A stretch of DNA of 63,578 nucleotides, counting the filler, from Globobulimina sp. (taxonomy: Eukaryota): the NCBI GenBank assembly GCA_003354225.1. It is 35 parts of 35 records of this genome, joined end to end, with 100 filler letters (N's around TTAATTAATTAA, not from the genome) between each part and the next. Parts side by side here need not be neighbours in the genome. Positions count along the whole stretch, not along the records: positions 30,942 to 32,660 come from PIVH01012733.1; 34 more parts are not named here. One strand, given 5' to 3'. Shown one piece after another: positions 1 through 63,578 of the stretch; positions within the stretch are counted from its first letter, which is position 1; each line of letters begins with the position of its first letter. The translations under genes and the position numbers were made by a program. A model generated the notes under the pieces. That model was not told the origin of the DNA and made no database searches. It saw only the letters and a list, made by a program, of their open reading frames with translations.

Positions 1-671
1 GCGGCACTATTGCAGAGGCAACAGATTGCGGCGGCGCAACAGCAAATAAATCAAATGAATCAAATTAATTTAATACGTAATGCTGCGGCCCAACAGCAAC
101 AGCAACAGCAACAGCAACAACAACAACAAGCACAAATTAATTCACATTTATTGAGACGATAAAAAATCTAAATAAATAAAAATAATGACATTTTAAAATT
201 TTTAATATAAAAAACATATCCCTGCCAGACTCTGTTTTGTGACAGATGATAAATTTAAATGTTTGTGTTAATCTTTTGGTTTTGTTTCCGTCTGTTTTGT
301 TTTGTTTTTTTTTGTTTTTATATATTGTTGGTTAATGGTTCTTGTTGTTGAATTTATTTTACTTCCAAATAGAAACTTGTGGATTTGATACTGCTCTGAG
401 CCTACAGTATCAACTTTGTTTGAACGATATATTACATTGGATAACCCCTTGTATACCGAAAATTTATAACAAATACAGTTTCTGGATTTGCAAAGCGTTT
501 TCAGATAATTGAATAAAATGTATACACCTTATCGATTTGGTGATTTCATTGCCATCATCATCAAACCATTCTGTTTGTTTTGCTTCCTTTCGTATTCTTT
601 TGGTTTATACACCTAGGTTTTCCAAAAAGTAAGATGGAAATAACTCTGTTGCTAAAAGCTCTACTCTAGTA

Positions 672-1721
672 ATGGGCAAGAAACAACACTCCAAAGACAG
701 ATTATTTATAACCCGAACCGAATGGAACAATGAATGGGGTGGTTACAAAGAAAAGAAAACGCATTTCCATCAATTACCATTTTATTGTTGTGCTTTATCA
801 TTGAAGCCATTCCAACATCCATACTGTACAAAAGATGGCTATCTATTTGATTTAACGTATGTTTATATTCATGACCATCAGAGCAAGGATACGATTCATG
901 ACATGTCACACTGACACACAGTGCTATTTTGCCCTACGTCAAAAAGAACAAAACGCATCCTATCACCGGACAAAAACTATCAGTCAAAGATTTAATCAAA
1001 TTAACATTTTATAAAAACGACGATGATGAATATCACTGTCCAATTACAAACAAAATATTTAACAAATCGTCATACATTGTCAGCATCAGTAAAACAGGCA
1101 ATGTTTACAGTTATGATGCCATCAAACAACTAAATATCAATAAAAACGATTTCAAAGATCTGATGGATAATACCCCATTCGCACAAAGTGATATTATCAC
1201 AATACAAAACCCGAAGGATCCATCAAGACGACAAATACAAAATTTTGTGCACATCGCACGTTCAAATAACAATAACAATAACAGCAATAACGAGAATGAC
1301 CACTATAAGATTGATGAGACCAGCAATAACCATCCAGACACAGACAGTAATTATGTGAATCATAACTTGCTCACTAACCATGCACAAATCCGCCACAATT
1401 CAGCCACAAAACGTATCTTTGCACAAATTAAAGCAGAGAATGATAAGAAAGGGCCACCCACAAAAAAGATCAAGTTATCTCAACCAAAACAAACCTTAAC
1501 AAAGAACAAAATAAATGAGTATGGATTGTATAACAAATATACAACCGGAAAAATGGCAGCTTCCTTTACGAGCACTGTGATGGCCCCGGTCTACAAAGAC
1601 GAACTTCAGCCGTTTACAGAGGAGCAAGTTCGCAAAGAAAAATGGCGAAATGTCAAAGGTCATGGCAAGAAAGGCTATGCTCGGCTCGTTACAAATATGG
1701 GCAGTTTAAATTTCTTATTAG
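672..1721 (+). CDS. PPIL2: U-box/cyclophilin peptidyl-prolyl isomerase-like 2 (Cyp60), 3'-truncated; intron 857-921
   Basis: MGKKQHSKDRLFIT..EW, LPFYCCALSLKPF..P.CTKDG.LFD, HCPITNKIF, YTTGKMAASFTST, and KKGYARLVTNMGSLN at the cyclophilin start; the GT..AG intron joins the two ORFs in frame. Confidence 0.9.
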
Positions 1722-1821
1722 NNNNNNNNNNNNNNNNNNNNNNNNNNNNNNNNNNNNNNNNNNNNTTAATTAATTAANNNNNNNNNNNNNNNNNNNNNNN
1801 NNNNNNNNNNNNNNNNNNNNN
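1722..1821. other. Artificial contig-joining spacer (N44-TTAATTAATTAA-N44), repeated about every 1.82 kb through the window
   Basis: Identical N-run plus six-frame-stop linker recurs between all contigs; contig lengths fall steadily from about 1721 to 1718 nt. Confidence 0.99.
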
Positions 1822-3797
1822 AAGCTACTATGGGTGCTTTGCCTATGATCTGTAATGTCACGAATTGTTTTATCTTTCGGGGCATACCATTTTATATGGT
1901 AATTATTATTGGCAACTGCTTGTTGTAAAATTAAGTCGTTCTCAACATAGTTGTTTTTGAGTATGAAGTCGTACAATGCCAAGATTTTCGTCGCACTCCT
2001 ATTAAAAGCATGGAGCTGTCTGTAAACCGTGAGTTCAGAGGTTTCGTTGATATAAGGAATCTTCTTGAAACGAATCGGAATATGTGACGGAAAATGGTTT
2101 ACAATGAAGGATTTAATCGGATGGTAGCGATGTTGTGGCATTCGCATAGTTATCCATCTCAACGATTTATCCATCATAATTTTGAGATAGCGGTATATTT
2201 TGCGTAGACGGTGTTGATATCGCTCAATGAAACGGTACAGAGACTGCGTGTGTTTGTGATCTTTGGTGCTTATCATGTATCCCGTTACGCATTCAGTTTG
2301 GATCACATTTGTGTAATGATTGAAATAGTTATGGATGGAATATGTTGTTTTGATTCCGAGATAGAATCGATTATTTTGTAGCATATCAAGTGCAGAGCGG
2401 AATTGCTTCCGGTCACTAGTGTTTTGTATATATTTCTTTTTGAGAGTGATTAAAGCAAGAATTGGCATTGAATGTAATTTAAAATAAGGAGAATGGTTCA
2501 GTGCATTGGTAGTGACAATACTCACCGCCTGCAAATCAATGAACATATTTACGAAAAAAGAAGAGTAAAATCTGGATAAAATTAGGAAAAAACATAGGTG
2601 GTAAGAATATGAATTAGTAGGAAAAAAAGAAGTAAAATGGGTGTTAAAATTGTAAGTATTTGAAAAAAAAGAAGAATTAACACATAAAAATAGTGAAAAA
2701 AGAGGGTTGAAGGTGATGTAAATGCATTTTATATGATATAAACATAGAAATAATAATAGAAAAAATAGATAGGAAGATATTGGGTTTAGGCGCAAATTGG
2801 AATGTTTTATGACGATCGGGCTGATACAGCCATTATTGTAGCAGTCGGACATAGCGATTATGGCTCATCAATGAAGTCATAATTATCGTCGTCGGCGTTG
2901 TTATTAATGTTGTTGTTATTATTATTACTCATTGGCTCATTATCCACTTCTTCATCGCTCTCATTTTTGTCATCATCGTCGGCGTCGTCAATATCCTCAT
3001 TTGAGTCATCATCATTTTGAATGGCGAATTTTCTGACAACTTTGGTTCGAGTGCGAAGTGTGACGCCTTCATTTTGTTTAATTAATAGCGATTCCAAGGC
3101 ATTTTCATCCACAATCAAGTCATTTTGGGCGGAGACAGTTATGATTTTATGGAACAAAAGGTTGCCAATATCATTATGTTGGAATTTTGCGGCAATTTCA
3201 GGATGGAATGTGAGTCCCAACTGATCCATTGTATGCATTTCACTCCACACGACCGCCAAGCCATTGATTGTAAGGTCTTTGATACGGGAAATAGCGAATG
3301 AATGGTAATAAGTGATTAACGTATGCTCACTCGGCGCGTCTTTGAGGATGCGCGCCGGATTGTTCTTGACTCATGGTCGGGGCAGCGCTTGGATGCCGAA
3401 TGGAGAAGGCAGCCTCACCCCTCCGCTTGGCCTTGCCCCCCGGAGAGGAGGTTTCTTAGGCACGTCGTCTGCCCTCATCTCCTGGCCCCCGGACTCCTGG
3501 AAGGAAACCTTGATTACGAAGTTAAGGATCTTGGAAATATCANNNNNNNNNNNNNNNNNNNNNNNNNNNNNNNNNNNNNNNNNNNNTTAATTAATTAANN
3601 NNNNNNNNNNNNNNNNNNNNNNNNNNNNNNNNNNNNNNNNNNTTCCAATTCATTCTGCGCCTCCCTCTGTTCAAGTTCAAGTTCAAGTTCATTTACTCTC
3701 GTATTAAGATTCACATTACACCACAAAGTTGCAGTTTGGAATGAGAGCGAAAATATCACAATAAAATAACAAAACAACCTGACTAAGTCAATAAAAA

Positions 3798-5250
3798 CTA
3801 AACGTCAACATAAAAATATTTTGATTTTTTAACAATTTCTCTGAAATGGGCATTCTGATTCAAATTTGTTATTTCTTTCTTTTCATTGTTAAAGTCACTT
3901 TTTAATGAGTTCCATAGTTTGGCAGTTTTGTTGAAGAATATGGCTGAGGTTGTGTCCGTTCTGGCGGCAAGACTAACCACATGTCCATGTGAGGGGCGAT
4001 ACAATCGCTCACTTCTTCTGACATTCTGTTGATTTTGTTCGGTTGTAAAATCTACTTGGCAGTATCTTTGGCCATTGTAGTATTTCCAAAATAGTTCTAT
4101 ACTTCGGGTGGCTGTTTGTAGCCAGATCGGGACCCATGTTTTTCCACTAATATTTGTTGCTCTTTGTTGAAGGACGTCATATGGTTCAACGAAATTGTTT
4201 AGGTACTGTTGAAGAAAGTATTTTTGTACCTTTTCCAATTTCGATCGCCATATGGCCCCCTTGGGGTACCAAATTTCAATAGCATACATTAGTTGTGGTA
4301 CTATTACAGCCTTAAATACTTTTTCTAATACAGCTCTAGGTGTAGAATGCCTAAAAAGTCTCACTATTGCCCCAATGGCCCTTTTGGCCTTTAGTGAAAC
4401 TGTTTGAGCATGATGAGCAAATGTTAGACGATGGTCTACTGTTATTCCTAGATATTTAAATTCTTCCACTTGCTCAATCGGGTCCGGACCCAAAGTGATG
4501 TTAGTGACCAGGCAGGGAGGGGAGGGATGTAAACCAAATATAATGTATTTGGTTTTTGAATGATTTAATTTTAATTTTAAAGTGTTTGTAAGATTATAAA
4601 TATGGTCAACATCACTTTGGAGTTCCAATTCCGATTGTACAGTAGGAACAGGTTTTAATATACAACAGTCATCTGCATACATATAAATTTTTGTACCAGG
4701 TGTAAAATTTTTCTTACCTAAGCAATCAATATAACCTATAAACAGATCTGCTGCTATACAACTACCTTGTGGCACACCAGATGTTACATTTCTCACTGTT
4801 GATAGTTCATTTTCAATTCTAACTTGATATTTTCTTTCTGCTAAATAAGAAGCCAACCACCGCAGCAGTAAATTTGAGAAACCATATATTTCTTGCATTT
4901 TGAGCAGTAATGCGCCATGGGGTACAGTATCAAAGGCAGCTTTTATGTCAAGGAAGACAGCTGCAACTTTTTTGCTTGAGTCAATTCCACAGGCAACATC
5001 ATGTAGAAAATTTGCCAAACAGTCTGTGGTCGATCTTGATTTTCTGAATCCAAATTGGGCGTCTGATATTTTTCCTTCATAGTGTTTCCAGATCAAGCGT
5101 TTGACATGTTTTTCGAGAATTTTCGATATTATAGATAGTAAAGATATTGGTCGAAAATCACGTACTGTTTTTGGTGGTCGAATTTTTGGCACAGGACTGA
5201 CATAAGCTAATTTCCAATCCATTGGTACTGTTCCTTCATGTAGGGATCGA
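3798..5250 (-). mobile_element. Non-LTR retrotransposon (CR1/L2-like) reverse transcriptase, 5'-truncated
   Basis: FRPISLLSIISKILE, QFGFRKSRST, FLDIKAAFDTV, GVPQGS, YADD, FKYLGI. Confidence 0.93.
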
Positions 5251-5463
5251 TTGAAAAAATATTATTATTAAATATTATTAAATATTATGTAGGTACAGTC
5301 ACAGTATGTATGTAGTCAAAAAACATAAAACAATCCACATACAGATACAATGTAAGCTCTGGANNNNNNNNNNNNNNNNNNNNNNNNNNNNNNNNNNNNN
5401 NNNNNNNTTAATTAATTAANNNNNNNNNNNNNNNNNNNNNNNNNNNNNNNNNNNNNNNNNNNN

Positions 5464-6646
5464 TGATAATCTTGCCATTGACGTTCCTGATCCTCTATCA
5501 CTTGATTTGCAGCCTCAAATACCTTCGCGATCCAAATCTTGGATTGGTTCCAATAGGCTCCGCCAATGGATTCAGAGGCATCCACCACTACAAATAGTGT
5601 CATATTGGACCAGGCGCACACATCTGGCGATATAATGATGGGATTGGACGGGATGTAGATGGCCGTGGGAGCCGGCGTGGGCACCGTAGTGGGTTGGTGT
5701 GTGGGTGAGGGGGAAGGACGGCCAGTGGGCGGGTCCGTGTACGCCGTGCATTCTTTATGAAGGTCAACGCAATGTATCTCTGTGTATGGCTTATGGACTC
5801 GGCTAAAAAAGCCCGTCATATATGGTCCTTCGCCGGGAGGACTCGCGCCGTCTAAGGCACCTTCCACCGACGAGACGGTGGTGATGCAAAAGGGGTCTTT
5901 GCCGCTTTTGGGTTTGATCCATTCGTCGCCTTCAGTGGTTCGCCAATTCCGGTACCACCAGCCATGAATATACGGCAATCCATTGGGCGCGGTGTAAAAC
6001 TCGCGATGTGAATCGGTGATGGTGCCGATTGTACGGCCTCTTTGGATCTTAAACTGTGCAATGTCGTCGGGGTCGCCTTATTGGTTTTATGTTGTTGTTA
6101 ATTTAATGTGTTGTTATGGTTTGTAATACATTTGTAATGTTTTTGTAAAAACACACCATTATCAATGAAATCCACTTCCCAGATTTTCCATTGATCGATG
6201 GGATTGGAGGTGGGGTCGCCTTGTCCCGTGATTACAAATTCGTTGCCACCAATACAGGCACTTAGACACTCCGCAATCGTGGCATTGGGGCCGGAGGCAT
6301 TGAGCGTGCTGTAACAGTCCAAACAGCCGGTATTGTTTGGATTGGTTTGGTTGGAGACTGCAAGTGCAGTGAACATTAATTGTGGGAAATAGTATTCAAA
6401 GTATATAAATCCATCAGAAATGAAAAAATATGCTTCTGCCGTGTTTTGTAAGAAACGAAACCAGCCATCGTAAGATGGCCAACTTTCACATAAATCATAT
6501 ATTTCATCGCTTGTTTTTCTGATCAATTTACTGGACGGTAGTTCAGGAATAGCTATTGTTCTACCATTGGATTGTGATAATATTAAATTAAAATGTACAA
6601 AATATAAAAATGCTAATAATAACGCTAAATACCATTTATTACTCAT
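5464..6646 (-). CDS. Secreted or surface protein with a PT-rich linker and the start of a VWA domain; intron 6077-6156; 3'-truncated
   Basis: N-terminal signal peptide, PTGRPSPSPTHQPTTVPTPAPT linker, LFVVVDASESI (DxSxS MIDAS); splicing joins the ORFs in frame. Confidence 0.7.
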
Positions 6647-7467
6647 TTTTGTTTTAATTTAAATACAAAAGTAGACTCACGAACGGATTAAATCCTTCGA
6701 AAAACAGGCTACTCAAAAACGTTTTGTTTACAACATTTACAGCAACGCTTTATTTATTGTCGAAGATGTTTTTCGCCTTCCCCAAAAACCTACTTTTCAC
6801 CCTTTTCATTTTTACTACATATCAACCAATACTCCCACCACCACTACTACAAATTCTATTGAACATTCAAAACCCACACACAACGAATAATGCATCAACT
6901 TGATGCAAGTGCCAAACCATTTGATCCTTTAAGCAATTGTATTGCTGGTCAAATGGATACACAATTTATATTATTCTCCAGATTGCAATTATTAAACACT
7001 ACAATGAAACAATTACAACATCAAATGAACACACTGTCAATACCTACATTAAAACAAATAAACCAACGAATGATGGATGCAAATCTAAATCAATATTATA
7101 TAATAAATCCTGTATTCTATTTACAACTACAACAGCAACAAAATAATTGGATTCAAATTGTCCAATTTCAACAATCTCAGTCTCNNNNNNNNNNNNNNNN
7201 NNNNNNNNNNNNNNNNNNNNNNNNNNNNTTAATTAATTAANNNNNNNNNNNNNNNNNNNNNNNNNNNNNNNNNNNNNNNNNNNNATTATAATTTCTACTT
7301 TATTTTGATCGGTATGTACACAAAGGCCGGGTGCTTGTTTCAAAACTCTTCGTTGAGGTACTTCATCACAAAAACAAGTTTCATCTGTACTTATAAGATC
7401 ATCTCCTAACCGACAAACACCAATCATATAACAAAAAAAACAATTAAAAAAAATATCAAATTACATT

Positions 7468-8611
7468 ATGACTTACACAGAAGCAGAGAGCCAAGCATTA
7501 TCAGTTGTAAGTATTATAATGAGTATAATATCATTAGGCTGTTGCTTATTTATTATATTTTGTTGGATTGTATTTGAAGATCTTCGCAAATTGGCCTATG
7601 CTTTCGTGTTTTACATGGCCATAGCAACGACAATAAGACAGTTTTCTAAAACATGGGGTGGTAATTTCAAACAAGATAACCCGTTTTGTACCATACAAGC
7701 ATTTTTAATGGTATATGGTGGTTTATCCACATTTTATTGGATAATGTCAATTGCGTTAATTATGTATACAATGATATTCCATCCATTCATATGGCGTAAA
7801 GAACAAAACATCACTAAATATAATAAAATATCATTAGTCGTAAATTATTCAGTACCATTATTATTTGCATTGCTTCCTGTATTCACTGATAGTTACGCAC
7901 CAACCGGAGGTATGTATATATAACATATGGTATACAAAATTATTTGCGTTGTTGGCAACAGGTTGGTGTTGGATAAGTGGACAAACAACAAAAGGCAAAA
8001 TATTTCGATGGGTATCATTTTACGGGCAATTAGTGGTAATATTGACATTTTGTATTTTTGCGTATTGCCGGATATATTTTTATTTGAAGTTCAGCAAAAA
8101 CGCTTCGGATTTAAAGAATACGCATAAAATGTATAATAGGATTAAATTTTATCCATTATGTTTAGTATTGGGCTTTTCCGTTGCAATGATCCGTAGATTC
8201 ATTGAATTATGGGATGTAGATTTGGGTTTTGGTTGGGCGATGGCCACAAGTGTCACAACTGGTTTATTCGGATTTTTTCTATTAATGGTTTATGGACGAT
8301 TGGGTAAATTAAGTAAATTATTTAAAGCAAAATACGCATTTTGTGTGCCTATATGTGATGAAATGTGCTGTTGTTTGGGAAAACATAATGATGTGATAAC
8401 TGAAAACGAAACAACAAATACATTCTATGATGAATCGAACAAAAAAGAAAAAAATAAGAGTGTTGCAATTGTGAATTTAACTGCGCCAAATAAAGCTGGT
8501 ATAATATTATCAGAAGTAGAATTATCTGAGGGTAAATTGAAAGTGTTGCAAGAATCTGCAAAGCAAATCAATGAACATAACCCAGAAAAAGAGACTATTG
8601 CTCATACATAA
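7468..8611 (+). CDS. cAMP-receptor-like (CAR/GCR1 family) 7TM GPCR; intron 7910-7961
   Basis: Seven hydrophobic segments, FCTIQAFL, spliced GGWCWI, RIKFYPL. Confidence 0.85.
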
Positions 8612-9123
8612 ATTCTTGTATATAATTAATACAAAAACGTATGTTTTGTGTCAAGTTTCCATTGTTTTTTTTTTATTGAAATGTTTATTGTTTGCCATCT
8701 GTTATTTACAGAGTCTGCACATATTTTTATTATTTTAAATATCTGTTATACAAAATGCATTGAAATATGCTATACAAAATAACCCATGGTCAGCAAAAAC
8801 ACATGTGATCGGGTAAGATTTCCTACAGACTCATGGGACTGAATGTTTTTTTATTAACAATTTTAATTAATAACAATTTCAATATAAATCAAACATGCAT
8901 ACGAGTTACAAATGACCAGAATGAATGAAAAACTATTTTTTGTTCAATCTCCATTCTTTGTGGAATTTATTACCTCGCGTCGCTTCAAAGTAATTGTCCT
9001 CTTTANNNNNNNNNNNNNNNNNNNNNNNNNNNNNNNNNNNNNNNNNNNNTTAATTAATTAANNNNNNNNNNNNNNNNNNNNNNNNNNNNNNNNNNNNNNN
9101 NNNNNATATTTACCTCAGAGGAT

Positions 9124-9768
9124 ATGTATTTTATCGATGAGTTGATTGAACTGATTGATACAGAGAGTGATAGATTATATACAGATGGTTTTAAATGGAA
9201 TATTATTCTGAATCATGATGATACAAAACCTGCGATTGGCTCCGCCAAATTCCGTACAGAAAAGTATAAGAATATGGTGATTGATAATTCATCCGATTCA
9301 GATTGGGACCATGATGTAATTGTCGGTGCATTGTCATCACTGTTACTTCAGGCGTCAAACGCAAAGTATATTGTTCATACAAAATCAAGTTCGTGGCTGG
9401 ATAATTTATGGAATATTGGAGCTCAATTAAACTGTGAGTCGATATTTTATAGTCAACAAATGGAGATTCACGGATTTGGATCAAATGATATTGATATACC
9501 TGTTTTTTTACATAATCAGAATAAAAGATATCACAATTTTGACAAATTTTGTTTTGAATTGAAGCAACAGGGATTATTAAATAAGAAAACAAAATGGAAA
9601 CATATTTTGTTTCCGCCAGATATTTGGGAACAAATTCATGTTTTAAACTTGAATGAAAAACTGTTTGGAGATAAATTTGGTGTTGACATTTTGAAGAATG
9701 GATGGGATAATTTTTGTGATAGATATACAAAGCCACCATTTGTAACGAATGACGATGTTGGTGTATGA
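9124..9768 (+). CDS. Hypothetical protein C-terminal fragment, weakly glycosyltransferase-like
   Basis: Open 214-aa frame; LLLQASNAKYIVHTKSSSW resembles the xxLLSxxxxIVxTxxSSF motif of fucosyltransferase-like enzymes. Confidence 0.3.
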   Translation: MYFIDELIELIDTESDRLYTDGFKWNIILNHDDTKPAIGSAKFRTEKYKNMVIDNSSDSDWDHDVIVGALSSLLLQASNAKYIVHTKSSSWLDNLWNIGAQLNCESIFYSQQMEIHGFGSNDIDIPVFLHNQNKRYHNFDKFCFELKQQGLLNKKTKWKHILFPPDIWEQIHVLNLNEKLFGDKFGVDILKNGWDNFCDRYTKPPFVTNDDVGV

Positions 9769-9883
9769 CACTTAGAGGATCAATCAATCAAATCTGTTAT
9801 TGATTGGTTTTGCGAGCTAATTAACATCATTAGTAACGTCATTATCATTGTATGTTGAAACTCTTTCGCATATTACTTCAGTA

Positions 9884-10780
9884 CTAAATCCTTTGGATTA
9901 TTTTGGACCTCAACAATAGCAACATAATGAATGCAATGCCAGCAGAGCCAGCACCAAAATAAAATGGTAATTTCGGATTATATTTAAATAATGCGCCATG
10001 AATGAGTGGTCCAATAATTCTTGAGATGAGGGATGAAACATTGATTATTCCCATTATATAGCCTCTATTTGATTCATTTGTATAATTTGATGCAAGTACA
10101 GACATTGAACTCGTCGCCATACTTTCTCCAAAACCGAAACATACAAACATTAATCCTATTGTTAGCCATAAATGATTTGTTAACATTGAGCTCTGCATAA
10201 AAAAAGCAAAGACAGCACATCCAAGTAAGCACGAATTGTAACAACCTATTTTTTTTGATATTTTATGATATAAATAGCCAGCCGTTAAAACATAGAAAAT
10301 TGCAAATCCAACAATTGTAATTCCACCTTGATACACTTTGAAATCATAAATCCGGATCATATATAATAGATACATGGATAAATAAGCTGTCCATCCAATC
10401 TGTTGAAGCATGAAAATAAAACACAGCATATATATTATCGGAGGAACTGCAAAATCAGAATCGATTTGATTTGGGTTTTCTTGATGTGATTCAATCAAAC
10501 GAAAATACGCAAGAATAAATCCGATTGCACCAAGAGCAGCTGCAGCAAAAAAAGCTGCTCTGAGACCAAACAGTGCTGCCATCACAGCGCCAATACCTGG
10601 ACCAATGACAAAAGCCATTCCAACGGCAGCGCAGGATAATGATAAATATTTATTTCGTTGCAGTTTATCTGGTATTACATCGGTAATAAATGCTTGGGCG
10701 ATAGGTTTGCTGCTTCCGAATAAACCACAAATAAATCTACATATTAATAATTGAACATAATTTTGTGCAAACCCCGTAAT
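9884..10780 (-). CDS. MFS transporter (DHA1/TetA-like), 5'-truncated
   Basis: Frame extends upstream of the listed ORF (RFICGLFGSSKPIAQAFITD); MAFVIGPGIG, RGYIMGI, RIIGPLIHG; multiple TM helices. Confidence 0.85.
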   Translation of the reverse strand: MTGFAQNYVQLLICRFICGLFGSSKPIAQAFITDVIPDKLQRNKYLSLSCAAVGMAFVIGPGIGAVMAALFGLRAAFFAAAALGAIGFILAYFRLIESHQENPNQIDSDFAVPPIIYMLCFIFMLQQIGWTAYLSMYLLYMIRIYDFKVYQGGITIVGFAIFYVLTAGYLYHKISKKIGCYNSCLLGCAVFAFFMQSSMLTNHLWLTIGLMFVCFGFGESMATSSMSVLASNYTNESNRGYIMGIINVSSLISRIIGPLIHGALFKYNPKLPFYFGAGSAGIAFIMLLLLRSKIIQRI

Positions 10781-10926
10781 TAACGCATACTGGTGTTTAA
10801 TATCGTACTAACTCAACCAACAACCANNNNNNNNNNNNNNNNNNNNNNNNNNNNNNNNNNNNNNNNNNNNTTAATTAATTAANNNNNNNNNNNNNNNNNN
10901 NNNNNNNNNNNNNNNNNNNNNNNNNN

Positions 10927-11226
10927 CAGAATGATGACATGCTGAGAAAAATTGTCGCCGCCGGTAATGTAAAAATAAGATCCAATCAATATAACGCGGA
11001 TACCGAAAACGCGGAATATGATACGCAAACTATGATAATTGTTTTAACAGGCAAGAATTCCAAGGTTTTCGACGGTAAAAATTCAATTACCGGCTCTAAA
11101 ATTATACTTTATCGCAAAGATGGGCGGTTCAAGGTTTTTGGAGGCAAGAAGGAGCGCGTAGAGGCAACTATTTTTTCAGGCGGTAAGGCTTCCGAGGCTT
11201 TCAAAGTAGAAAAATCTGAAGAATGA
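10927..11226 (+). CDS. lptA: Bacterial LPS transport periplasmic protein LptA/OstA family, C-terminal part
   Basis: KIVAAGNVKI..AEYD..IVLTG..KVFDGKNSITGSKIILY..GRFKV..ERVEATI is the OstA beta-jellyroll pattern; no introns. Confidence 0.8.
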   Translation, partial: QNDDMLRKIVAAGNVKIRSNQYNADTENAEYDTQTMIIVLTGKNSKVFDGKNSITGSKIILYRKDGRFKVFGGKKERVEATIFSGGKASEAFKVEKSEE

Positions 11227-11570
11227 GTGCTGAGTAATGAGGTCTGAGGACTGAGCGTGGGGCTGTTTCCAACGCTCGAATTCTCTTAACTCCAGATATA
11301 GTTGATTGGTTGATTGGTTAAGTGATTGTAATTATGGATTTATCCTATATTTGCAAAATAATTGGACACTCCATGTTTCGACAATCGTAACATTTTGAAA
11401 TTATAACTATAATTTACCTAATCAACCATTCAACCTGGAAACTATTCAACGAGGTCTGAACTCAGTCCTCATTACTCAATCCTCAGCACTCAGTCCTCAG
11501 CCCTCATTACTCAATCCTCAGCACTCAGTCCTCAACCCCCACTACTCAGTCCTCATTGCTCAGTCCTCGC
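11223..11570. repeat. Nested inverted arrays of short tandem repeats: (CTGAGGA/CTGAGTA)n, (TTGATTGG)n, (AATCAACC)n, (CTCAGTC/CTCAGCA)n
   Basis: tgagtgctgagtaatgaggtctgaggactgag; gttgattggttgattggtt; aatcaaccattcaacc; ctcagtcctcattactcaatcctcagcactcagtcctcag. Confidence 0.85.
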
Positions 11571-11850
11571 TACCCGGTCCTGATAAGTGCCTTCCTCTTT
11601 TCAATCTCTTTAATTTCTGCAACTCTTCAAATTTCAACAACAGTTGGATCCATTCACGAAACAGGGGTATCAATTGATCGGGTGCCTTCCGGTGAATCGC
11701 ATTCATCTTCAGCCTGTTTTCCGCTTCAGCAAGCGCATCGGCATATTCCAGGCGTTCAGGTTCCATAGCCAGCAGGTGTCGATAAATTTCCACAACTTTT
11801 TCCCAGTGGCCCTGGTCGGCATAAACTTTTGCCATTGTTTCTGTGTATAT
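11560..11850 (-). CDS. Small bacterial TPR-repeat protein; 5' end fused to unrelated AT-rich sequence
   Basis: YTETMAKVYADQGHWEKVVEIYRHLLAMEPER is one TPR; composition changes abruptly near 11850. Confidence 0.7.
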   Translation of the reverse strand: MYTETMAKVYADQGHWEKVVEIYRHLLAMEPERLEYADALAEAENRLKMNAIHRKAPDQLIPLFREWIQLLLKFEELQKLKRLKRGRHLSGPGSED

Positions 11851-12746
11851 TGCAAATCGAATGTTGTTCAGTTTTATTGTTGCCGTATTATATCGGATAT
11901 TGTGTGTTAATATTTTATTGGATTCAATCTTTGTTTGGGGTGTTGGATCAAAGCATTTATTGGAAATATTGTCATATATTTGCATATAATAAATCTCGGC
12001 AACAGAAAGTTTCAATTATGGATATGTTTGAAGATAATATATTAATCCATGGATATGCAATTTTAAGCAACAAAATGTTTATACCAAATATTTCAATGAT
12101 TATTTTGTCGTTTTTATACAGCGATTACGACAAAATGAAGCAATTACAACGAAAACAACTTGGTTATTTTGCAAGAAATATGTTTTACAGTTTAGCAGAC
12201 GACTTGTCCTAATGCTCCAAAATGGTATGGATCTCATTCCACGACTTCAACTTTTGGAGCTAAATCAGCTAATCGCCAACCACAATAAATCATAGTGTGT
12301 GAGTGCAGTGAGCGTCGTTGTACTTGCATTATGGGATTATTTGGAAATATCGACCTTTATACAATCCAAAGAAATGGTTATTGCTTGTTTGAAAAAGCTT
12401 CCTAACAAATGATTTTGTACTATTTAACTATTTTAATATGGTGATATTTCTTATGGGAAACATAGCAGTGATGACCAATCAAAATGTGTTTGCAATCACA
12501 ACAAAATTAAACACGCAAAATTATTCCATTTTTTGATAGCGTAAAATCTCAATTGAATTCCATAAAAATTGGTAGATATTGCAGGAATATATCCAGTATG
12601 TTTAACATCGAATTGCTTTGCCATACGATTTGCCATCAATCTCAAANNNNNNNNNNNNNNNNNNNNNNNNNNNNNNNNNNNNNNNNNNNNTTAATTAATT
12701 AANNNNNNNNNNNNNNNNNNNNNNNNNNNNNNNNNNNNNNNNNNNN

Positions 12747-13735
12747 ACAGTACGTGCAATGAATATAGAATTAGAATCAATGCATTTTGAAGCTGCTCGT
12801 GGCGGATTAGAATTTAGTATGAAACCGTCTTTTGGTATACAAGGTGGTGATAATTCATTCTTATGCAAACAAACCGTAAAACAGATCGCTAGAAATCATC
12901 AATTAAGGTATACGAAGGTCTTTTTCTGCAGCTTGGCATTTTCGACGTAATCTGACCATGTTCAAACTAATGCGAAAATGCTAAGAAACAGGAACTTTTG
13001 GTACTGCCTACGACATGCAATTAAATATATATATTAATAACACATTGAAGAGCATTGTTTGCGACAACTCCAGAATGTGATGATACAGCGCTAGGGAGCA
13101 ATGGCGCTCATTTTAATCATTCCGTATGGGATGAAAATGGTAAAAACATATTTTTTGAAGCAGATAGTGATGGATGTAATCGATTATCATTACGAGGGAA
13201 GTATTGGATTGGTGGCATATTAGAACATTTTAAGGGTATGACTGCGTTCTGTGTTCCAACGGTAAATTGTTATCGAAGGGTGAATGGTAAACATAACTGG
13301 TCACCAAATAATGCTTCATATGGATTTAAAAACAGATTATGTGCACTACGAATTAAAATGGATGACAATAATATTAATGATTGTTATTTTGAATATCGAC
13401 TGCCGTGCGCTGCGTCCAACCCATATTATGTTATTAGCTGTGTAGTAATTGCGGGAATGCATGGGATGAGAAATAAAATATTACCAAAGTATAAACCTTG
13501 TAAACAAAGTGACAGCGATCCGGATCAAGATGCAAAATATGAGAAAGTACCGGCAAGTTTAGAGTCTGCATTGATTGAATTGGAAAATGATACAGTTATT
13601 TGTAAGGCGTTTGGTGATTGGTTTATTTCTTTATATTGCAAAGTTAAAAGAATGGAAATTGATTTTGTTCAACAATATACCAAACAATTTGGTGATCGCA
13701 ACAAAGCCGAAAAATTTCTTTTTTCAAAATTGTAA
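12747..13735 (+). CDS. Glutamine synthetase type I-like protein (FluG/lengsin-like), C-terminal half; intron 12908-13050
   Basis: HFEAARGGLEF, SNGAHFNHSVWD, PTVNCYRR, YGFKNRLCALRI, FEYRLPCAASNPY. Confidence 0.88.
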
Positions 13736-13882
13736 ATATTAATCAGACATACGGACTGATACTTGTATGTACATAATTATAACATATTTATTCTTTTAAT
13801 TACGTTTTATAGTTTATTCTTTTTTGCTAGCCAATAAAATGATAATAATACTTCATTTATAGTGTACTAAACCGTAAATAGC

Positions 13883-14466
13883 ATGTCAGCTGACACAAAA
13901 GAGGAAGCACAAACAGAATACAAGTCAACCTGTGACGAAGCACAAGCATTCCTCAACAGCGAACGCGAATATGTAGAAAATGGTTTGCGTGTTGGCTTTG
14001 AAACCTTTTTACATCGCTTAGAAGTTCATAATAAATTGAGCCAATCCATAATCTCCGACGACGACGTAAATATAATATTCAGTAATTACCGCACCTTATA
14101 CAACGCCAACAGCAAATTATTCGACGACTTAATGTTATTACGCTTGGACGGCAAAACCAAATTACGCGACAATTTGGGCAAATACATGGTTGACTTCATC
14201 CCATATTTTCGCATTTACACCGATTACATAGTTAAAAAAAAATCGGCCATCGTCCATTTAGACAAATTGAAAAAATCCAACAGGAAATTCAGACATTTTC
14301 TAAAAATCAACGGTATGTCTCTCTAGCCGCAATATCGCATTCCTCCCTCAATTCCGCCGCAAACACAGAAATGTGCGCTGGTCGCAAATTGAAATCCTTC
14401 TTAGAAGAGCCGGCCGCGCGTTTACCGCAATACTTGCAGCATTTGGCCGGCGTCTACGTGGCCTTC
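13883..14466 (+). CDS. RhoGEF (DH domain) protein, 3'-truncated; intron 14313-14368
   Basis: FLNSEREYV, IIFSNY, F.IYTDY, and spliced LKSFLEEPAARLPQYL. Confidence 0.85.
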
Positions 14467-14790
14467 NNNNNNNNNNNNNNNNNNNNNNNNNNNNNNNNNN
14501 NNNNNNNNNNTTAATTAATTAANNNNNNNNNNNNNNNNNNNNNNNNNNNNNNNNNNNNNNNNNNNNCGAAACCAATTAAAACTGTTTGGAATGGTGTTAA
14601 TATTATTGATCCACCAGTTGGTGTTGTGGTCAATCGTTTGTGAGAAATAATTGTTTAATTAAATAATTGTTTGTTCTTTACCTTTCTTCATCCGAGGCAG
14701 TTTTTTAATCTATGCTCCAATTCCCTTAACTCAAGGTGTCAGACTAGATCCAGTGTGTTTTTTTTAACATCCAATACAAACTTAACAAAA

Positions 14791-16286
14791 ATGAGTTCTT
14801 GGCTCGGTTCCATTGCAGTATGTTACAATGTTACACTACTCTTGTTTCATTTTACTAGTGTGGTTTGTCAAAATAAATTACACAGAAAGGAGCAGCTTAT
14901 TTATACGGAGGAGGCGGCGATGACGAGGAAGAAGAAAACAAAACTTATAATCCACCAAACGATAACAATGAAGAACATGAAATTAAACAAAATTCTGCAT
15001 CGCAACAAACAAATAACCATAATAACGCTCAAGGCTACGTTCCCCAAAATGTGTATGCCTCCGCAAAGGGCGAACTATGGAAATTTAACCCAAAACGAGA
15101 AGAATTTAAACTTTTACTAAATGAAGTACAAGCATTAGTAATTGAGCATGATTCCGATGATTTTATCTCATCATTCAAAGTCATCCGGAAAAATGGCGAT
15201 TTGTTATTCAGTGAAACAATATCCAACGAATTACAAATACAATACAACAAAGTTAAAAAATTAATTTATTCTCTAACCTTTTATCCGTACTGTTTCTCAT
15301 TTATTCTATCCTTGCTCCGCACAGTCGAATCATTCGATGGTGTTTGCAATGTACGTTCCATCCAAAGACCGTTTAGAAATATTATCCTTTATTTTTTCCA
15401 ATGCGACGCACGAAGAAGACTTTAAAATGGCGATTGCCATCAAATTATACGAAACCAATCGTCAAGAATCATTTGATAAATTATTGCAAAAAAAAGACGT
15501 GAAAGAAGAGGAAAAAACGTGGATGACGCAGGCCTATGAAATGCATACAGAGACAAACGATTATGACGAGACTGAGACGGATTTAATGGAATTATGCCAA
15601 GACGTAAATATGTTAGATATGGGCAATGCATTTACAACGCACAACAATAACATCAATGACGATGGATCATTCGATGTAGAACCTGATGAATCAGACCAAT
15701 CCGACCAAGAGGAAGAATATAAGCGTAATAAATGGCAAGACGCCGCAGATAAAGCCTACAGTGACGAGGATGGATTAGTATCGCATACAGATAATATATT
15801 ACCTGCCTCCCCGTTCAAAGATGATCCAAAACCATCCGCCAACGCAGTAAATAAACATATAACAGGCTCCAAATTATTTAATCGCACCTACGTTGTTCGT
15901 GAGATGAATAAGGGACAATCCGCATTGGGTTATTTTAAACATAATGATGAGAATGAATTACAATATGAAGGCAAGATCGCCATAAAAGACAGTGAGAACA
16001 AACATTTTACGCCCAACAAAGTATTACAGCATAAATCAAATCGACGCATGTTGCTATTAAAGGGCGATGACATTGCTGTGTTGAATTTAGATAAAGGGAA
16101 AGTTTATGAAACCTGGAAAACGAAGGATAATTTGATTGACATTGCTGCCGTGAGTAAACACGATGAGATGACGGATAATCCGATGGTTTATGGTTTGAAT
16201 AATAGTTCAATGTTTTGTATCGATGGGCGGATCCCCAATAAGCATAGCAAAGTGGTTTCGAGTAAGTAGAAACAGTATAAATCGAT
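14791..16286 (+). CDS. VID27: Vid27/CYPRO4-like protein, 3'-truncated; introns 14818-14885 and 15252-15324
   Basis: Acidic linker followed by NRTYVVR..LGYFKH, FTPNKVLQH..RMLLL, LNLDKGKVYETWK, YGLNNSSMFCIDGR. Confidence 0.75.
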
Positions 16287-16881
16287 NNNNNNNNNNNNNN
16301 NNNNNNNNNNNNNNNNNNNNNNNNNNNNNNTTAATTAATTAANNNNNNNNNNNNNNNNNNNNNNNNNNNNNNNNNNNNNNNNNNNNAAGAAGAGGAGAAT
16401 ATAGAAAATAGCATAACATTAAATGGTGTTGGCGGAGAACAAGATGACGAACAGGAAACATTGGTTTCTGGAGTTAGTAATTATAGTTTGCTTGATTTAA
16501 ACATATCAATTACAGAAGCTTAAAAGACAAAATATCTACATTCGTGACCCTTTTTTTGATGGTGTTTTTGTTGTTGAGTTATGATTTTTTTATTTATTAA
16601 TTCTTTTTTGGGACCACATAAACGAATGGAAAATGTCTGTATTACCATTACATGGTTCATTCCACAATAAAATGGACTTTCATTCCCAGCATTTCCAAAA
16701 CATTCAACTGTTTCTGACAATAATTTGGATAAATGAAAATAATTTCGATTTAGTTTTTTTATTTCAATTATCTGAGAAACGATTTGCTATCGGTTTGCAA
16801 ATCGAGAACAAAGTCAGAACAAATTTATAATTGAATTTTCTGTATACAAAGGGAGGGGGGTTATCTTTTGGAATATATCGT

Positions 16882-18106
16882 TCAATCATCTTCATACTCA
16901 TCTTCATCCTCTTCATCACTTACTTGTTCACACAATACATCCAAATAATCTTTCTCTAAAAAACCTAAATCCTCCCTTGCCTCTGCAAATTCGCCTTCTT
17001 CCATTCCTTCACCAACATACCAATGAACAAACGCCCTCTGACTATACATCACATCATATTTCTTACTTATTCGTTCATTAAACACCCTTGAAATGGCAAC
17101 GTTATTCCCGATCATAACAACCTGTCTCATTGTCTCTGCCAAATCATCCCCATCCAACACAACCGGCGTTCCATCATTTAACCCAACTTTAAAACCAGTC
17201 GGGCACCATTCCACAAAGCTCACTTTTTTATTCGCTTTCAACCATTGCACAGTGGCATTCGCCTCCTTTGCTCGGACTTCACCGCTATAGTTCACAGAGA
17301 TGGCCATATATTTATCCTCTTCGGCGTCAAAATCCATAATTCTAAAACTTTTCAGATTAACATCAAAACTAATATCCATAACACAACACTCAACTTTGTA
17401 AAAAAATTGGTGCCACAAAAACAAGTTTCTGTGATATTTTGAACAAACAAATTATACGTTTCCATCTTTTTTGGTGTAGTGATGGGCGCCATTGAGGTTA
17501 CCATAAAATGCAATCTTGGAAAGGGCACCAAATTCGTTTGATACTCATTAGTATTCACATTCAACTCACCTTCATATCTTAGTGAAGCAGTAGTGGATGA
17601 TATCGTTTTTGTAATCAATCGATTCAAATTATTATACGACGGCTGTTTTATATCCAAATGTGTCTGGCAAATTTCATAAATTGCTTCGTTATCCAATACA
17701 ACTGAGATCTCTGTGTGGTCCAATAACCAATGAGTTGCTAATAAGGCATTGTATGGTTCAACAACACATGTTGATATTATTGGTGATGGATATACTTCGA
17801 ATCCACACTAAATACATAATATTATGCATGCAGTGCATTTAAAGTGAATACAATAGTTTTAACTTTTGATTTCTTTCTGTAATCCACAGCAATGCGTTCC
17901 AAGATTAATGCTCCCAAACCGCTGCCGGTACCTCCACCAACAGAATGATTGAAAACAAAGCCTTGAACATTATCGCAGTTATCCACCAACTTTCGTATGC
18001 GATCATTGACTTTGTCAATCATGTCTTTACCGACGGTGTAATGTCCACGGGCAAAATTGTTGGCTGCGTCTTCTTTGCCAGAGAGTAAGAATTCATTGTT
18101 GTAGAT
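16882..18106 (-). CDS. Divergent alpha-tubulin (retarian alpha2 type), 5'-truncated; introns 17808-17863 and 17342-17394
   Basis: [65 protein letters not shown]; divergent [16 protein letters not shown] and [11 protein letters not shown]. Confidence 0.95.
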
Positions 18107-18974
18107 NNNNNNNNNNNNNNNNNNNNNNNNNNNNNNNNNNNNNNNNNNNNTTAATTAATTAANNNNNNNNNNNNNNNNNNNNNNNNNNNNNNNNNNNNNN
18201 NNNNNNTTGAATGCTTTGAATGAGTTTGAATGGAAGGATACATATTGGCTCATTCAAAGTCAGTATTACATTCAAATAAATGAAATAAATGCCAGTCTTA
18301 TTTGGATTGGGTCGTACAAAATGACAAATGCTTGTTCTTTTTTTTTAACTTTTTAAGTATAATTTAAGTTAAGAAAACAGTTTGCTGCGACCAACATGAA
18401 AGCATGGTTGGTCTCGCTATTGCTTTTTATCATTTTGGCTGCAATAATAGCTATTTGGTATGCAGCAGTTTGTTACAGATGCAATATTGGAGATAAAGGT
18501 AACTTTCCCAACATAACGAACTGTTCCTTCTACACCCTCTGTATATTAATTGTTTATTTGCATGTTTCCATAAAATAGAGATTGGTCATTTAATAGATGT
18601 TTACTTGGTATTTTGACCCTATCTCCAACTTTGAAACTCATGATCAATTCACTTACACTTCGTGTTTTTTTTTAGAAAATTAATTTAAAAATGCTACGTA
18701 GAAATATAACAATAACACACGCACAGTCACCGATTAATTACGGTCCATTCACTCAAACGCACATCGACATTCACTCTCTCATTCATGTATGATTATAATT
18801 AATTATGGTCATGTCAGTGCTGAATCTAGACTCCCATTTCTATTTCTTTTTTTTATGAACAGTTCACGATTTAATATTTAAGTGCATGGGCTATTTTAGA
18901 TTTGGAACAATATATATATATATGAATTTCATACAACGCAAATTTTAATATTAATTAAATTAAATGATTGGTTG

Positions 18975-19926
18975 TTAGACTACATTTAAAGTGTACTGCC
19001 ACGGTAAAAGTACTATAGCCACAGCAGATGAATTGTCGTGCCACGAACTGGGGAATCCGGAAGACATGAATTCATCATCCGGTAACTTCATAAACTCATC
19101 ACATAAACAAATGCATTGTCTTCTACCTTTTAAGGCAGCATCCACATCAAAATACACATCATCGAAAGAAAAAGGTTTTTGAACCGGAATAACTCCATTT
19201 TGTATTATTTTTGGTCTGGTTATCATTCTTGGCGATCGCCTATATTCTTGTTGTGGAATATATCTTTGCCTTAGACGTTTTTTCAGCCACTTTGGTCCAG
19301 GAACTCTTAATGCTGCAGAGAGAATTTTTTGTCCTGCTTTCAGAGGTGGTATAGTTGGGTGTAATGTTGGAGCTTCCACTGAGAAATAACCTTTCCAGTC
19401 AGACATGGGAGGCACAGCTCTGATATTCCTTGTTTCCAACAATGAACCATTTGGATGTCTCGGCCATCGCTCATACATTTCATGGTTCCACCATTTGTGT
19501 TCTGCACTCATAGCATCCCAACGAGCTGAATAATCCTCATCGGAACCATAACCACGAGAAACATCACCATCAGATATTAAAGAATTAATAAACGAGTCTG
19601 GTGGAGGGACTGCAGCAGATATCCGACTCTTTGCAATACTCACACTCAAATTCTTCAACGAGAGTGAATAAGTAGACAATGGTCCAAGTTTCTCCCTAGG
19701 CCGTGCTATCAATAATGCACGGACATTATAACCATACTGTTTTTCAAATTGGTAGTTAATATTATCGAATGTCATGCTGCTACGTATCGTGCAATTCCAT
19801 GATACTATAAATTCATTTTCATCTTTTGTAACAATTACAACGTCCAGTTCTACCATTTCCTGTTTTTTCCTGCCAATAATTAGTTGCGATTCTGCACCAA
19901 TTCCTATATCACATAATTGTTGAAAT
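18975..19926 (-). CDS. Hypothetical protein fragment
   Basis: 293-aa ORF; no family recognised. Confidence 0.4.
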
Positions 19927-20889
19927 NNNNNNNNNNNNNNNNNNNNNNNNNNNNNNNNNNNNNNNNNNNNTTAATTAATTAANNNNNNNNNNNNNNNNNN
20001 NNNNNNNNNNNNNNNNNNNNNNNNNNATTATGTGGAGCCTTACTAACGTTTTACATTATTTTGGCTCGTTTTTTCAGGTTTTGATATATTTGGATATCTC
20101 CATCAATTGTTTATGGTAAGTACTTATCTTACATTTTTCAGAAACCTCTTACTTAAATTTTATATGGTTAGAATTTGTATATAATTTGCACAAAATATTT
20201 TTTATCCTCAGGGTTAATTTAATCATCACATATCCGAAACATCCAAATTAAACTTATCAAAACGTTTTAATTTTGACATGTTAAATTTTGATCTATTCTT
20301 CAATTATCTAGAAACACGCATAACAACATACTTTTTATTGGTTGATAATCAGAGATTGTAATAGAGTTTGAAAAATATGCAAATTCTCACCATATGATTG
20401 TATTTTATCTAATTTGTGATCATGATTTTCATTTGCATTTTGAAGTTTATTTCTTATGTTTGCGTGGAACGATCCATTGTATACGAAATTGTGCAAACCG
20501 TGTTCTGTATTGGATAGTTTCTGTTGCTCATCGTTGACAGAGTCGGATAGCGATGTCAAGCAAATGGAAAAAGAAATCGAGTCGCATCATTCAAATGAAG
20601 TAGATACTAGTAATAAATTACATTTTCATTCTTATGCTGTCGAAACTACTCTAACCACTCAAACCAGCATACCCAATGATTCCAAAGCAGAAGACACTAA
20701 ATCCAAATCCAAATCCATTAATATCGAGATACCTTAATTCAAATTAATGTTTTTTTTAATTATAAATAAATTAAATTTTTATATTTTCAAAAGATTTAAT
20801 TAACTTTCAAAGGATTTAAATTTTTATATTTTATGTATTTTTGAGTTGATATAATATTTGTGCGTGTTATAAGTTATAAGTTATATATA

Positions 20890-21009
20890 TTTATAACAAC
20901 AAGTTGAAATTTCAAATATAACTTTTTTGTTTGAGAAAAGTTATACAGTATTTAGAATAACTTTTTTTTTGTATATGAAATTTCGTACAATGCAACTTGT
21001 TGTTATAAA
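20890..21009. repeat. 120-bp element bounded by a perfect 17-bp inverted repeat (MITE-like)
   Basis: TTTATAACAACAAGTTG (20890-20906) and CAACTTGTTGTTATAAA (20993-21009). Confidence 0.7.
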
Positions 21010-21846
21010 AACTGAAAATGTAATAAATTATTAAATGCTGTTTATTTATGTTCTTTTTTTTTGTGTGTGCATGATTGTGGTTGTAAGATTATAAAACTGT
21101 TTACATCTTTTTGTTTGTTGTTACGGAAAGAATCCGATCACTAACATTAGGGCTCTCCGATTAGTACTGAAAATTTTGAAAACTTATCGAACAGAAAAAA
21201 ATCAGTACTTCTGTTCAATAAGTATGATGTTCGCTTTTTAATTCGCACAAAACTTAATCACACACACACACAAAAATGAGCACACAGATCATAATTATAC
21301 ACACACAAACAAAAACAAATAAAATATGTGCAAGGATAATATACACATATAAATAACAACAACTGTTTACTCATTCTACTCATTATTGTTATTTAATGCA
21401 TTCTCGTTATTGTTGTCTTATTGTTATTGTTATTCGTTAGTTTTCTTTTGTGTAAACAGTTGTTGATCAATAAAATTATTTATTATTTTTTCATGCACTC
21501 ACATCGACACTCACATCATGCACTCACATTCTTATTTACATGCATTTCATGCAATGTCGACGTCGTTGCTCCAACACTCACATCAATATCATTACTATTA
21601 ACAACTGAATATTTATTATTATTTAGTATAGAAACAGTGGACAAAACTGTTCGATATATCAGTCAATTGATATTATACCAAGTCATGATCTTCATACAAA
21701 TAGTACTAATCGTTGCTACCGCAATTAAATTTCGCGATTTTCGCCANNNNNNNNNNNNNNNNNNNNNNNNNNNNNNNNNNNNNNNNNNNNTTAATTAATT
21801 AANNNNNNNNNNNNNNNNNNNNNNNNNNNNNNNNNNNNNNNNNNNN

Positions 21847-23549
21847 CCCTCGCGGATAAATTCCGGATCCTAAAAACATTTTATTTAGTATATACCGAAA
21901 TATTTGCGCAAGTCCTTGATTGTGATCACATAAATCTGAAAGCGGCAACAGATAAACAATTACAGACAATTCGTACCCAAACCAAGATAAAACGTTTTGT
22001 CCCGGAACAACTTTACCTTTGGGCTGGAATACCTACACCCTACGAACGCTGAGTATCCCTGAAACTTGCATTCTATTGGAAACTCCTAAAGGGAGGAAAT
22101 ATATCACTAATGCATAAATGGGCTAAATTGACCCACATCCACCATCATAAATTGTACAAACAATATATTAACCTAAAAAATGAATGGCTCCCAACAACGC
22201 TAAAAACAGTCAATAACGTTACTATCCGAACAGATCCGTTTGACAACATAGCAAATTCTCATGAGCTCAAACCGATAATCGTCCAAAAGCAACATATGAA
22301 AATAATCCATAATCTTAATGATTTCCATCCTATTAAAATCCTAAAACACCTCACCAATGACTACAAACCCATGAATATGTATGAAGTGGATGAATTAGCT
22401 GCTTTTGTAAAAGAACCAATGGTCACTGCATATCGAGAGCTGTTCTACAACTTCAACACCAAACATAATCACTGTAATCTATGCCGCACTGACACGGCCT
22501 TCCCTATTGAATACCACCTAACAGTTCGCTGTCCAAAATTGAATATACTCCGACATGAATACTGGAACCATGCGTCCTTCACCTTTTCACAAAGCGGAAA
22601 AGCAATAAATCACATCCACCATCACCTTTACATGCAGCGCCTCATTGAAATGTGTTCCAATGTCAATTTGCACAAAACGGAGTTCTGGAAGATTGTCTGT
22701 GGTGCCAATTACTATAACAATGATATAAAGGCGTTTGAATACAAACATCGAAGAATCAACATAAACACAACAAAACACACCCTTTATAACGATGTAATCT
22801 CCCATTCCCACAGATGGTTATTTCACGTCCTACAAATCAATAACAATAAAAACACCATCAAAAACATAAGATGCAAACATAACATAGTGCCCTCCAAAAG
22901 GCTTATGTTTCATATTCGCAATGATACCCTCAATGACTGGCACAGATATCAACATAAAATAGAACCAAATGATATTATAATTGCAACAGATTCTTCTCAT
23001 GACCCTCACACAAAGACCACAGGTATAGGCGTCTGCATCATCAATAATGACAAAATACATTGCTTCTCACAACCCATTGGCACCCAATCCAATCATTATG
23101 GTGAACTGCATGCGATTCATAAATCTGAATTTCTCCTAAAATATTACAAAATCAACACTGCGAACAGAAGAATCCTGATATTCACCGACTCACTCTTCAA
23201 TTTCATCCCACTGATCATAACACCGAGCAAATTAGCAAAAAATCCGATCTCTGGCCTGTTCAAAAACACACAAAATTATATCAAAAATAACAAAATATTG
23301 CTCTGGAAAGTGAAATCCCATACCAAGCCCCAACAGCAACCCTTCAACCAAATAGCAGACAGCCTTGCAGAAATTGGTAGAAATCATCCATATAACTCCT
23401 GTTTCATCACAGTTGACTTTAATTCAATACGATATGCCAAATCGAAATCCTTCAAACTTCCAAGGGGCATCAGACCCCACCAACTTTATTTCCTCGCCGG
23501 GATGTTTAAGCAATCGGTGAGTATGGAGCCAGACTTAGACCCTGGCTGA
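21847..23549 (+). mobile_element. Non-LTR retrotransposon ORF C-terminus: post-RT region, CCHC zinc finger, C-terminal RNase H; one in-frame TGA at 22050
   Basis: CNLC...HLTVRCP zinc finger; RNase H motifs IATDSS, NHYGELHAI, IFTDS, KVKSH, NQIADSLA; ends DPG-stop. Confidence 0.85.
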
Positions 23550-23665
23550 ATGTGGCCCCACTACTNNNNNNNNNNNNNNNNNNNNNNNNNNNNNNNNNNN
23601 NNNNNNNNNTTAATTAATTAANNNNNNNNNNNNNNNNNNNNNNNNNNNNNNNNNNNNNNNNNNNN

Positions 23666-25310
23666 CATTAACATTTTGCTGATTTGCGTCTGACGATATT
23701 TTTGCAGCAAACATATTTTCCATCACACATCGGCATGCATTATGAGGAAAATTACAAACTTTTATATATATATTATTCGAAAAAGAAAAATTTAAAAATA
23801 AACAACTCGAATTGACAAAAATATCGATAGCCCATAATGCATAAGCAATATATCGTTGATCCACTGATAATTCATAAAAGAGATAAATACCAAATATAGA
23901 CGTTGAAATCAACGAAATTGAACTTAATAAACACAATTTGGTCATAATAAATACTAATGATGAATTTTGTGATTTTAAATCAGATTTAATTGATTTTATT
24001 TCTTCATCATTCAGCGCACAGCAACAACACATTGATATTTTTTTTAATTTGTTCACCGATGTCATATTATACATGATCTCAGTGACACTGGCATCTGCTT
24101 TTGGTGCTGTTGAACACGTGGAATGTGGAATATTTATTGTGTTTGCTGACGTAGTGGATGCTGTATGAGATGATATATTTGCTCTCATTGTAACAGCTTC
24201 GCGAATGATTACTCTTTGCAATCGTTTCATGAATAAATACAATATGCTTATCACCAACAAAGCGTCTAATACAGTCACTAAAATGTATAAATAATCAAAA
24301 TACTGCGAGCTTTGAACATCTTCATCCATTAAAAACACCATCGACCACAAAACAGAAACAACCGTCATCCAAATAAATAGGAAAACCAACACAGGCTTCG
24401 ATATTTTAAAAATATTATTGTGAAATGCACCATATACTCTTAATACGAATACAGATTCCAAGCAGAATCTACCTAATACATAACATACAGATGCAATACG
24501 GTATGGAATGAGAACAATATTCCGTGTGTGTTGATTATATTGCACTGTTTGCAAAATTATACTGACCGCAGCTATGCCTAATATAGCAACACTATTTAAC
24601 ATAAATGTGGAAATTACAAATGGTTTTGAATAAAACTCAACCGCATTCTTTGTGTTTTTATTGACAAATAAATAAAATACAGAGATCACTAAGAAACAAA
24701 ATGTAATTAAAAAACATATAGCTTCGATGGGTATAGCCGGTAACGAATATATGATGCCATGGCCACCAGAATTATTACCATCCAATGCCTTGTTTGTGGT
24801 CCACCAATCCGCTGTTGTTAGAATATGACTTGTTATCGGCAATATAGTCATATTTATGTTTGGTGCAAATGTTGGCTGAGCTTGCGATGGGTCAGATGTT
24901 GGTTTATAAGATGCTTGTTTTGTAGGTGCCGGTGAATTATTTGGGACCAGTGGTGGTTGAAAAGTAACAAATGCATCATATTCTCCACAATGTAACAAGC
25001 TCTCAAAATAATGTGCATTCAAAGGATCACAAATACCAACGGTATAGTTAATAATTAGTGAATTCATATTGAAACAATCTGTGACTGGGACGTTTTCTTG
25101 CATACAATCATACTCTGTACAATACTCATAATCTGCAGATTGATATGCATAACGTTTAATGACTCCGACATCTTCAAAATCATCACTTTTAGCACATCCT
25201 TTGACTGTGGTATCTGTCTGATATAAACGAAAAACTGCAGCACAATCGTCGCCACCACAATTGAATGAGCCAGGAGACATTAGCTGTGTTGTATATGTAT
25301 AGTTGCACAC
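23666..25310 (-). CDS. Putative 7TM receptor with a Cys-rich extracellular region and PT linker, truncated
   Basis: Cys-rich N-terminal part, PAPTKQASYKPTSDPS linker, about seven hydrophobic helices, IDIFVNSSCLFLNF..YIKVC..H..C C-terminus. Confidence 0.6.
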
Positions 25311-25680
25311 AGTATACAGTTTAATTTAGTATAGTGCTGCTTAACGTTGCTGTTATCGAAAGTTTGTGTGTTTGTTGCTTTTACNNNNNNNNNNNNNNNN
25401 NNNNNNNNNNNNNNNNNNNNNNNNNNNNTTAATTAATTAANNNNNNNNNNNNNNNNNNNNNNNNNNNNNNNNNNNNNNNNNNNNTATTAATACTATAATT
25501 CTTTGCTAATGTACGCGTTTAATTAATGAGTGTCGACTGTTGGGAACAAATATTGTTAGTTTATCGCATATCCTTTGATAATATCATGATTATCATGACC
25601 CATTAGAATGGATTGTTTGTATTTGATTTAATAGACACAAACTGGTGCTTTAAGCCCACCAAAACCTTTACTGAAGTCCT

Positions 25681-27203
25681 ATGATCATCCCACGACAAAA
25701 AGACAACGGCTTCAACGTACGAGAGGCTTTCGAGTCGGCATTGGATGAGAAAGAAGTGTATTGGACTCAAAGTCGAGCACCAATCGACGCAGCCAATACT
25801 AAGCCCGCCACAGCCTCGTTTTGTTGCAAACTGAGTGACTGTTTCGAATCGCGTTTAAAATGCAATCCCGGCGTTCAAATTGATTTTCGTGGCAAAAGAG
25901 TGAAAGAGAATCCTTTGCAGACCGCGTTCAAAATGAGTCCCAAATCGACATCGATAGCGTTTGAAGGGAATGAAGGTCGGATCGAGTTTGAATTTGTAGA
26001 CGAGATTAATGAGGAAAAGAAGAGGGAAGTTTTGGTGGAATCGAGCGAATATTTAATAGTTCAAGTCTTGGACAATGAAATTGAGCGAGGCTCGAAAGAC
26101 CGCGTAATTGCAGAATGTCTGTTAACTTTCAGCGGTTTTGAGAAAAGGGAGGCCAATTACTGCGACGTTTTGATTTATGACTCGGTGAAAGAGGACGTTG
26201 CTGGACACATTCTGTTGTCAGGAAGCTTGACGCCGACTGGCTCTCTTTTGATATTTGTGGAGAAAATCGTCGATTTAAGCGATCCGACTGCCGATTTGGT
26301 GAAAGATGATAGCACGGTCAAGCGAGATGTGGTTATATTGATGGCCTGGAGCATATACATGATATTAAGCATTATTTTCTATATTTATGGCGAGGACTTC
26401 ATATTTATCGATGCGTTGTATCTGCGGATTGTGACTGCTTTTACGGTTGGATATGGCGACATGTTTCCAGTCACAAACCTTGGCAAATTGCTAAATTGTT
26501 TGTTTATTATCGTGGACAGCATAGCCATCGGCTTCTTGACTTCGAAAGTGATGAATTACATATTGCGGTTTCGAGAGATCCAGAAAGAAAAACGAGAGAA
26601 TGCGAAAAGAAGAGCTGTGGAAAAGGAAAAGGAAAAGGAAAAAGAAAACGAGGGAAAGCTTAAGGAGCCAAATGAGGAAAGAAAAGACGAAGAGGAGAGT
26701 AACGACGATGTGCTCGCCGTATTTGGCGATGCTGTGGAAAATGCCATGGATGAAATGGGCGAGGAACTGTTCGAAGTCGCAAAGGAAACAAAAGAGGCTG
26801 CCTCCAACTTTTGGAGCAAAAACAAATTGTACATTTTAGGCAGCATCATATTGATATTTATAGCGAGCGGCACATTGTTTATGCATTATGTGGAAGGACA
26901 GGACGCAGCGAGTGCCTTTGAATGGAACTTTGTGACTTTGAGCACCGTCGGATACGGCGATGTCACTCCGCACAGCCATGGCGGCAAAGTGTTTGCCATA
27001 TTTTACATCATATTTGGCGTCTCCTTTGTTGTGATGTTTGGAACTGCCATTTTTGAAAAAGTGGATGAAAATCGGCAACGAAAATTTAAGCAAAGTGTGA
27101 TGCGGCGGGCTCTCATTTCCGAGGCTCAATTGTTGGAATTTGATCAGGACGGTGATGGGAAAATTGATAAATACGAATTTTTATCCAAAATGTTGGTCGA
27201 AAC
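25681..27203 (+). CDS. Two-pore (TPK/K2P-type) K+ channel with EF-hand and N-terminal C2-like region, 3'-truncated
   Basis: Two pore loops FTVGYGD and STVGYGD; EF-hand DQDGDGKIDKYEF. Confidence 0.9.
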
Positions 27204-27434
27204 NNNNNNNNNNNNNNNNNNNNNNNNNNNNNNNNNNNNNNNNNNNNTTAATTAATTAANNNNNNNNNNNNNNNNNNNNNNNNNNNNNNNNNNNNNNNNN
27301 NNNATCCTGTGCATATTCATACTTTTTTCTTTTTTTTTTTATTGTGTCCGTCTAGCGCGCATTTATAAATGGTTAACGAAAAGAGTTATGCTTTTTTGAA
27401 TGGATAATCTGTTAAACAACACGATATGTAATAT

Positions 27435-29022
27435 CTACGTAGGGAATACACCATGTTCATCAACATCAGCAACTCCCTGCAACCTTCTTTCTAGTGATGA
27501 TTCTCTTATTTTATTTGCAAAATTACCATCACCATCATCCTCATCATCATCTATTGTCTGTTTTTTCTTTCCATAATGTTTTCTTTTATTATCAAGAGTT
27601 GATTTCACAGAAACCGCATACGTTTTGCTCATATTCAAAGCATGTCCACCATGTTCCACCACATCAATTCCGGACCTTTCCAATTCCTCAGAGACTCGCA
27701 ATATGTTTAAATATCCCATTGTCCCAAATAACAAAATGCCATTCAACAATGCCCATCCTGCAACAACCACAATTAATAACAAATTTGTTGCAAACCTTTG
27801 ACCAACACTTGTTTCCGCATATAATGTTTCTGGATAATGTGCAAATTTTAATGACTCACTTGTAGCAAACAAACCAGCAGCTAACACTCCCCATATTCCA
27901 CCAATACCATGCACCTTTGATTCATATTGATATTACAATTTAAAAATGAATATTATATTTATTATCGGTACATTGCACTTAACTGCAAATGCGTCCAATG
28001 GGTCATCAATTTGTACATATTTGGAGATCATAAGTCGTGACACCGCATAATATAACGCAGAACCAACGCAACCAATAAAAATGGAAATACCTGGACTCAC
28101 AACTGCGCAGCTTGCGGTTATGGAGGCTAATGCGGCTAAAATACCATTACATAATTTGGGAATATGCCATGATTTATGAAATATTCTTGCTAAAAGAGCA
28201 GAGGTTAACCCTCCAGATGCTGCTGAAATGGTGGTATTGACTGCAATTTTTGATGCTAACTCCATCGAGTTATTTGTCTGCAAAGTTGAGCCACAATTAA
28301 AGCCATAAAAGCCAAACCATAAAAAAAATAGACCAACCACTTGGAAAGGTACGTTATGACCAAATTCAAATTGATGTTGTAACTCTGCATAATATTTAGA
28401 TTTCGTAGCCGCTAAAGACTGATCAAATCGGCGTAAGCGCGGCCCAACAAAATAAGCTCCGCAAAGACCAATAAATCCACCAACCATATGGACGCAGGAA
28501 GAGCCCGCAAAGTCAATGGCGCCGCCATAAATTAATACTGAATCATTAAATGGCGACAACCAACCGGTCGAGGACCAGATCCAATGGACCACCTACACAA
28601 TAATATGAAAGTTACAATTAAAATTGCAGCAAAAATACAATGGACATACTATGGGATATGTCCATGACGAGACCACAACAGTATATATAAAATATGGCTC
28701 CAATCGGAATCTTTCGGCCACTGCACCGGATACAATGGTTGACGCTGTGCAGGCAAATGAACATTGAAAAAACCAATCGTGGAAGTTTTCATTTTCTATT
28801 AAAATGTTTTCTACGCCCATAAAACCATTGGCATTGATGCTTGTTGGATCACCTTTTGTTTATTTGCAAAAATAAACACTCTGCAATGCATTCTGACACT
28901 CTATATATATACAAAAACAACATGACAATTAACATTCACATACCATATGCCACACAATAACCTACAATCCAATACACAATGGCACAAATTGCAGCATCCA
29001 TTATATTTTTAAACATAATATT
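27435..29022 (-). CDS. amt: Ammonium transporter (AMT1 family), 5'-truncated; introns 28853-28943, 28593-28649, 27915-27983
   Basis: WFFQCSFACTASTIVSGAVAER, DFAGSSCVHMVGG, LWFGFYGFNCGS, IDDPLDAFAVHG. Confidence 0.95.
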
Positions 29023-29391
29023 NNNNNNNNNNNNNNNNNNNNNNNNNNNNNNNNNNNNNNNNNNNNTTAATTAATTAANNNNNNNNNNNNNNNNNNNNNN
29101 NNNNNNNNNNNNNNNNNNNNNNAAGAAATTGAATAAATATTTAAATCACTATCTGAGACCTTGGCATGGGAGACCAAATAAGGTAGTTGTAAGTAACAAG
29201 GAGGAATGACGAAAGGATTTTACTGTGAGCCGATTGGTTTTATCCCATTTTAATCCTCAGTTTGGAATAGATGAAATGTATCCAATTTAAGATGGGGCAA
29301 ATCTCCAAGAGAATATTTTCTTGGGCATCCAAGCAATGTACGTGCTGTCGTTTTACAAAATAAACAGCAGGAAAATTACAAATTTGCTTCA

Positions 29392-30006
29392 ATGAAAGAC
29401 TTAGGAGCGATGCATTTAAAGATAAGCCACTATAAATTATCCCAGTTATGCCGTACAAATATGGAATATGCCGGATATTCATTTAGTTTCCAGAATCAAT
29501 ATTTGTATAAAAATGGAGTGTGCGATTTGGTGGATGAACAATGGAAAGAGTTCCATGTCAGTTCTTACGGATTCAGATACTTTATCTCAACACGTGGTAG
29601 GGTTAAAAACATCAAAGATAATAAAGAAAAATTATTAAAAACACAAATAAAAGGAGACTACCCAAATTTTGGCATTTATTTCAATGGCAAAAGAAAGCAC
29701 TTTGTGGCAAATCCGAACAATTATTCAGTGTTGGACCATATTGACACTAACAGACCAAACAATAATTCATCGAATTTGAGATGGGTGAAGGATGCACTTG
29801 AAAATGCCAGCAACAGCATAACCCGTCGCAACATATCGGAAAGCGTCCAAAATAAGCGAAAAGTGGAACAGATTGATCAAGTCTGTGATATAGTTATTAG
29901 GGAATGGGACCGTGCACATACAGCTGGTAAGACATTGAATATATTGAAAGCTTGTCGAGGTGAAAGCAGAACAGCATACGGTTATAAATGGAGATTTTGC
30001 AACTAA
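29392..30006 (+). mobile_element. NUMOD4-HNH-NUMOD1 homing-endonuclease-like ORF, probably degenerate
   Basis: EQWK..YFISTRGRVKN, VLDHIDTNRPNNNSSNLRWV..EN, KVEQID..IREW..ILKACRGESRTAYGYKWRF; the usual VHRLVA motif is missing. Confidence 0.8.
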
Positions 30007-30110
30007 TAATTAACTAACATCGTAATCGTCAAATCATGCCAAAGCACGTGCACGATGGCGATAAGACGGTTTGCTGACATTTGTGTTGAGTAACTTGAGT
30101 TTGAGTAATA

Positions 30111-30841
30111 ATGGTATTGCTTGAAGCATTATGTTTGTTGCAATTATTAAGAATATCCATGTCATTCGAAACATTTTCAGCGTATCGTATGTTACAATAC
30201 GAGAAAAATCAACGACCGTTTGGCTCATCCTCCTCCACCATAAATGATTTAATTATATCCCCCATATTTGGAGATCATGACTTAGGTCGCAACATCGGTA
30301 TAATATCCATCTCAAATTTAACATTACAATTATTACAATCCTTAACGTTTCGTCGCTGTCAATCATTATTAATAATATTACCTCCAAACAGCGACAACTC
30401 ATCAAACGTAATCTACACAGATTTATTTTATTTGAAATTTCGAGAAATTGAACATTATTTATTAACAAATGCATTCTCTTTCAGTATATTTTTTACATTC
30501 AATGATGCCGCTATTATTGACAAATTACTATCGACCACAAATGAGTTATTTAGCATTTACGGCAATGAAAATATAAATTATCACGAAATTGAAAGCAGGA
30601 AACATGCCCACAACCAATTAATGTCTCCATTATCAATGCATAATTTATATCAACTCTCTGCCGCAGAAATATCGCATCCAATCAGCAATGTTAAATACAC
30701 GAATATATTTGGCAAAATCATCAACGATATCCATGCAAAATATATTGTCATCACCGCAAATCACGACAGCTTTGGTATTGTACCAAATATAGCGTTTGGA
30801 GTCAATGATAATGGATCGGGCGGAGCCGTCGCAGGGGCCAG
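30111..30841 (+). CDS. NCLN: Nicalin-like (peptidase M28 fold) protein, 3'-truncated
   Basis: Signal peptide, AYRMLQYE..PFGS, NIFGKI, IVITANHDSFGIVP.IAFGVNDNGSG. Confidence 0.8.
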
Positions 30842-30941
30842 NNNNNNNNNNNNNNNNNNNNNNNNNNNNNNNNNNNNNNNNNNNNTTAATTAATTAANNN
30901 NNNNNNNNNNNNNNNNNNNNNNNNNNNNNNNNNNNNNNNNN

Positions 30942-32660
30942 ACTTGAAAAAATGTAACGTCTTTTCCCGACATTATCGCGATCGAACTGATGTGGAAACT
31001 GCGCGTAATTTATATTATCATAACAGCACTACAAACACACATAAATATGGAACTGACAAAGCAAATGATATGAAAAACGACAAAGATATCATCTTCCAAC
31101 AGGAAATCGACAAAATCCATTCGTATTTTTTGCATTCAACGCTCAAATTTGGCAAAGGCAAATTTTTACAAAATGACAACAGTTTAGGTTTTACGCAGAG
31201 GAAACATGACATCAATGTTGCTGCAAAAGGACGCTCCTTCAGCAAATACGAGAATATTAACGAAAAAAAAGAATCTGCGATGGATATTCTGTCCAAAAAA
31301 CTCACAAAGTTAAAAGCGATATCACCAAAACCAAAAGCAAGAAGTATTAGTTGTGGCTCACTCGAATGGTCTGAAATAGTATTAAAAGCGCGCAAATTTG
31401 CACATCAGTCATCCTTCGAAACGCCCAAACCCAGTCATTTTCGGAAGTGCTCCACTTTTGAAATAAATACTCCTCGATTACCCAAGCGAGACTCGCTAAA
31501 ATTCGCCAAAACCGCAGGGGGTCTCCAGAGTCCTCTAAGTTCGTCGTACAGTGAATTAGAAGAAGAGCAGGAAAACGCGGAAAATTATGTCGGTGTCTCA
31601 TCGGATATGGAGTGGATTTCGCAAATAAACGAATGCGACTCAGATGAGGAGATTTACAATAAATTGGTGCAATTTTGTGGTATATTTCGCTGGCAAAACG
31701 CGCACGGATTTCGTAGTCGACATTTTCAAGGTTTGCATCATATCCATGCTCTATTTAAGAACATCAAAGAGGAGGTACTGCGCAATACATATCATGCCAT
31801 AACCATTGAGAATTGGAACCAGACCCTCCGTAAATCGAAAGCCTTTCATCAGTCCTGGGCTGCAGCAAAAATCCGCGCTTTGTATGACGGCGAGTTTGAG
31901 GATCAAATAACGCAACGGAGGTTTGTCTGGAAGCAGTATGATCAGATTGAATTGGCGGAAATTGTCACACTTAAGTTATATACACCGCTATTTTGACAAA
32001 TTGCAATCTGAGTGTTGCTGCGTATGTGTTGTTGAAAGGTTATATACCGATTTTGATAAATTGCAGTTCGAATTAAAGAAATGTTTTCGTTGAGAATACA
32101 CGCAAGAAGTTATCGAAAGGCATCAGCAAAATGACAAACTGCTCGAGAACGACGAGCATAAATATGAGCAAAAAGACGATATGGACAGAATAAGTATTGA
32201 CAAAGCAGCAAAGATCGAGTTGCAAAATAGATTGAGTGAGTTCTACCATTGGAGGCAGTCTTTGGTGGTGATTTTGAATAAGTATGGACATAAAATTCGA
32301 GAATCGGACTGGAATTATATTTTATACCACGGCGTGAATGCAAAAATGATCTTAAATCCTGCGCAAACACCCGCTTTTTATGGACCTTTATCGACTTCGT
32401 CCTCTTTCCATGTGGCGCAGACATTTGCTACCGATGCGGGCATGGTACTGACGATAAGCTCACAGTATCCACGATTGGGTGTCTGTCGCGCGTTCGATGC
32501 GAGTCTGATCTCTGACTATCCGGAGGAGCAAGAATGGCTCATTGGATTTATATATACGCGCATTCGCAAAATCCACACGAAGCAGGCCTTTGAATGGAAG
32601 CATTTGCCGCCAGCCTCGAACTTACGTTTTGTGTTTTTTGCACTGCATTTGTTCCGAATG
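30942..32660 (+). CDS. ADP-ribosyltransferase-fold (R-S-E-like) protein, truncated; intron 31975-32038; in-frame TGA at 32091
   Basis: Spliced LKLYTDFDKLQFELKKCFR, then LYHGV, GPLSTSSSFHVAQTF, GMVLTI, SLISDYPEEQEWL. Confidence 0.65.
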
Positions 32661-32760
32661 NNNNNNNNNNNNNNNNNNNNNNNNNNNNNNNNNNNNNNNN
32701 NNNNTTAATTAATTAANNNNNNNNNNNNNNNNNNNNNNNNNNNNNNNNNNNNNNNNNNNN

Positions 32761-33558
32761 TTTCCACCATAACTTACCTGAAAAACAAAAAAAAAACATT
32801 TGTCATAGCTTCAAAATGGTCGAATTATAAATCAGTTTCAAACTGAAAACATCCCATCACCCACAGAAGTATATACCTTTTGAATCATTATCCTTTTGCC
32901 ACAATGGTTTGCCTCTTTGTTGTCCTTTATATAAATACTTGCCATTAATACAAACTGTGCCGGCTCTCTCGATCACAATCACAATCAACGCGGGATCCTG
33001 ATTCTTATCATTCGAATACTTATTATTTGCTTCATCCACCTCACTGTTCATACTATTCAGTGAGTCACTGCCCCCATCACTGCTGCTGACGGATATGGAC
33101 GATGAGGACTCATCCGATTCTGTGTAATAATCAGTGGACAAATCACCATCCGATGAATATGAATCATTATCCACCTCATTCACATTGCTCTTATTTTCAA
33201 TGTCATGAGCTATTAATTTGTCATATTGCGATTTACGCTGTAATAGCAACTGTAATTTCTTCTTTTCTTTCTCCAATCGTTGTATCTCTTGTTTTTCTTC
33301 CTTTTCTGCCTGGATACGCAGTTTCGTTTTCATTTCTTGTTCGATTTCTTGTTTGGTTTTATGGCGACGAAGGTTGGCATCGAAGCGGTTTAATTCGAAT
33401 AAGATTTTGTTTTGGATGGAGATAATTAACCATTCACCATCGGCATCTCTGTAGGTGGAGGTTATCGTGGCTGAGTACCATTTGTTGCGTGAGGCTACAA
33501 ACACTTGCAACAATGAACCGATCTTCCAATTTTTTCGGTGCGTCTCTGTTGTTTCCAT
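32761..33558 (-). CDS. Hypothetical protein with an N-terminal beta domain, coiled coil and acidic tract; probable intron 32778-32864
   Basis: WKIGSLLQVFVASRNKWYSATI N-terminus; splicing gives YFCKLWWK in frame. Confidence 0.55.
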
Positions 33559-33641
33559 GATGACTATCTAGCTCACTTTAAGAAAATCTTAAAAAGTAGT
33601 TTTCCGCATTTTACATAATAATTTAATAAAGCTTGCAAAGA

Positions 33642-34479
33642 ATGACAGATAAACCGCCAATCGTCATAGACAATGGAACAGGATACACCAAGATGGGCTA
33701 CGCAGGCAACAGTGTGCCAGATTACATCGTACCGACTATCATAGCTCAACCAAAGAAGAAGTCGGGATCGCGCCGTTCAGACACCTCAGATTTGGAGTTT
33801 TATATTGGCGAAGAAGCCATGGGGAAGCGCTTAAATTACCAGGTCGAGAATTGTTTGGCCCACGGCATCATCAACAATTGGGACAACATCGAGAAATATT
33901 GGCAACGCTGTTTGTTCCAATATATGCGCTGTGATCCCGAAGAACATTACGTATTACTTACGGAGCCCCCACTCAATCCACCAGAGAACAGAGAGTATAC
34001 TGCCGAGATTATGTTCGAAACCTTCAACGTGCCCGGCCTTTACATCGGCGTCCAGGCCGTATTAGCCTTAATCGCCTCGCGTTTGAGCAAAAACGCCGAA
34101 AAAGTCTTGACTGGCACTGTTATCGATGCCGGTGACGGTATGTCATGATAATATGTTGCGAATTTGCGCTGCAATGCATATTTTTTCATACTTTCTAAGG
34201 TGTAACGCATGTTATCCCAGTGTCTGATGGGTATGTGGTCGGTTCGTGCATCAAACACATCCCATTGGCGGGCAGTGACATCACCAAATTCATCTTGCAA
34301 TTGTTGCGTGAACGCGGCGAGCCAATACCTCCCGAAGACGTAAAGTTGGTGGCTAGCACTGTGAAGGAGCGGTTTTGCTATACGTCGCCGGACATTGTCA
34401 AGGAATATTTGAAGTATGATGCGGATCCCTCTCGCTTCCAAACCTACGAAGGGAAGCATCCCAAAACCGGCAGACCGTA
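33642..34479 (+). CDS. ARP3: Actin-related protein 3, 3'-truncated; intron 34138-34199
   Basis: [65 protein letters not shown]. Confidence 0.97.
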
Positions 34480-34669
34480 NNNNNNNNNNNNNNNNNNNNN
34501 NNNNNNNNNNNNNNNNNNNNNNNTTAATTAATTAANNNNNNNNNNNNNNNNNNNNNNNNNNNNNNNNNNNNNNNNNNNNTTACAGCATGTTTACATAGTG
34601 TTTACAGCACGTTAACATAGTGTTTACAGCATTTCATAGATGGGCTAAAGTAGAAGACAAACAATCAGC

Positions 34670-36298
34670 TAAAGGAATTTTCTGGCGATATGTTACGTTG
34701 GACAGCATTTTGGGACAGATTCAACGCATCGATAAATGAAAACGAAAACATAAGTACGGTTGAAAAATTCAACTATTTAAAAAGTTATCTAAAGGGACCA
34801 GCTTTGTGTATGTTAGACGGTATGGAACTAACAGAAGACAATTATACGGAAGCTATAAATCGACTCAAACAAAAATATAGTGATAAGAAATTGATCGTAG
34901 CCACACACACTAGGCAATTACAAAATTTACGACCAGTACGTGATGGTGAAGATGTATCACATTTAGAGCGATTCTATAATGAAGTTGAAAATCATATTAG
35001 ATGTTTAACAGTATTGAAATCTAATGTGGACAATCCGTCAACAACCAATAACATAATCACAAAATTGCCCGTTTCGATGCAAGAAAAATTGTTTCCAAAG
35101 ATGCCCGTAACAGAAACAGAGCAATTAAAGTTCGTACTTGAAAGTATATGCAACGAAATTAAAAAACGTCAAATGGTCAAAACAGTACCCAATATTGAAA
35201 CGACAGTTGATAAACGTAATACATACAATCAAACATTAAAAGTATTAACAGACGACGTAGATAAACACAGTGATGCAAGTACAGAAGCTAAGACAAGTGT
35301 ATTAAGTGTTCAAACGACATACAAGCATTGTGCATACTGTAATGATAATCATTTCTCGGATAAATGCAATGTATATAGTAGTGCAAATGATCGCAGAAGT
35401 GAATTACAAATAAAGAATAAATGTTTCCGTTGTCTGAATGAAGGTCATAAGATTAGTGAGTGTCCCGAAAGTTCCGAATGTTATTATTGTAAAAGAAATC
35501 ATCATCACAGTAGTATTTGCTTTAAACAATTTCCAAACAAGCAGAGTGATGGAACAATAAATACAGTAATATTAAACGGCAGTCAAAATCGCGACAACAT
35601 TAAAATCGACCCAAATTTAAAACAATACATAGATTCACAGATAAAGCAATGTATGGACACAGAAATAAAAACAGTCGTTGAAAACGCAGGTGTTGTGACA
35701 CATACACCACAATCGCAAACAAGAAAAGATGTTATTTTATCTACAGCGTATGTAAATGCAAAGGCAAGTAATAAAGAAAATGCATCGCACAAATGTAGAG
35801 TTCTTGAGGATACGGGTAGTCAGTGCACAATTGTCAAAAAGAAAATTTGCGATGAAATGGGTCTAATTCCAATTGCATATGATACAGTAACAATATCAGG
35901 TTTTGCACAAACACAACCAGTCACTGTCATATTAGCTAGAGTAAAGATAGACTTACAATTACGCAATGGAGTATACAAGACATTTGAAGCATACGTAAAT
36001 GACACAATAACCCATCCAATTAAAAAGGTAGCTATCAATCCAAATAAATATCCAGTTTTACAAAATCTCGTAAAAATTAATAGTAAATTTGCCGAAACAT
36101 GGATTGAAGAGTCGGAAATCGTAGAAATAGATATGTTGATAGGAAACGATTATTGTTTTGATTTGATCTCGGGAAAGAAAGAAAAATTAACAGATGGATT
36201 GTATGTAATCGACACAGAATTCGGATACTCGTTTGCAGGCACGATGCCATATAAAAGTACAGATACATTCATATACGATAATCCAATACAGTCTATAC
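34670..36298 (+). mobile_element. BEL/Pao LTR retrotransposon Gag-protease fragment
   Basis: EFSGDMLRWTAFWDRF..EKFNYLKSYLKGPA (DUF1759-like); three knuckles CAYC..H..C, CFRC..H..C, CYYC..H..IC; protease LEDTGSQ; IDMLIGND; TEFGY. Confidence 0.92.
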
Positions 36299-36398
36299 NN
36301 NNNNNNNNNNNNNNNNNNNNNNNNNNNNNNNNNNNNNNNNNNTTAATTAATTAANNNNNNNNNNNNNNNNNNNNNNNNNNNNNNNNNNNNNNNNNNNN

Positions 36399-38048
36399 AT
36401 GTTTCCTGCACAAAAAACAATAATAAAACACAAATTGTATATACAACAACACTAGATATTGTTTCATATTTAGTCCCAACCCAAGTTCCAATACCAACAA
36501 ATATTAAACATGTTGCATTTATAATAAGTACTAAAAGTGTCGATGATGTACCTTCACTAATTCCATATGGATAAGCAACCTCAGATGTTAATTCATAAAA
36601 TAGTGGAAGTAATGCACCAGATAAAAATCCCAACATTGCCATAAACGTTGTTACTATGATCATTTTATAAATAATACTATCATTATCGATATAGTCTAAT
36701 ATCAGTGAATCCGAATTCCATGGACTTGGTAAGATAAATAATAAAACCAACAATATGGTAATACTCCATCCAAATAAAACATATAATGTGAACTTTATTT
36801 TTTTGCTAAAATATTTATCCGATATCCAACCCATAATAAGTGCTCCCACCATATTCATCCCTGTTTGTATAAAACCTATGCTTCCAATTGCTTTATCACC
36901 GAAACCTAATGGACTATGACATGTACATAGAACAAACTTAATAGTACTATAAGATGTATACAGTATATACCTTAACATATCTTGAGTAACGCCATCATAT
37001 GCACTTGAAATACCACTTTGAAAGCCACCAATTAATACCATTAAAAGTGTACTTTTTGAAACTGAAATATTTTTTATTTCATTCCAAAAATTTGACATAT
37101 TAGCTTTCATTGCAATTGCAATTGGTTTAGAATCATCAATTTTTTTAATATCCTCATCCATCAAATGAATCAATGGATCGTTTATATTTATATTATTTAC
37201 ATTATTTTGCGATGTTTGGTGCAATGGAAATGGAATAGATAATAATGCATATTTAGCGGCGTTTGACGGTAATTTTGTTGGTGAACTCGGAAAATGTAAA
37301 AGAATACAAATAAAAGGTATGAATGCAAGAAACAAATCAACATATAACATCCATGGGATATCATTTGAATTTTCAACTAAATAGGGACCACATAAAAAAC
37401 TAAAACTACTGCCTAATGAGCCAGCAATGCTAATGCATCCAGTTGCAAATTTGCGTTCAGTTTCAGGAAACCATATTACACTTCAAATAATATACAGTTA
37501 TTACAGTAACAAAACTGTTAACGTTTGTTTGTTGATAATATTAAATTCCAACAAACAGTTAATTTTGTTAATGTACTATATAGCTACCTTAGTTTCGATG
37601 GCACGCTCATAATTATTACACCTGCGATTGCATTCAGTATTTGTCCAACGTGTAAAAATATTAATGTGTTCCAAAACGAATTATTTATAATATAATTATT
37701 ATCAATCGATGCCAATATTGTTGGAATACAACGAATTAAACATCCAAAAAATACCAATGATACCGACAATTTAACTGAATACATTAATCCTCGACGTGGA
37801 AACAACAAAATATATGCTGTTAATGGTATTGATGGAAATGCCATAATTGGTCCCCAATTCAACAGTAAATCAATGACTCCATTTACATCACCATCCGCTG
37901 AATGTTTTAAATGATAATATTGTTCAACTTTTGTTGGAACAGAACTAAATGTAAACCACGTATTGCATTGTATTGCACTCGCTAATGATGACACCACTAA
38001 AATATACCACCGTTGCAATTCTGGTGGACCAATCTGTAACGAAACCAT
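36399..38048 (-). CDS. MFS transporter of the SLC49 (FLVCR/DIRC2) type, 3'-truncated; introns 37481-37587 and 36914-36970
   Basis: RWYIL..QCNTWFTFS, LLNWGPI, GQILNAIAG, WFPETERKFAT, PLFYELTSEVAYP..SEG. Confidence 0.88.
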
Positions 38049-40318
38049 GCAAAATGATCAAATCTGCCCTCCACTCAAGTAAGCAAAAACCAATAAAAAA
38101 TTTGAAAAAAAAATAAANNNNNNNNNNNNNNNNNNNNNNNNNNNNNNNNNNNNNNNNNNNNTTAATTAATTAANNNNNNNNNNNNNNNNNNNNNNNNNNN
38201 NNNNNNNNNNNNNNNNNAATTTCAGTTTGATTTCTCTTATTTTTATCTAATAATTTTTCCATAATAACTCCGAATGGATAACTGTTCATACAATCAATTC
38301 TCCGCTGCAAATCTGTATCATTTTGCTTTTTTAATACTTTTACTTTCACCAAATCCCCTTCATTCAGACTAACATTGTAATGCAATGACTTGACCATATT
38401 TATTGGTCTCAGCATGTGATATTTTCGTATAATTTCATGTAATTCTTGTGTTACCATATCCGATTCTATGATGTTGTCTTTTTTGTATTGCATTATCAGT
38501 GCTTTCAATCCAATAAATCCAAACTTTCTAAAAGCATCACCTCCGATCACTTTAATCATATTCACATTTGCTTCCAGTCGACCCACACCACAACGTTTTA
38601 ACATCTCTAAATGTGATTGTATTTTATGTGCACATTGATCGAATAATACATTTTCAACGTTTGTTGAAAGCTCAATTAAATATTCTTTTTTTATCGCAAA
38701 TACTGGAAATGTTTGTTGTTGCAGCGGTATACACGAATTTGTTGACCATTTACTGTTAAATGTTTGGACAACACAACGACCATAATAACTATCATCAGAC
38801 AACAAAATGACTGCTACGTTATTATGTAAATCAATATTTGGATGTCCTTTAATGATGACCATATCACCGCATTTTCTGATACTTTTGTGATGCGGATCCG
38901 GATGCTGTTGATTTAATGGTGATGTGGTCGATGCATTGTATTGGACACCACTCACAATCGCAAAAAGGGTGACAATGCCAGTTAAAATATTGGAGAATAC
39001 CAATGTCATTTTACAATTTATAAAGCAGAAAATTGTGATTTAAGAGTGTGTGCAGGATATGCGATTTCGCGTAATTAAATTCCATATGTGCAGCTGTAAA
39101 ATATTTGATGGATATCGGTTACGAACAAAATGTTAAATCTTATCTTAAATTTATGTTGTTATTGTTTTGTGAAGTTGTGATATCTTTAATATTTAATATT
39201 AACAAACAACAGCAATCTGAAACTAATAATGGTTGGAACTGGTTCAAAAAAGATTTTATGTAAATGGTTTACAAGAACAATTAATTATAAATGACTATTT
39301 TCAGTACTACATATCGTAGAAATGGAAGGTATTGATAAAATGGCATGTGTTAAATGTATCGTTGATGCAGTTATGTCACTTATGTGATAATTCTATAATT
39401 CTTATGTGAATATATATATATACATATATTGTATAGATGGGAGACCAATGGGACAAACTTACAAAAGCTGTGGGTTCCAAAGAGATGAAGAAACTATTAC
39501 AAACCAACAATGTCATTGCTGGATTATTAGAAGAGAGCGAGATCCAGAAAGAGAATGTTATGACTACATTGTCTGTGGTACAAACTGCAAAAGACAAAGG
39601 AGATGCACAGTTATCACAAAGTGACAGGTTGTTATTTAATGAGAGTGTGAGAGGTTTATCGAATTGAAATTGTATGTAAATCTCCATACTTTCCCTGTTG
39701 ATTGGTTCAGTTTTGAGATTTTTATATTTTTAAAAGTACTCTCAACAGTAACCGTCTCAAATAAAATCCAGGCTTATGCATATTCATACAAACCCATACA
39801 AACGCCAAATTATACGCGTTTAAAATAAAAAAAATCCAAACCATTATACAAAATCTCAAAACCAATCCATTGTTGCAGCTGCAATCTAATTACGGGAAAT
39901 CGCATTGACGTGCACTCTTTGGTTACGTTCGTGCTTNNNNNNNNNNNNNNNNNNNNNNNNNNNNNNNNNNNNNNNNNNNNTTAATTAATTAANNNNNNNN
40001 NNNNNNNNNNNNNNNNNNNNNNNNNNNNNNNNNNNNTGTTTTCTATGTATTTAAACTATGCACTAAAATTTGCATATTGCGTTGTGGTTGACATGAGATA
40101 GTAACCTTATCACCCCTTTCCCAGTTTGTAATACTTTTTCCCAAATATCTCATTTCAGTCACAGCTCTCATTCATTGTTGCTTTCGATATACTCTGATAC
40201 TTGGTAGTTTATGTTATATGTTTTACTGCCTTTTTCTCAAGACCAATATTAATAAATTATTTTATACTATTTGGTCCAATCGATTGACAACCGAAAGAAA
40301 AGGCCTACTTTCTTTTCA

Positions 40319-40330
40319 TGGCGACCCTCA
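40319..40330 (+). promoter_or_regulatory. Candidate primer-binding site (tRNA-Arg-like) directly after a putative LTR end
   Basis: TTTTCA|TGGCGACCCT with AATAAA at 40251, about 830 nt upstream of the gag ATG. Confidence 0.5.
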
Positions 40331-41151
40331 ATTAAGGAATTCATTCAACCTGCCATTCATTTATTTCCTTTTTTGACAACAACCAACGACTGAGGACAAA
40401 GCAAGGTTAGTTTTGGTAAAAAGCAAAATTGTATACATCCATAATATTATTTGTGAGGCAAATAAGCCTGACATGGTTTATGTCTGAGCAATTGCTTATC
40501 ATTCTCTCTTTTGCTTTCTCTTTTATCAATATACAGCACAGCTGTGTAAACATTTAGCCATACAACCACTCAGTCAGTCTACCGTCAATTATTTACAATT
40601 TGTGTACATACAACAACACATAAAATGTATATTTATGCCCTTATTTTCGCTTTCTATTGAAAAAAGCTTGCATTTATATATTTATTTTATGCTTTTGTGT
40701 GCATTAAATTGTATAATTTTACTGGAGTCAGATTATACAGAGGTCAACCATTTCCTTTTTCCACACATTCCTATTGTGTTAAATTGCACAAAACCTGCAA
40801 TTTTTCCCAAACTTCCTTTTGTGGTATTAAAGAATACTACAACTTTCCTAAACCTTATTGTGTTGGAGCACAAATTTGGTTTCAAAATTCCTTTCCTATT
40901 TCCTGCATAATAATTTGCAAAAATACAGATTTTTGTGATTATATCTGCAATTGGTTTACAAGTGATACTGTAGTGTATATTTCCTGTGTATACATTGCAT
41001 TTCAGTTACATTCATTCTCTCTTTTTCCACAATTTTGGGGTTTCAAATTTGAAGTTTTCACAAATTTTGAAAAATTTCAAAAATTTCCTTTTCCTATTTT
41101 CAAACTTACCTATTTCCTGGTAACTATTGAAATTACATATTTATATTCATC

Positions 41152-41754
41152 ATGTCAGCAAGACAATTGGGTGGATTCAAAGCTTCTCGCACTACATCTA
41201 AACAAAGCATTATTAAACTCAAAGGTGAGATAGATAGAGCTATAGGTCAACGTGCACATATTAATACAGCTAATCAACAACAACTATTTGAGCTTGAAGC
41301 CATAGTAGGTGATCTTTATGTCAAATTTCAGGACAAGTTATCTAAATATGACACAGCAATAGATAAACTTAGGAACTGTTACATTGAGCTTAAAGATGAC
41401 AAGGGTGAACAAGAATTGGACATTGAAATACAGACAGAACAAGATGAAATCTCACATTATAAAGACAATTTTCTTGTTATTCGTCGTATTCATGCTACCA
41501 TTCAACAAAGGTTAGAACTTTTGCAAACACCTGCAGTTCCTCCTCCTGTAAAAACAGAACAAGACCCTGCTGAGTTAGTTCAATTGGTTACAGCAGCAGT
41601 AGTTGCAGCAATGGTACAACAGCCACCACCTGTAGTCCAACCTCCTCCTGCACATGTAGCTCATCCTCCCACTCAACTTAAATTACCCAAGTATGAAATG
41701 CAAAAATTTTCTGGTAATCATTTAAAATGGAAGGGTTTTTATGATGAGTTTTGT
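41152..41754 (+). mobile_element. BEL/Pao Gag N-terminus (second element)
   Basis: Coiled-coil N-terminus followed by LKLPKYEMQKFSGNHLKWKGFYDEF. Confidence 0.8.
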
Positions 41755-41855
41755 TNNNNNNNNNNNNNNNNNNNNNNNNNNNNNNNNNNNNNNNNNNNNT
41801 TAATTAATTAANNNNNNNNNNNNNNNNNNNNNNNNNNNNNNNNNNNNNNNNNNNN

Positions 41856-43486
41856 AATTTATAATTCCAGTCATCACTATGTTTCTGGCAGATTTTAAGT
41901 AATTTATTTAAATGCTTTTGTGGTATTTCTGATATATCATATTGGCAAATTTTATTATGTATGTTGATTGCAATAATTGTGTTATTTATTGGTTTTTGTA
42001 TCAAAAACATAGGCGTCGGTTTATTAGTATTTATTTCATTATGGTCATGGTATTCGTTATTAAGTAACATTATATCGTGAATATTATATGAATCAATGTT
42101 ATTTTTATTTATTGTTTTATCATTATAGATTATTGTTTTACATTTTTTGTCATTAAATTTATAATTCCAGTCATCACTATGTTTCTGGCAGATTTTAAGT
42201 AATTTATTTAAATGGGAGACTTTATTCGCTGTTAAAATTATGTCATCTGCGTATAACACACAAGCTATATTTTCATTGGGGTCTGGTGAGGCTGCGCCGC
42301 AATCAGAATCTTGTAAATCGCCAATTAGGTCATTAAGAAAGGCTGCATAGAGGACAGGGGAGAGTACAGACCCTTGTAAGACCCCATTGTGTAGGAGGAA
42401 TTTATTAGTGATGAATGGAATGTCTCTTATGGCAGACTGAGAATTGGTGTAAATGGCTTTAAGTATTTTGCAAATATGTAACGGTATATTAAAATGTGAG
42501 TGTAGCTTATAAAGGAGTCCTTTTCTCCAAACTGTGTCGAATGCTTTTTTAATATCCAGCAATGCGCTGTATAAGGGTTTGTTTTTCATTTTTGCAGTTT
42601 CTGCAATTAAATCAAGTGTGCCAATCTGTTCAGGTACACCTCTTTTCGCTCTATTGCCACCTTGTAAAATGTGTAAATTATTTCTAAACTTATGTGAAAT
42701 GCACATTTCCCATAGGATCAGACGTTCGTATGTTTTAAAGATGATAGGTAGTAATGTGATTGGTCTGTATTCATTGGGTGTGCTGCCTGTTTTTGTTTTT
42801 AGGATTGGAATTATAGAGCCCAGTCTGCAGTAAAATGGGATGAAGTAAGATTTGTTCCAAATATTGAACAATGTGCAAAGTATTTGGTTTATTTCATTGG
42901 GGTTAGTTTTGAGATGGATTGTTTTTATGCCATCATAACCTGGGGCACTATTTGGATTTGCACGAGACAATGCCATCTCGATCGATTTATATTTATTAGT
43001 TTTATCTTTATTTGCGATATTATTATTGATTAATTCATGCATTTTTTCATCATTTTCATCATTTACGGTGCGATCAGGTAAATATACCGGTGTTTGTTGT
43101 TGTAAATCCAATATTACGTCATCGTCACTATCTGAATCTGTATTTTCATTTGATTGTTCAAGTTCATATAGCTCATTTATTAGGGGCTGTGTAGGTGGAA
43201 TGTAATTTGGGTCATAGTGCGGGATGAGGTCGATATTTGTGTCATTATCAAGCATATTATTATCATAATTGAGGTCAATGATTTCAAGCGGCGGGGGTTG
43301 GTTCGCGTTGTTATTTTCTCCTTTTCGTGGTTTATTTGGGATAAATTCTAAATTATTTTCGATATAATGTTCAATGTTAGTGTCAAAGTCATTTATATTT
43401 GTCAATTTGGGATTATTTTTTGGGTCAGGGATGTGTCCGTTTATTTTTTCAAAGTGTCGAGATAATGCAATGTTTTTGATAGACAT
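41856..43486 (-). mobile_element. Non-LTR retrotransposon reverse transcriptase (RTE/RTEX-like), 3'-truncated
   Basis: SAPGYDGI, YRPITLLP, QGGNR, LLDIKKAFDTVWR, GVLQGSVLSP, YADD. Confidence 0.93.
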
Positions 43487-43703
43487 CTTTAGTTTTGAGC
43501 GACATCTTTAGTTAGACACCTTTAGTTAAACTGTGTTTTTGAACAAGAGTGTGGACATACCCACACTTTAATTTNNNNNNNNNNNNNNNNNNNNNNNNNN
43601 NNNNNNNNNNNNNNNNNNTTAATTAATTAANNNNNNNNNNNNNNNNNNNNNNNNNNNNNNNNNNNNNNNNNNNNAAGCAAAAAAAAAAACTCTGCCAACT
43701 ACA

Positions 43704-45108
43704 ATGTTCAAAAGTGCAACGAGTTACTTATGGGGATCCTCCTCCTCCTCAACCTCACAAACATCAGATAATAACAATAATAGCAACACAAATGTAAACC
43801 CACAAACGCAACATCAAAGCAGCTCCTCCTTACCAAATTTAGATGAATTGCAGCTAGAAGAAAAAACACAAACTAATTCCCCCAAAATTCAATATTTCCA
43901 TCGTCATCATCAATCCATTCCATCCGTCCCTTTTCATCAAATACCACCATACAAATCAGCACCAATCGAGATCATCTTAGACAAAGAGAGCAAATATAAA
44001 TTATCAGCTACCTGCTCCATCGCCTTCTTATTTAACAAACCTCATAATCCTCATAATCCGCATAATCGTCTAAAATTATCCCGAACGCCTTTTTTTATTG
44101 TCTCGAATCGCAATGCAAGATACATGAATAAAATAGACCACACTTTTAAATCCGAGGCCAAAAGCATCGAAAAAACCGATGAAAATGCAACCGAACCATT
44201 AGAATTATGCATTATCAACGTCTCCGACTTAAACAAATACTTAGACTCTTTGAACCTAACCGTGGAGGAAAAAAAGGGCATTTTGACCTTATGCGAATGG
44301 GTGAAAACCGAGAAATTGACCATCAAACTGTGCGGTTCTATGTTAATCGCAGAGATCGTCATCACTTATTTCAGCTCACTGTCGCCTACCAATCCCGACT
44401 TATTTGGTTGTTGGAAGAAATGGATAATGTATCGCACCGATCATATGATGAGCAATATGCACCATATCAATGCTGCGAAATTAAAAGCATTTTATGACTC
44501 TGGCATATTTTCCATAGGATTTGACCATAATCGACGGCCTGTTTGGTTCCTCAATACCGAACATTACGATGATTCCTTTGGGTATGACACCATTACGAAA
44601 GGGTTCCTATTATGGGTGTCCTCCATACTGTGGAACTTAAAGAAGAATGAGTTTGATTTATTTGCCTTACGGCGCGGCATATCACTGTGTTAAGTGTTGT
44701 TTGTTTGCATTGTACGCGAAAACGCACATTTTGATATATTTAGATGTGAATCTAAGCCATTGGAGCATAAACATGGCGTCTTGGAATATCATACAAGCGG
44801 TGAAGAAAGCAATGGTGGCTTATCCCTTCCATTTGGTGGACATTTATATCTCGAATATACCGACTTTTCTGTATTTATTGAAGCAATTAGCAGCTAAAGT
44901 GGTGGTGCCGCACGCCATGGAAAAGGTGTTGGTGTTGGCGGACGCAAACGAATATTTTGAATACGCACCGAAGCACAAAACACCGATTTGTGCCGGCGGG
45001 ACACTCAAAGTCAACGCTACGCAATGGGTCAAAGATAGGGGCTTTTTGGATTATAATGGGAATAAAAGTAAACACAATAAATCGCCATCGGCTCCGATGA
45101 TGAAATAG
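43704..45108 (+). CDS. CRAL-TRIO (Sec14-like) lipid-binding protein; intron 44689-44743
   Basis: GFDHNRRPVWF, RRGISLYVNL, AYPFHLVDIYISNIP, TPICAGGTL. Confidence 0.75.
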
Positions 45109-45493
45109 ATTTAAATGATTTTTGTTTTTTTGTGTGTGCACTGCATGTTTTCTAAGTATTTTATTGTTATTATTTTTTATGATGATAATAATAATAATTT
45201 TGGTTTTTTTTGGTTTTGTTTTATTATTATATACCTCATAACACATTAAATTATTAAAAATATAAACATTCACAGTTTTTTTTATGATTTTTTTTCAATG
45301 TATTAATATTTTAAAACAACATTTGTGTGACGATGGACGATGATAATACAATCTGTATTGACGTATATATAATGTACTTTAATTCTTTTTTTTNNNNNNN
45401 NNNNNNNNNNNNNNNNNNNNNNNNNNNNNNNNNNNNNTTAATTAATTAANNNNNNNNNNNNNNNNNNNNNNNNNNNNNNNNNNNNNNNNNNNN

Positions 45494-46473
45494 CTTGGAA
45501 ACCAGTAATTCGTACAGGCCAAAGCCGGAGATGACAGTTTTGCGATCGCTACTTGCCATTTTGCAGCACCATTATTTGTGAGTATTCGTGCTGTTGGATA
45601 ACTAAGCAAAGCACAACAAATATACCCTGCTCTCGCCACCATTTTCGTTGCACTAAATTCTGCATCCAAGTGAGATAAAACAGAATTGCCGATCTCAGGA
45701 TCATTAATTAGCATCCTCGCACGGCACGTCATGCAATCTCGACACAGCCAGCTCGGCAAAGTCACTCCAAAACAACGTTTAGCCACTTTCGCGGCAATTT
45801 TCATTGGCATACACGATATGTATCGGTACATACTGCCACGACAATCACCAACACTTACTCCAACATCATGATCATGGCTGTTATTGCTTGCTTCGAATTG
45901 GTATTGCTTTCCAAGGATTGGACCATTTCCTTCCGTCACTCTCTCACAGCCTTGGATGAAATCGTTGAGTATTTTGGTTCCATTCTCTCTAAACCAATCA
46001 TCTGCGTCCATGCAATAATGACCATATTTGTTCATGCAATCTCTTTTAACAAAATGCAACTTTGTGTCGTCGGAGACACTGTTCGCCCAAAATGCAACGT
46101 ACACATTACCAGGATGCTTATCAAGCGTGTCAATGAAATGTGTGATTTCCGGCTGATTGAACCTTTTAGCTCTTAAATTCCTGACATTTGGACCAAAAAA
46201 TTCCACATCCACTGTACTTTCCGCTGCAATTCCCGCATCAGATAAAAGTTGGCCATCTGCTAAAGGTGTTTTGCCAAAGGTAATAACATAAGTAGCAGGA
46301 TTTGCAAATGCAGGCAAGTGCACCAATGCTTGCTTAATGTCAGCGACTGTTCCTTCTGATCCCACATCGACAAGAATTGGACTGTCGCCATTTGGGTTGC
46401 GAACAAACACAGGAAATGATACAGATTGTATCACATAAATTCTTTGTAATAGCAATAGCAATAAAAAATACAT
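45494..46473 (-). CDS. Signal peptide plus ubiquitin-like domain protein, 3'-truncated
   Basis: MYFLLLLLLQ signal; FPVFVRNPNG..VDVGSEGTVADIKQAL..ITFGKTPLADGQLLSDAGIAAESTVDV beta-grasp pattern. Confidence 0.75.
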
Positions 46474-46704
46474 CTTACTTTTAATAATTAATACCCTGAG
46501 TTGATCTTAAAGTAATATTTTTGAATTATATTGAAGTGCGAAATTCCGTGAAATAATTAAGAATTAGAGTGGATTACTACAGCTGCAATAGTGAGATTGT
46601 CTTTGTTATCAATGTTATGGTCATCATCCTCCACAACATCATCGTCCGCAATATATTAAATAATTTGAGTCAAGTCCAGTCTAAAAACACTAATCCGATC
46701 TTAA

Positions 46705-47212
46705 ATGCTTGCGAAACGTATTCAAGCGTTAACATGTTTTTTTGTATTCAATCCGACATTGGCCAGGAAAGAAACAGACGACGAAACAAAGAAAATCCTC
46801 TACTATTTCCCCTCTAAAAACGTGCCATTCGACACCCAATGCGCTTATGTTGGCCTAGTCTCAGGAATTGTGAATTTCTCCAAAGACTTTGCCTCGGAGC
46901 CAGCGCACGCATTGCACACTGAACGCAATCGCTATGTCTTCAACGAGGTCGAAAAGGACTTCTGGATCGCGTTGGTATTGAAAAATCCACGAAAAGATTT
47001 AAAATCCGATAAATATGGCCGTCGATCAGTCATCGATGAGGAGGCAAAGAAAAACAACGACGCCACGGACAAGAACAAGAACAACGACAATGACAACGAT
47101 AACGATAATTTGCCGTGCATCACCTCTGAATATTTCATGGAGGACGAATTGGAAGATTCTGTATTGCATACCATCATAAAATCCGCCTATTCGACTTTTG
47201 TATTCTTCCATG
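46705..47212 (+). CDS. CCZ1: Vacuolar fusion protein CCZ1 (first longin domain), 3'-truncated
   Basis: FFVFNPTL..ETKKILYYFP..VGLVSGIVNFSKDF..HTERNRYVFNEVEKDFWI; ELEDSVL..AYSTFVFFH. Confidence 0.85.
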
Positions 47213-48878
47213 NNNNNNNNNNNNNNNNNNNNNNNNNNNNNNNNNNNNNNNNNNNNTTAATTAATTAANNNNNNNNNNNNNNNNNNNNNNNNNNNNNNNN
47301 NNNNNNNNNNNNCATCTTTTATCATGGAAGCAGTCAACAAGTCCGATCCTGTTCAATTATCCAAATGCGATCATCAAATGATCGTAACATCACTCAATTA
47401 AGTATCTATTTCTGTTTCTATTCACACATTTATTTGTTATACTTTATAGTGATATGGTATTATTGATGGATGGAATTGGCTGGAGTTTGTGGTTATCGTG
47501 GTCTGGGAGGAGGTGGTGGATACGCGGGTGTATAGGATGCGGATGTGTATGAACCTAAATATTCTTGAAATATACAATTCGATGTTGATAGTTTTGGTTG
47601 TAATTGGCTGTCATTATATAGCTCTAAAATGTGTGGGGTGTGTGGTATTTGACGCATTGCTTCATCTGATTTTTGATTATGTGATAAATACGGCGTGTGT
47701 TGGATTGCATGGGTGGAATGTTGCTGTTTATGTTGGCCATTTTTTGTTGTTGTTGTTTTGTTTTTTGTCGTATTTTCTCATTATAGATTATGTTTTCTTT
47801 GTTGTTTATGTTGTTTGATAAATCGCTTAGTTTCTTGTTAACTTTCTGACTATCGATAATATAATATTTCTGTTGCGATTAAAAAATGTTTGAGTCTCGG
47901 ATTTGATAGCGTTAAATATATAATCTAATTGTCTGAGACTATCGATTTCTGGGTATAAATATGTATGAATAATACTAATAATTGCTCGTGTTTGTATTGC
48001 CTCTCTTGTAAATTGTTCTATTACGCGATATGTATTTACAGTGTATGTTTCCTTTTCTGACCCTCGTTGTGGTCCGATAAAATATGGATAAATTTGAGTA
48101 ATATGAGGTGAGTCAAATACCACGTCGGCGAGGATAACTAACAATAATAAGTAAAAATATGTAAATGTTATACGGAAGATTAATAGCAGTTGATCCTGAA
48201 TCAATAAATTGTCTTTGATAAATTCAGTTTTTTCTTCTTGAAATGCACAAAGTAATGTTTTGAATGATAATCCTTGACAAAATACGTATATTGCGTTGAA
48301 TCTAACTCTGCGCAATTCACTGTATAATTTTTGTATCCTCCAATTTAATGATCTTGGAGTGTAATAATAAATATGCGTTTTGAGTTTATTGCTATGATTA
48401 TCAATGGTGAATATCGATTTTTTTATTTTAATTTCACTTTTAATCAATTCCAATGTCCTCCAAACGACGTCTAATGACTATATCTTTGATTTTATTTTTG
48501 CTTTTTTTTTATTTTTTATTGCAAAATCGCCTGTTGTTTTTGAGATTGCTTTCAAACTAAGATAGCATATGCCTATGTTACATAGATGTTTCGTATGTAA
48601 ACCGCTATCGTAGTTTAAAAATCCAATCTCCGCTAGAAGTGATTGAAAAGGTGACATGCTTTTAACTTTTTAAGCTTCAGCGTTAGTTGACATTAGTCAA
48701 TTGCTTAGGATTGCTTAGTCAATTGCTTAGACCGGTGTGATCATACATAAGATCATACCTTGATCATACATTCCAAAAATCATACTATGACTTGTACATA
48801 GTTGCAATTTATGACTACAATTTAGTGGAAAAGTTCCTCCATACTATTATAGTCATAAATGTATGAGTTATCCCTGCT

Positions 48879-48990
48879 GTATCTCAAAAGTACACATATC
48901 TCAAAAGTGCATATATCTCAAAAGTGTATATATCTCAAAAGTGAACATATCTCAAAAGTACACATATCTCAAAAGTGTATATATCTCAAA
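48879..48990. repeat. 17-bp minisatellite, about 6.5 copies of ATATCTCAAAAGTRYAY
   Basis: Directly visible tandem array. Confidence 0.9.
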
Positions 48991-50049
48991 ACTGTTTTTT
49001 AAATGCGGGCGACCCGTGTGGTTGTCCATGTNNNNNNNNNNNNNNNNNNNNNNNNNNNNNNNNNNNNNNNNNNNNTTAATTAATTAANNNNNNNNNNNNN
49101 NNNNNNNNNNNNNNNNNNNNNNNNNNNNNNNTGCGGCATTTGCAGATTGGTTAATAAAATATGGTGGTAAAGCTGAGGGAGATGGTATTATTAAGGAACT
49201 AAGGGATGGAACGTGGTGGGCACAAAGAGAAGAAATATTATCAAAAAAGAAAACAAATAAAAAGCAAGAAAAGAAAGCAAAGCAGTTTTAACAAAGAAGC
49301 ATCACAAAGTCGAGGGTTCGGTACATATGTACCAAAATCAGGGTTATCGCCGGAATTCTGTCGATTGCCGGAGTTCTCATTGGCAAATTTCCCGGCTGTT
49401 GGTTTTAATTTTGGTGCGTTTGAATTGCCGCCAACACCAACCACTGAGCCACCTCCGCATTATAATAACAACAATAACACCAACAACAATATTTTATGTC
49501 CATTAGATACGAATGCAGTTTTATCTGTGGCTGCGAATAAAAATGATAATTGTGAGTGGAGGGCGTGGGGCCCGCCAAAAGTGGGCGTTTTTTTGCAGAA
49601 TATGGCACCGTTCGTGCAAGGTATTAGTGAGCAGTGTGTGTCACAAAATATTGGTGGCTCATTATTGCCAGATTTAAACAGTGTGGATTTGTTTATAATG
49701 GATTTGATTACTGGGGTAAGCTCACCGGTTTATTTAGCAGCAGGATGGAGATATTTGTTAGGAATTGAGCAGACATTTGTCTATAAATTTATCGCATTGT
49801 GGTGTTATTCGCATGTACAACATGCTATTGCTGGGCATAAAGTGAATATGACAGAGCTGCAGAAATCTGATCCACAAAAATTATTTCTAAAATTTACAAG
49901 CGGCATTATGAAATATTTGAAAAATTCTTTGACACCATATGAAATATTATTACATATTAATTCGTTGTATTTTATCTTATCAACATATTCAATTAAACTA
50001 CATTCAAATGGAATGGTAGATCATCCATTTAAAATCGGTACTCATCCTC

Positions 50050-50219
50050 GCTGCGCAAATACATCACGGCATCGATACTCATTCTGCCGCTTAAATATAA
50101 TACGGCATTGATTCCAGTCTGCGACATTTCAGCCGCTTAAATACAAGACGGCATCGACTTTCTCGCCGCGAAAATATGACACGGCATTGATACTATCCTC
50201 GCCGCGCAAATACATCACC
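50050..50219. repeat. Five degenerate 27-nt repeats GCCGC-NN-AAATA-N4-ACGGCATYGA with variable linkers
   Basis: Units start at 50050, 50086, 50132, 50165 and 50201. Confidence 0.8.
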
Positions 50220-51032
50220 TTTAATAGTCACTTTTATGTTGTTTTTATAACTGAGTTACATAAAGAAACCACACCAGTTCTTGAAACTACACCAGTTCTT
50301 GAAACCATACCAGTTCTTGATACCGCCACGTGTTTCGTCGACCAGTTTTGGATCGATGTCATTGGTGATGATGATGGGGTGACTGATCTATGCTTTTGCG
50401 TCGACGAAATTCGGTCGAGAGGATGGTATCAAATCAAAAGTTTTCTAGTATCAAGTATCAAATATCAAGTATCAAGTATCAAGTATCAAAATGCAGTAAA
50501 AATAATTTATATAAAATAGGAACTCTGTTTTTGTATCACGAAAAACGAAATTGTACATAGAATAATAATATGCGTACTGCAAATACCATTAATTTGCAAA
50601 TATAATATGGACAAATAGAAACAATATACCGTCGTATGACAATGATATACTGTCAGATAGAAACAATAATAAGATATTTGCTGGACATTTGATACCATCC
50701 TCTCATACAGTCTATATTTATTAGACTAATCGAATAAATGTTTAATTATATCAATCATATTTATGTTGAAAAGGATATAATACAGAATTACCTACATTTT
50801 TTATATCATAAAGTTTTTAGAAACCTTGATATCGTTGCTGGGACGAATAANNNNNNNNNNNNNNNNNNNNNNNNNNNNNNNNNNNNNNNNNNNNTTAATT
50901 AATTAANNNNNNNNNNNNNNNNNNNNNNNNNNNNNNNNNNNNNNNNNNNNAAAACAGCACAGAAACGCTATAATTAAATATATTCTGTGCTGTATAGTGA
51001 TTATCGATTTTCCATGAAAAAATTAAAAAAAC

Positions 51033-51476
51033 GTGCCTCAAATCATGCCAACAATGAACAAAGAAAAAAATATGAAAAATTTGAACCTTTCTCGTAATAT
51101 CTATGTATTTGTGCATGGAAGGCGTCGTTTATATCCAATCGTAGAAAGTATTTGTTTAAAATTAGGATTCAAAAAATCGCAAATTATTCAGGGAAAATCA
51201 TCAAAAGTTGGTGATGTTTGTGATTATACAGCGAGTGCCTGGCATCCACGGAATCCGGATCATATCAAAATATCTGAAATAACTAAAGTTGTAAAAAAGA
51301 CAAAGAGAATTATTGGTTTATGGGCTGGTGTCACAACGCATGAAATATATACCATACCTTTACCAGAAGCTGCTGCAAGAAACGGAAAAATCAAATTTTA
51401 CTTTACATCTGCTGGAGTTACAGCAATTGTTGGACTCTTTATATACAAACATATCAGTCACTCAACTACTACTTAG
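51033..51476 (+). CDS. Small hypothetical protein with a C-terminal TM helix; prokaryote-like core
   Basis: Intronless ORF; YVFVHG..WHPRNPDHIKISEITKV..IGLWAGV core; hydrophobic tail. Confidence 0.55.
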   Translation: MPQIMPTMNKEKNMKNLNLSRNIYVFVHGRRRLYPIVESICLKLGFKKSQIIQGKSSKVGDVCDYTASAWHPRNPDHIKISEITKVVKKTKRIIGLWAGVTTHEIYTIPLPEAAARNGKIKFYFTSAGVTAIVGLFIYKHISHSTTT

Positions 51477-51636
51477 CGCTTATCCTTGCACATATCAATA
51501 ACCATTGATCGAAGAACACTCTGTTTGTTTTGATCAACGCAGCGTAAAATTCTTAATTTTCGAAAAATATTTACCCAGCTGTGAAATAGTCAACCCGTGT
51601 AAATTTCTCTTCGATCAAAATCTTTCTCTGTGAATT

Positions 51637-52669
51637 ATGGGTAATTGTTTGCAGGCGCCGAGAGACTCAAGAAACAAGAACCAAAATGCAGGTCCAGATA
51701 ATGTGGAGTTAAATGCAATCTGCATTGATTCCGATGATTCACGGCGTCATACTGTTTCAAACCACCATCAATTACCAAGTACAGAAAGTGATGATTTGAC
51801 AAAAATTATGCAGAATTTACAGAGACACAAACGAAGCATTTCAAGATTCAAAGAACAACAATCACCAGTCTCAAATGAAGAGATAGTATCAATAAAACGC
51901 AACAATTCTATCAGATATAACGGCCTCCACAGAGCGTCAAGTACTGCGGACAGAATGATTCAAAGTAGAAGAAGACATAAACGCACTATTTCTAGATTTA
52001 AAGAAGAACAATTTAAACAACGTATTGAAGCATATGGATGTCAAAGTTATGTATAACAAAATTCTCATCTGTTATTTGAAAAATTGTTTACTGTTTTTTG
52101 TAATATCCACAGAAGTGACAGAACATAACAAAACACAGTTTTCGTCGATTGTTGGTGATGCGGTTGTTGGTGATGCGGTTGTTGATGATGCTGTTATTAA
52201 TACTACAAAAGCGAAATATATTCAAAATACAGATACGGGACATCTTTCATTGATAATATTTGATGAAACAATTGATTTAAATGATGATATGTATGATGAG
52301 GGTCATTTTATCATTGATACGCCACATGGTGATGATATCGATGGTGATGCTGGTAATAGAGCTGTGGTTGTACGCGTCATTCATATTTATATCGATGAAA
52401 CACAAATCGTGCGGTTAGAAAGTAAACAATGGAAGAAGTTAAAAAAGACAAATAAAATAATTAATAATGAGGAATATCCAATTTATAAATCGTTGGCAGA
52501 GATTGTTGAATGGTGTGTGATGCGCAAAAATAATTATAGTGATAACAAAAATTTTGTCATGGAGTTGGGCAGTTTTTTGAATATTACTGTGGGGAAAGAA
52601 AATAATGAGACAAATACGCTTTTAAATGAAATTGGCGAGCAAAAAGAAGACAGTGTACATCGTACTGCT
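51637..52669 (+). CDS. Hypothetical protein with an MGNC lipidation motif; intron 52046-52112; truncated
   Basis: MGNCL N-terminus; GT..AG intron joins the two ORFs in frame. Confidence 0.55.
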
Positions 52670-54588
52670 NNNNNNNNNNNNNNNNNNNNNNNNNNNNNNN
52701 NNNNNNNNNNNNNTTAATTAATTAANNNNNNNNNNNNNNNNNNNNNNNNNNNNNNNNNNNNNNNNNNNNATAAGAAATTTGAATTAAAATTTGCAGCCAA
52801 TGTGGAAGGTGAAGAGCAAAAATATAATGCGAGACATGTACGACCATCATTTGATGGAGCAGCTGAATATGAAGAGGAAGAAGTCGTTGATGTTCCTGCT
52901 GCGTTTGAACCATCAGTCCCACCCCAAATAGCAATCTTTGTTGAAGAAAATGCTGCGATTGCAAGACGAGGAAATATTAATGGGAATGGAGATGATTATG
53001 GTTCTATGATAGTGTCATTATTACAGTCAGAACAGAACAATGCTGATGGTGACAATATTGATGATTATAAGTACGATCCAATGGAGTTACTGGATCCACG
53101 CGATACATTGCAACAAGTTGCTACTAAAATTGCTCAAGTTCAGTACGTAAAAAAACTTTAAAATTTAAAACGAGACAATTTTGCATAATTTGCGCAACGC
53201 CTATTTTGAGTGAATGCTGTTCGCGGACGCGTTGGTGGTTTTTTTTTGTGTTTTTTCTTTTTTTTATATTTGCATAAAGAATACTGATTTTGTTTGAGTG
53301 CAGATAGTTTATTTTCAAAGTGTTGCAACACTGCAAATATCCATTTTTTCCATAATATAAATATTTGCGGCGGCAATGATGCATTTAAGTGATTGTGTAA
53401 TATCGTTAATGTTGTTGATAAACAGTCATTTAATTTTGTAATTGATTGCGTATTTTGAGTAAAGTCGTGATTAGCATTATTTTGAGTGGTTTTTATTGAT
53501 ATTTCATTTTTTAAATGGTTTATTTGTTCGTTGTGTTGCTGTATCAATGATTTATAGCGTTTTATTTCAGTTTGTGATTGTTTGAAACGTTGATTTAAAT
53601 CACAATGAATAACTTCCATTTCATTGAATGTGTCCTTGTCTTTCACCATTTGCTTTTGTAGCAATGTTTGGCATTCGTTTAGTGATTGTTTTAACGAAAT
53701 ATTCTCTTCCAACTATTTATAATTTGAATATTAATAATTTATCAATATATAATGCACAAAAACTCGACGTAACTAAGTTATCTTTTGTTTGTTTACAAGA
53801 TTCATATTGTTTTGCTAAACAATGATTGGTTTCAATTAATTTCTTATATTCTTGCTTCAAAACCTCATAATTTGAGAGATTGTTATCTTTCCATATTTCT
53901 TCATCAAACTGTTTGCAAAACGCGCCGGACATTGTTGATTTTATTAATTTATATTTATGTCAATTTAGTTTCATAATTAATGGAATAAATAATTATACAC
54001 AGCAATTATATGTGGATGATGATAGAATATGGAATTATTTATCAATATTTCCAACATATTGTTATTGTCGATTGTATCATTTAAGTTTAATCGATAAAAA
54101 TTTATATAAATCGTTATTAAATGAAAGAAATACACCGATTTCGGTACAAATGGAATTATTAAAAGCAATGAATAATATTCGGGAACGATTTTCAAATCAA
54201 CCAAAATTAACATTTATTGCACCACAAGAAACAGCCGGGAATAATGAAGAAAATAAATTGAAGTTTGGAAATACAGTGAGCACTGTCGATGCATTTGATT
54301 TATTAGCATATGATTTAGGACTTCCATTGGATTCATTGGACGAAGATTGCAATGTTTTGATGGATAATTTTTATTTTAATGTATTTGATTGGTCTTTTGT
54401 CACAAAACCTAAATTGATGATTTAATGAATTATGTGGATAAAGAAAATGAATATAATCTAAATATTACAATTAAACAATATTTGATTGNNNNNNNNNNNN
54501 NNNNNNNNNNNNNNNNNNNNNNNNNNNNNNNNTTAATTAATTAANNNNNNNNNNNNNNNNNNNNNNNNNNNNNNNNNNNNNNNNNNNN

Positions 54589-55341
54589 GATTTGAATGAA
54601 GGAGAATATAATATTTTGGTTGGATTAAAACGTGAATTATTGGAACAACAGCGAATTGAAAAGCAAAAATATGAACTAAAACTTTGGTCACACATTCGAA
54701 ATTTGGATGATGTCCGTGATTATGAATTAAAAGCATTAATGTCAGAGACTGGTATGAGTTGTTTACGCTGGAATTATGAAAAATCGCAACAACATTCTGG
54801 AGCAAATTACTTCAAATTAAAAACAATGGAATATGTTGGCAACAAATATGTAGCGTTGCAACGATTATGTGAAAGAAATCCAGAGTCAATCAATAAGTTA
54901 AATAGAGATTTATATTGGAAAAGACTATTAGCATGTCAAATTTTGAAAAATGTCCTTTGTTTAGGAAATGATTATTTTGATGACATAAAAGCTGATATTG
55001 ATTTTGACGAGGCACGTTTACAGGCACGTTTACAAACATTTTATGGCACAGACAATAGACAAGCAGCAATTACTTTGAATATTATATCTGATAAAAAGGC
55101 AACAACAATTAAATCTGGAGATCTCAAGTTTGAACTGCGAGAATTAGTCAGGCACTGTAACTATTATCTTCAATATTTAAATCGAAGACTAGTTGGATAC
55201 CAACAACGTATTAATGGTCTTAAAAAACGTAAGTATAATTTGGACACATGGTTGGAATGGAGAATAAAGACAAACTTTGGCAATAAGAGAAGCCAAGAAC
55301 AAAAAGATTATGAGAACGACAGACAGAAAAATTTGTGGTAA
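54589..55341 (+). CDS. Hypothetical helical protein, possibly the second ORF of the adjacent Harbinger element
   Basis: 249-aa ORF converging tail-to-tail with the transposase, 24 nt apart. Confidence 0.45.
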   Translation, partial: DLNEGEYNILVGLKRELLEQQRIEKQKYELKLWSHIRNLDDVRDYELKALMSETGMSCLRWNYEKSQQHSGANYFKLKTMEYVGNKYVALQRLCERNPESINKLNRDLYWKRLLACQILKNVLCLGNDYFDDIKADIDFDEARLQARLQTFYGTDNRQAAITLNIISDKKATTIKSGDLKFELRELVRHCNYYLQYLNRRLVGYQQRINGLKKRKYNLDTWLEWRIKTNFGNKRSQEQKDYENDRQKNLW

Positions 55342-55365
55342 TTGTAAAAAATAATCCCATTAAAA

Positions 55366-56190
55366 CTAAAAATAATCCCATTGACCATCAAATATTCCAC
55401 GACCTGTTTCATTTATCTCGATATTGTATAATATTCCAGCGACGTGAATAAGCTTTGGTAACATAATCAAAGCATTTTGACACATTGGTCTGTATCTTTT
55501 AACTAAATTATATTTAGCATAAAATGCGTTAGCAAATGTATGCTCAATTTCAACTTCAGCAGAGCTGACATGATAACTCCACAATTTTTCTTGTCTTGAT
55601 AAACGAGACCAAGCTCTTGGATTAATTGCTCCACTACAGATTGGCGTAATAATATCTGGAAAATCTGGAGCATTAAATCCACCATCTGCAACCATCTGAC
55701 CCAATCTCTGGAAAACTCTGTTCCGCTTAGCTTGGTCATGAAATAATGTACAATTTCTCAGAACATTAATATCATGAACTGCACAAGGCCAGCCTGTAGA
55801 CATGAAACAAATCTTACCTGTAACCCTCGCCATTATTACTAGTGTTTTTAATCCATCGCCATGGAATTTGTGAGAATAACTGAACAACAATACAACATGT
55901 CAATATTTTTTTATTGAGTAACAAAACAATACAACATTTGCAATATGTTTTCAGTAACTTAACTAATTTTTTTTTTCACAAAAATTCAAAACAATTGGAA
56001 GTGGAATATCAGTCGCATCAATTACAAATCTTGCCAAAGGTATTGGTGCCATCCGTTCCTGTAATCTCATGTCAATTTCATTCATTTCATCTTCCGCAGG
56101 AAACCTAATTTCCAGACGACAATCTTTGGCTACTAGCCCCAACACCTCATTCCATGCTCTCCAAACACAATTCTTTGTAAAAATTCCATC
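55366..56190 (-). mobile_element. PIF/Harbinger (DDE_Tnp_4) transposase; intron 55880-55963
   Basis: IRFP..FVIDATDIP, YSHKFHG..LK, GWPCAVHD..VL, VADGGF, IITP, VEIEHTF. Confidence 0.85.
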
Positions 56191-58297
56191 AATATCTTTG
56201 TAAAAATTCTGAGACAATGAATCTCTTATGAAACCACACATTTTTGATAACGATGTTCCAGAGGCATATCTGCGACCGTAGTTATGTTTTTGTTCATAAT
56301 GCACATNNNNNNNNNNNNNNNNNNNNNNNNNNNNNNNNNNNNNNNNNNNNTTAATTAATTAANNNNNNNNNNNNNNNNNNNNNNNNNNNNNNNNNNNNNN
56401 NNNNNNTTTGGATTTGTTTTATTTATGTCTGGAATTCACATTATGTTTGTTTTGAAGCAATCATGCTTCTTCACAGCACTTATGATGGCACTGTTTCTTT
56501 TTGTGGTTCCTCTGGAATTAATTGATCGCATTGGCCTAATTCTTTCAGCTCATTTAGTGATTGGATTTGTTTATTTGCCACTGTTACTCCGCAGACTAAT
56601 GCGCAAAATATATACGACAATATCCACGTCGCAGTAACTAATTTGTGAATATTATTTGTATGGTCGCATACAACATATACACCGATACTCGAAATAATTG
56701 CCCAAAATATCATTTCTAAATTGAATACATATCTTAATGCTTGCAAATAAATCGCCAAATATGATTTACATTTTGAGCGTCGCGATGGTGTCATTGTGGC
56801 AGTCATCGAAGCAAATTAACGTATTACCCCTTTATTTGTTTGATTCATAATGTGGCATTATTATAATTATGAGTTCACAAATCACAATCAAACAAATGTA
56901 TGCTAAACAAAAACAAAATGTGTATTATTATTACAATGGTTATTATTTTTATATTGATTGCTTGCAATTGTTTCTTCTGAGTCGGTGTCATAAATTTCAT
57001 TGTTTGGATCCGTATTTTCTTCATCTGAATCAAAAACATTTACATCCATATAGAAATTAGCTGCATCTGCCATTTTATCTGTATTTCTTCTTTGATAGTT
57101 GTCATATCTTTCTTTTGTGTTTTTGATTGCGTTTAATAGTTTGTTTTTAATTTTGAGTGTTTGTTGCAATAACTTCTTTTTATTACAATCCTTTTTGGTT
57201 TAATATTTGAATGAATATACTTATTATAATTATGAAAAATGTATATTATAATTAACTTTAATATTTGAAGCGTTGATGGATTGAGTTTCGAGAACGAATG
57301 TTTTTTCCTCTGTATCATATCGAAAATTACTGTCATTGTTATTGCCCATAATAAATACAAAGCAAATATTTAATAAACTGCGTTTTGTAATTTTGGATTT
57401 ATTACATTGACGTAAATATTGCGTAACAAAAGGATTTTCCCACAAACATTCCCCATACTTACAGCAGCATATATTGAACAAATTACTGGATGATATGTGT
57501 GTTGCTAGTTACATGCATGATACATAAAAGATTTGGATGATAGTCATAATTTTTTGCAACAGTCCCAAAATTACCACTGCCGTTTTTATACTGAATATCT
57601 GTCAACGATGAGTTTTGATACACAACCCACCACATTTTCTGTGCCAAATAATACACGCAATTCTTCAATTTATTAGGATTTCGCTTGATTTCTTGAAAAT
57701 ATTTTTTGGTTTATAGTTTATACAGCTACTGAACTGGAAATTTTAAGAAAATGAATGACTTGGAAGAGCAAGAAGAAGGAGTTCCAAACGACTTACCTCG
57801 CGAATTATGGAGGACTGTGAAAACCAATAAAACAACAATTGCTGTTTATGCAGTGTCTGTTGCAATATCAGCGGGTGTGATTTTAACCCAACGAAAAGTA
57901 ATCCGAAATATGAATAATGAAACTAAAGAAGATTAAAAGTAAAAAGTTTGTGGATTTTGGATCTTTTTTGAATTCGTCTCTACCCATAAACCTATAACAA
58001 ACGTGTACAATAAGTAAACAATTGTAAACAAAAAAAGAACAAAACAGGAACTATGGTAAACAAGTTTTTTCGTTCTTTTCCAAAAACACACTCTCGGTAC
58101 AAACACCATGCTTTAGTCCGAACANNNNNNNNNNNNNNNNNNNNNNNNNNNNNNNNNNNNNNNNNNNNTTAATTAATTAANNNNNNNNNNNNNNNNNNNN
58201 NNNNNNNNNNNNNNNNNNNNNNNNAAAGTTACTCACTTCATTGATTTCCTCTGACTGAAAAAAAGCTAGGTGCGCATAAAAAAAAACACCTTTTATC

Positions 58298-59942
58298 ATG
58301 GCACAAGAACCACAATCGCTGTCCCAAATCTATAAAAAATTCACAGATACATTCTCAGCCACTGAGAACCCACGCGATGTGGTGCTATTTGCGAAACGTA
58401 GACTCAGTGTGGATTTAAAATATGGCGATGTCAAAAAATTTCTGACTGCGAAAAGTTATTTTATTGTCCAAATCACTTAAACTTTGCTGCCATTGACATA
58501 CCACAACTGCAACAATGCAAACAGAGAAATGGGATGAACGCGTTTGTGAGCCGTTGGATAGCGATTTTGGGCAAGATTGGTACTGTGAAACCGTGCAAAC
58601 TACCTCCTCTTATCAGAAATGGTTAATTGATTGCTATTTCAAACAAAAGCATCACACGACCTGTTCCTTAGTCTCGTTGGGCATTGTATTAAATGCCAAA
58701 TTGTTGTCCAATTATTATTTATCCCAATACGATGACAGTGACACAGACGATGACCACGTAGGCGACGAAGAAAATAAAATTGAATTTGAGTTCGACAGTG
58801 ACAACGAAGAAGATCTCACCACTTTAAAATCGCATTTGCCCTTTCTAACCGAGTCCAAATTGATCGATATATTTCCAAATTATTCCTCGCAGCTCACCAT
58901 TGATCGCGTCTTAGTGTCCGGTATGAGTCTGGATGAGATGGCGCAGGTTTTGCTAGATTTTGGCTGTAAATCGGTAGACATACAACACTGCGCCGACGAC
59001 GATGCCGGCGGCTGTGATATATTCAGACAACGATGCCGGTCCATTTTGAGCACGCATAACATGGATATCGATGGTGCTATCCTTTGCAACTTTGATTTGT
59101 GGGATTTAGAGACTGGGATAGAAGGCGCCGGCGGTACTTATGGGCACATCTCACCGATCGCAGCCTATCACGAAGAGAGTGATCGCGTGCTGTTATTAGA
59201 CACTTTTACGGACGAATCGTGGGTGAAAATTACAGCATTGTATGCTGCGATGAATACAAAAATCAAAGCCGGCGGCAAAAGTGATCCATATCGAGGCTAC
59301 GTTGTGGTGCATTCGCCGCCGGTATGGAGAGGCGATGTGGGTACAAATACGAATGCGAATGAGATTGATTATGAAGGAAACGATACAAAACCTCGAAATC
59401 ATATGATACAAAACGAGAAAGTGAGCGTGAAACAGCCGCGACGGAGAAATCATAGTTCGATCGATTTTGATTTTATTGTGTTTGATGATAAACGGGTTCT
59501 GAATGGCAGAACGCAGCAAAATTATAAACGAAAAAGCTCCCGTCGACGCAGCAAAAAGTTGGAATTATATGTCGAGTTTGACAGTGAGCCGGGACAACTT
59601 TTATGGAAACAAACACAAAGTACACAATATCATCAGAAATGGTGTGTGGTGGAATATTTTCAACAGAATAAAGGCAGTACATCGGCATTGGTGACATTTG
59701 CCATTATATTGAACGCAAAGATTATGGCTCATCAACATAATAACAATGAATATGATTATAAAAATATGGAGGATAATGATGATAAGTTTAATGAGGAAAA
59801 GATTATGGAATTATATGTTAAGTGTTATAATGAAAAGGAAAGTGGTCACTTACCCAAAATAACGGATGTTATTAACAACGGCGTGTCGTTGGAAGAAAGT
59901 GGAGAGATTTTGAAATTATTTGGGTGTAAATCAGTTTCGTTA
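58298..59942 (+). CDS. Phytochelatin-synthase-like (papain-fold) protein with two tandem PCS domains; intron 58455-58524; truncated
   Basis: Q..TTCSLVSLGIVLNA, GMSLDE, GHISPIAAYHEESDRVLLLD, RGYVVV; second copy STSALVTFAIILNA..GVSLEE. Confidence 0.88.
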
Positions 59943-60042
59943 NNNNNNNNNNNNNNNNNNNNNNNNNNNNNNNNNNNNNNNNNNNNTTAATTAATTAANN
60001 NNNNNNNNNNNNNNNNNNNNNNNNNNNNNNNNNNNNNNNNNN

Positions 60043-61760
60043 CAACGATACCTTCAAAAAACAAGCAATCCGCGTGTTGGGTAAATTAGGTGGAAATAAT
60101 CGCAGATTTTTAGAGAAATCGAGTTCAATGAAACACGAAAAATCCACACAACAATCCATTACCTTGGACTTTGCAACAATTTATAAGAACAATAATGACA
60201 CGAATGGACCAAAAACGATTGACATTTCATTCAGTAATATTATCGACCAAGCTTTAAATTTAATTATCAAAGAACCAAAATCCTCCAGCTCTACATTTGA
60301 AAAAAACAATACAGATAATAATAAAAAACGGTTATGTGCCATGAAGACAATACGCAGTTTAATTACTACATTGGTATGGAATGAAAAAGATTATCATTAC
60401 AAGGACGATACACGAATTCTCTCCGATTTTTATAATTATTTACGCGCGAAAGATAATAATAACAATGTTGCTTTACCACCAATTCCGCCCTTACAAATAC
60501 CGATCCCTTTCTATGAGAAAATGCATTTATTAAAGAATTATGATTTCAACAACAACAATGCAACAAATACCAAGCCGCCAGCAGTCATCGTCAAGGATGA
60601 AACACTGGAAAATTATAAATCATTTGAGGCGGAAAAATTGCTGACTTTATCGGAGGAAAAATTAAAAACTGCGGTCATGTGCATCATCATAGCGTCTGCG
60701 GATAATAATTTGGCTGAAAATCGCGAGTTTTTGAACAAATTATCCAAACATTTTGGGTTATTATATTCCACACAACCATTGCAAGAATTTTATACGGAGC
60801 AAGATAAAGAACAAAATATTTTTATAAATATCCAAGACAGCAAGATTTTAGCCAATCATTTACGTTGTGATATCTATTTAGATGCTATAATTACGGTATT
60901 AATGTCGCAGAACACGTTATGGAAATATTCTGCAAATGTTGCATTGATACAATTTTTAGAAACCTGTCAGAAAATATGTTTCAATGTGCATTTATATCAA
61001 GAAAATAATAATATGAATACTAATATTTATAAGTTGCAAACACGCAAATATTGGATTATAATTCGTCATATTTTAAAACAATTTGAGCATCATGTCATTA
61101 ATAATACAGATTGTGTGCTAGATGGCGTAGTCATGGGTTTAACCAGCATAGCTTTTCTCATTCAACACAGAAAACAAACATTAACCTGGGATTTAATTGA
61201 ACAATTCCTAATGACTGCAGTCAAAGCGGCCAGGTACACTTTTATTAAACAAAATGACGAGAAAAGACATCATCATCTACACCAATTATGCAATAACTTC
61301 CTATTAAACGTCAATCATACATTGGAGAATAACAATATGAACGTATTTAAGCGCTTAGGTTGCATGGTGATCAAAATGCATTTAGTCCCCATTGGTTCGA
61401 GAGAATTAATGTATAAGATCTTGGATGAAATTAAGAAATACGCTGCTTGTGAGTTTATTCAATTCATTCCAGTCAAACAATTCTCGGATGGATTATTAAA
61501 GAATGGCACTGATAACAATGACAAAAAAACACCCTCGCGTTTATGTGGCTTTTTCGAAGCTGTGTCCTGGGCCTCCTGCACCACTCCACCGATTTTAGAA
61601 ATGGACCAAGCCATTATACCATTTCTAAACATTGCCTCCAGGAAATTATCTATTAATATCCGTCCAGAACAGTCCTCCTTTTTATCAGCGAGCGCGGACA
61701 GAATTGACCCTATGAACAAGGAAATGAATAAGTTCTTGCAACGCGTCGAAGATTATTCCA
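60043..61760 (+). CDS. TRRAP: TRRAP/Tra1-like HEAT/solenoid region, internal fragment
   Basis: AIRVLGKLGGNNRRFL matches the conserved Tra1/TRRAP RxLGKxGGxNR motif; the rest is helical. Confidence 0.65.
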
Positions 61761-61860
61761 NNNNNNNNNNNNNNNNNNNNNNNNNNNNNNNNNNNNNNNN
61801 NNNNTTAATTAATTAANNNNNNNNNNNNNNNNNNNNNNNNNNNNNNNNNNNNNNNNNNNN

Positions 61861-62298
61861 TGGTCGGGCAATGCCGACGGTGGTCATGGCGAATGGCGAG
61901 TGTCCGGAGTGGGAATGGCATAGCTTTGGTTTTTGAAAAATCTTTTTTTTCTTTTTTTGCTGGTTTTTATTGATTATTTCATCGCCATCCATCTTTTTTG
62001 GAAGGTCTATAGAATCGGTGGCGATGCCTAATCTTTGTGAATATGATAAAGAATTTGTTCTTTGTTTTTGTAATTCTAATGGGCCCATTGTTTCACAGAA
62101 ACTGATGCTGTCTCTGTTTATGATGGAGGATGGAGTCGATCCGTCATTCGCTGCATAGACAGGGCTACGTGGACTGATTGTGGCTGAAAAGCCTGAAATA
62201 GGGGTTCGTGGAGTAATGGTGGCGGATTTGGGCACAAAATGGATGAGAGACTTGTCGAGAGTTAATTTAGGCGGTGATGTGCTTGCTTCGTTTCCCAT
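61861..62298 (-). CDS. Hypothetical protein with an N-myristoylation motif, 3'-truncated
   Basis: MGNEAS N-terminus; open frame to the contig end. Confidence 0.5.
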
Positions 62299-62366
62299 GA
62301 TTCAGTTAGAGGCGTAGAGTGAAATAAATTGAAGTTGGAAGTCAGTTGAATGGCAATAACGTGCTA

Positions 62367-63371
62367 ATGAATTTCTTAAGAAAGGCATTGACCTCAGACA
62401 CTAAACCAAAAGCAAGCCATGGGGATAAATTTACAAATAAAGAACGAGATTATTATGAATTGGCCAGAATGTTAAGGAAATTATTAAACGACGTGAAACG
62501 TTACACTGCATTATGGGGCGAATTGTTAGCGTGTAAAACCTCAATTTATGGATATTTATTATATTTTTATAATAAAAAATCTGAAAAACGCACACTTATC
62601 GATGATTTATTTAAATTTCATACACGTCCAATGGATAAGGATGTAAATAAATTAACTCTTGAATATGAGCATAATTTGATTGATGAAATCGAACAAATAT
62701 TAAAAATATTCCCTCAAACACAAAAATTATCCGCCTCACTATCATTAAAAAAACAGCAATATTTGGCTAAAAAACAATATTATCAGCAATTAAAGCAAGC
62801 AAATGGTAAAAATATTGATTATTCAGAGCTAGCCGAGGTATATAATATACTCTGTATCCTTGCACAATGATTACATATTATATATTATATTAATAATCCA
62901 TTTCCTAATCGATAGGTTGATGAAGAGAGAAGAATATTGCAACATGCATATGAGTTTAGTGTAACAAGAGTCATCTCGGAATTTGAGGAGAAAGTAAATC
63001 ATAAAGATTCTATATTGGATAGGTTTTGCATTCGAATGTTTGAATCCGATGCTAAATTATATTCAAATCTATTCAAAACATCGCGTATTTTACGTGAAAA
63101 AGCCCTCATATTCCAATATTACCGCCAATATCCACAAGGATTACCTTCCTATTTTCGTGATTATTCATACAGACAAGACATACAATCCTCGTCTGACAGT
63201 GACATCAATGCACCGCCTTCAAACATATTCTATCAAAATACAAATAATAACAACATTGCCAATGAGAATGACAACGATGAGCTTAAAAATAACATACAAC
63301 CAAAACAACCCAAAGTTAAGAGTATGAAAATAAAAAAATATGCATATGTGTGTTTCTATGTGTTTCTATAA
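62367..63371 (+). CDS. BAR-domain-like coiled-coil protein; intron 62838-62915
   Basis: MNFLRK N-terminal amphipathic helix and three long helices; intron joins the ORFs in frame. Confidence 0.5.
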
Positions 63372-63578
63372 CAGCAACCAAAGGACGTATACGATATTAA
63401 CCAAACTCCCAAACGTGGAAAAACCAAACCACCTCCACCGCAATATAAAAAACCAAAAGCACCCACAAAATCCACGCAACCACTCCCAAAACAAAACGTA
63501 CATAATTTACATGTCAATATAAGTAACAATGTAGATATAAACAACAACAACGATATCGATAGCAACACAAAACCAATC

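Follow-up and report, generated by a model that had tools for sequence, protein, structure and literature searches.

A candidate intron that copies the start of its downstream exon, among otherwise ordinary introns of an AT-rich protist

Do introns arise from copies of the exons that follow them, and how general is such an origin within one organism? The question is raised by a locus in a window of 63,578 nucleotides (the whole stretch of DNA analysed, filler included), which consists of 35 contigs of 1718–1721 nt each, joined by N/TTAATTAATTAA spacers, and has the character of an AT-rich eukaryote, a foraminiferan-like protist. The reading that we consider probable is that the window contains about 23 ordinary short GT-AG introns, that one of these, 31975–32038, was made from exon sequence, and that the other intron–exon similarities reflect chance, composition and acceptor context.

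Twenty-two testable GT-AG introns were rebuilt in unrelated genes from open frames, coding scores and junction peptides; a 23rd (32778, minus strand) is at a contig edge. The lengths of the 22 range from 52 to 143 nt, with a median of 63.5 nt, and the donors are mainly GTTAA or GTATG. Boundaries were verified by aligned homologs for 14313–14368 (P0028), 31975–32038, 27915–27983 and 28593–28649. Remaining boundaries come from frames, Pfam matches on flanking exons and the general consensus of the families, and about half of all boundaries are frame-based alone. Two p values are given per intron: a shuffle p from global colinear alignment to the downstream exon (floor 0.002), followed by an empirical p against a real-coding null. 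Controls were same-gene exon segments (+60–120 and +120–180), upstream exons, shuffled sequences, real-coding sequences and non-cognate exons.

The locus comprises the following features.

30944–31974, plus strand: exon upstream of the insert, in a gene of a multi-copy family, with an open frame, coding score 52.4 and homologs P0001–P0010
31975–32038, plus strand: 64-nt GT..AG insert and candidate intron, a degenerate extra copy of the next exon's sequence
32039–32102, plus strand: start of the downstream exon, the segment copied by the insert; translation (K)LYTDFDKLQFELKKCFR, stop, EYT
32091–32093, plus strand: in-frame TGA at a position that is Trp in three homologs, the frame then being open to 32660

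A Pfam search with the 30944–31974 exon matched no family. This exon terminates in ...EIVTL plus two bases of a Lys codon, and without the insert the junction reads ...EIVTL-K-LYTDFDKLQFELKKCFR, a sequence that is contiguous in P0001, P0003 and P0006; the resulting junction peptide is identical in P0003 and P0006 and similar in P0001. A global end-to-end colinear alignment of 31975–32038 with 32039–32102 has 46 identical positions, 11 mismatches and 14 gap columns. Thus 46 of 57 aligned pairs are identical, over a copied length of ∼57–64 nt, and the first 9 nt of the insert are the same as the start of its own exon. The similarity ranks first of the 22 introns (shuffle p 0.002, the floor of the test; empirical p 0.0007 against the real-coding null). 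As judged by this alignment, the insert is a degenerate colinear copy of the downstream exon start, and it fits a candidate intron birth from duplicated exon sequence. The preliminary description of the window had proposed that many introns are degenerate copies of the downstream exon; at this locus the proposal holds, and two family members, P0003 and P0006, are without the insert.

In other respects 31975–32038 resembles an ordinary intron: it is bounded by GT and AG, is 64 nt long, has a GC content below that of the exons and displays a common donor type, GTTAT, which is used by three of the 22 introns. A GT..AG arrangement is possible in just one of about ten equivalent cut phases. No other 14-mer copies of the insert are found in the window. 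Within the 63.6-kb window an introner or transposon-derived intron was rejected, as no insert 14-mer recurs there and the best local score among 231 intron–intron pairs is 16, in AT-rich sequence. There is no general sign in the window that TGA is a sense codon; it terminates eight of 25 long coding open reading frames.

The copy most probably arose as follows. An extra copy, ∼57–64 nt of the coding segment from GTTATATAC, would have been set immediately upstream of the original, through duplication in tandem at the site or through repair that used a paralog as template. The copy supplies a GT as its first base, and an AG is present at its junction with the original. The copy's own GT and the junction AG thus constitute a GT...AG unit of a size normally removed by this organism's spliceosome. 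Excision of exactly this copy returns the ancestral frame and peptide, as the alignment shows. The exon copy is kept under protein constraint and the extra copy is free to accumulate indels and stop codons, as the two sequences show. The upstream exon ends ...TTAA, with no AG, and in the exon copy the site homologous to the acceptor is not then followed by GT. The strict Rogers signature, in which both splice sites derive from one duplicated AG-GT, was rejected for this locus, where the upstream end is AA.

The template of the copy may not have been the adjacent exon. Over positions 31990–32011 of the insert, 21 of 22 nt agree with X5 record 16, a contig of a paralog, and 18 of 22 with the gene's own exon. 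As the insert is here closer to the paralog exon than to its own, the extra copy may be paralog-templated; a better paralog match is not predicted by simple in-place duplication followed by decay. It is a tentative possibility that the extra copy came from a paralog by ectopic repair or gene conversion, or that a different paralog converted the adjacent exon afterwards. X5 record 16 belongs to another member of the family, with flanks of its own, and it shares with the insert the codons GAC, CAA and TCT where the window's own exon has GAT, CAG and TTC; the homologs have Phe at the TTC/TCT codon, like the window's exon. The first 9 nt of the insert, however, are those of its own exon and differ from the paralog letters just before the match. 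The paralog is visible for only 22 nt plus 16 loose letters and diverges from the insert past 32011, and the donor paralog itself was not found.

Contigs from the public runs X2, X3 and X5 join 31974 to 32039, skipping exactly the 64 nt, and an X4 contig retains them. The joined form may represent splicing or insert-free DNA. In X2 (34.6, 37.5 and 34) and in X3 (12.7, 12.7 and 19.6), contigs of different family members have nearly the same depth, and such even depths look more genomic than RNA-derived, in which case the joined form would be an insert-free allele. P0003 and P0006 were called as open reading frames on contigs that are 1294 and 1567 nt long and have no intron between TLK and LYT. 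Their tails diverge after ATDKG, starting with codons that spell GTATT and GTATG. The divergent tails suggest that the frames run into an intron, and hence that these are genomic open reading frames.

According to one proposal, exon-derived inserts of ∼60 nt, formed by local duplication or paralog repair, are a recurrent and still active source of introns in this foraminiferan-like lineage. The new intron 31975–32038 would then be polymorphic between close strains, present in the window and in X4 and missing in X5 at ∼99% identity, and a few percent of introns genome-wide would retain the signature. We regard this as rather unlikely. Raw material for copies does exist, in that slippage-type repeats are common within introns here: internal direct repeats reach p < 0.05 in six of the 22 (binomial p 0.0006).

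It is also unlikely that 31975–32038 is a frameshifting insertion of 64 nt in a degenerating member of the family, with the insert-free contigs being genomic DNA of strains or species that never carried it. The gene with the insert also has the in-frame TGA at 32091 and, since the residue is Trp in homologs, this gene copy may be decaying. The uniform depth over paralog contigs in X2 and X3 is also consistent with such a view, and pseudogenes are to be expected in a large gene family. Yet the insert has GT first and AG last, in one of about ten phases (a chance of ∼0.04 by rough estimate), matches the median intron size and has a donor of common type. Except for the TGA, the reading frame stays open and conserved up to the contig end, and of 40 listed differences from the X2 and X3 contigs, ∼29 are at third codon positions. 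A candidate intron made from exon sequence remains the preferred reading of the locus.

How general such an origin might be can be judged from the other introns. Those with notable features are listed first.

14313–14368, plus strand: 56-nt intron of a RhoGEF gene (Pfam PF00621), the spliced junction verified by P0028
28593–28649, minus strand: 57-nt intron of an ammonium transporter gene (Pfam PF00909)
55880–55963, minus strand: 84-nt intron of a DDE_Tnp_4 transposase gene (Pfam PF13359)
57191–57256, minus strand: 66-nt intron, ORF-based model
63315–63374, plus strand: 60-nt intron, ORF-based, with a 10-nt perfect tandem repeat inside and no exon similarity (p 0.46, 0.86)

Besides 31975, only 14313 and 28593 are nominally similar to the downstream exon (p ∼0.01–0.05), and the other 19 of the 22 introns are not significant at 0.05. 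At 14313, colinear similarity to the next exon has p values of 0.008 and 0.0087. All five relatives (P0011–P0015, 65–86% identity) read into an intron at the same site, between KIN and G, and a position common to all of them points to an old intron. The first 15 nt of the 28593 intron resemble the first 14 of the next exon, with the 8-mer GTCCATTG at the same offset; the intron ranks first of 22 in the band test (z 3.8), and its p values (shuffle 0.010, empirical 0.047) are nominal only. P0018, P0020 and P0023 are contiguous across this site, and ammonium transporter homologs are without both introns, 27915 and 28593.

The 55880 intron had been described as an exon copy. The evident repeat is internal to the intron, a tandem repeat of ∼36–40 nt (score 117, shuffle p 0.005, the floor), and no similarity to the downstream exon is found (p 0.51–0.89). 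At 57191, the last 13 nt of the upstream exon (57257–57269) recur exactly in the 3′ part of the intron (57199–57211), with an upstream local score of 13 (z 7.2); this intron is also loosely colinear with the next exon (shuffle p 0.37, global empirical p 0.063).

Apart from the contig-edge intron at 32778, the introns below display no significant downstream-exon similarity (shuffle p, then real-coding p).

857–921, plus strand: 65-nt intron of an Rtf2/U-box-type gene (p 0.09, 0.17)
6077–6129, minus strand: 53-nt intron, ORF-based (p 0.31, 0.46)
7910–7961, plus strand: 52-nt intron of a GPCR-like gene, next exon starting with GT (p 0.37, 0.43)
12908–13050, plus strand: 143-nt intron of a glutamine synthetase gene (p 0.98, 0.91)
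15252–15324, plus strand: 73-nt intron of a VID27-domain gene (p 0.36, 0.12)
17342–17394, minus strand: 53-nt intron of a tubulin gene, with an 8-mer that recurs in the exon at another offset (p 0.99, 0.68)
17808–17863, minus strand: 56-nt intron of the same tubulin gene (p 0.94, 0.68)
27915–27983, minus strand: 69-nt intron of the ammonium transporter gene that also has 28593, next exon starting with GT (p 0.36, 0.71)
32778–32876, minus strand: tentative contig-edge intron, donor placed by eye with no frame-supported donor, 17 nt of downstream exon; outside the 22
34138–34199, plus strand: 62-nt intron of an actin-family gene, next exon starting with GT (p 0.76, 0.76)
36914–36976, minus strand: 63-nt candidate intron of an MFS gene (p 0.38, 0.27), in frame and stop-free and thus an uncertain intron call
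37481–37587, minus strand: 107-nt intron of the same MFS gene (p 0.42, 0.60)
44689–44743, plus strand: 55-nt intron (p 0.10, 0.26)
52046–52112, plus strand: 67-nt intron with a 9-mer in common with the exon (p 0.064, 0.13)
53713–53773, minus strand: 61-nt intron, ORF-based (p 0.35, 0.58)
58455–58524, plus strand: 70-nt intron of a phytochelatin-synthase-domain gene (p 0.28, 0.79)
62838–62915, plus strand: 78-nt intron in an AG-GT context (p 0.066, 0.24)

The preliminary description had listed 12 introns as clear exon copies, of which 11 are testable. One, 31975, proves robust and two, 14313 and 28593, are nominal. Eight (15252, 17342, 27915, 44689, 52046, 55880, 58455 and 62838; p 0.064–0.99) are at chance level, and none of the four listed as weaker matches (12908, 17808, 34138 and 36914; p 0.27–0.98) stands out. 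The same description suggested tandem duplication of exon starts as a possibly dominant, ongoing and directional source of introns, most of them being downstream-exon copies whose decay would form an age series. Some observations favour such a view. In soft local scoring against non-cognate exons, cognate pairs have a permutation p of 0.0002 (0.0025 without 31975), and on the shuffle null without 31975 the Fisher p is 0.026. Three of 22 introns rank first in the diagonal-band test. No comparable signal is found toward upstream exons (p 0.29–0.71), and paralogs differ in intron positions, both in the 31975 family and among ammonium transporter homologs. Downstream exons open with GT in six of the 22 cases (seven of 23 with 32778); the count is smaller than the eight of 23 first reported and still above the coding GT frequency of 4.7% (binomial p 0.0004).

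The matched controls, however, do not bear the proposal out. Cognate exon starts do not score above same-gene exon segments or upstream exons (Wilcoxon p 0.20–0.40 over the 22 introns, 0.31–0.55 without 31975), and the Fisher p on the real-coding null without 31975 is 0.15. For whole-intron copies that carry 40% substitutions and 8% indels, the power of the test is 95%. A local shuffle p below 0.05 is found in only two of the 22 introns. An AG at the end of the upstream exon is present in only four of 22 cases. A general protosplice preference for GT after the acceptor is described as confounding tests of boundary similarity (bioRxiv 10.1101/051292). Cognate scores no better than those of matched controls and high-similarity introns at ancient positions had both been named beforehand as evidence against the proposal. 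The former is observed here, and 14313, the second-best candidate, is a case of the latter, being common to relatives down to 65% identity. A dominant role for exon-start duplication, which has one clear case and two nominal ones among 22 in its favour, is improbable.

The remaining similarities are attributed to chance matches in AT-rich DNA, to local composition held in common and to a G or GT being favoured after the acceptor. Nothing in the window points to this route as the source of most introns. A weak residue of a general cognate signal may be present, and 22 introns are too few to carry a general claim. Intron–exon similarity matched by eye in AT-rich sequence is mostly noise, for which same-gene segments are the proper controls.

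Proven recent spliceosomal intron gains with an identified source are described as few (PMC4974935). The 31975 locus offers a compact, testable case from a poorly sampled supergroup, with an insert of typical intron size in a family whose members differ in intron positions. Intron gains without a pre-existing AGGT are rarer still. Should RNA show splicing, any tandem GT...AG exon copy of intron-like size could be an intron at birth in intron-definition organisms. The locus is a probable new example of a known intron-making route; it is not evidence for the dominance of that route here.

Among known systems, introners, i.e., transposon-borne introns, have been invoked for bursts of intron gain in protists (PMC13746701, PMC13685798). 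They would be near-identical copies at many intron sites, whereas the introns of the window share at most a 16-point AT-rich local match. New introns in Daphnia, as summarized in later accounts, are flanked by short direct repeats attributed to double-strand-break repair (Li et al. 2009, via PMC4974935 and bioRxiv 10.1101/051292). The likeness to 31975 is in the possible presence/absence among close strains, the short direct repeat at both boundaries (9 nt at 31975) and a plausible repair origin; the Daphnia inserts are described as of unidentified source, whereas the 31975 insert is homologous to its own gene family. Fission-yeast introns that extend over tandemly repeated 24-bp exon segments with AGGT (Zhu & Niu 2013, via PMC4974935) are also short exon-derived tandem copies in a unicellular eukaryote with short introns. 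These, as cited there, consist of multiple copies of a short AGGT unit, and 31975 of one copy of ∼60 nt without AGGT. The potato RdRp intron, which arose when a segment spanning an intron–exon boundary was duplicated in tandem (Ma, Lan & Niu 2016, PMC4974935), is recent and lineage-restricted, as 31975 may be, with a local source identified. There, the duplicate is reported to have included a piece of a pre-existing intron that supplied the branch site, the polypyrimidine tract and the 3′ splice site, whereas the 31975 copy is purely exonic. A further comparison is with the tandem-duplication model of 2011 (PMC3265369; PMC4974935), with which 31975 shares, as the model is outlined there, an exon copy in tandem with its source, a peptide unchanged on removal and a single-step birth. 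That model duplicates AGGT. At 31975 there is none: the upstream exon ends in AA, the GT is at the copy's first base and the AG is at the copy junction. In addition, the whole of the 31975 candidate intron matches the downstream exon only, and it carries paralog variants. According to the authors of PMC4974935, the duplication model needs widening beyond AGGT.

The 35 contigs of the window, each of 1718-1721 nt and separated by N/TTAATTAATTAA spacers, carry unrelated genes at a GC content of 26-39%. These include genes for an ammonium transporter, a RhoGEF, a DDE_Tnp_4 transposase, tubulin, an actin-family protein, an Rtf2-type RING protein, glutamine synthetase, a GPCR, an MFS transporter, a VID27-domain protein and a phytochelatin-synthase-domain protein. 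A 487-codon open frame at 3801-5261 (-) is, by eye, a candidate non-LTR reverse transcriptase. Open frames, codon-usage scoring and the peptides across junctions allowed 22 GT-AG introns to be rebuilt, named here by start coordinate; a 23rd, 32778 (-), stands outside the tests, as its contig ends after 17 nt of the downstream exon. Lengths range from 52 to 143 nt with a median of 63.5 nt (n=22), a size that resembles the figures tabulated for the Reticulomyxa filosa draft genome, where the average intron is 87 bp and there are ∼2 introns per gene (PMC13746701). One relative of a window protein shares a 90% cluster with a EukProt record labelled Bolivina argentea, and on these grounds the window is putatively foraminiferan-like. 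The commonest donors are GTTAA (8 of the 22), GTATG (5) and GTTAT (3), and GC averages 0.29 in introns, against 0.34 and 0.40 in the exons on either side.

Aligned homologs back the boundaries of four introns. The 14313-14368 junction is backed by the homolog P0028, reading ...FLKIN-EMCAGRKLKSFLEEP, and for 27915-27983 and 28593-28649 homologs are unbroken through ...YPI-VVHW... and ...DAFA-VHG..., respectively; the fourth is 31975-32038, described below. The basis for the remaining boundaries is reading frames, Pfam matches in the flanks and family consensus. The 63-nt candidate at 36914-36976 (-) in the MFS gene is an uncertain call because it is in frame without a stop codon, so that retention would add 21 residues and leave the protein unbroken. 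The 107-nt intron at 37481-37587 (-) displays, by eye, an apparent inverted repeat, AACTGTTTGTTG ... CAACAAACA...AACAGTT.

The sole clear case of an exon-derived sequence is a 64-nt insert at 31975-32038 in a gene of a multi-copy family. Contigs of three public sequencing runs not on record as RNA, X2, X3 and X5, join 31974 to 32039, skipping exactly 64 nt with GT..AG ends, and run on through 32039-32660; the cut is ambiguous by 9 letters, which fit either side. A contig of a fourth run, X4, spans 30976-32062 and retains the 64 nt. The peptide ...EIVTLKLYTDFDKLQFELKKCFRWEYTQEV... is unbroken in three homologs, and the window encodes the same after removal of the insert. The boundaries given in the preliminary description are therefore right, and a 145-nt intron at 31975-32119, drawn from open frames alone, is ruled out by the exact skip and the homolog peptides. 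Aligned end to end with 32039-32102, the insert agrees at 46 positions and mismatches at 11, with six indels making up 14 gap columns, and its first 9 nt are identical to the exon start at 32039. Its score against this exon ranks first of 22 when set against non-cognate exons (those other than an intron's own flanking exon), and is reached by none of 500 dinucleotide shuffles (p 0.002) and none of 1500 segments of real coding sequence beginning with GT (p 0.0007). Tandem Repeats Finder, run over the whole window at a minimum score of 30, does not have the 64-nt copy among its 114 rows.

The origin of the copy may be less direct than a duplication in place. Record 16 of X5, which has flanks of its own and represents a different family member, matches 31990-32011 within the insert at all but 1 of 22 positions; the corresponding part of the window's own exon departs from the insert at 4 of 22. 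GAC, CAA and TCT are common to the insert and this paralog, where the exon has GAT, CAG and TTC; at the TTC/TCT codon the homologs encode Phe, as does the exon. That the insert is nearer the paralog than its own exon points to one of two histories: either the extra copy would have been templated from a paralog, or the exon would later have been converted by another paralog. A simple duplication in place and subsequent decay do not account for this by themselves.

The insert is a candidate working intron. It opens with GT and closes with AG, which holds in one of ∼10 equivalent cut phases; its length is that of the median intron, and its donor type is common. The downstream frame is conserved up to the contig end, and ∼29 of 40 listed differences between the window and the X2 and X3 contigs are at third codon positions by our own count, so the gene lineage is under selection. 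The alternative is that the joined form represents an insert-free allele. None of the runs with the joined or the kept form is on record as RNA, and contig depth is near-equal across family members within X2 (34.6, 37.5 and 34) and within X3 (12.7, 12.7 and 19.6), which looks genomic; if these contigs are genomic, the joined form is such an allele and not spliced RNA. A clock argument, on which the insert is too diverged from its exon for a 99%-identical strain to lack it and X5 would have to be RNA, falls because the insert, closer to the paralog, may have been born diverged. Also against a working intron is an in-frame TGA at 32091-32093 of the same gene, where three homologs have Trp. On the intron and the allele reading alike, the 64 nt derive from exon sequence, have the shape of an intron and show a restricted distribution.

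Apart from this TGA the frame is conserved, and the X4 contigs leave 32063-32093 uncovered. A recent nonsense mutation or an assembly error may explain the codon, or it may have another cause. A reading of TGA as a sense codon has no support: it ends 8 of 25 long open reading frames, and the modelled genes have no other well-flanked in-frame TGA.

The preliminary description had proposed that many introns are decayed tandem copies of the downstream exon. This is not borne out. In local alignments against non-cognate exons, the permutation p is 0.17 with strict scoring (0.69 without 31975) and 0.0002 with the softest scoring (0.0025 without 31975); for upstream exons it is 0.26-0.34. The soft-scoring signal does not survive matched controls. 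The mean cognate score of 60.3 compares with 56.5 and 56.4 for positions +60-120 and +120-180 of the same gene's exon and with 56.3 and 55.2 for upstream exon segments, and Wilcoxon p is 0.20-0.40 (0.31-0.55 without 31975). Only 31975 and 14313, 2 of 22 introns, beat shuffles of their own exon at 0.05.

Tests closer to the duplication model single out a few introns. When alignment is limited to the diagonal band at the offset predicted by a tandem copy, 31975, 14313 and 28593 each rank first of 22, with a permutation p of 0.012, or 0.082 without 31975. The same three have shuffle p ≤0.01 in global colinear alignment, where Fisher p rises from 0.003 for all introns to 0.026 once 31975 is dropped and to 0.097 once 14313 is dropped as well. 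Against real coding sequence the p values are 0.0007 for 31975, 0.0087 for 14313, 0.047 for 28593 and 0.063 for 57191, and Fisher p is 0.017 for all introns together, rising to 0.15 when 31975 is left out. With this null the model's version for upstream exons gives a Fisher p of 0.71, a 13-nt exact repeat at 57191 being the lone exception. In simulations the global test recovered 95% of whole-intron copies carrying 40% substitutions and 8% indels, and 64% of those with 50% substitutions. From the controls and this power it follows that no more than 3 of the 22 introns can be recognised as copies, with about one of those expected by chance. On present evidence, exon-copy introns are not a lineage-wide phenomenon.

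Of the two runners-up, 14313 is probably not a copy of its downstream exon. All five relatives of the RhoGEF exon (P0011-P0015; 65-86% identity) share the ending ...FLKING, after which come unrelated residues and a stop; they read into an intron at this position. With a site common to 5/5 relatives the intron is old, and its exon similarity is best read as chance. In contrast, 28593 stays a candidate copy: among the ammonium-transporter homologs, P0018, P0020 and P0023 read straight across its site, and P0018, P0021, P0023 and P0024 do so at the 27915 site. P0020, and possibly P0018, has a tail resembling read-through into another intron; at least some of these homologs are therefore genomic. 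Downstream exons start with GT in 6 of 22 cases versus 4.7% expected (p 0.0004), and only 4 of 22 upstream exons end in AG. Tests of boundary similarity are known to be confounded by a preference for G/GT following the acceptor (bioRxiv 10.1101/051292).

In the insert's gene family, the TLK|LYT site is free of an intron in the homologs P0003 and P0006, two open reading frames whose contigs measure 1294 and 1567 nt. Past ATDKG the tails of these homologs part ways, with codons reading GTATT and GTATG, which is what read-through into an intron would give; both are accordingly taken as genomic. At ∼32430 (...FATDAGMVL...) the window gene lacks the intron that the two appear to have. The differing intron positions in close family members, together with ammonium-transporter homologs without either window intron, suggest fast intron turnover among paralogs. 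A metagenome scan for family loci with a single family protein confirmed 0 of 593 pattern matches.

Local repeats could provide raw material for duplication-born introns. Internal direct repeats exceed those in the intron's own shuffles at 0.05 in 6 of 22 introns (binomial p 0.0006). The strongest, of ∼36-40 nt, lies within 55880-55963 (-), an intron of the DDE_Tnp_4 (PIF/Harbinger-type) transposase gene that consists largely of two tandem units of this size, each starting with GTTAC; the intron-exon similarity reported for 55880 is thus a repeat internal to the intron. It is absent from the 114 Tandem Repeats Finder rows for the whole window (minimum score 30). These rows do include in-frame coding arrays of 15 and 18 nt, the former in the exon directly after intron 52046-52112:

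Tandem arrays in the window
52149-52195, tandem array, period 15 nt
50265-50324, tandem array, period 18 nt
11461-11568, tandem array, period 35 nt
48880-48991, tandem array, period 17/51 nt

The exact 13-nt repeat at 57191 is formed by the upstream exon end, 57257-57269, and the 3′ part, 57199-57211, of intron 57191-57256 (-). A similar string recurs ∼60 nt into the next exon. The locus may be what is left of an array whose period was ∼60-66 nt.

Introns are known to arise from duplicated exon sequence, a route rarely documented, as in ATP2A1 (PMC3265369) and potato RdRp (PMC4974935); the potato RdRp paper cites fission-yeast cases of duplication-born introns. Among the papers listed on intron gain by tandem duplication and on Reticulomyxa filosa introns, none reports the mechanism for Rhizaria in its title or abstract opening. 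Introner-like families were not found among the window introns. As a candidate intron, the insert at 31975-32038 would join the known exon-duplication introns, with a variant origin of its splice sites and a possible paralog template. In the Rogers model an intron is born by tandem duplication of an exon segment bearing AG|GT. The strict signature is missing here, as the upstream exon ends in AA; in contrast to that model, the copied unit itself begins with GT, and AG falls at the copy junction.

Follow-up and report, generated by a model that had tools for sequence, protein, structure and literature searches.

The window, by which we mean the whole 63,578-nt stretch of DNA analysed, consists of 35 contigs of 1,718-1,721 nt each, sorted by descending length and separated by 100-nt linkers (44 N, TTAATTAATTAA and a further 44 N). 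Because it is a set of joined contigs, genes lying side by side in it are not genomic neighbours. The assembly is very fragmented and GC content ranges from 0.26 to 0.39 across the window, which is probably foraminiferal in origin, since the closest named relatives of the gene described below are foraminiferal. This gene occupies the contig at 30942-32660 (1,719 nt), where two coding blocks on the plus strand flank a 64-nt stretch at 31975-32038, a probable spliceosomal intron. Exon 1 (30944-31974, +) is a single frame open to the contig start at 30942, and its 3' end, AA, supplies the first two bases of a Lys codon, so that the intron would lie in phase 2. Exon 2 (32039-32660, +) is open to the contig end and encodes an ART-like domain. 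It also carries an in-frame TGA at 32091-32093 (+), 53 nt 3' of the junction and at a Trp position conserved in the family, which an earlier sequence-only reading of this DNA had missed. Elsewhere in the window, a candidate 62-nt GTATGT..AG intron at 34138-34199 interrupts an actin-family (Arp-like) gene at 33630-34479 (+; Pfam Actin, E = 4.7e-43), and a 243-aa ORF at 29275-30006 (+) matches NUMOD4 (Pfam, E = 1.8e-6, above its cut-off) and, weakly, HNH_3; judging from these matches it is a homing-endonuclease-like protein, a kind typical of phages and mobile introns. Satellite-like arrays lie at 11441-11580 (period about 7/14/21 nt), 48863-48998 (17 nt) and 50050-50323 (33-46 and 18 nt).

The gene has a large set of relatives. 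A phmmer search with the exon-2 part of the protein, with X in place of the TGA, returned 453 representatives at E <= 0.001, 49 at E <= 1e-30, the best of them 67% identical. Sixteen representatives were looked up: eight are EukProt transcriptome proteins of Bolivina argentea and Nonionella stella, and the other eight stem from ENA contigs or a metatranscriptome-type catalogue. Exon 1 was used to search the named transcriptomes at "longer" and "near" lengths; nothing exceeded 78% identity, so orthologs are not among the named-transcriptome proteins searched.

The sequence-only reading had called this an ART-like gene, which is a fair label as far as predicted features and weak fold matches go; membership of the ART superfamily is unproven, with no Pfam ART match behind it. 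The language-model features indicate ART clusters, with 176 features in common and a score of 0.96, and a structure model (pLDDT 82.6) gave Foldseek matches to Tpt1, ExoS, LT, ART2.2 and Arr in its top rows, the best at E = 0.036 and none at E <= 0.001. VIA returned Z scores of 7.4-5.2 to diphtheria toxin, KptA, Arr, ART2.2, C3 and Certhrax, all below the tool's level of 8. The majority of the best structure matches are thus to ART-fold chains, and weak. Tyr-His-Gly, Ser-Thr-Ser and Glu-Gln-Glu, which we take to correspond to the ART motif definitions, are present in the usual order. Feature clusters, weak fold matches and motif order link the host gene to the ART superfamily. It differs in having His where arginine-specific ARTs have Arg, in the length of the family proteins (855-1,070 aa, including large conserved flanking regions without a known function), and in its lack of sequence matches to Pfam and to solved structures: the exon-2 part hit no Pfam family at E <= 0.01, a sequence search against solved structures gave no match, and of four relatives searched at E <= 5, P0001 and P0004 matched nothing while P0008 and P0015 matched unrelated sub-cut-off families, none of them ART. 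We take the host gene to belong to a large ART-like family, probably foraminiferal.

The 64-nt stretch begins with a copy of the exon that follows it. Gapped local alignment reproduced the geometry given by the sequence-only reading, at the same coordinates: 26 of the 27 exon bases at 32039-32065 (+), the first 27 nt of exon 2, recur identically at 31975-32005, the upstream copy differing by one C/T mismatch and two 2-nt insertions. The longest exact stretch shared by the two copies is 16 nt. Not one of 20,000 shuffles of the 64 nt reached the repeat's alignment score of 35 (top shuffle, 30). Adjacent 64-mer pairs scoring at least 35 numbered 37 of 7,964 in the window and grouped in six loci, namely the repeat itself, the satellite-like arrays near 11418, 48840 and 50044, an AT-rich stretch near 20721 and the internal repeat of another intron near 55847. 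Chance is excluded as the cause of the repeat.

The coding frame behaves as the same reading had described. Unspliced, it runs into a TGA at 31994-31996, as claimed; with 31975-32038 deleted, both flanks of the 1,719-nt contig lie in a single frame, the TGA at 32091-32093 remaining. The joined flanks fit ten relatives gaplessly across the junction and read "..EIVTLKLYTDFDKLQFELKKCFRW..", the motif as it had been given. Upstream, exon 1 aligns with relatives gaplessly up to "..EIVTL", and six relatives match it in tblastn. Owing to the repeat, the 64-nt gap can be placed at ten equivalent positions, and solely at 31975-32038 does it have GT..AG ends; this placement, which also restores the reading frame, is what a spliceosomal intron calls for. 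The 5' junction reads AA|GT and the 3' junction AG|GT, and the intronless form reads AAGT. The 5' half of the putative intron (31975-32005, +) is exon-like, a decayed copy with two 2-nt insertions of a segment that encodes Lys-Leu-Tyr-Thr-Asp-Phe-Asp-Lys-Leu-Gln, and its resemblance to family coding DNA may extend to about 32013. The 3' half (32006-32038, +) is T/G-rich, has CTGCG at 32018-32022 and ends in AAAG. GC content of the 64 nt is 0.38, next to 0.40 and 0.42 in the flanking exons. A longer candidate intron, 31975-32119 (145 nt), which would also take out the TGA, was rejected: it would delete the conserved motif and is seen in no contig.

We next turn to the relatives, which the sequence-only reading had proposed to check for absence of the intron; none of those examined has an intron at the site. 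The five related metagenome loci (L001-L005) are all continuous over it. One of these, L002, carries a foraminifer-type gene and must be genomic, since other parts of its ART-like domain contain two introns (1815-1880 and 2005-2060), short and T/G-rich, which lie before "FATDKGM" and inside "EEQ|EW" and are absent from the host gene. Among 150 representatives, 51 span the site unbroken with at least 20 residues on each side, some of them from ENA, NCBI and Logan contigs; 94 do not contain the motif as defined. The remaining five start at the motif and were discarded as evidence for an intron, being uninformative proteins that start at internal Met residues. The contig-derived proteins P0003, P0004, P0018, P0162 and P0156 likewise lack an intron here. 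P0018 and P0162, from short ENA contigs, match the end of exon 1 at 78% and 71% identity, respectively. Both read through the site without a break and, after "ATDKG", finish in unrelated tails that appear to be run-on into another intron. On the sequences compared, intron positions vary within the family, and the position at 31974|32039 is so far unique to the gene in the window.

Presence and absence of the 64 nt could also be compared between sequencing runs. Ten runs were listed, and contigs (not reads) of four of them, X1, X4, X6 and X7, none recorded as RNA, were compared. X4 (depth about 5), probably the source run of the assembly, retains the 64 nt in an unbroken 1,087-nt contig covering 30976-32062. 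X1, a run with another organism label, yields a 2,719-nt contig that skips exactly 31975-32038 and differs from the window contig at nine letters over 1,655 nt (about 99.5% alike). The identical 64 nt are missing from the X6 and X7 contigs, whose likeness to the window contig is about 95%. The intron-bearing form is found in the window contig and X4 only, that is, in one sample.

The make-up of these runs bears on how the joined form should be read. Their longest contigs measure 11.9 kb (X1), 11.3 kb (X6) and 4.8 kb (X7), as against 98 kb in X4. The X1 and X6 contigs extend beyond the window contig by 860 and 821 nt on the upstream side, and that of X6 by 729 nt on the downstream side, about the span to be expected given that relatives measure 855-1,070 aa. 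Depths of family members spread widely in X1 (2.9-122) and are fairly flat, more DNA-like, in X6 (15-45) and X7 (10-20). As contig shape and span fit transcripts, the intronless runs look like RNA, and in our judgement, from contig size, span and depth spread, there is a good probability that X1, X6 and X7 are so. Splicing of 31975-32038 is accordingly graded as likely, not proven, because no run without the 64 nt is recorded as RNA. Of the 93 differences to other runs, 40 were listed, and 33 of those 40 fall at third codon positions and 32 are synonymous; on this ground the gene line is, by its sequence, under purifying selection.

The TGA at 32091-32093 can be set against the same material. 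Ten aligned relatives have Trp at this position in six cases and otherwise Leu, Tyr or Phe. X1, X6 and X7 have G at 32093 and so read TGG (Trp); X4 has no cover there, its contigs ending at 32062 and resuming at 32094. This break adjoins the variable base, a hint that the source reads vary at 32093 or cover it poorly. The window contig also differs from X4's own contig at 31777 and 31798, from all four runs at 32474, and from X1, X6 and X7 at 31316 and 32174. Leaving out the TGA, six of the seven other listed differences to X1 are synonymous. We infer that the TGA is a variant or an error of a low-depth assembly and not the sign of a dead gene; together with the differences at 32474, 31316 and 32174, it suggests that minor alleles or errors entered that assembly. 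Decoding of TGA as an amino acid was set aside, as three runs read TGG there.

For comparison with introns of the same genome, we collected 15 other short GT..AG stretches that join two long ORFs and contain a stop when read through; these are candidates, among them 17808-17863, 28593-28649, 34138-34199, 40879-40928, 49498-49556 and 59137-59203. They measure 50-107 nt, a range that includes 64 nt. Their donors include GTATGT, GTTAAT, GTTAAA and GTTAAG, and the GTTATA at 31975 resembles the last three. Candidate GC is mostly 0.14-0.37, and the 0.38 of the 64-nt intron, above most, is exon-like as expected if half of it is former exon sequence. CTGC[AG] occurs in 6 of the 15 candidates, 26-37 nt from the 3' end, with 1.5 expected, a statistic that is inflated because the motif was spotted by eye and post hoc and that serves as a lead only; in the 64-nt intron CTGCG lies 21 nt from the 3' end, as against 26-37 nt elsewhere. 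The motif is a possible marker of the branch-site region.

Likeness to a flanking exon recurs, more weakly, in 2 of the 15 other candidates by the gapped test. In a candidate 66-nt intron at 57191-57256 (-), the last 13 nt of the upstream exon are repeated 13/13, 8 nt before the acceptor, a match found in 3 of 2,000 shuffles; this may be a second intron with a copy of its flanking exon, in a layout that would fit the classical duplication model. In a candidate 52-nt intron at 7910-7961 (+), 12 of 13 bases match exon sequence located 37-50 nt before the donor, a match equalled by 19 of 2,000 shuffles and out of register with the splice site. A gapless repeat scan of the window revealed no other exon-copy introns among the 20 families listed. 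An imperfect internal tandem repeat (ATATTG..ATGTTGTATTGTT..) lies in a candidate 84-nt intron at 55880-55963 (-), so that introns here are lengthened by local duplication as well.

The sequence-only reading had taken the 64 nt for a duplication whose first copy became an intron. The copying stands for 31 of the 64 nt; the other 33 nt bear no significant likeness to the continuing exon. Compared with that exon, 32006-32038 scores 14, a value equalled by 647 of 5,000 shuffles. Searched for elsewhere in the window, it found only itself on the plus strand and a best score of 26, at chance level, on the minus strand, and no locus in L001-L005 reaches a score of 24. Two further matches of this half were rejected, a weak and roughly collinear one to 32081-32093, which is not significant, and a 15/21 inverted one to 32205-32225, treated as chance.

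The copied half itself makes 33 matches to the coding DNA of the distant relative L001, compared with 31 to its own exon, and without its two insertions it reads on as ..Gln-Ser-Glu (..GAC AAA TTG CAA TCT GAG). A paralog contig in X1 (307 nt, depth 122) matches 31990-32011 with one letter different, past the point where likeness to the own exon ends. The first 9 nt of the copy (GTTATATAC) fit the own exon, and L001 and the X1 paralog have TTG TAT. Since the copy matches L001 coding DNA as well as its own exon, a paralog may be its source. A simple duplication of the own exon, as first proposed, holds only in part: the intronless AAGT lacks the classical AGGT, and the copy fits the coding DNA of a distant relative equally.

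The identification of 31975-32038 as an intron, in turn, is supported by its GT..AG ends, the conserved motif restored, an ordinary length and the 64-nt skip in contigs of three runs. The explanation we favour, at a little better than even, is that it is a true intron, specific to this gene lineage and acquired in a local copying event. According to this model, a GT-AG intron in phase 2 would be removed at 31974|32039, restoring the conserved motif with which the catalytic domain starts. It would stem from a local insertion in which the first 31-40 nt were a copy of the segment now at the start of exon 2, or of a paralog's equivalent. The copied exon sequence would have supplied the donor GT (AA|GTTATA), and the acceptor AG, with an intron-like 3' half, would have arrived with 33 nt of unknown origin. 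The copying itself may have been done by error-prone break repair or by a partial tandem duplication that then decayed. A bolder version, tentative and rather less probable than the intron gain itself, is that this is a neo-intron close to its birth in a foraminiferan and not yet present in the nearest sister lineages, that repair copied a 30-40-nt coding motif, its own or a paralog's, and filler became a working 3' half, and that such gain by local copying is ongoing in Foraminifera. The ongoing part is suggested because intron positions differ within the family and two other candidates are weakly exon-like. Should X1, at 0.5% divergence, be DNA, the insertion would be very recent; against such youth, one substitution and two indels already separate the copy from the exon, and the insertion's other half cannot be recognised.

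Two possible lesions on the window allele, the 64-nt insert and the TGA, speak against intron gain and lead to the main alternative, which we think unlikely but take seriously. Here the inserted 64 nt would disable the gene, the allele being a dying one or a young pseudogene; they would be a product of templated error-prone repair whose GT..AG ends are coincidental, and the contigs without it would be genomic DNA or transcripts of intact alleles and orthologs. The TGA lies on the same contig, at a conserved Trp that three runs read as TGG, no run with the joined form is recorded as RNA, and the family-member depths in X6 and X7 are flat; gene death should moreover be common in a family this large (453 representatives at E <= 0.001). 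However, of the ten equivalent placements of the gap one alone has GT..AG, the one that restores the frame, a coincidence that we put at roughly 4% as an estimate, not a computed value, and the 3' half has the CTGCG and T/G-rich tail of other candidate introns. The differences to X1 other than the TGA, six of seven synonymous among those listed, do not suggest a decaying gene either, and the X4 contig break at 32062/32094 hints that the stop itself hangs on a variable or poorly covered base.

A somewhat less probable reading keeps the intron and has its exon-like half copied from paralog coding sequence by ectopic repair or conversion; a paralog origin changes the mechanism and not the nature of the intron. 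The 33 matches to L001 against 31 to the own exon, and the X1 paralog contig that covers 31990-32011 with one other letter, are what recommends it, but the margin is just 2 matches in about 40 nt, and in a large family with a conserved motif and AT-biased codons some member will fit by chance. Moreover, the first 9 nt (GTTATATAC) fit the own exon and neither L001 nor the X1 paralog. Least probable of all, and in our view quite improbable, is an artefact of assembly or amplification, a stutter or chimera in one low-depth sample. The assembly is indeed very fragmented, X4 has a depth of about 5, the intron form occurs in one sample, and the window contig disagrees with the runs at 31777, 31798, 32474, 31316 and 32174. 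Yet an independent assembly of X4 has the same 64 nt in its unbroken 1,087-nt contig, and the longest exact share of 16 nt is too short to mislead a 31-mer graph, the word size that Logan assemblies presumably use. From a stutter one would also expect a faithful copy, whereas the 64 nt are a half-copy with indels, bounded by GT..AG and provided with an intron-like tail.

Intron gain by local copying, if that is what happened here, would matter because gained introns with a readable source are the main evidence on how introns arise. To our knowledge, there is no study of intron turnover in Foraminifera. The locus would add a rhizarian example, and, if the intron is real, a latent donor within a highly conserved motif was usable without protein change. 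Should the 64 nt prove an unspliced insertion, the locus is merely a young pseudogene allele in a large family.

Among known systems, introner-type transposons bring one splice site and use the target-site duplication for the other. The putative intron resembles such insertions in consisting of an insert plus one copy of a duplicated target. It differs in that the insert measures only 33 nt and has no terminal repeats, and no second copy of the insert occurs in the window or the five related loci.

Recent gains with a readable source are scarce, with "few proven cases" according to PMC4974935. Examples of gain by tandem duplication include vertebrate ATP2A1 (PMC3265369), a potato RdRp gene and, in fission yeast, 24-bp repeats (as cited in PMC4974935). 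As in these cases, part of the intron copies the adjoining exon, the donor GT comes from former coding sequence, splicing would leave the protein unchanged and relatives lack the intron. In contrast to the tandem-duplication (Rogers) model, only 31 of the 64 nt, not the whole intron, are copied here, the other half has no recognisable source and the copy is possibly paralog-derived. The intronless site, moreover, reads AAGT and not the AGGT described in PMC4974935 and PMC3265369, so the acceptor AG would not come from the duplicated exon.

The neo-introns of Daphnia pulex, as described in PMC4202315, were made by repair of staggered double-strand breaks and have repeats of 4-12 bp. The repeat here is longer, 27-31 nt, and has indels, and the Daphnia cases, unlike the present one, come with population polymorphism and RNA evidence. 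The layout is nevertheless shared, one exon's end being repeated across the intron with an insert in between: the putative intron opens at its 5' end with a repeat of the first 27 nt of exon 2, and 33 nt follow. Presence and absence between close lineages, as in Daphnia, is possible for the 64-nt intron too. If our reading is right, the intron would represent a mixed mode, with its donor from copied exon and its acceptor from filler, that lies between the tandem-duplication and break-repair models.
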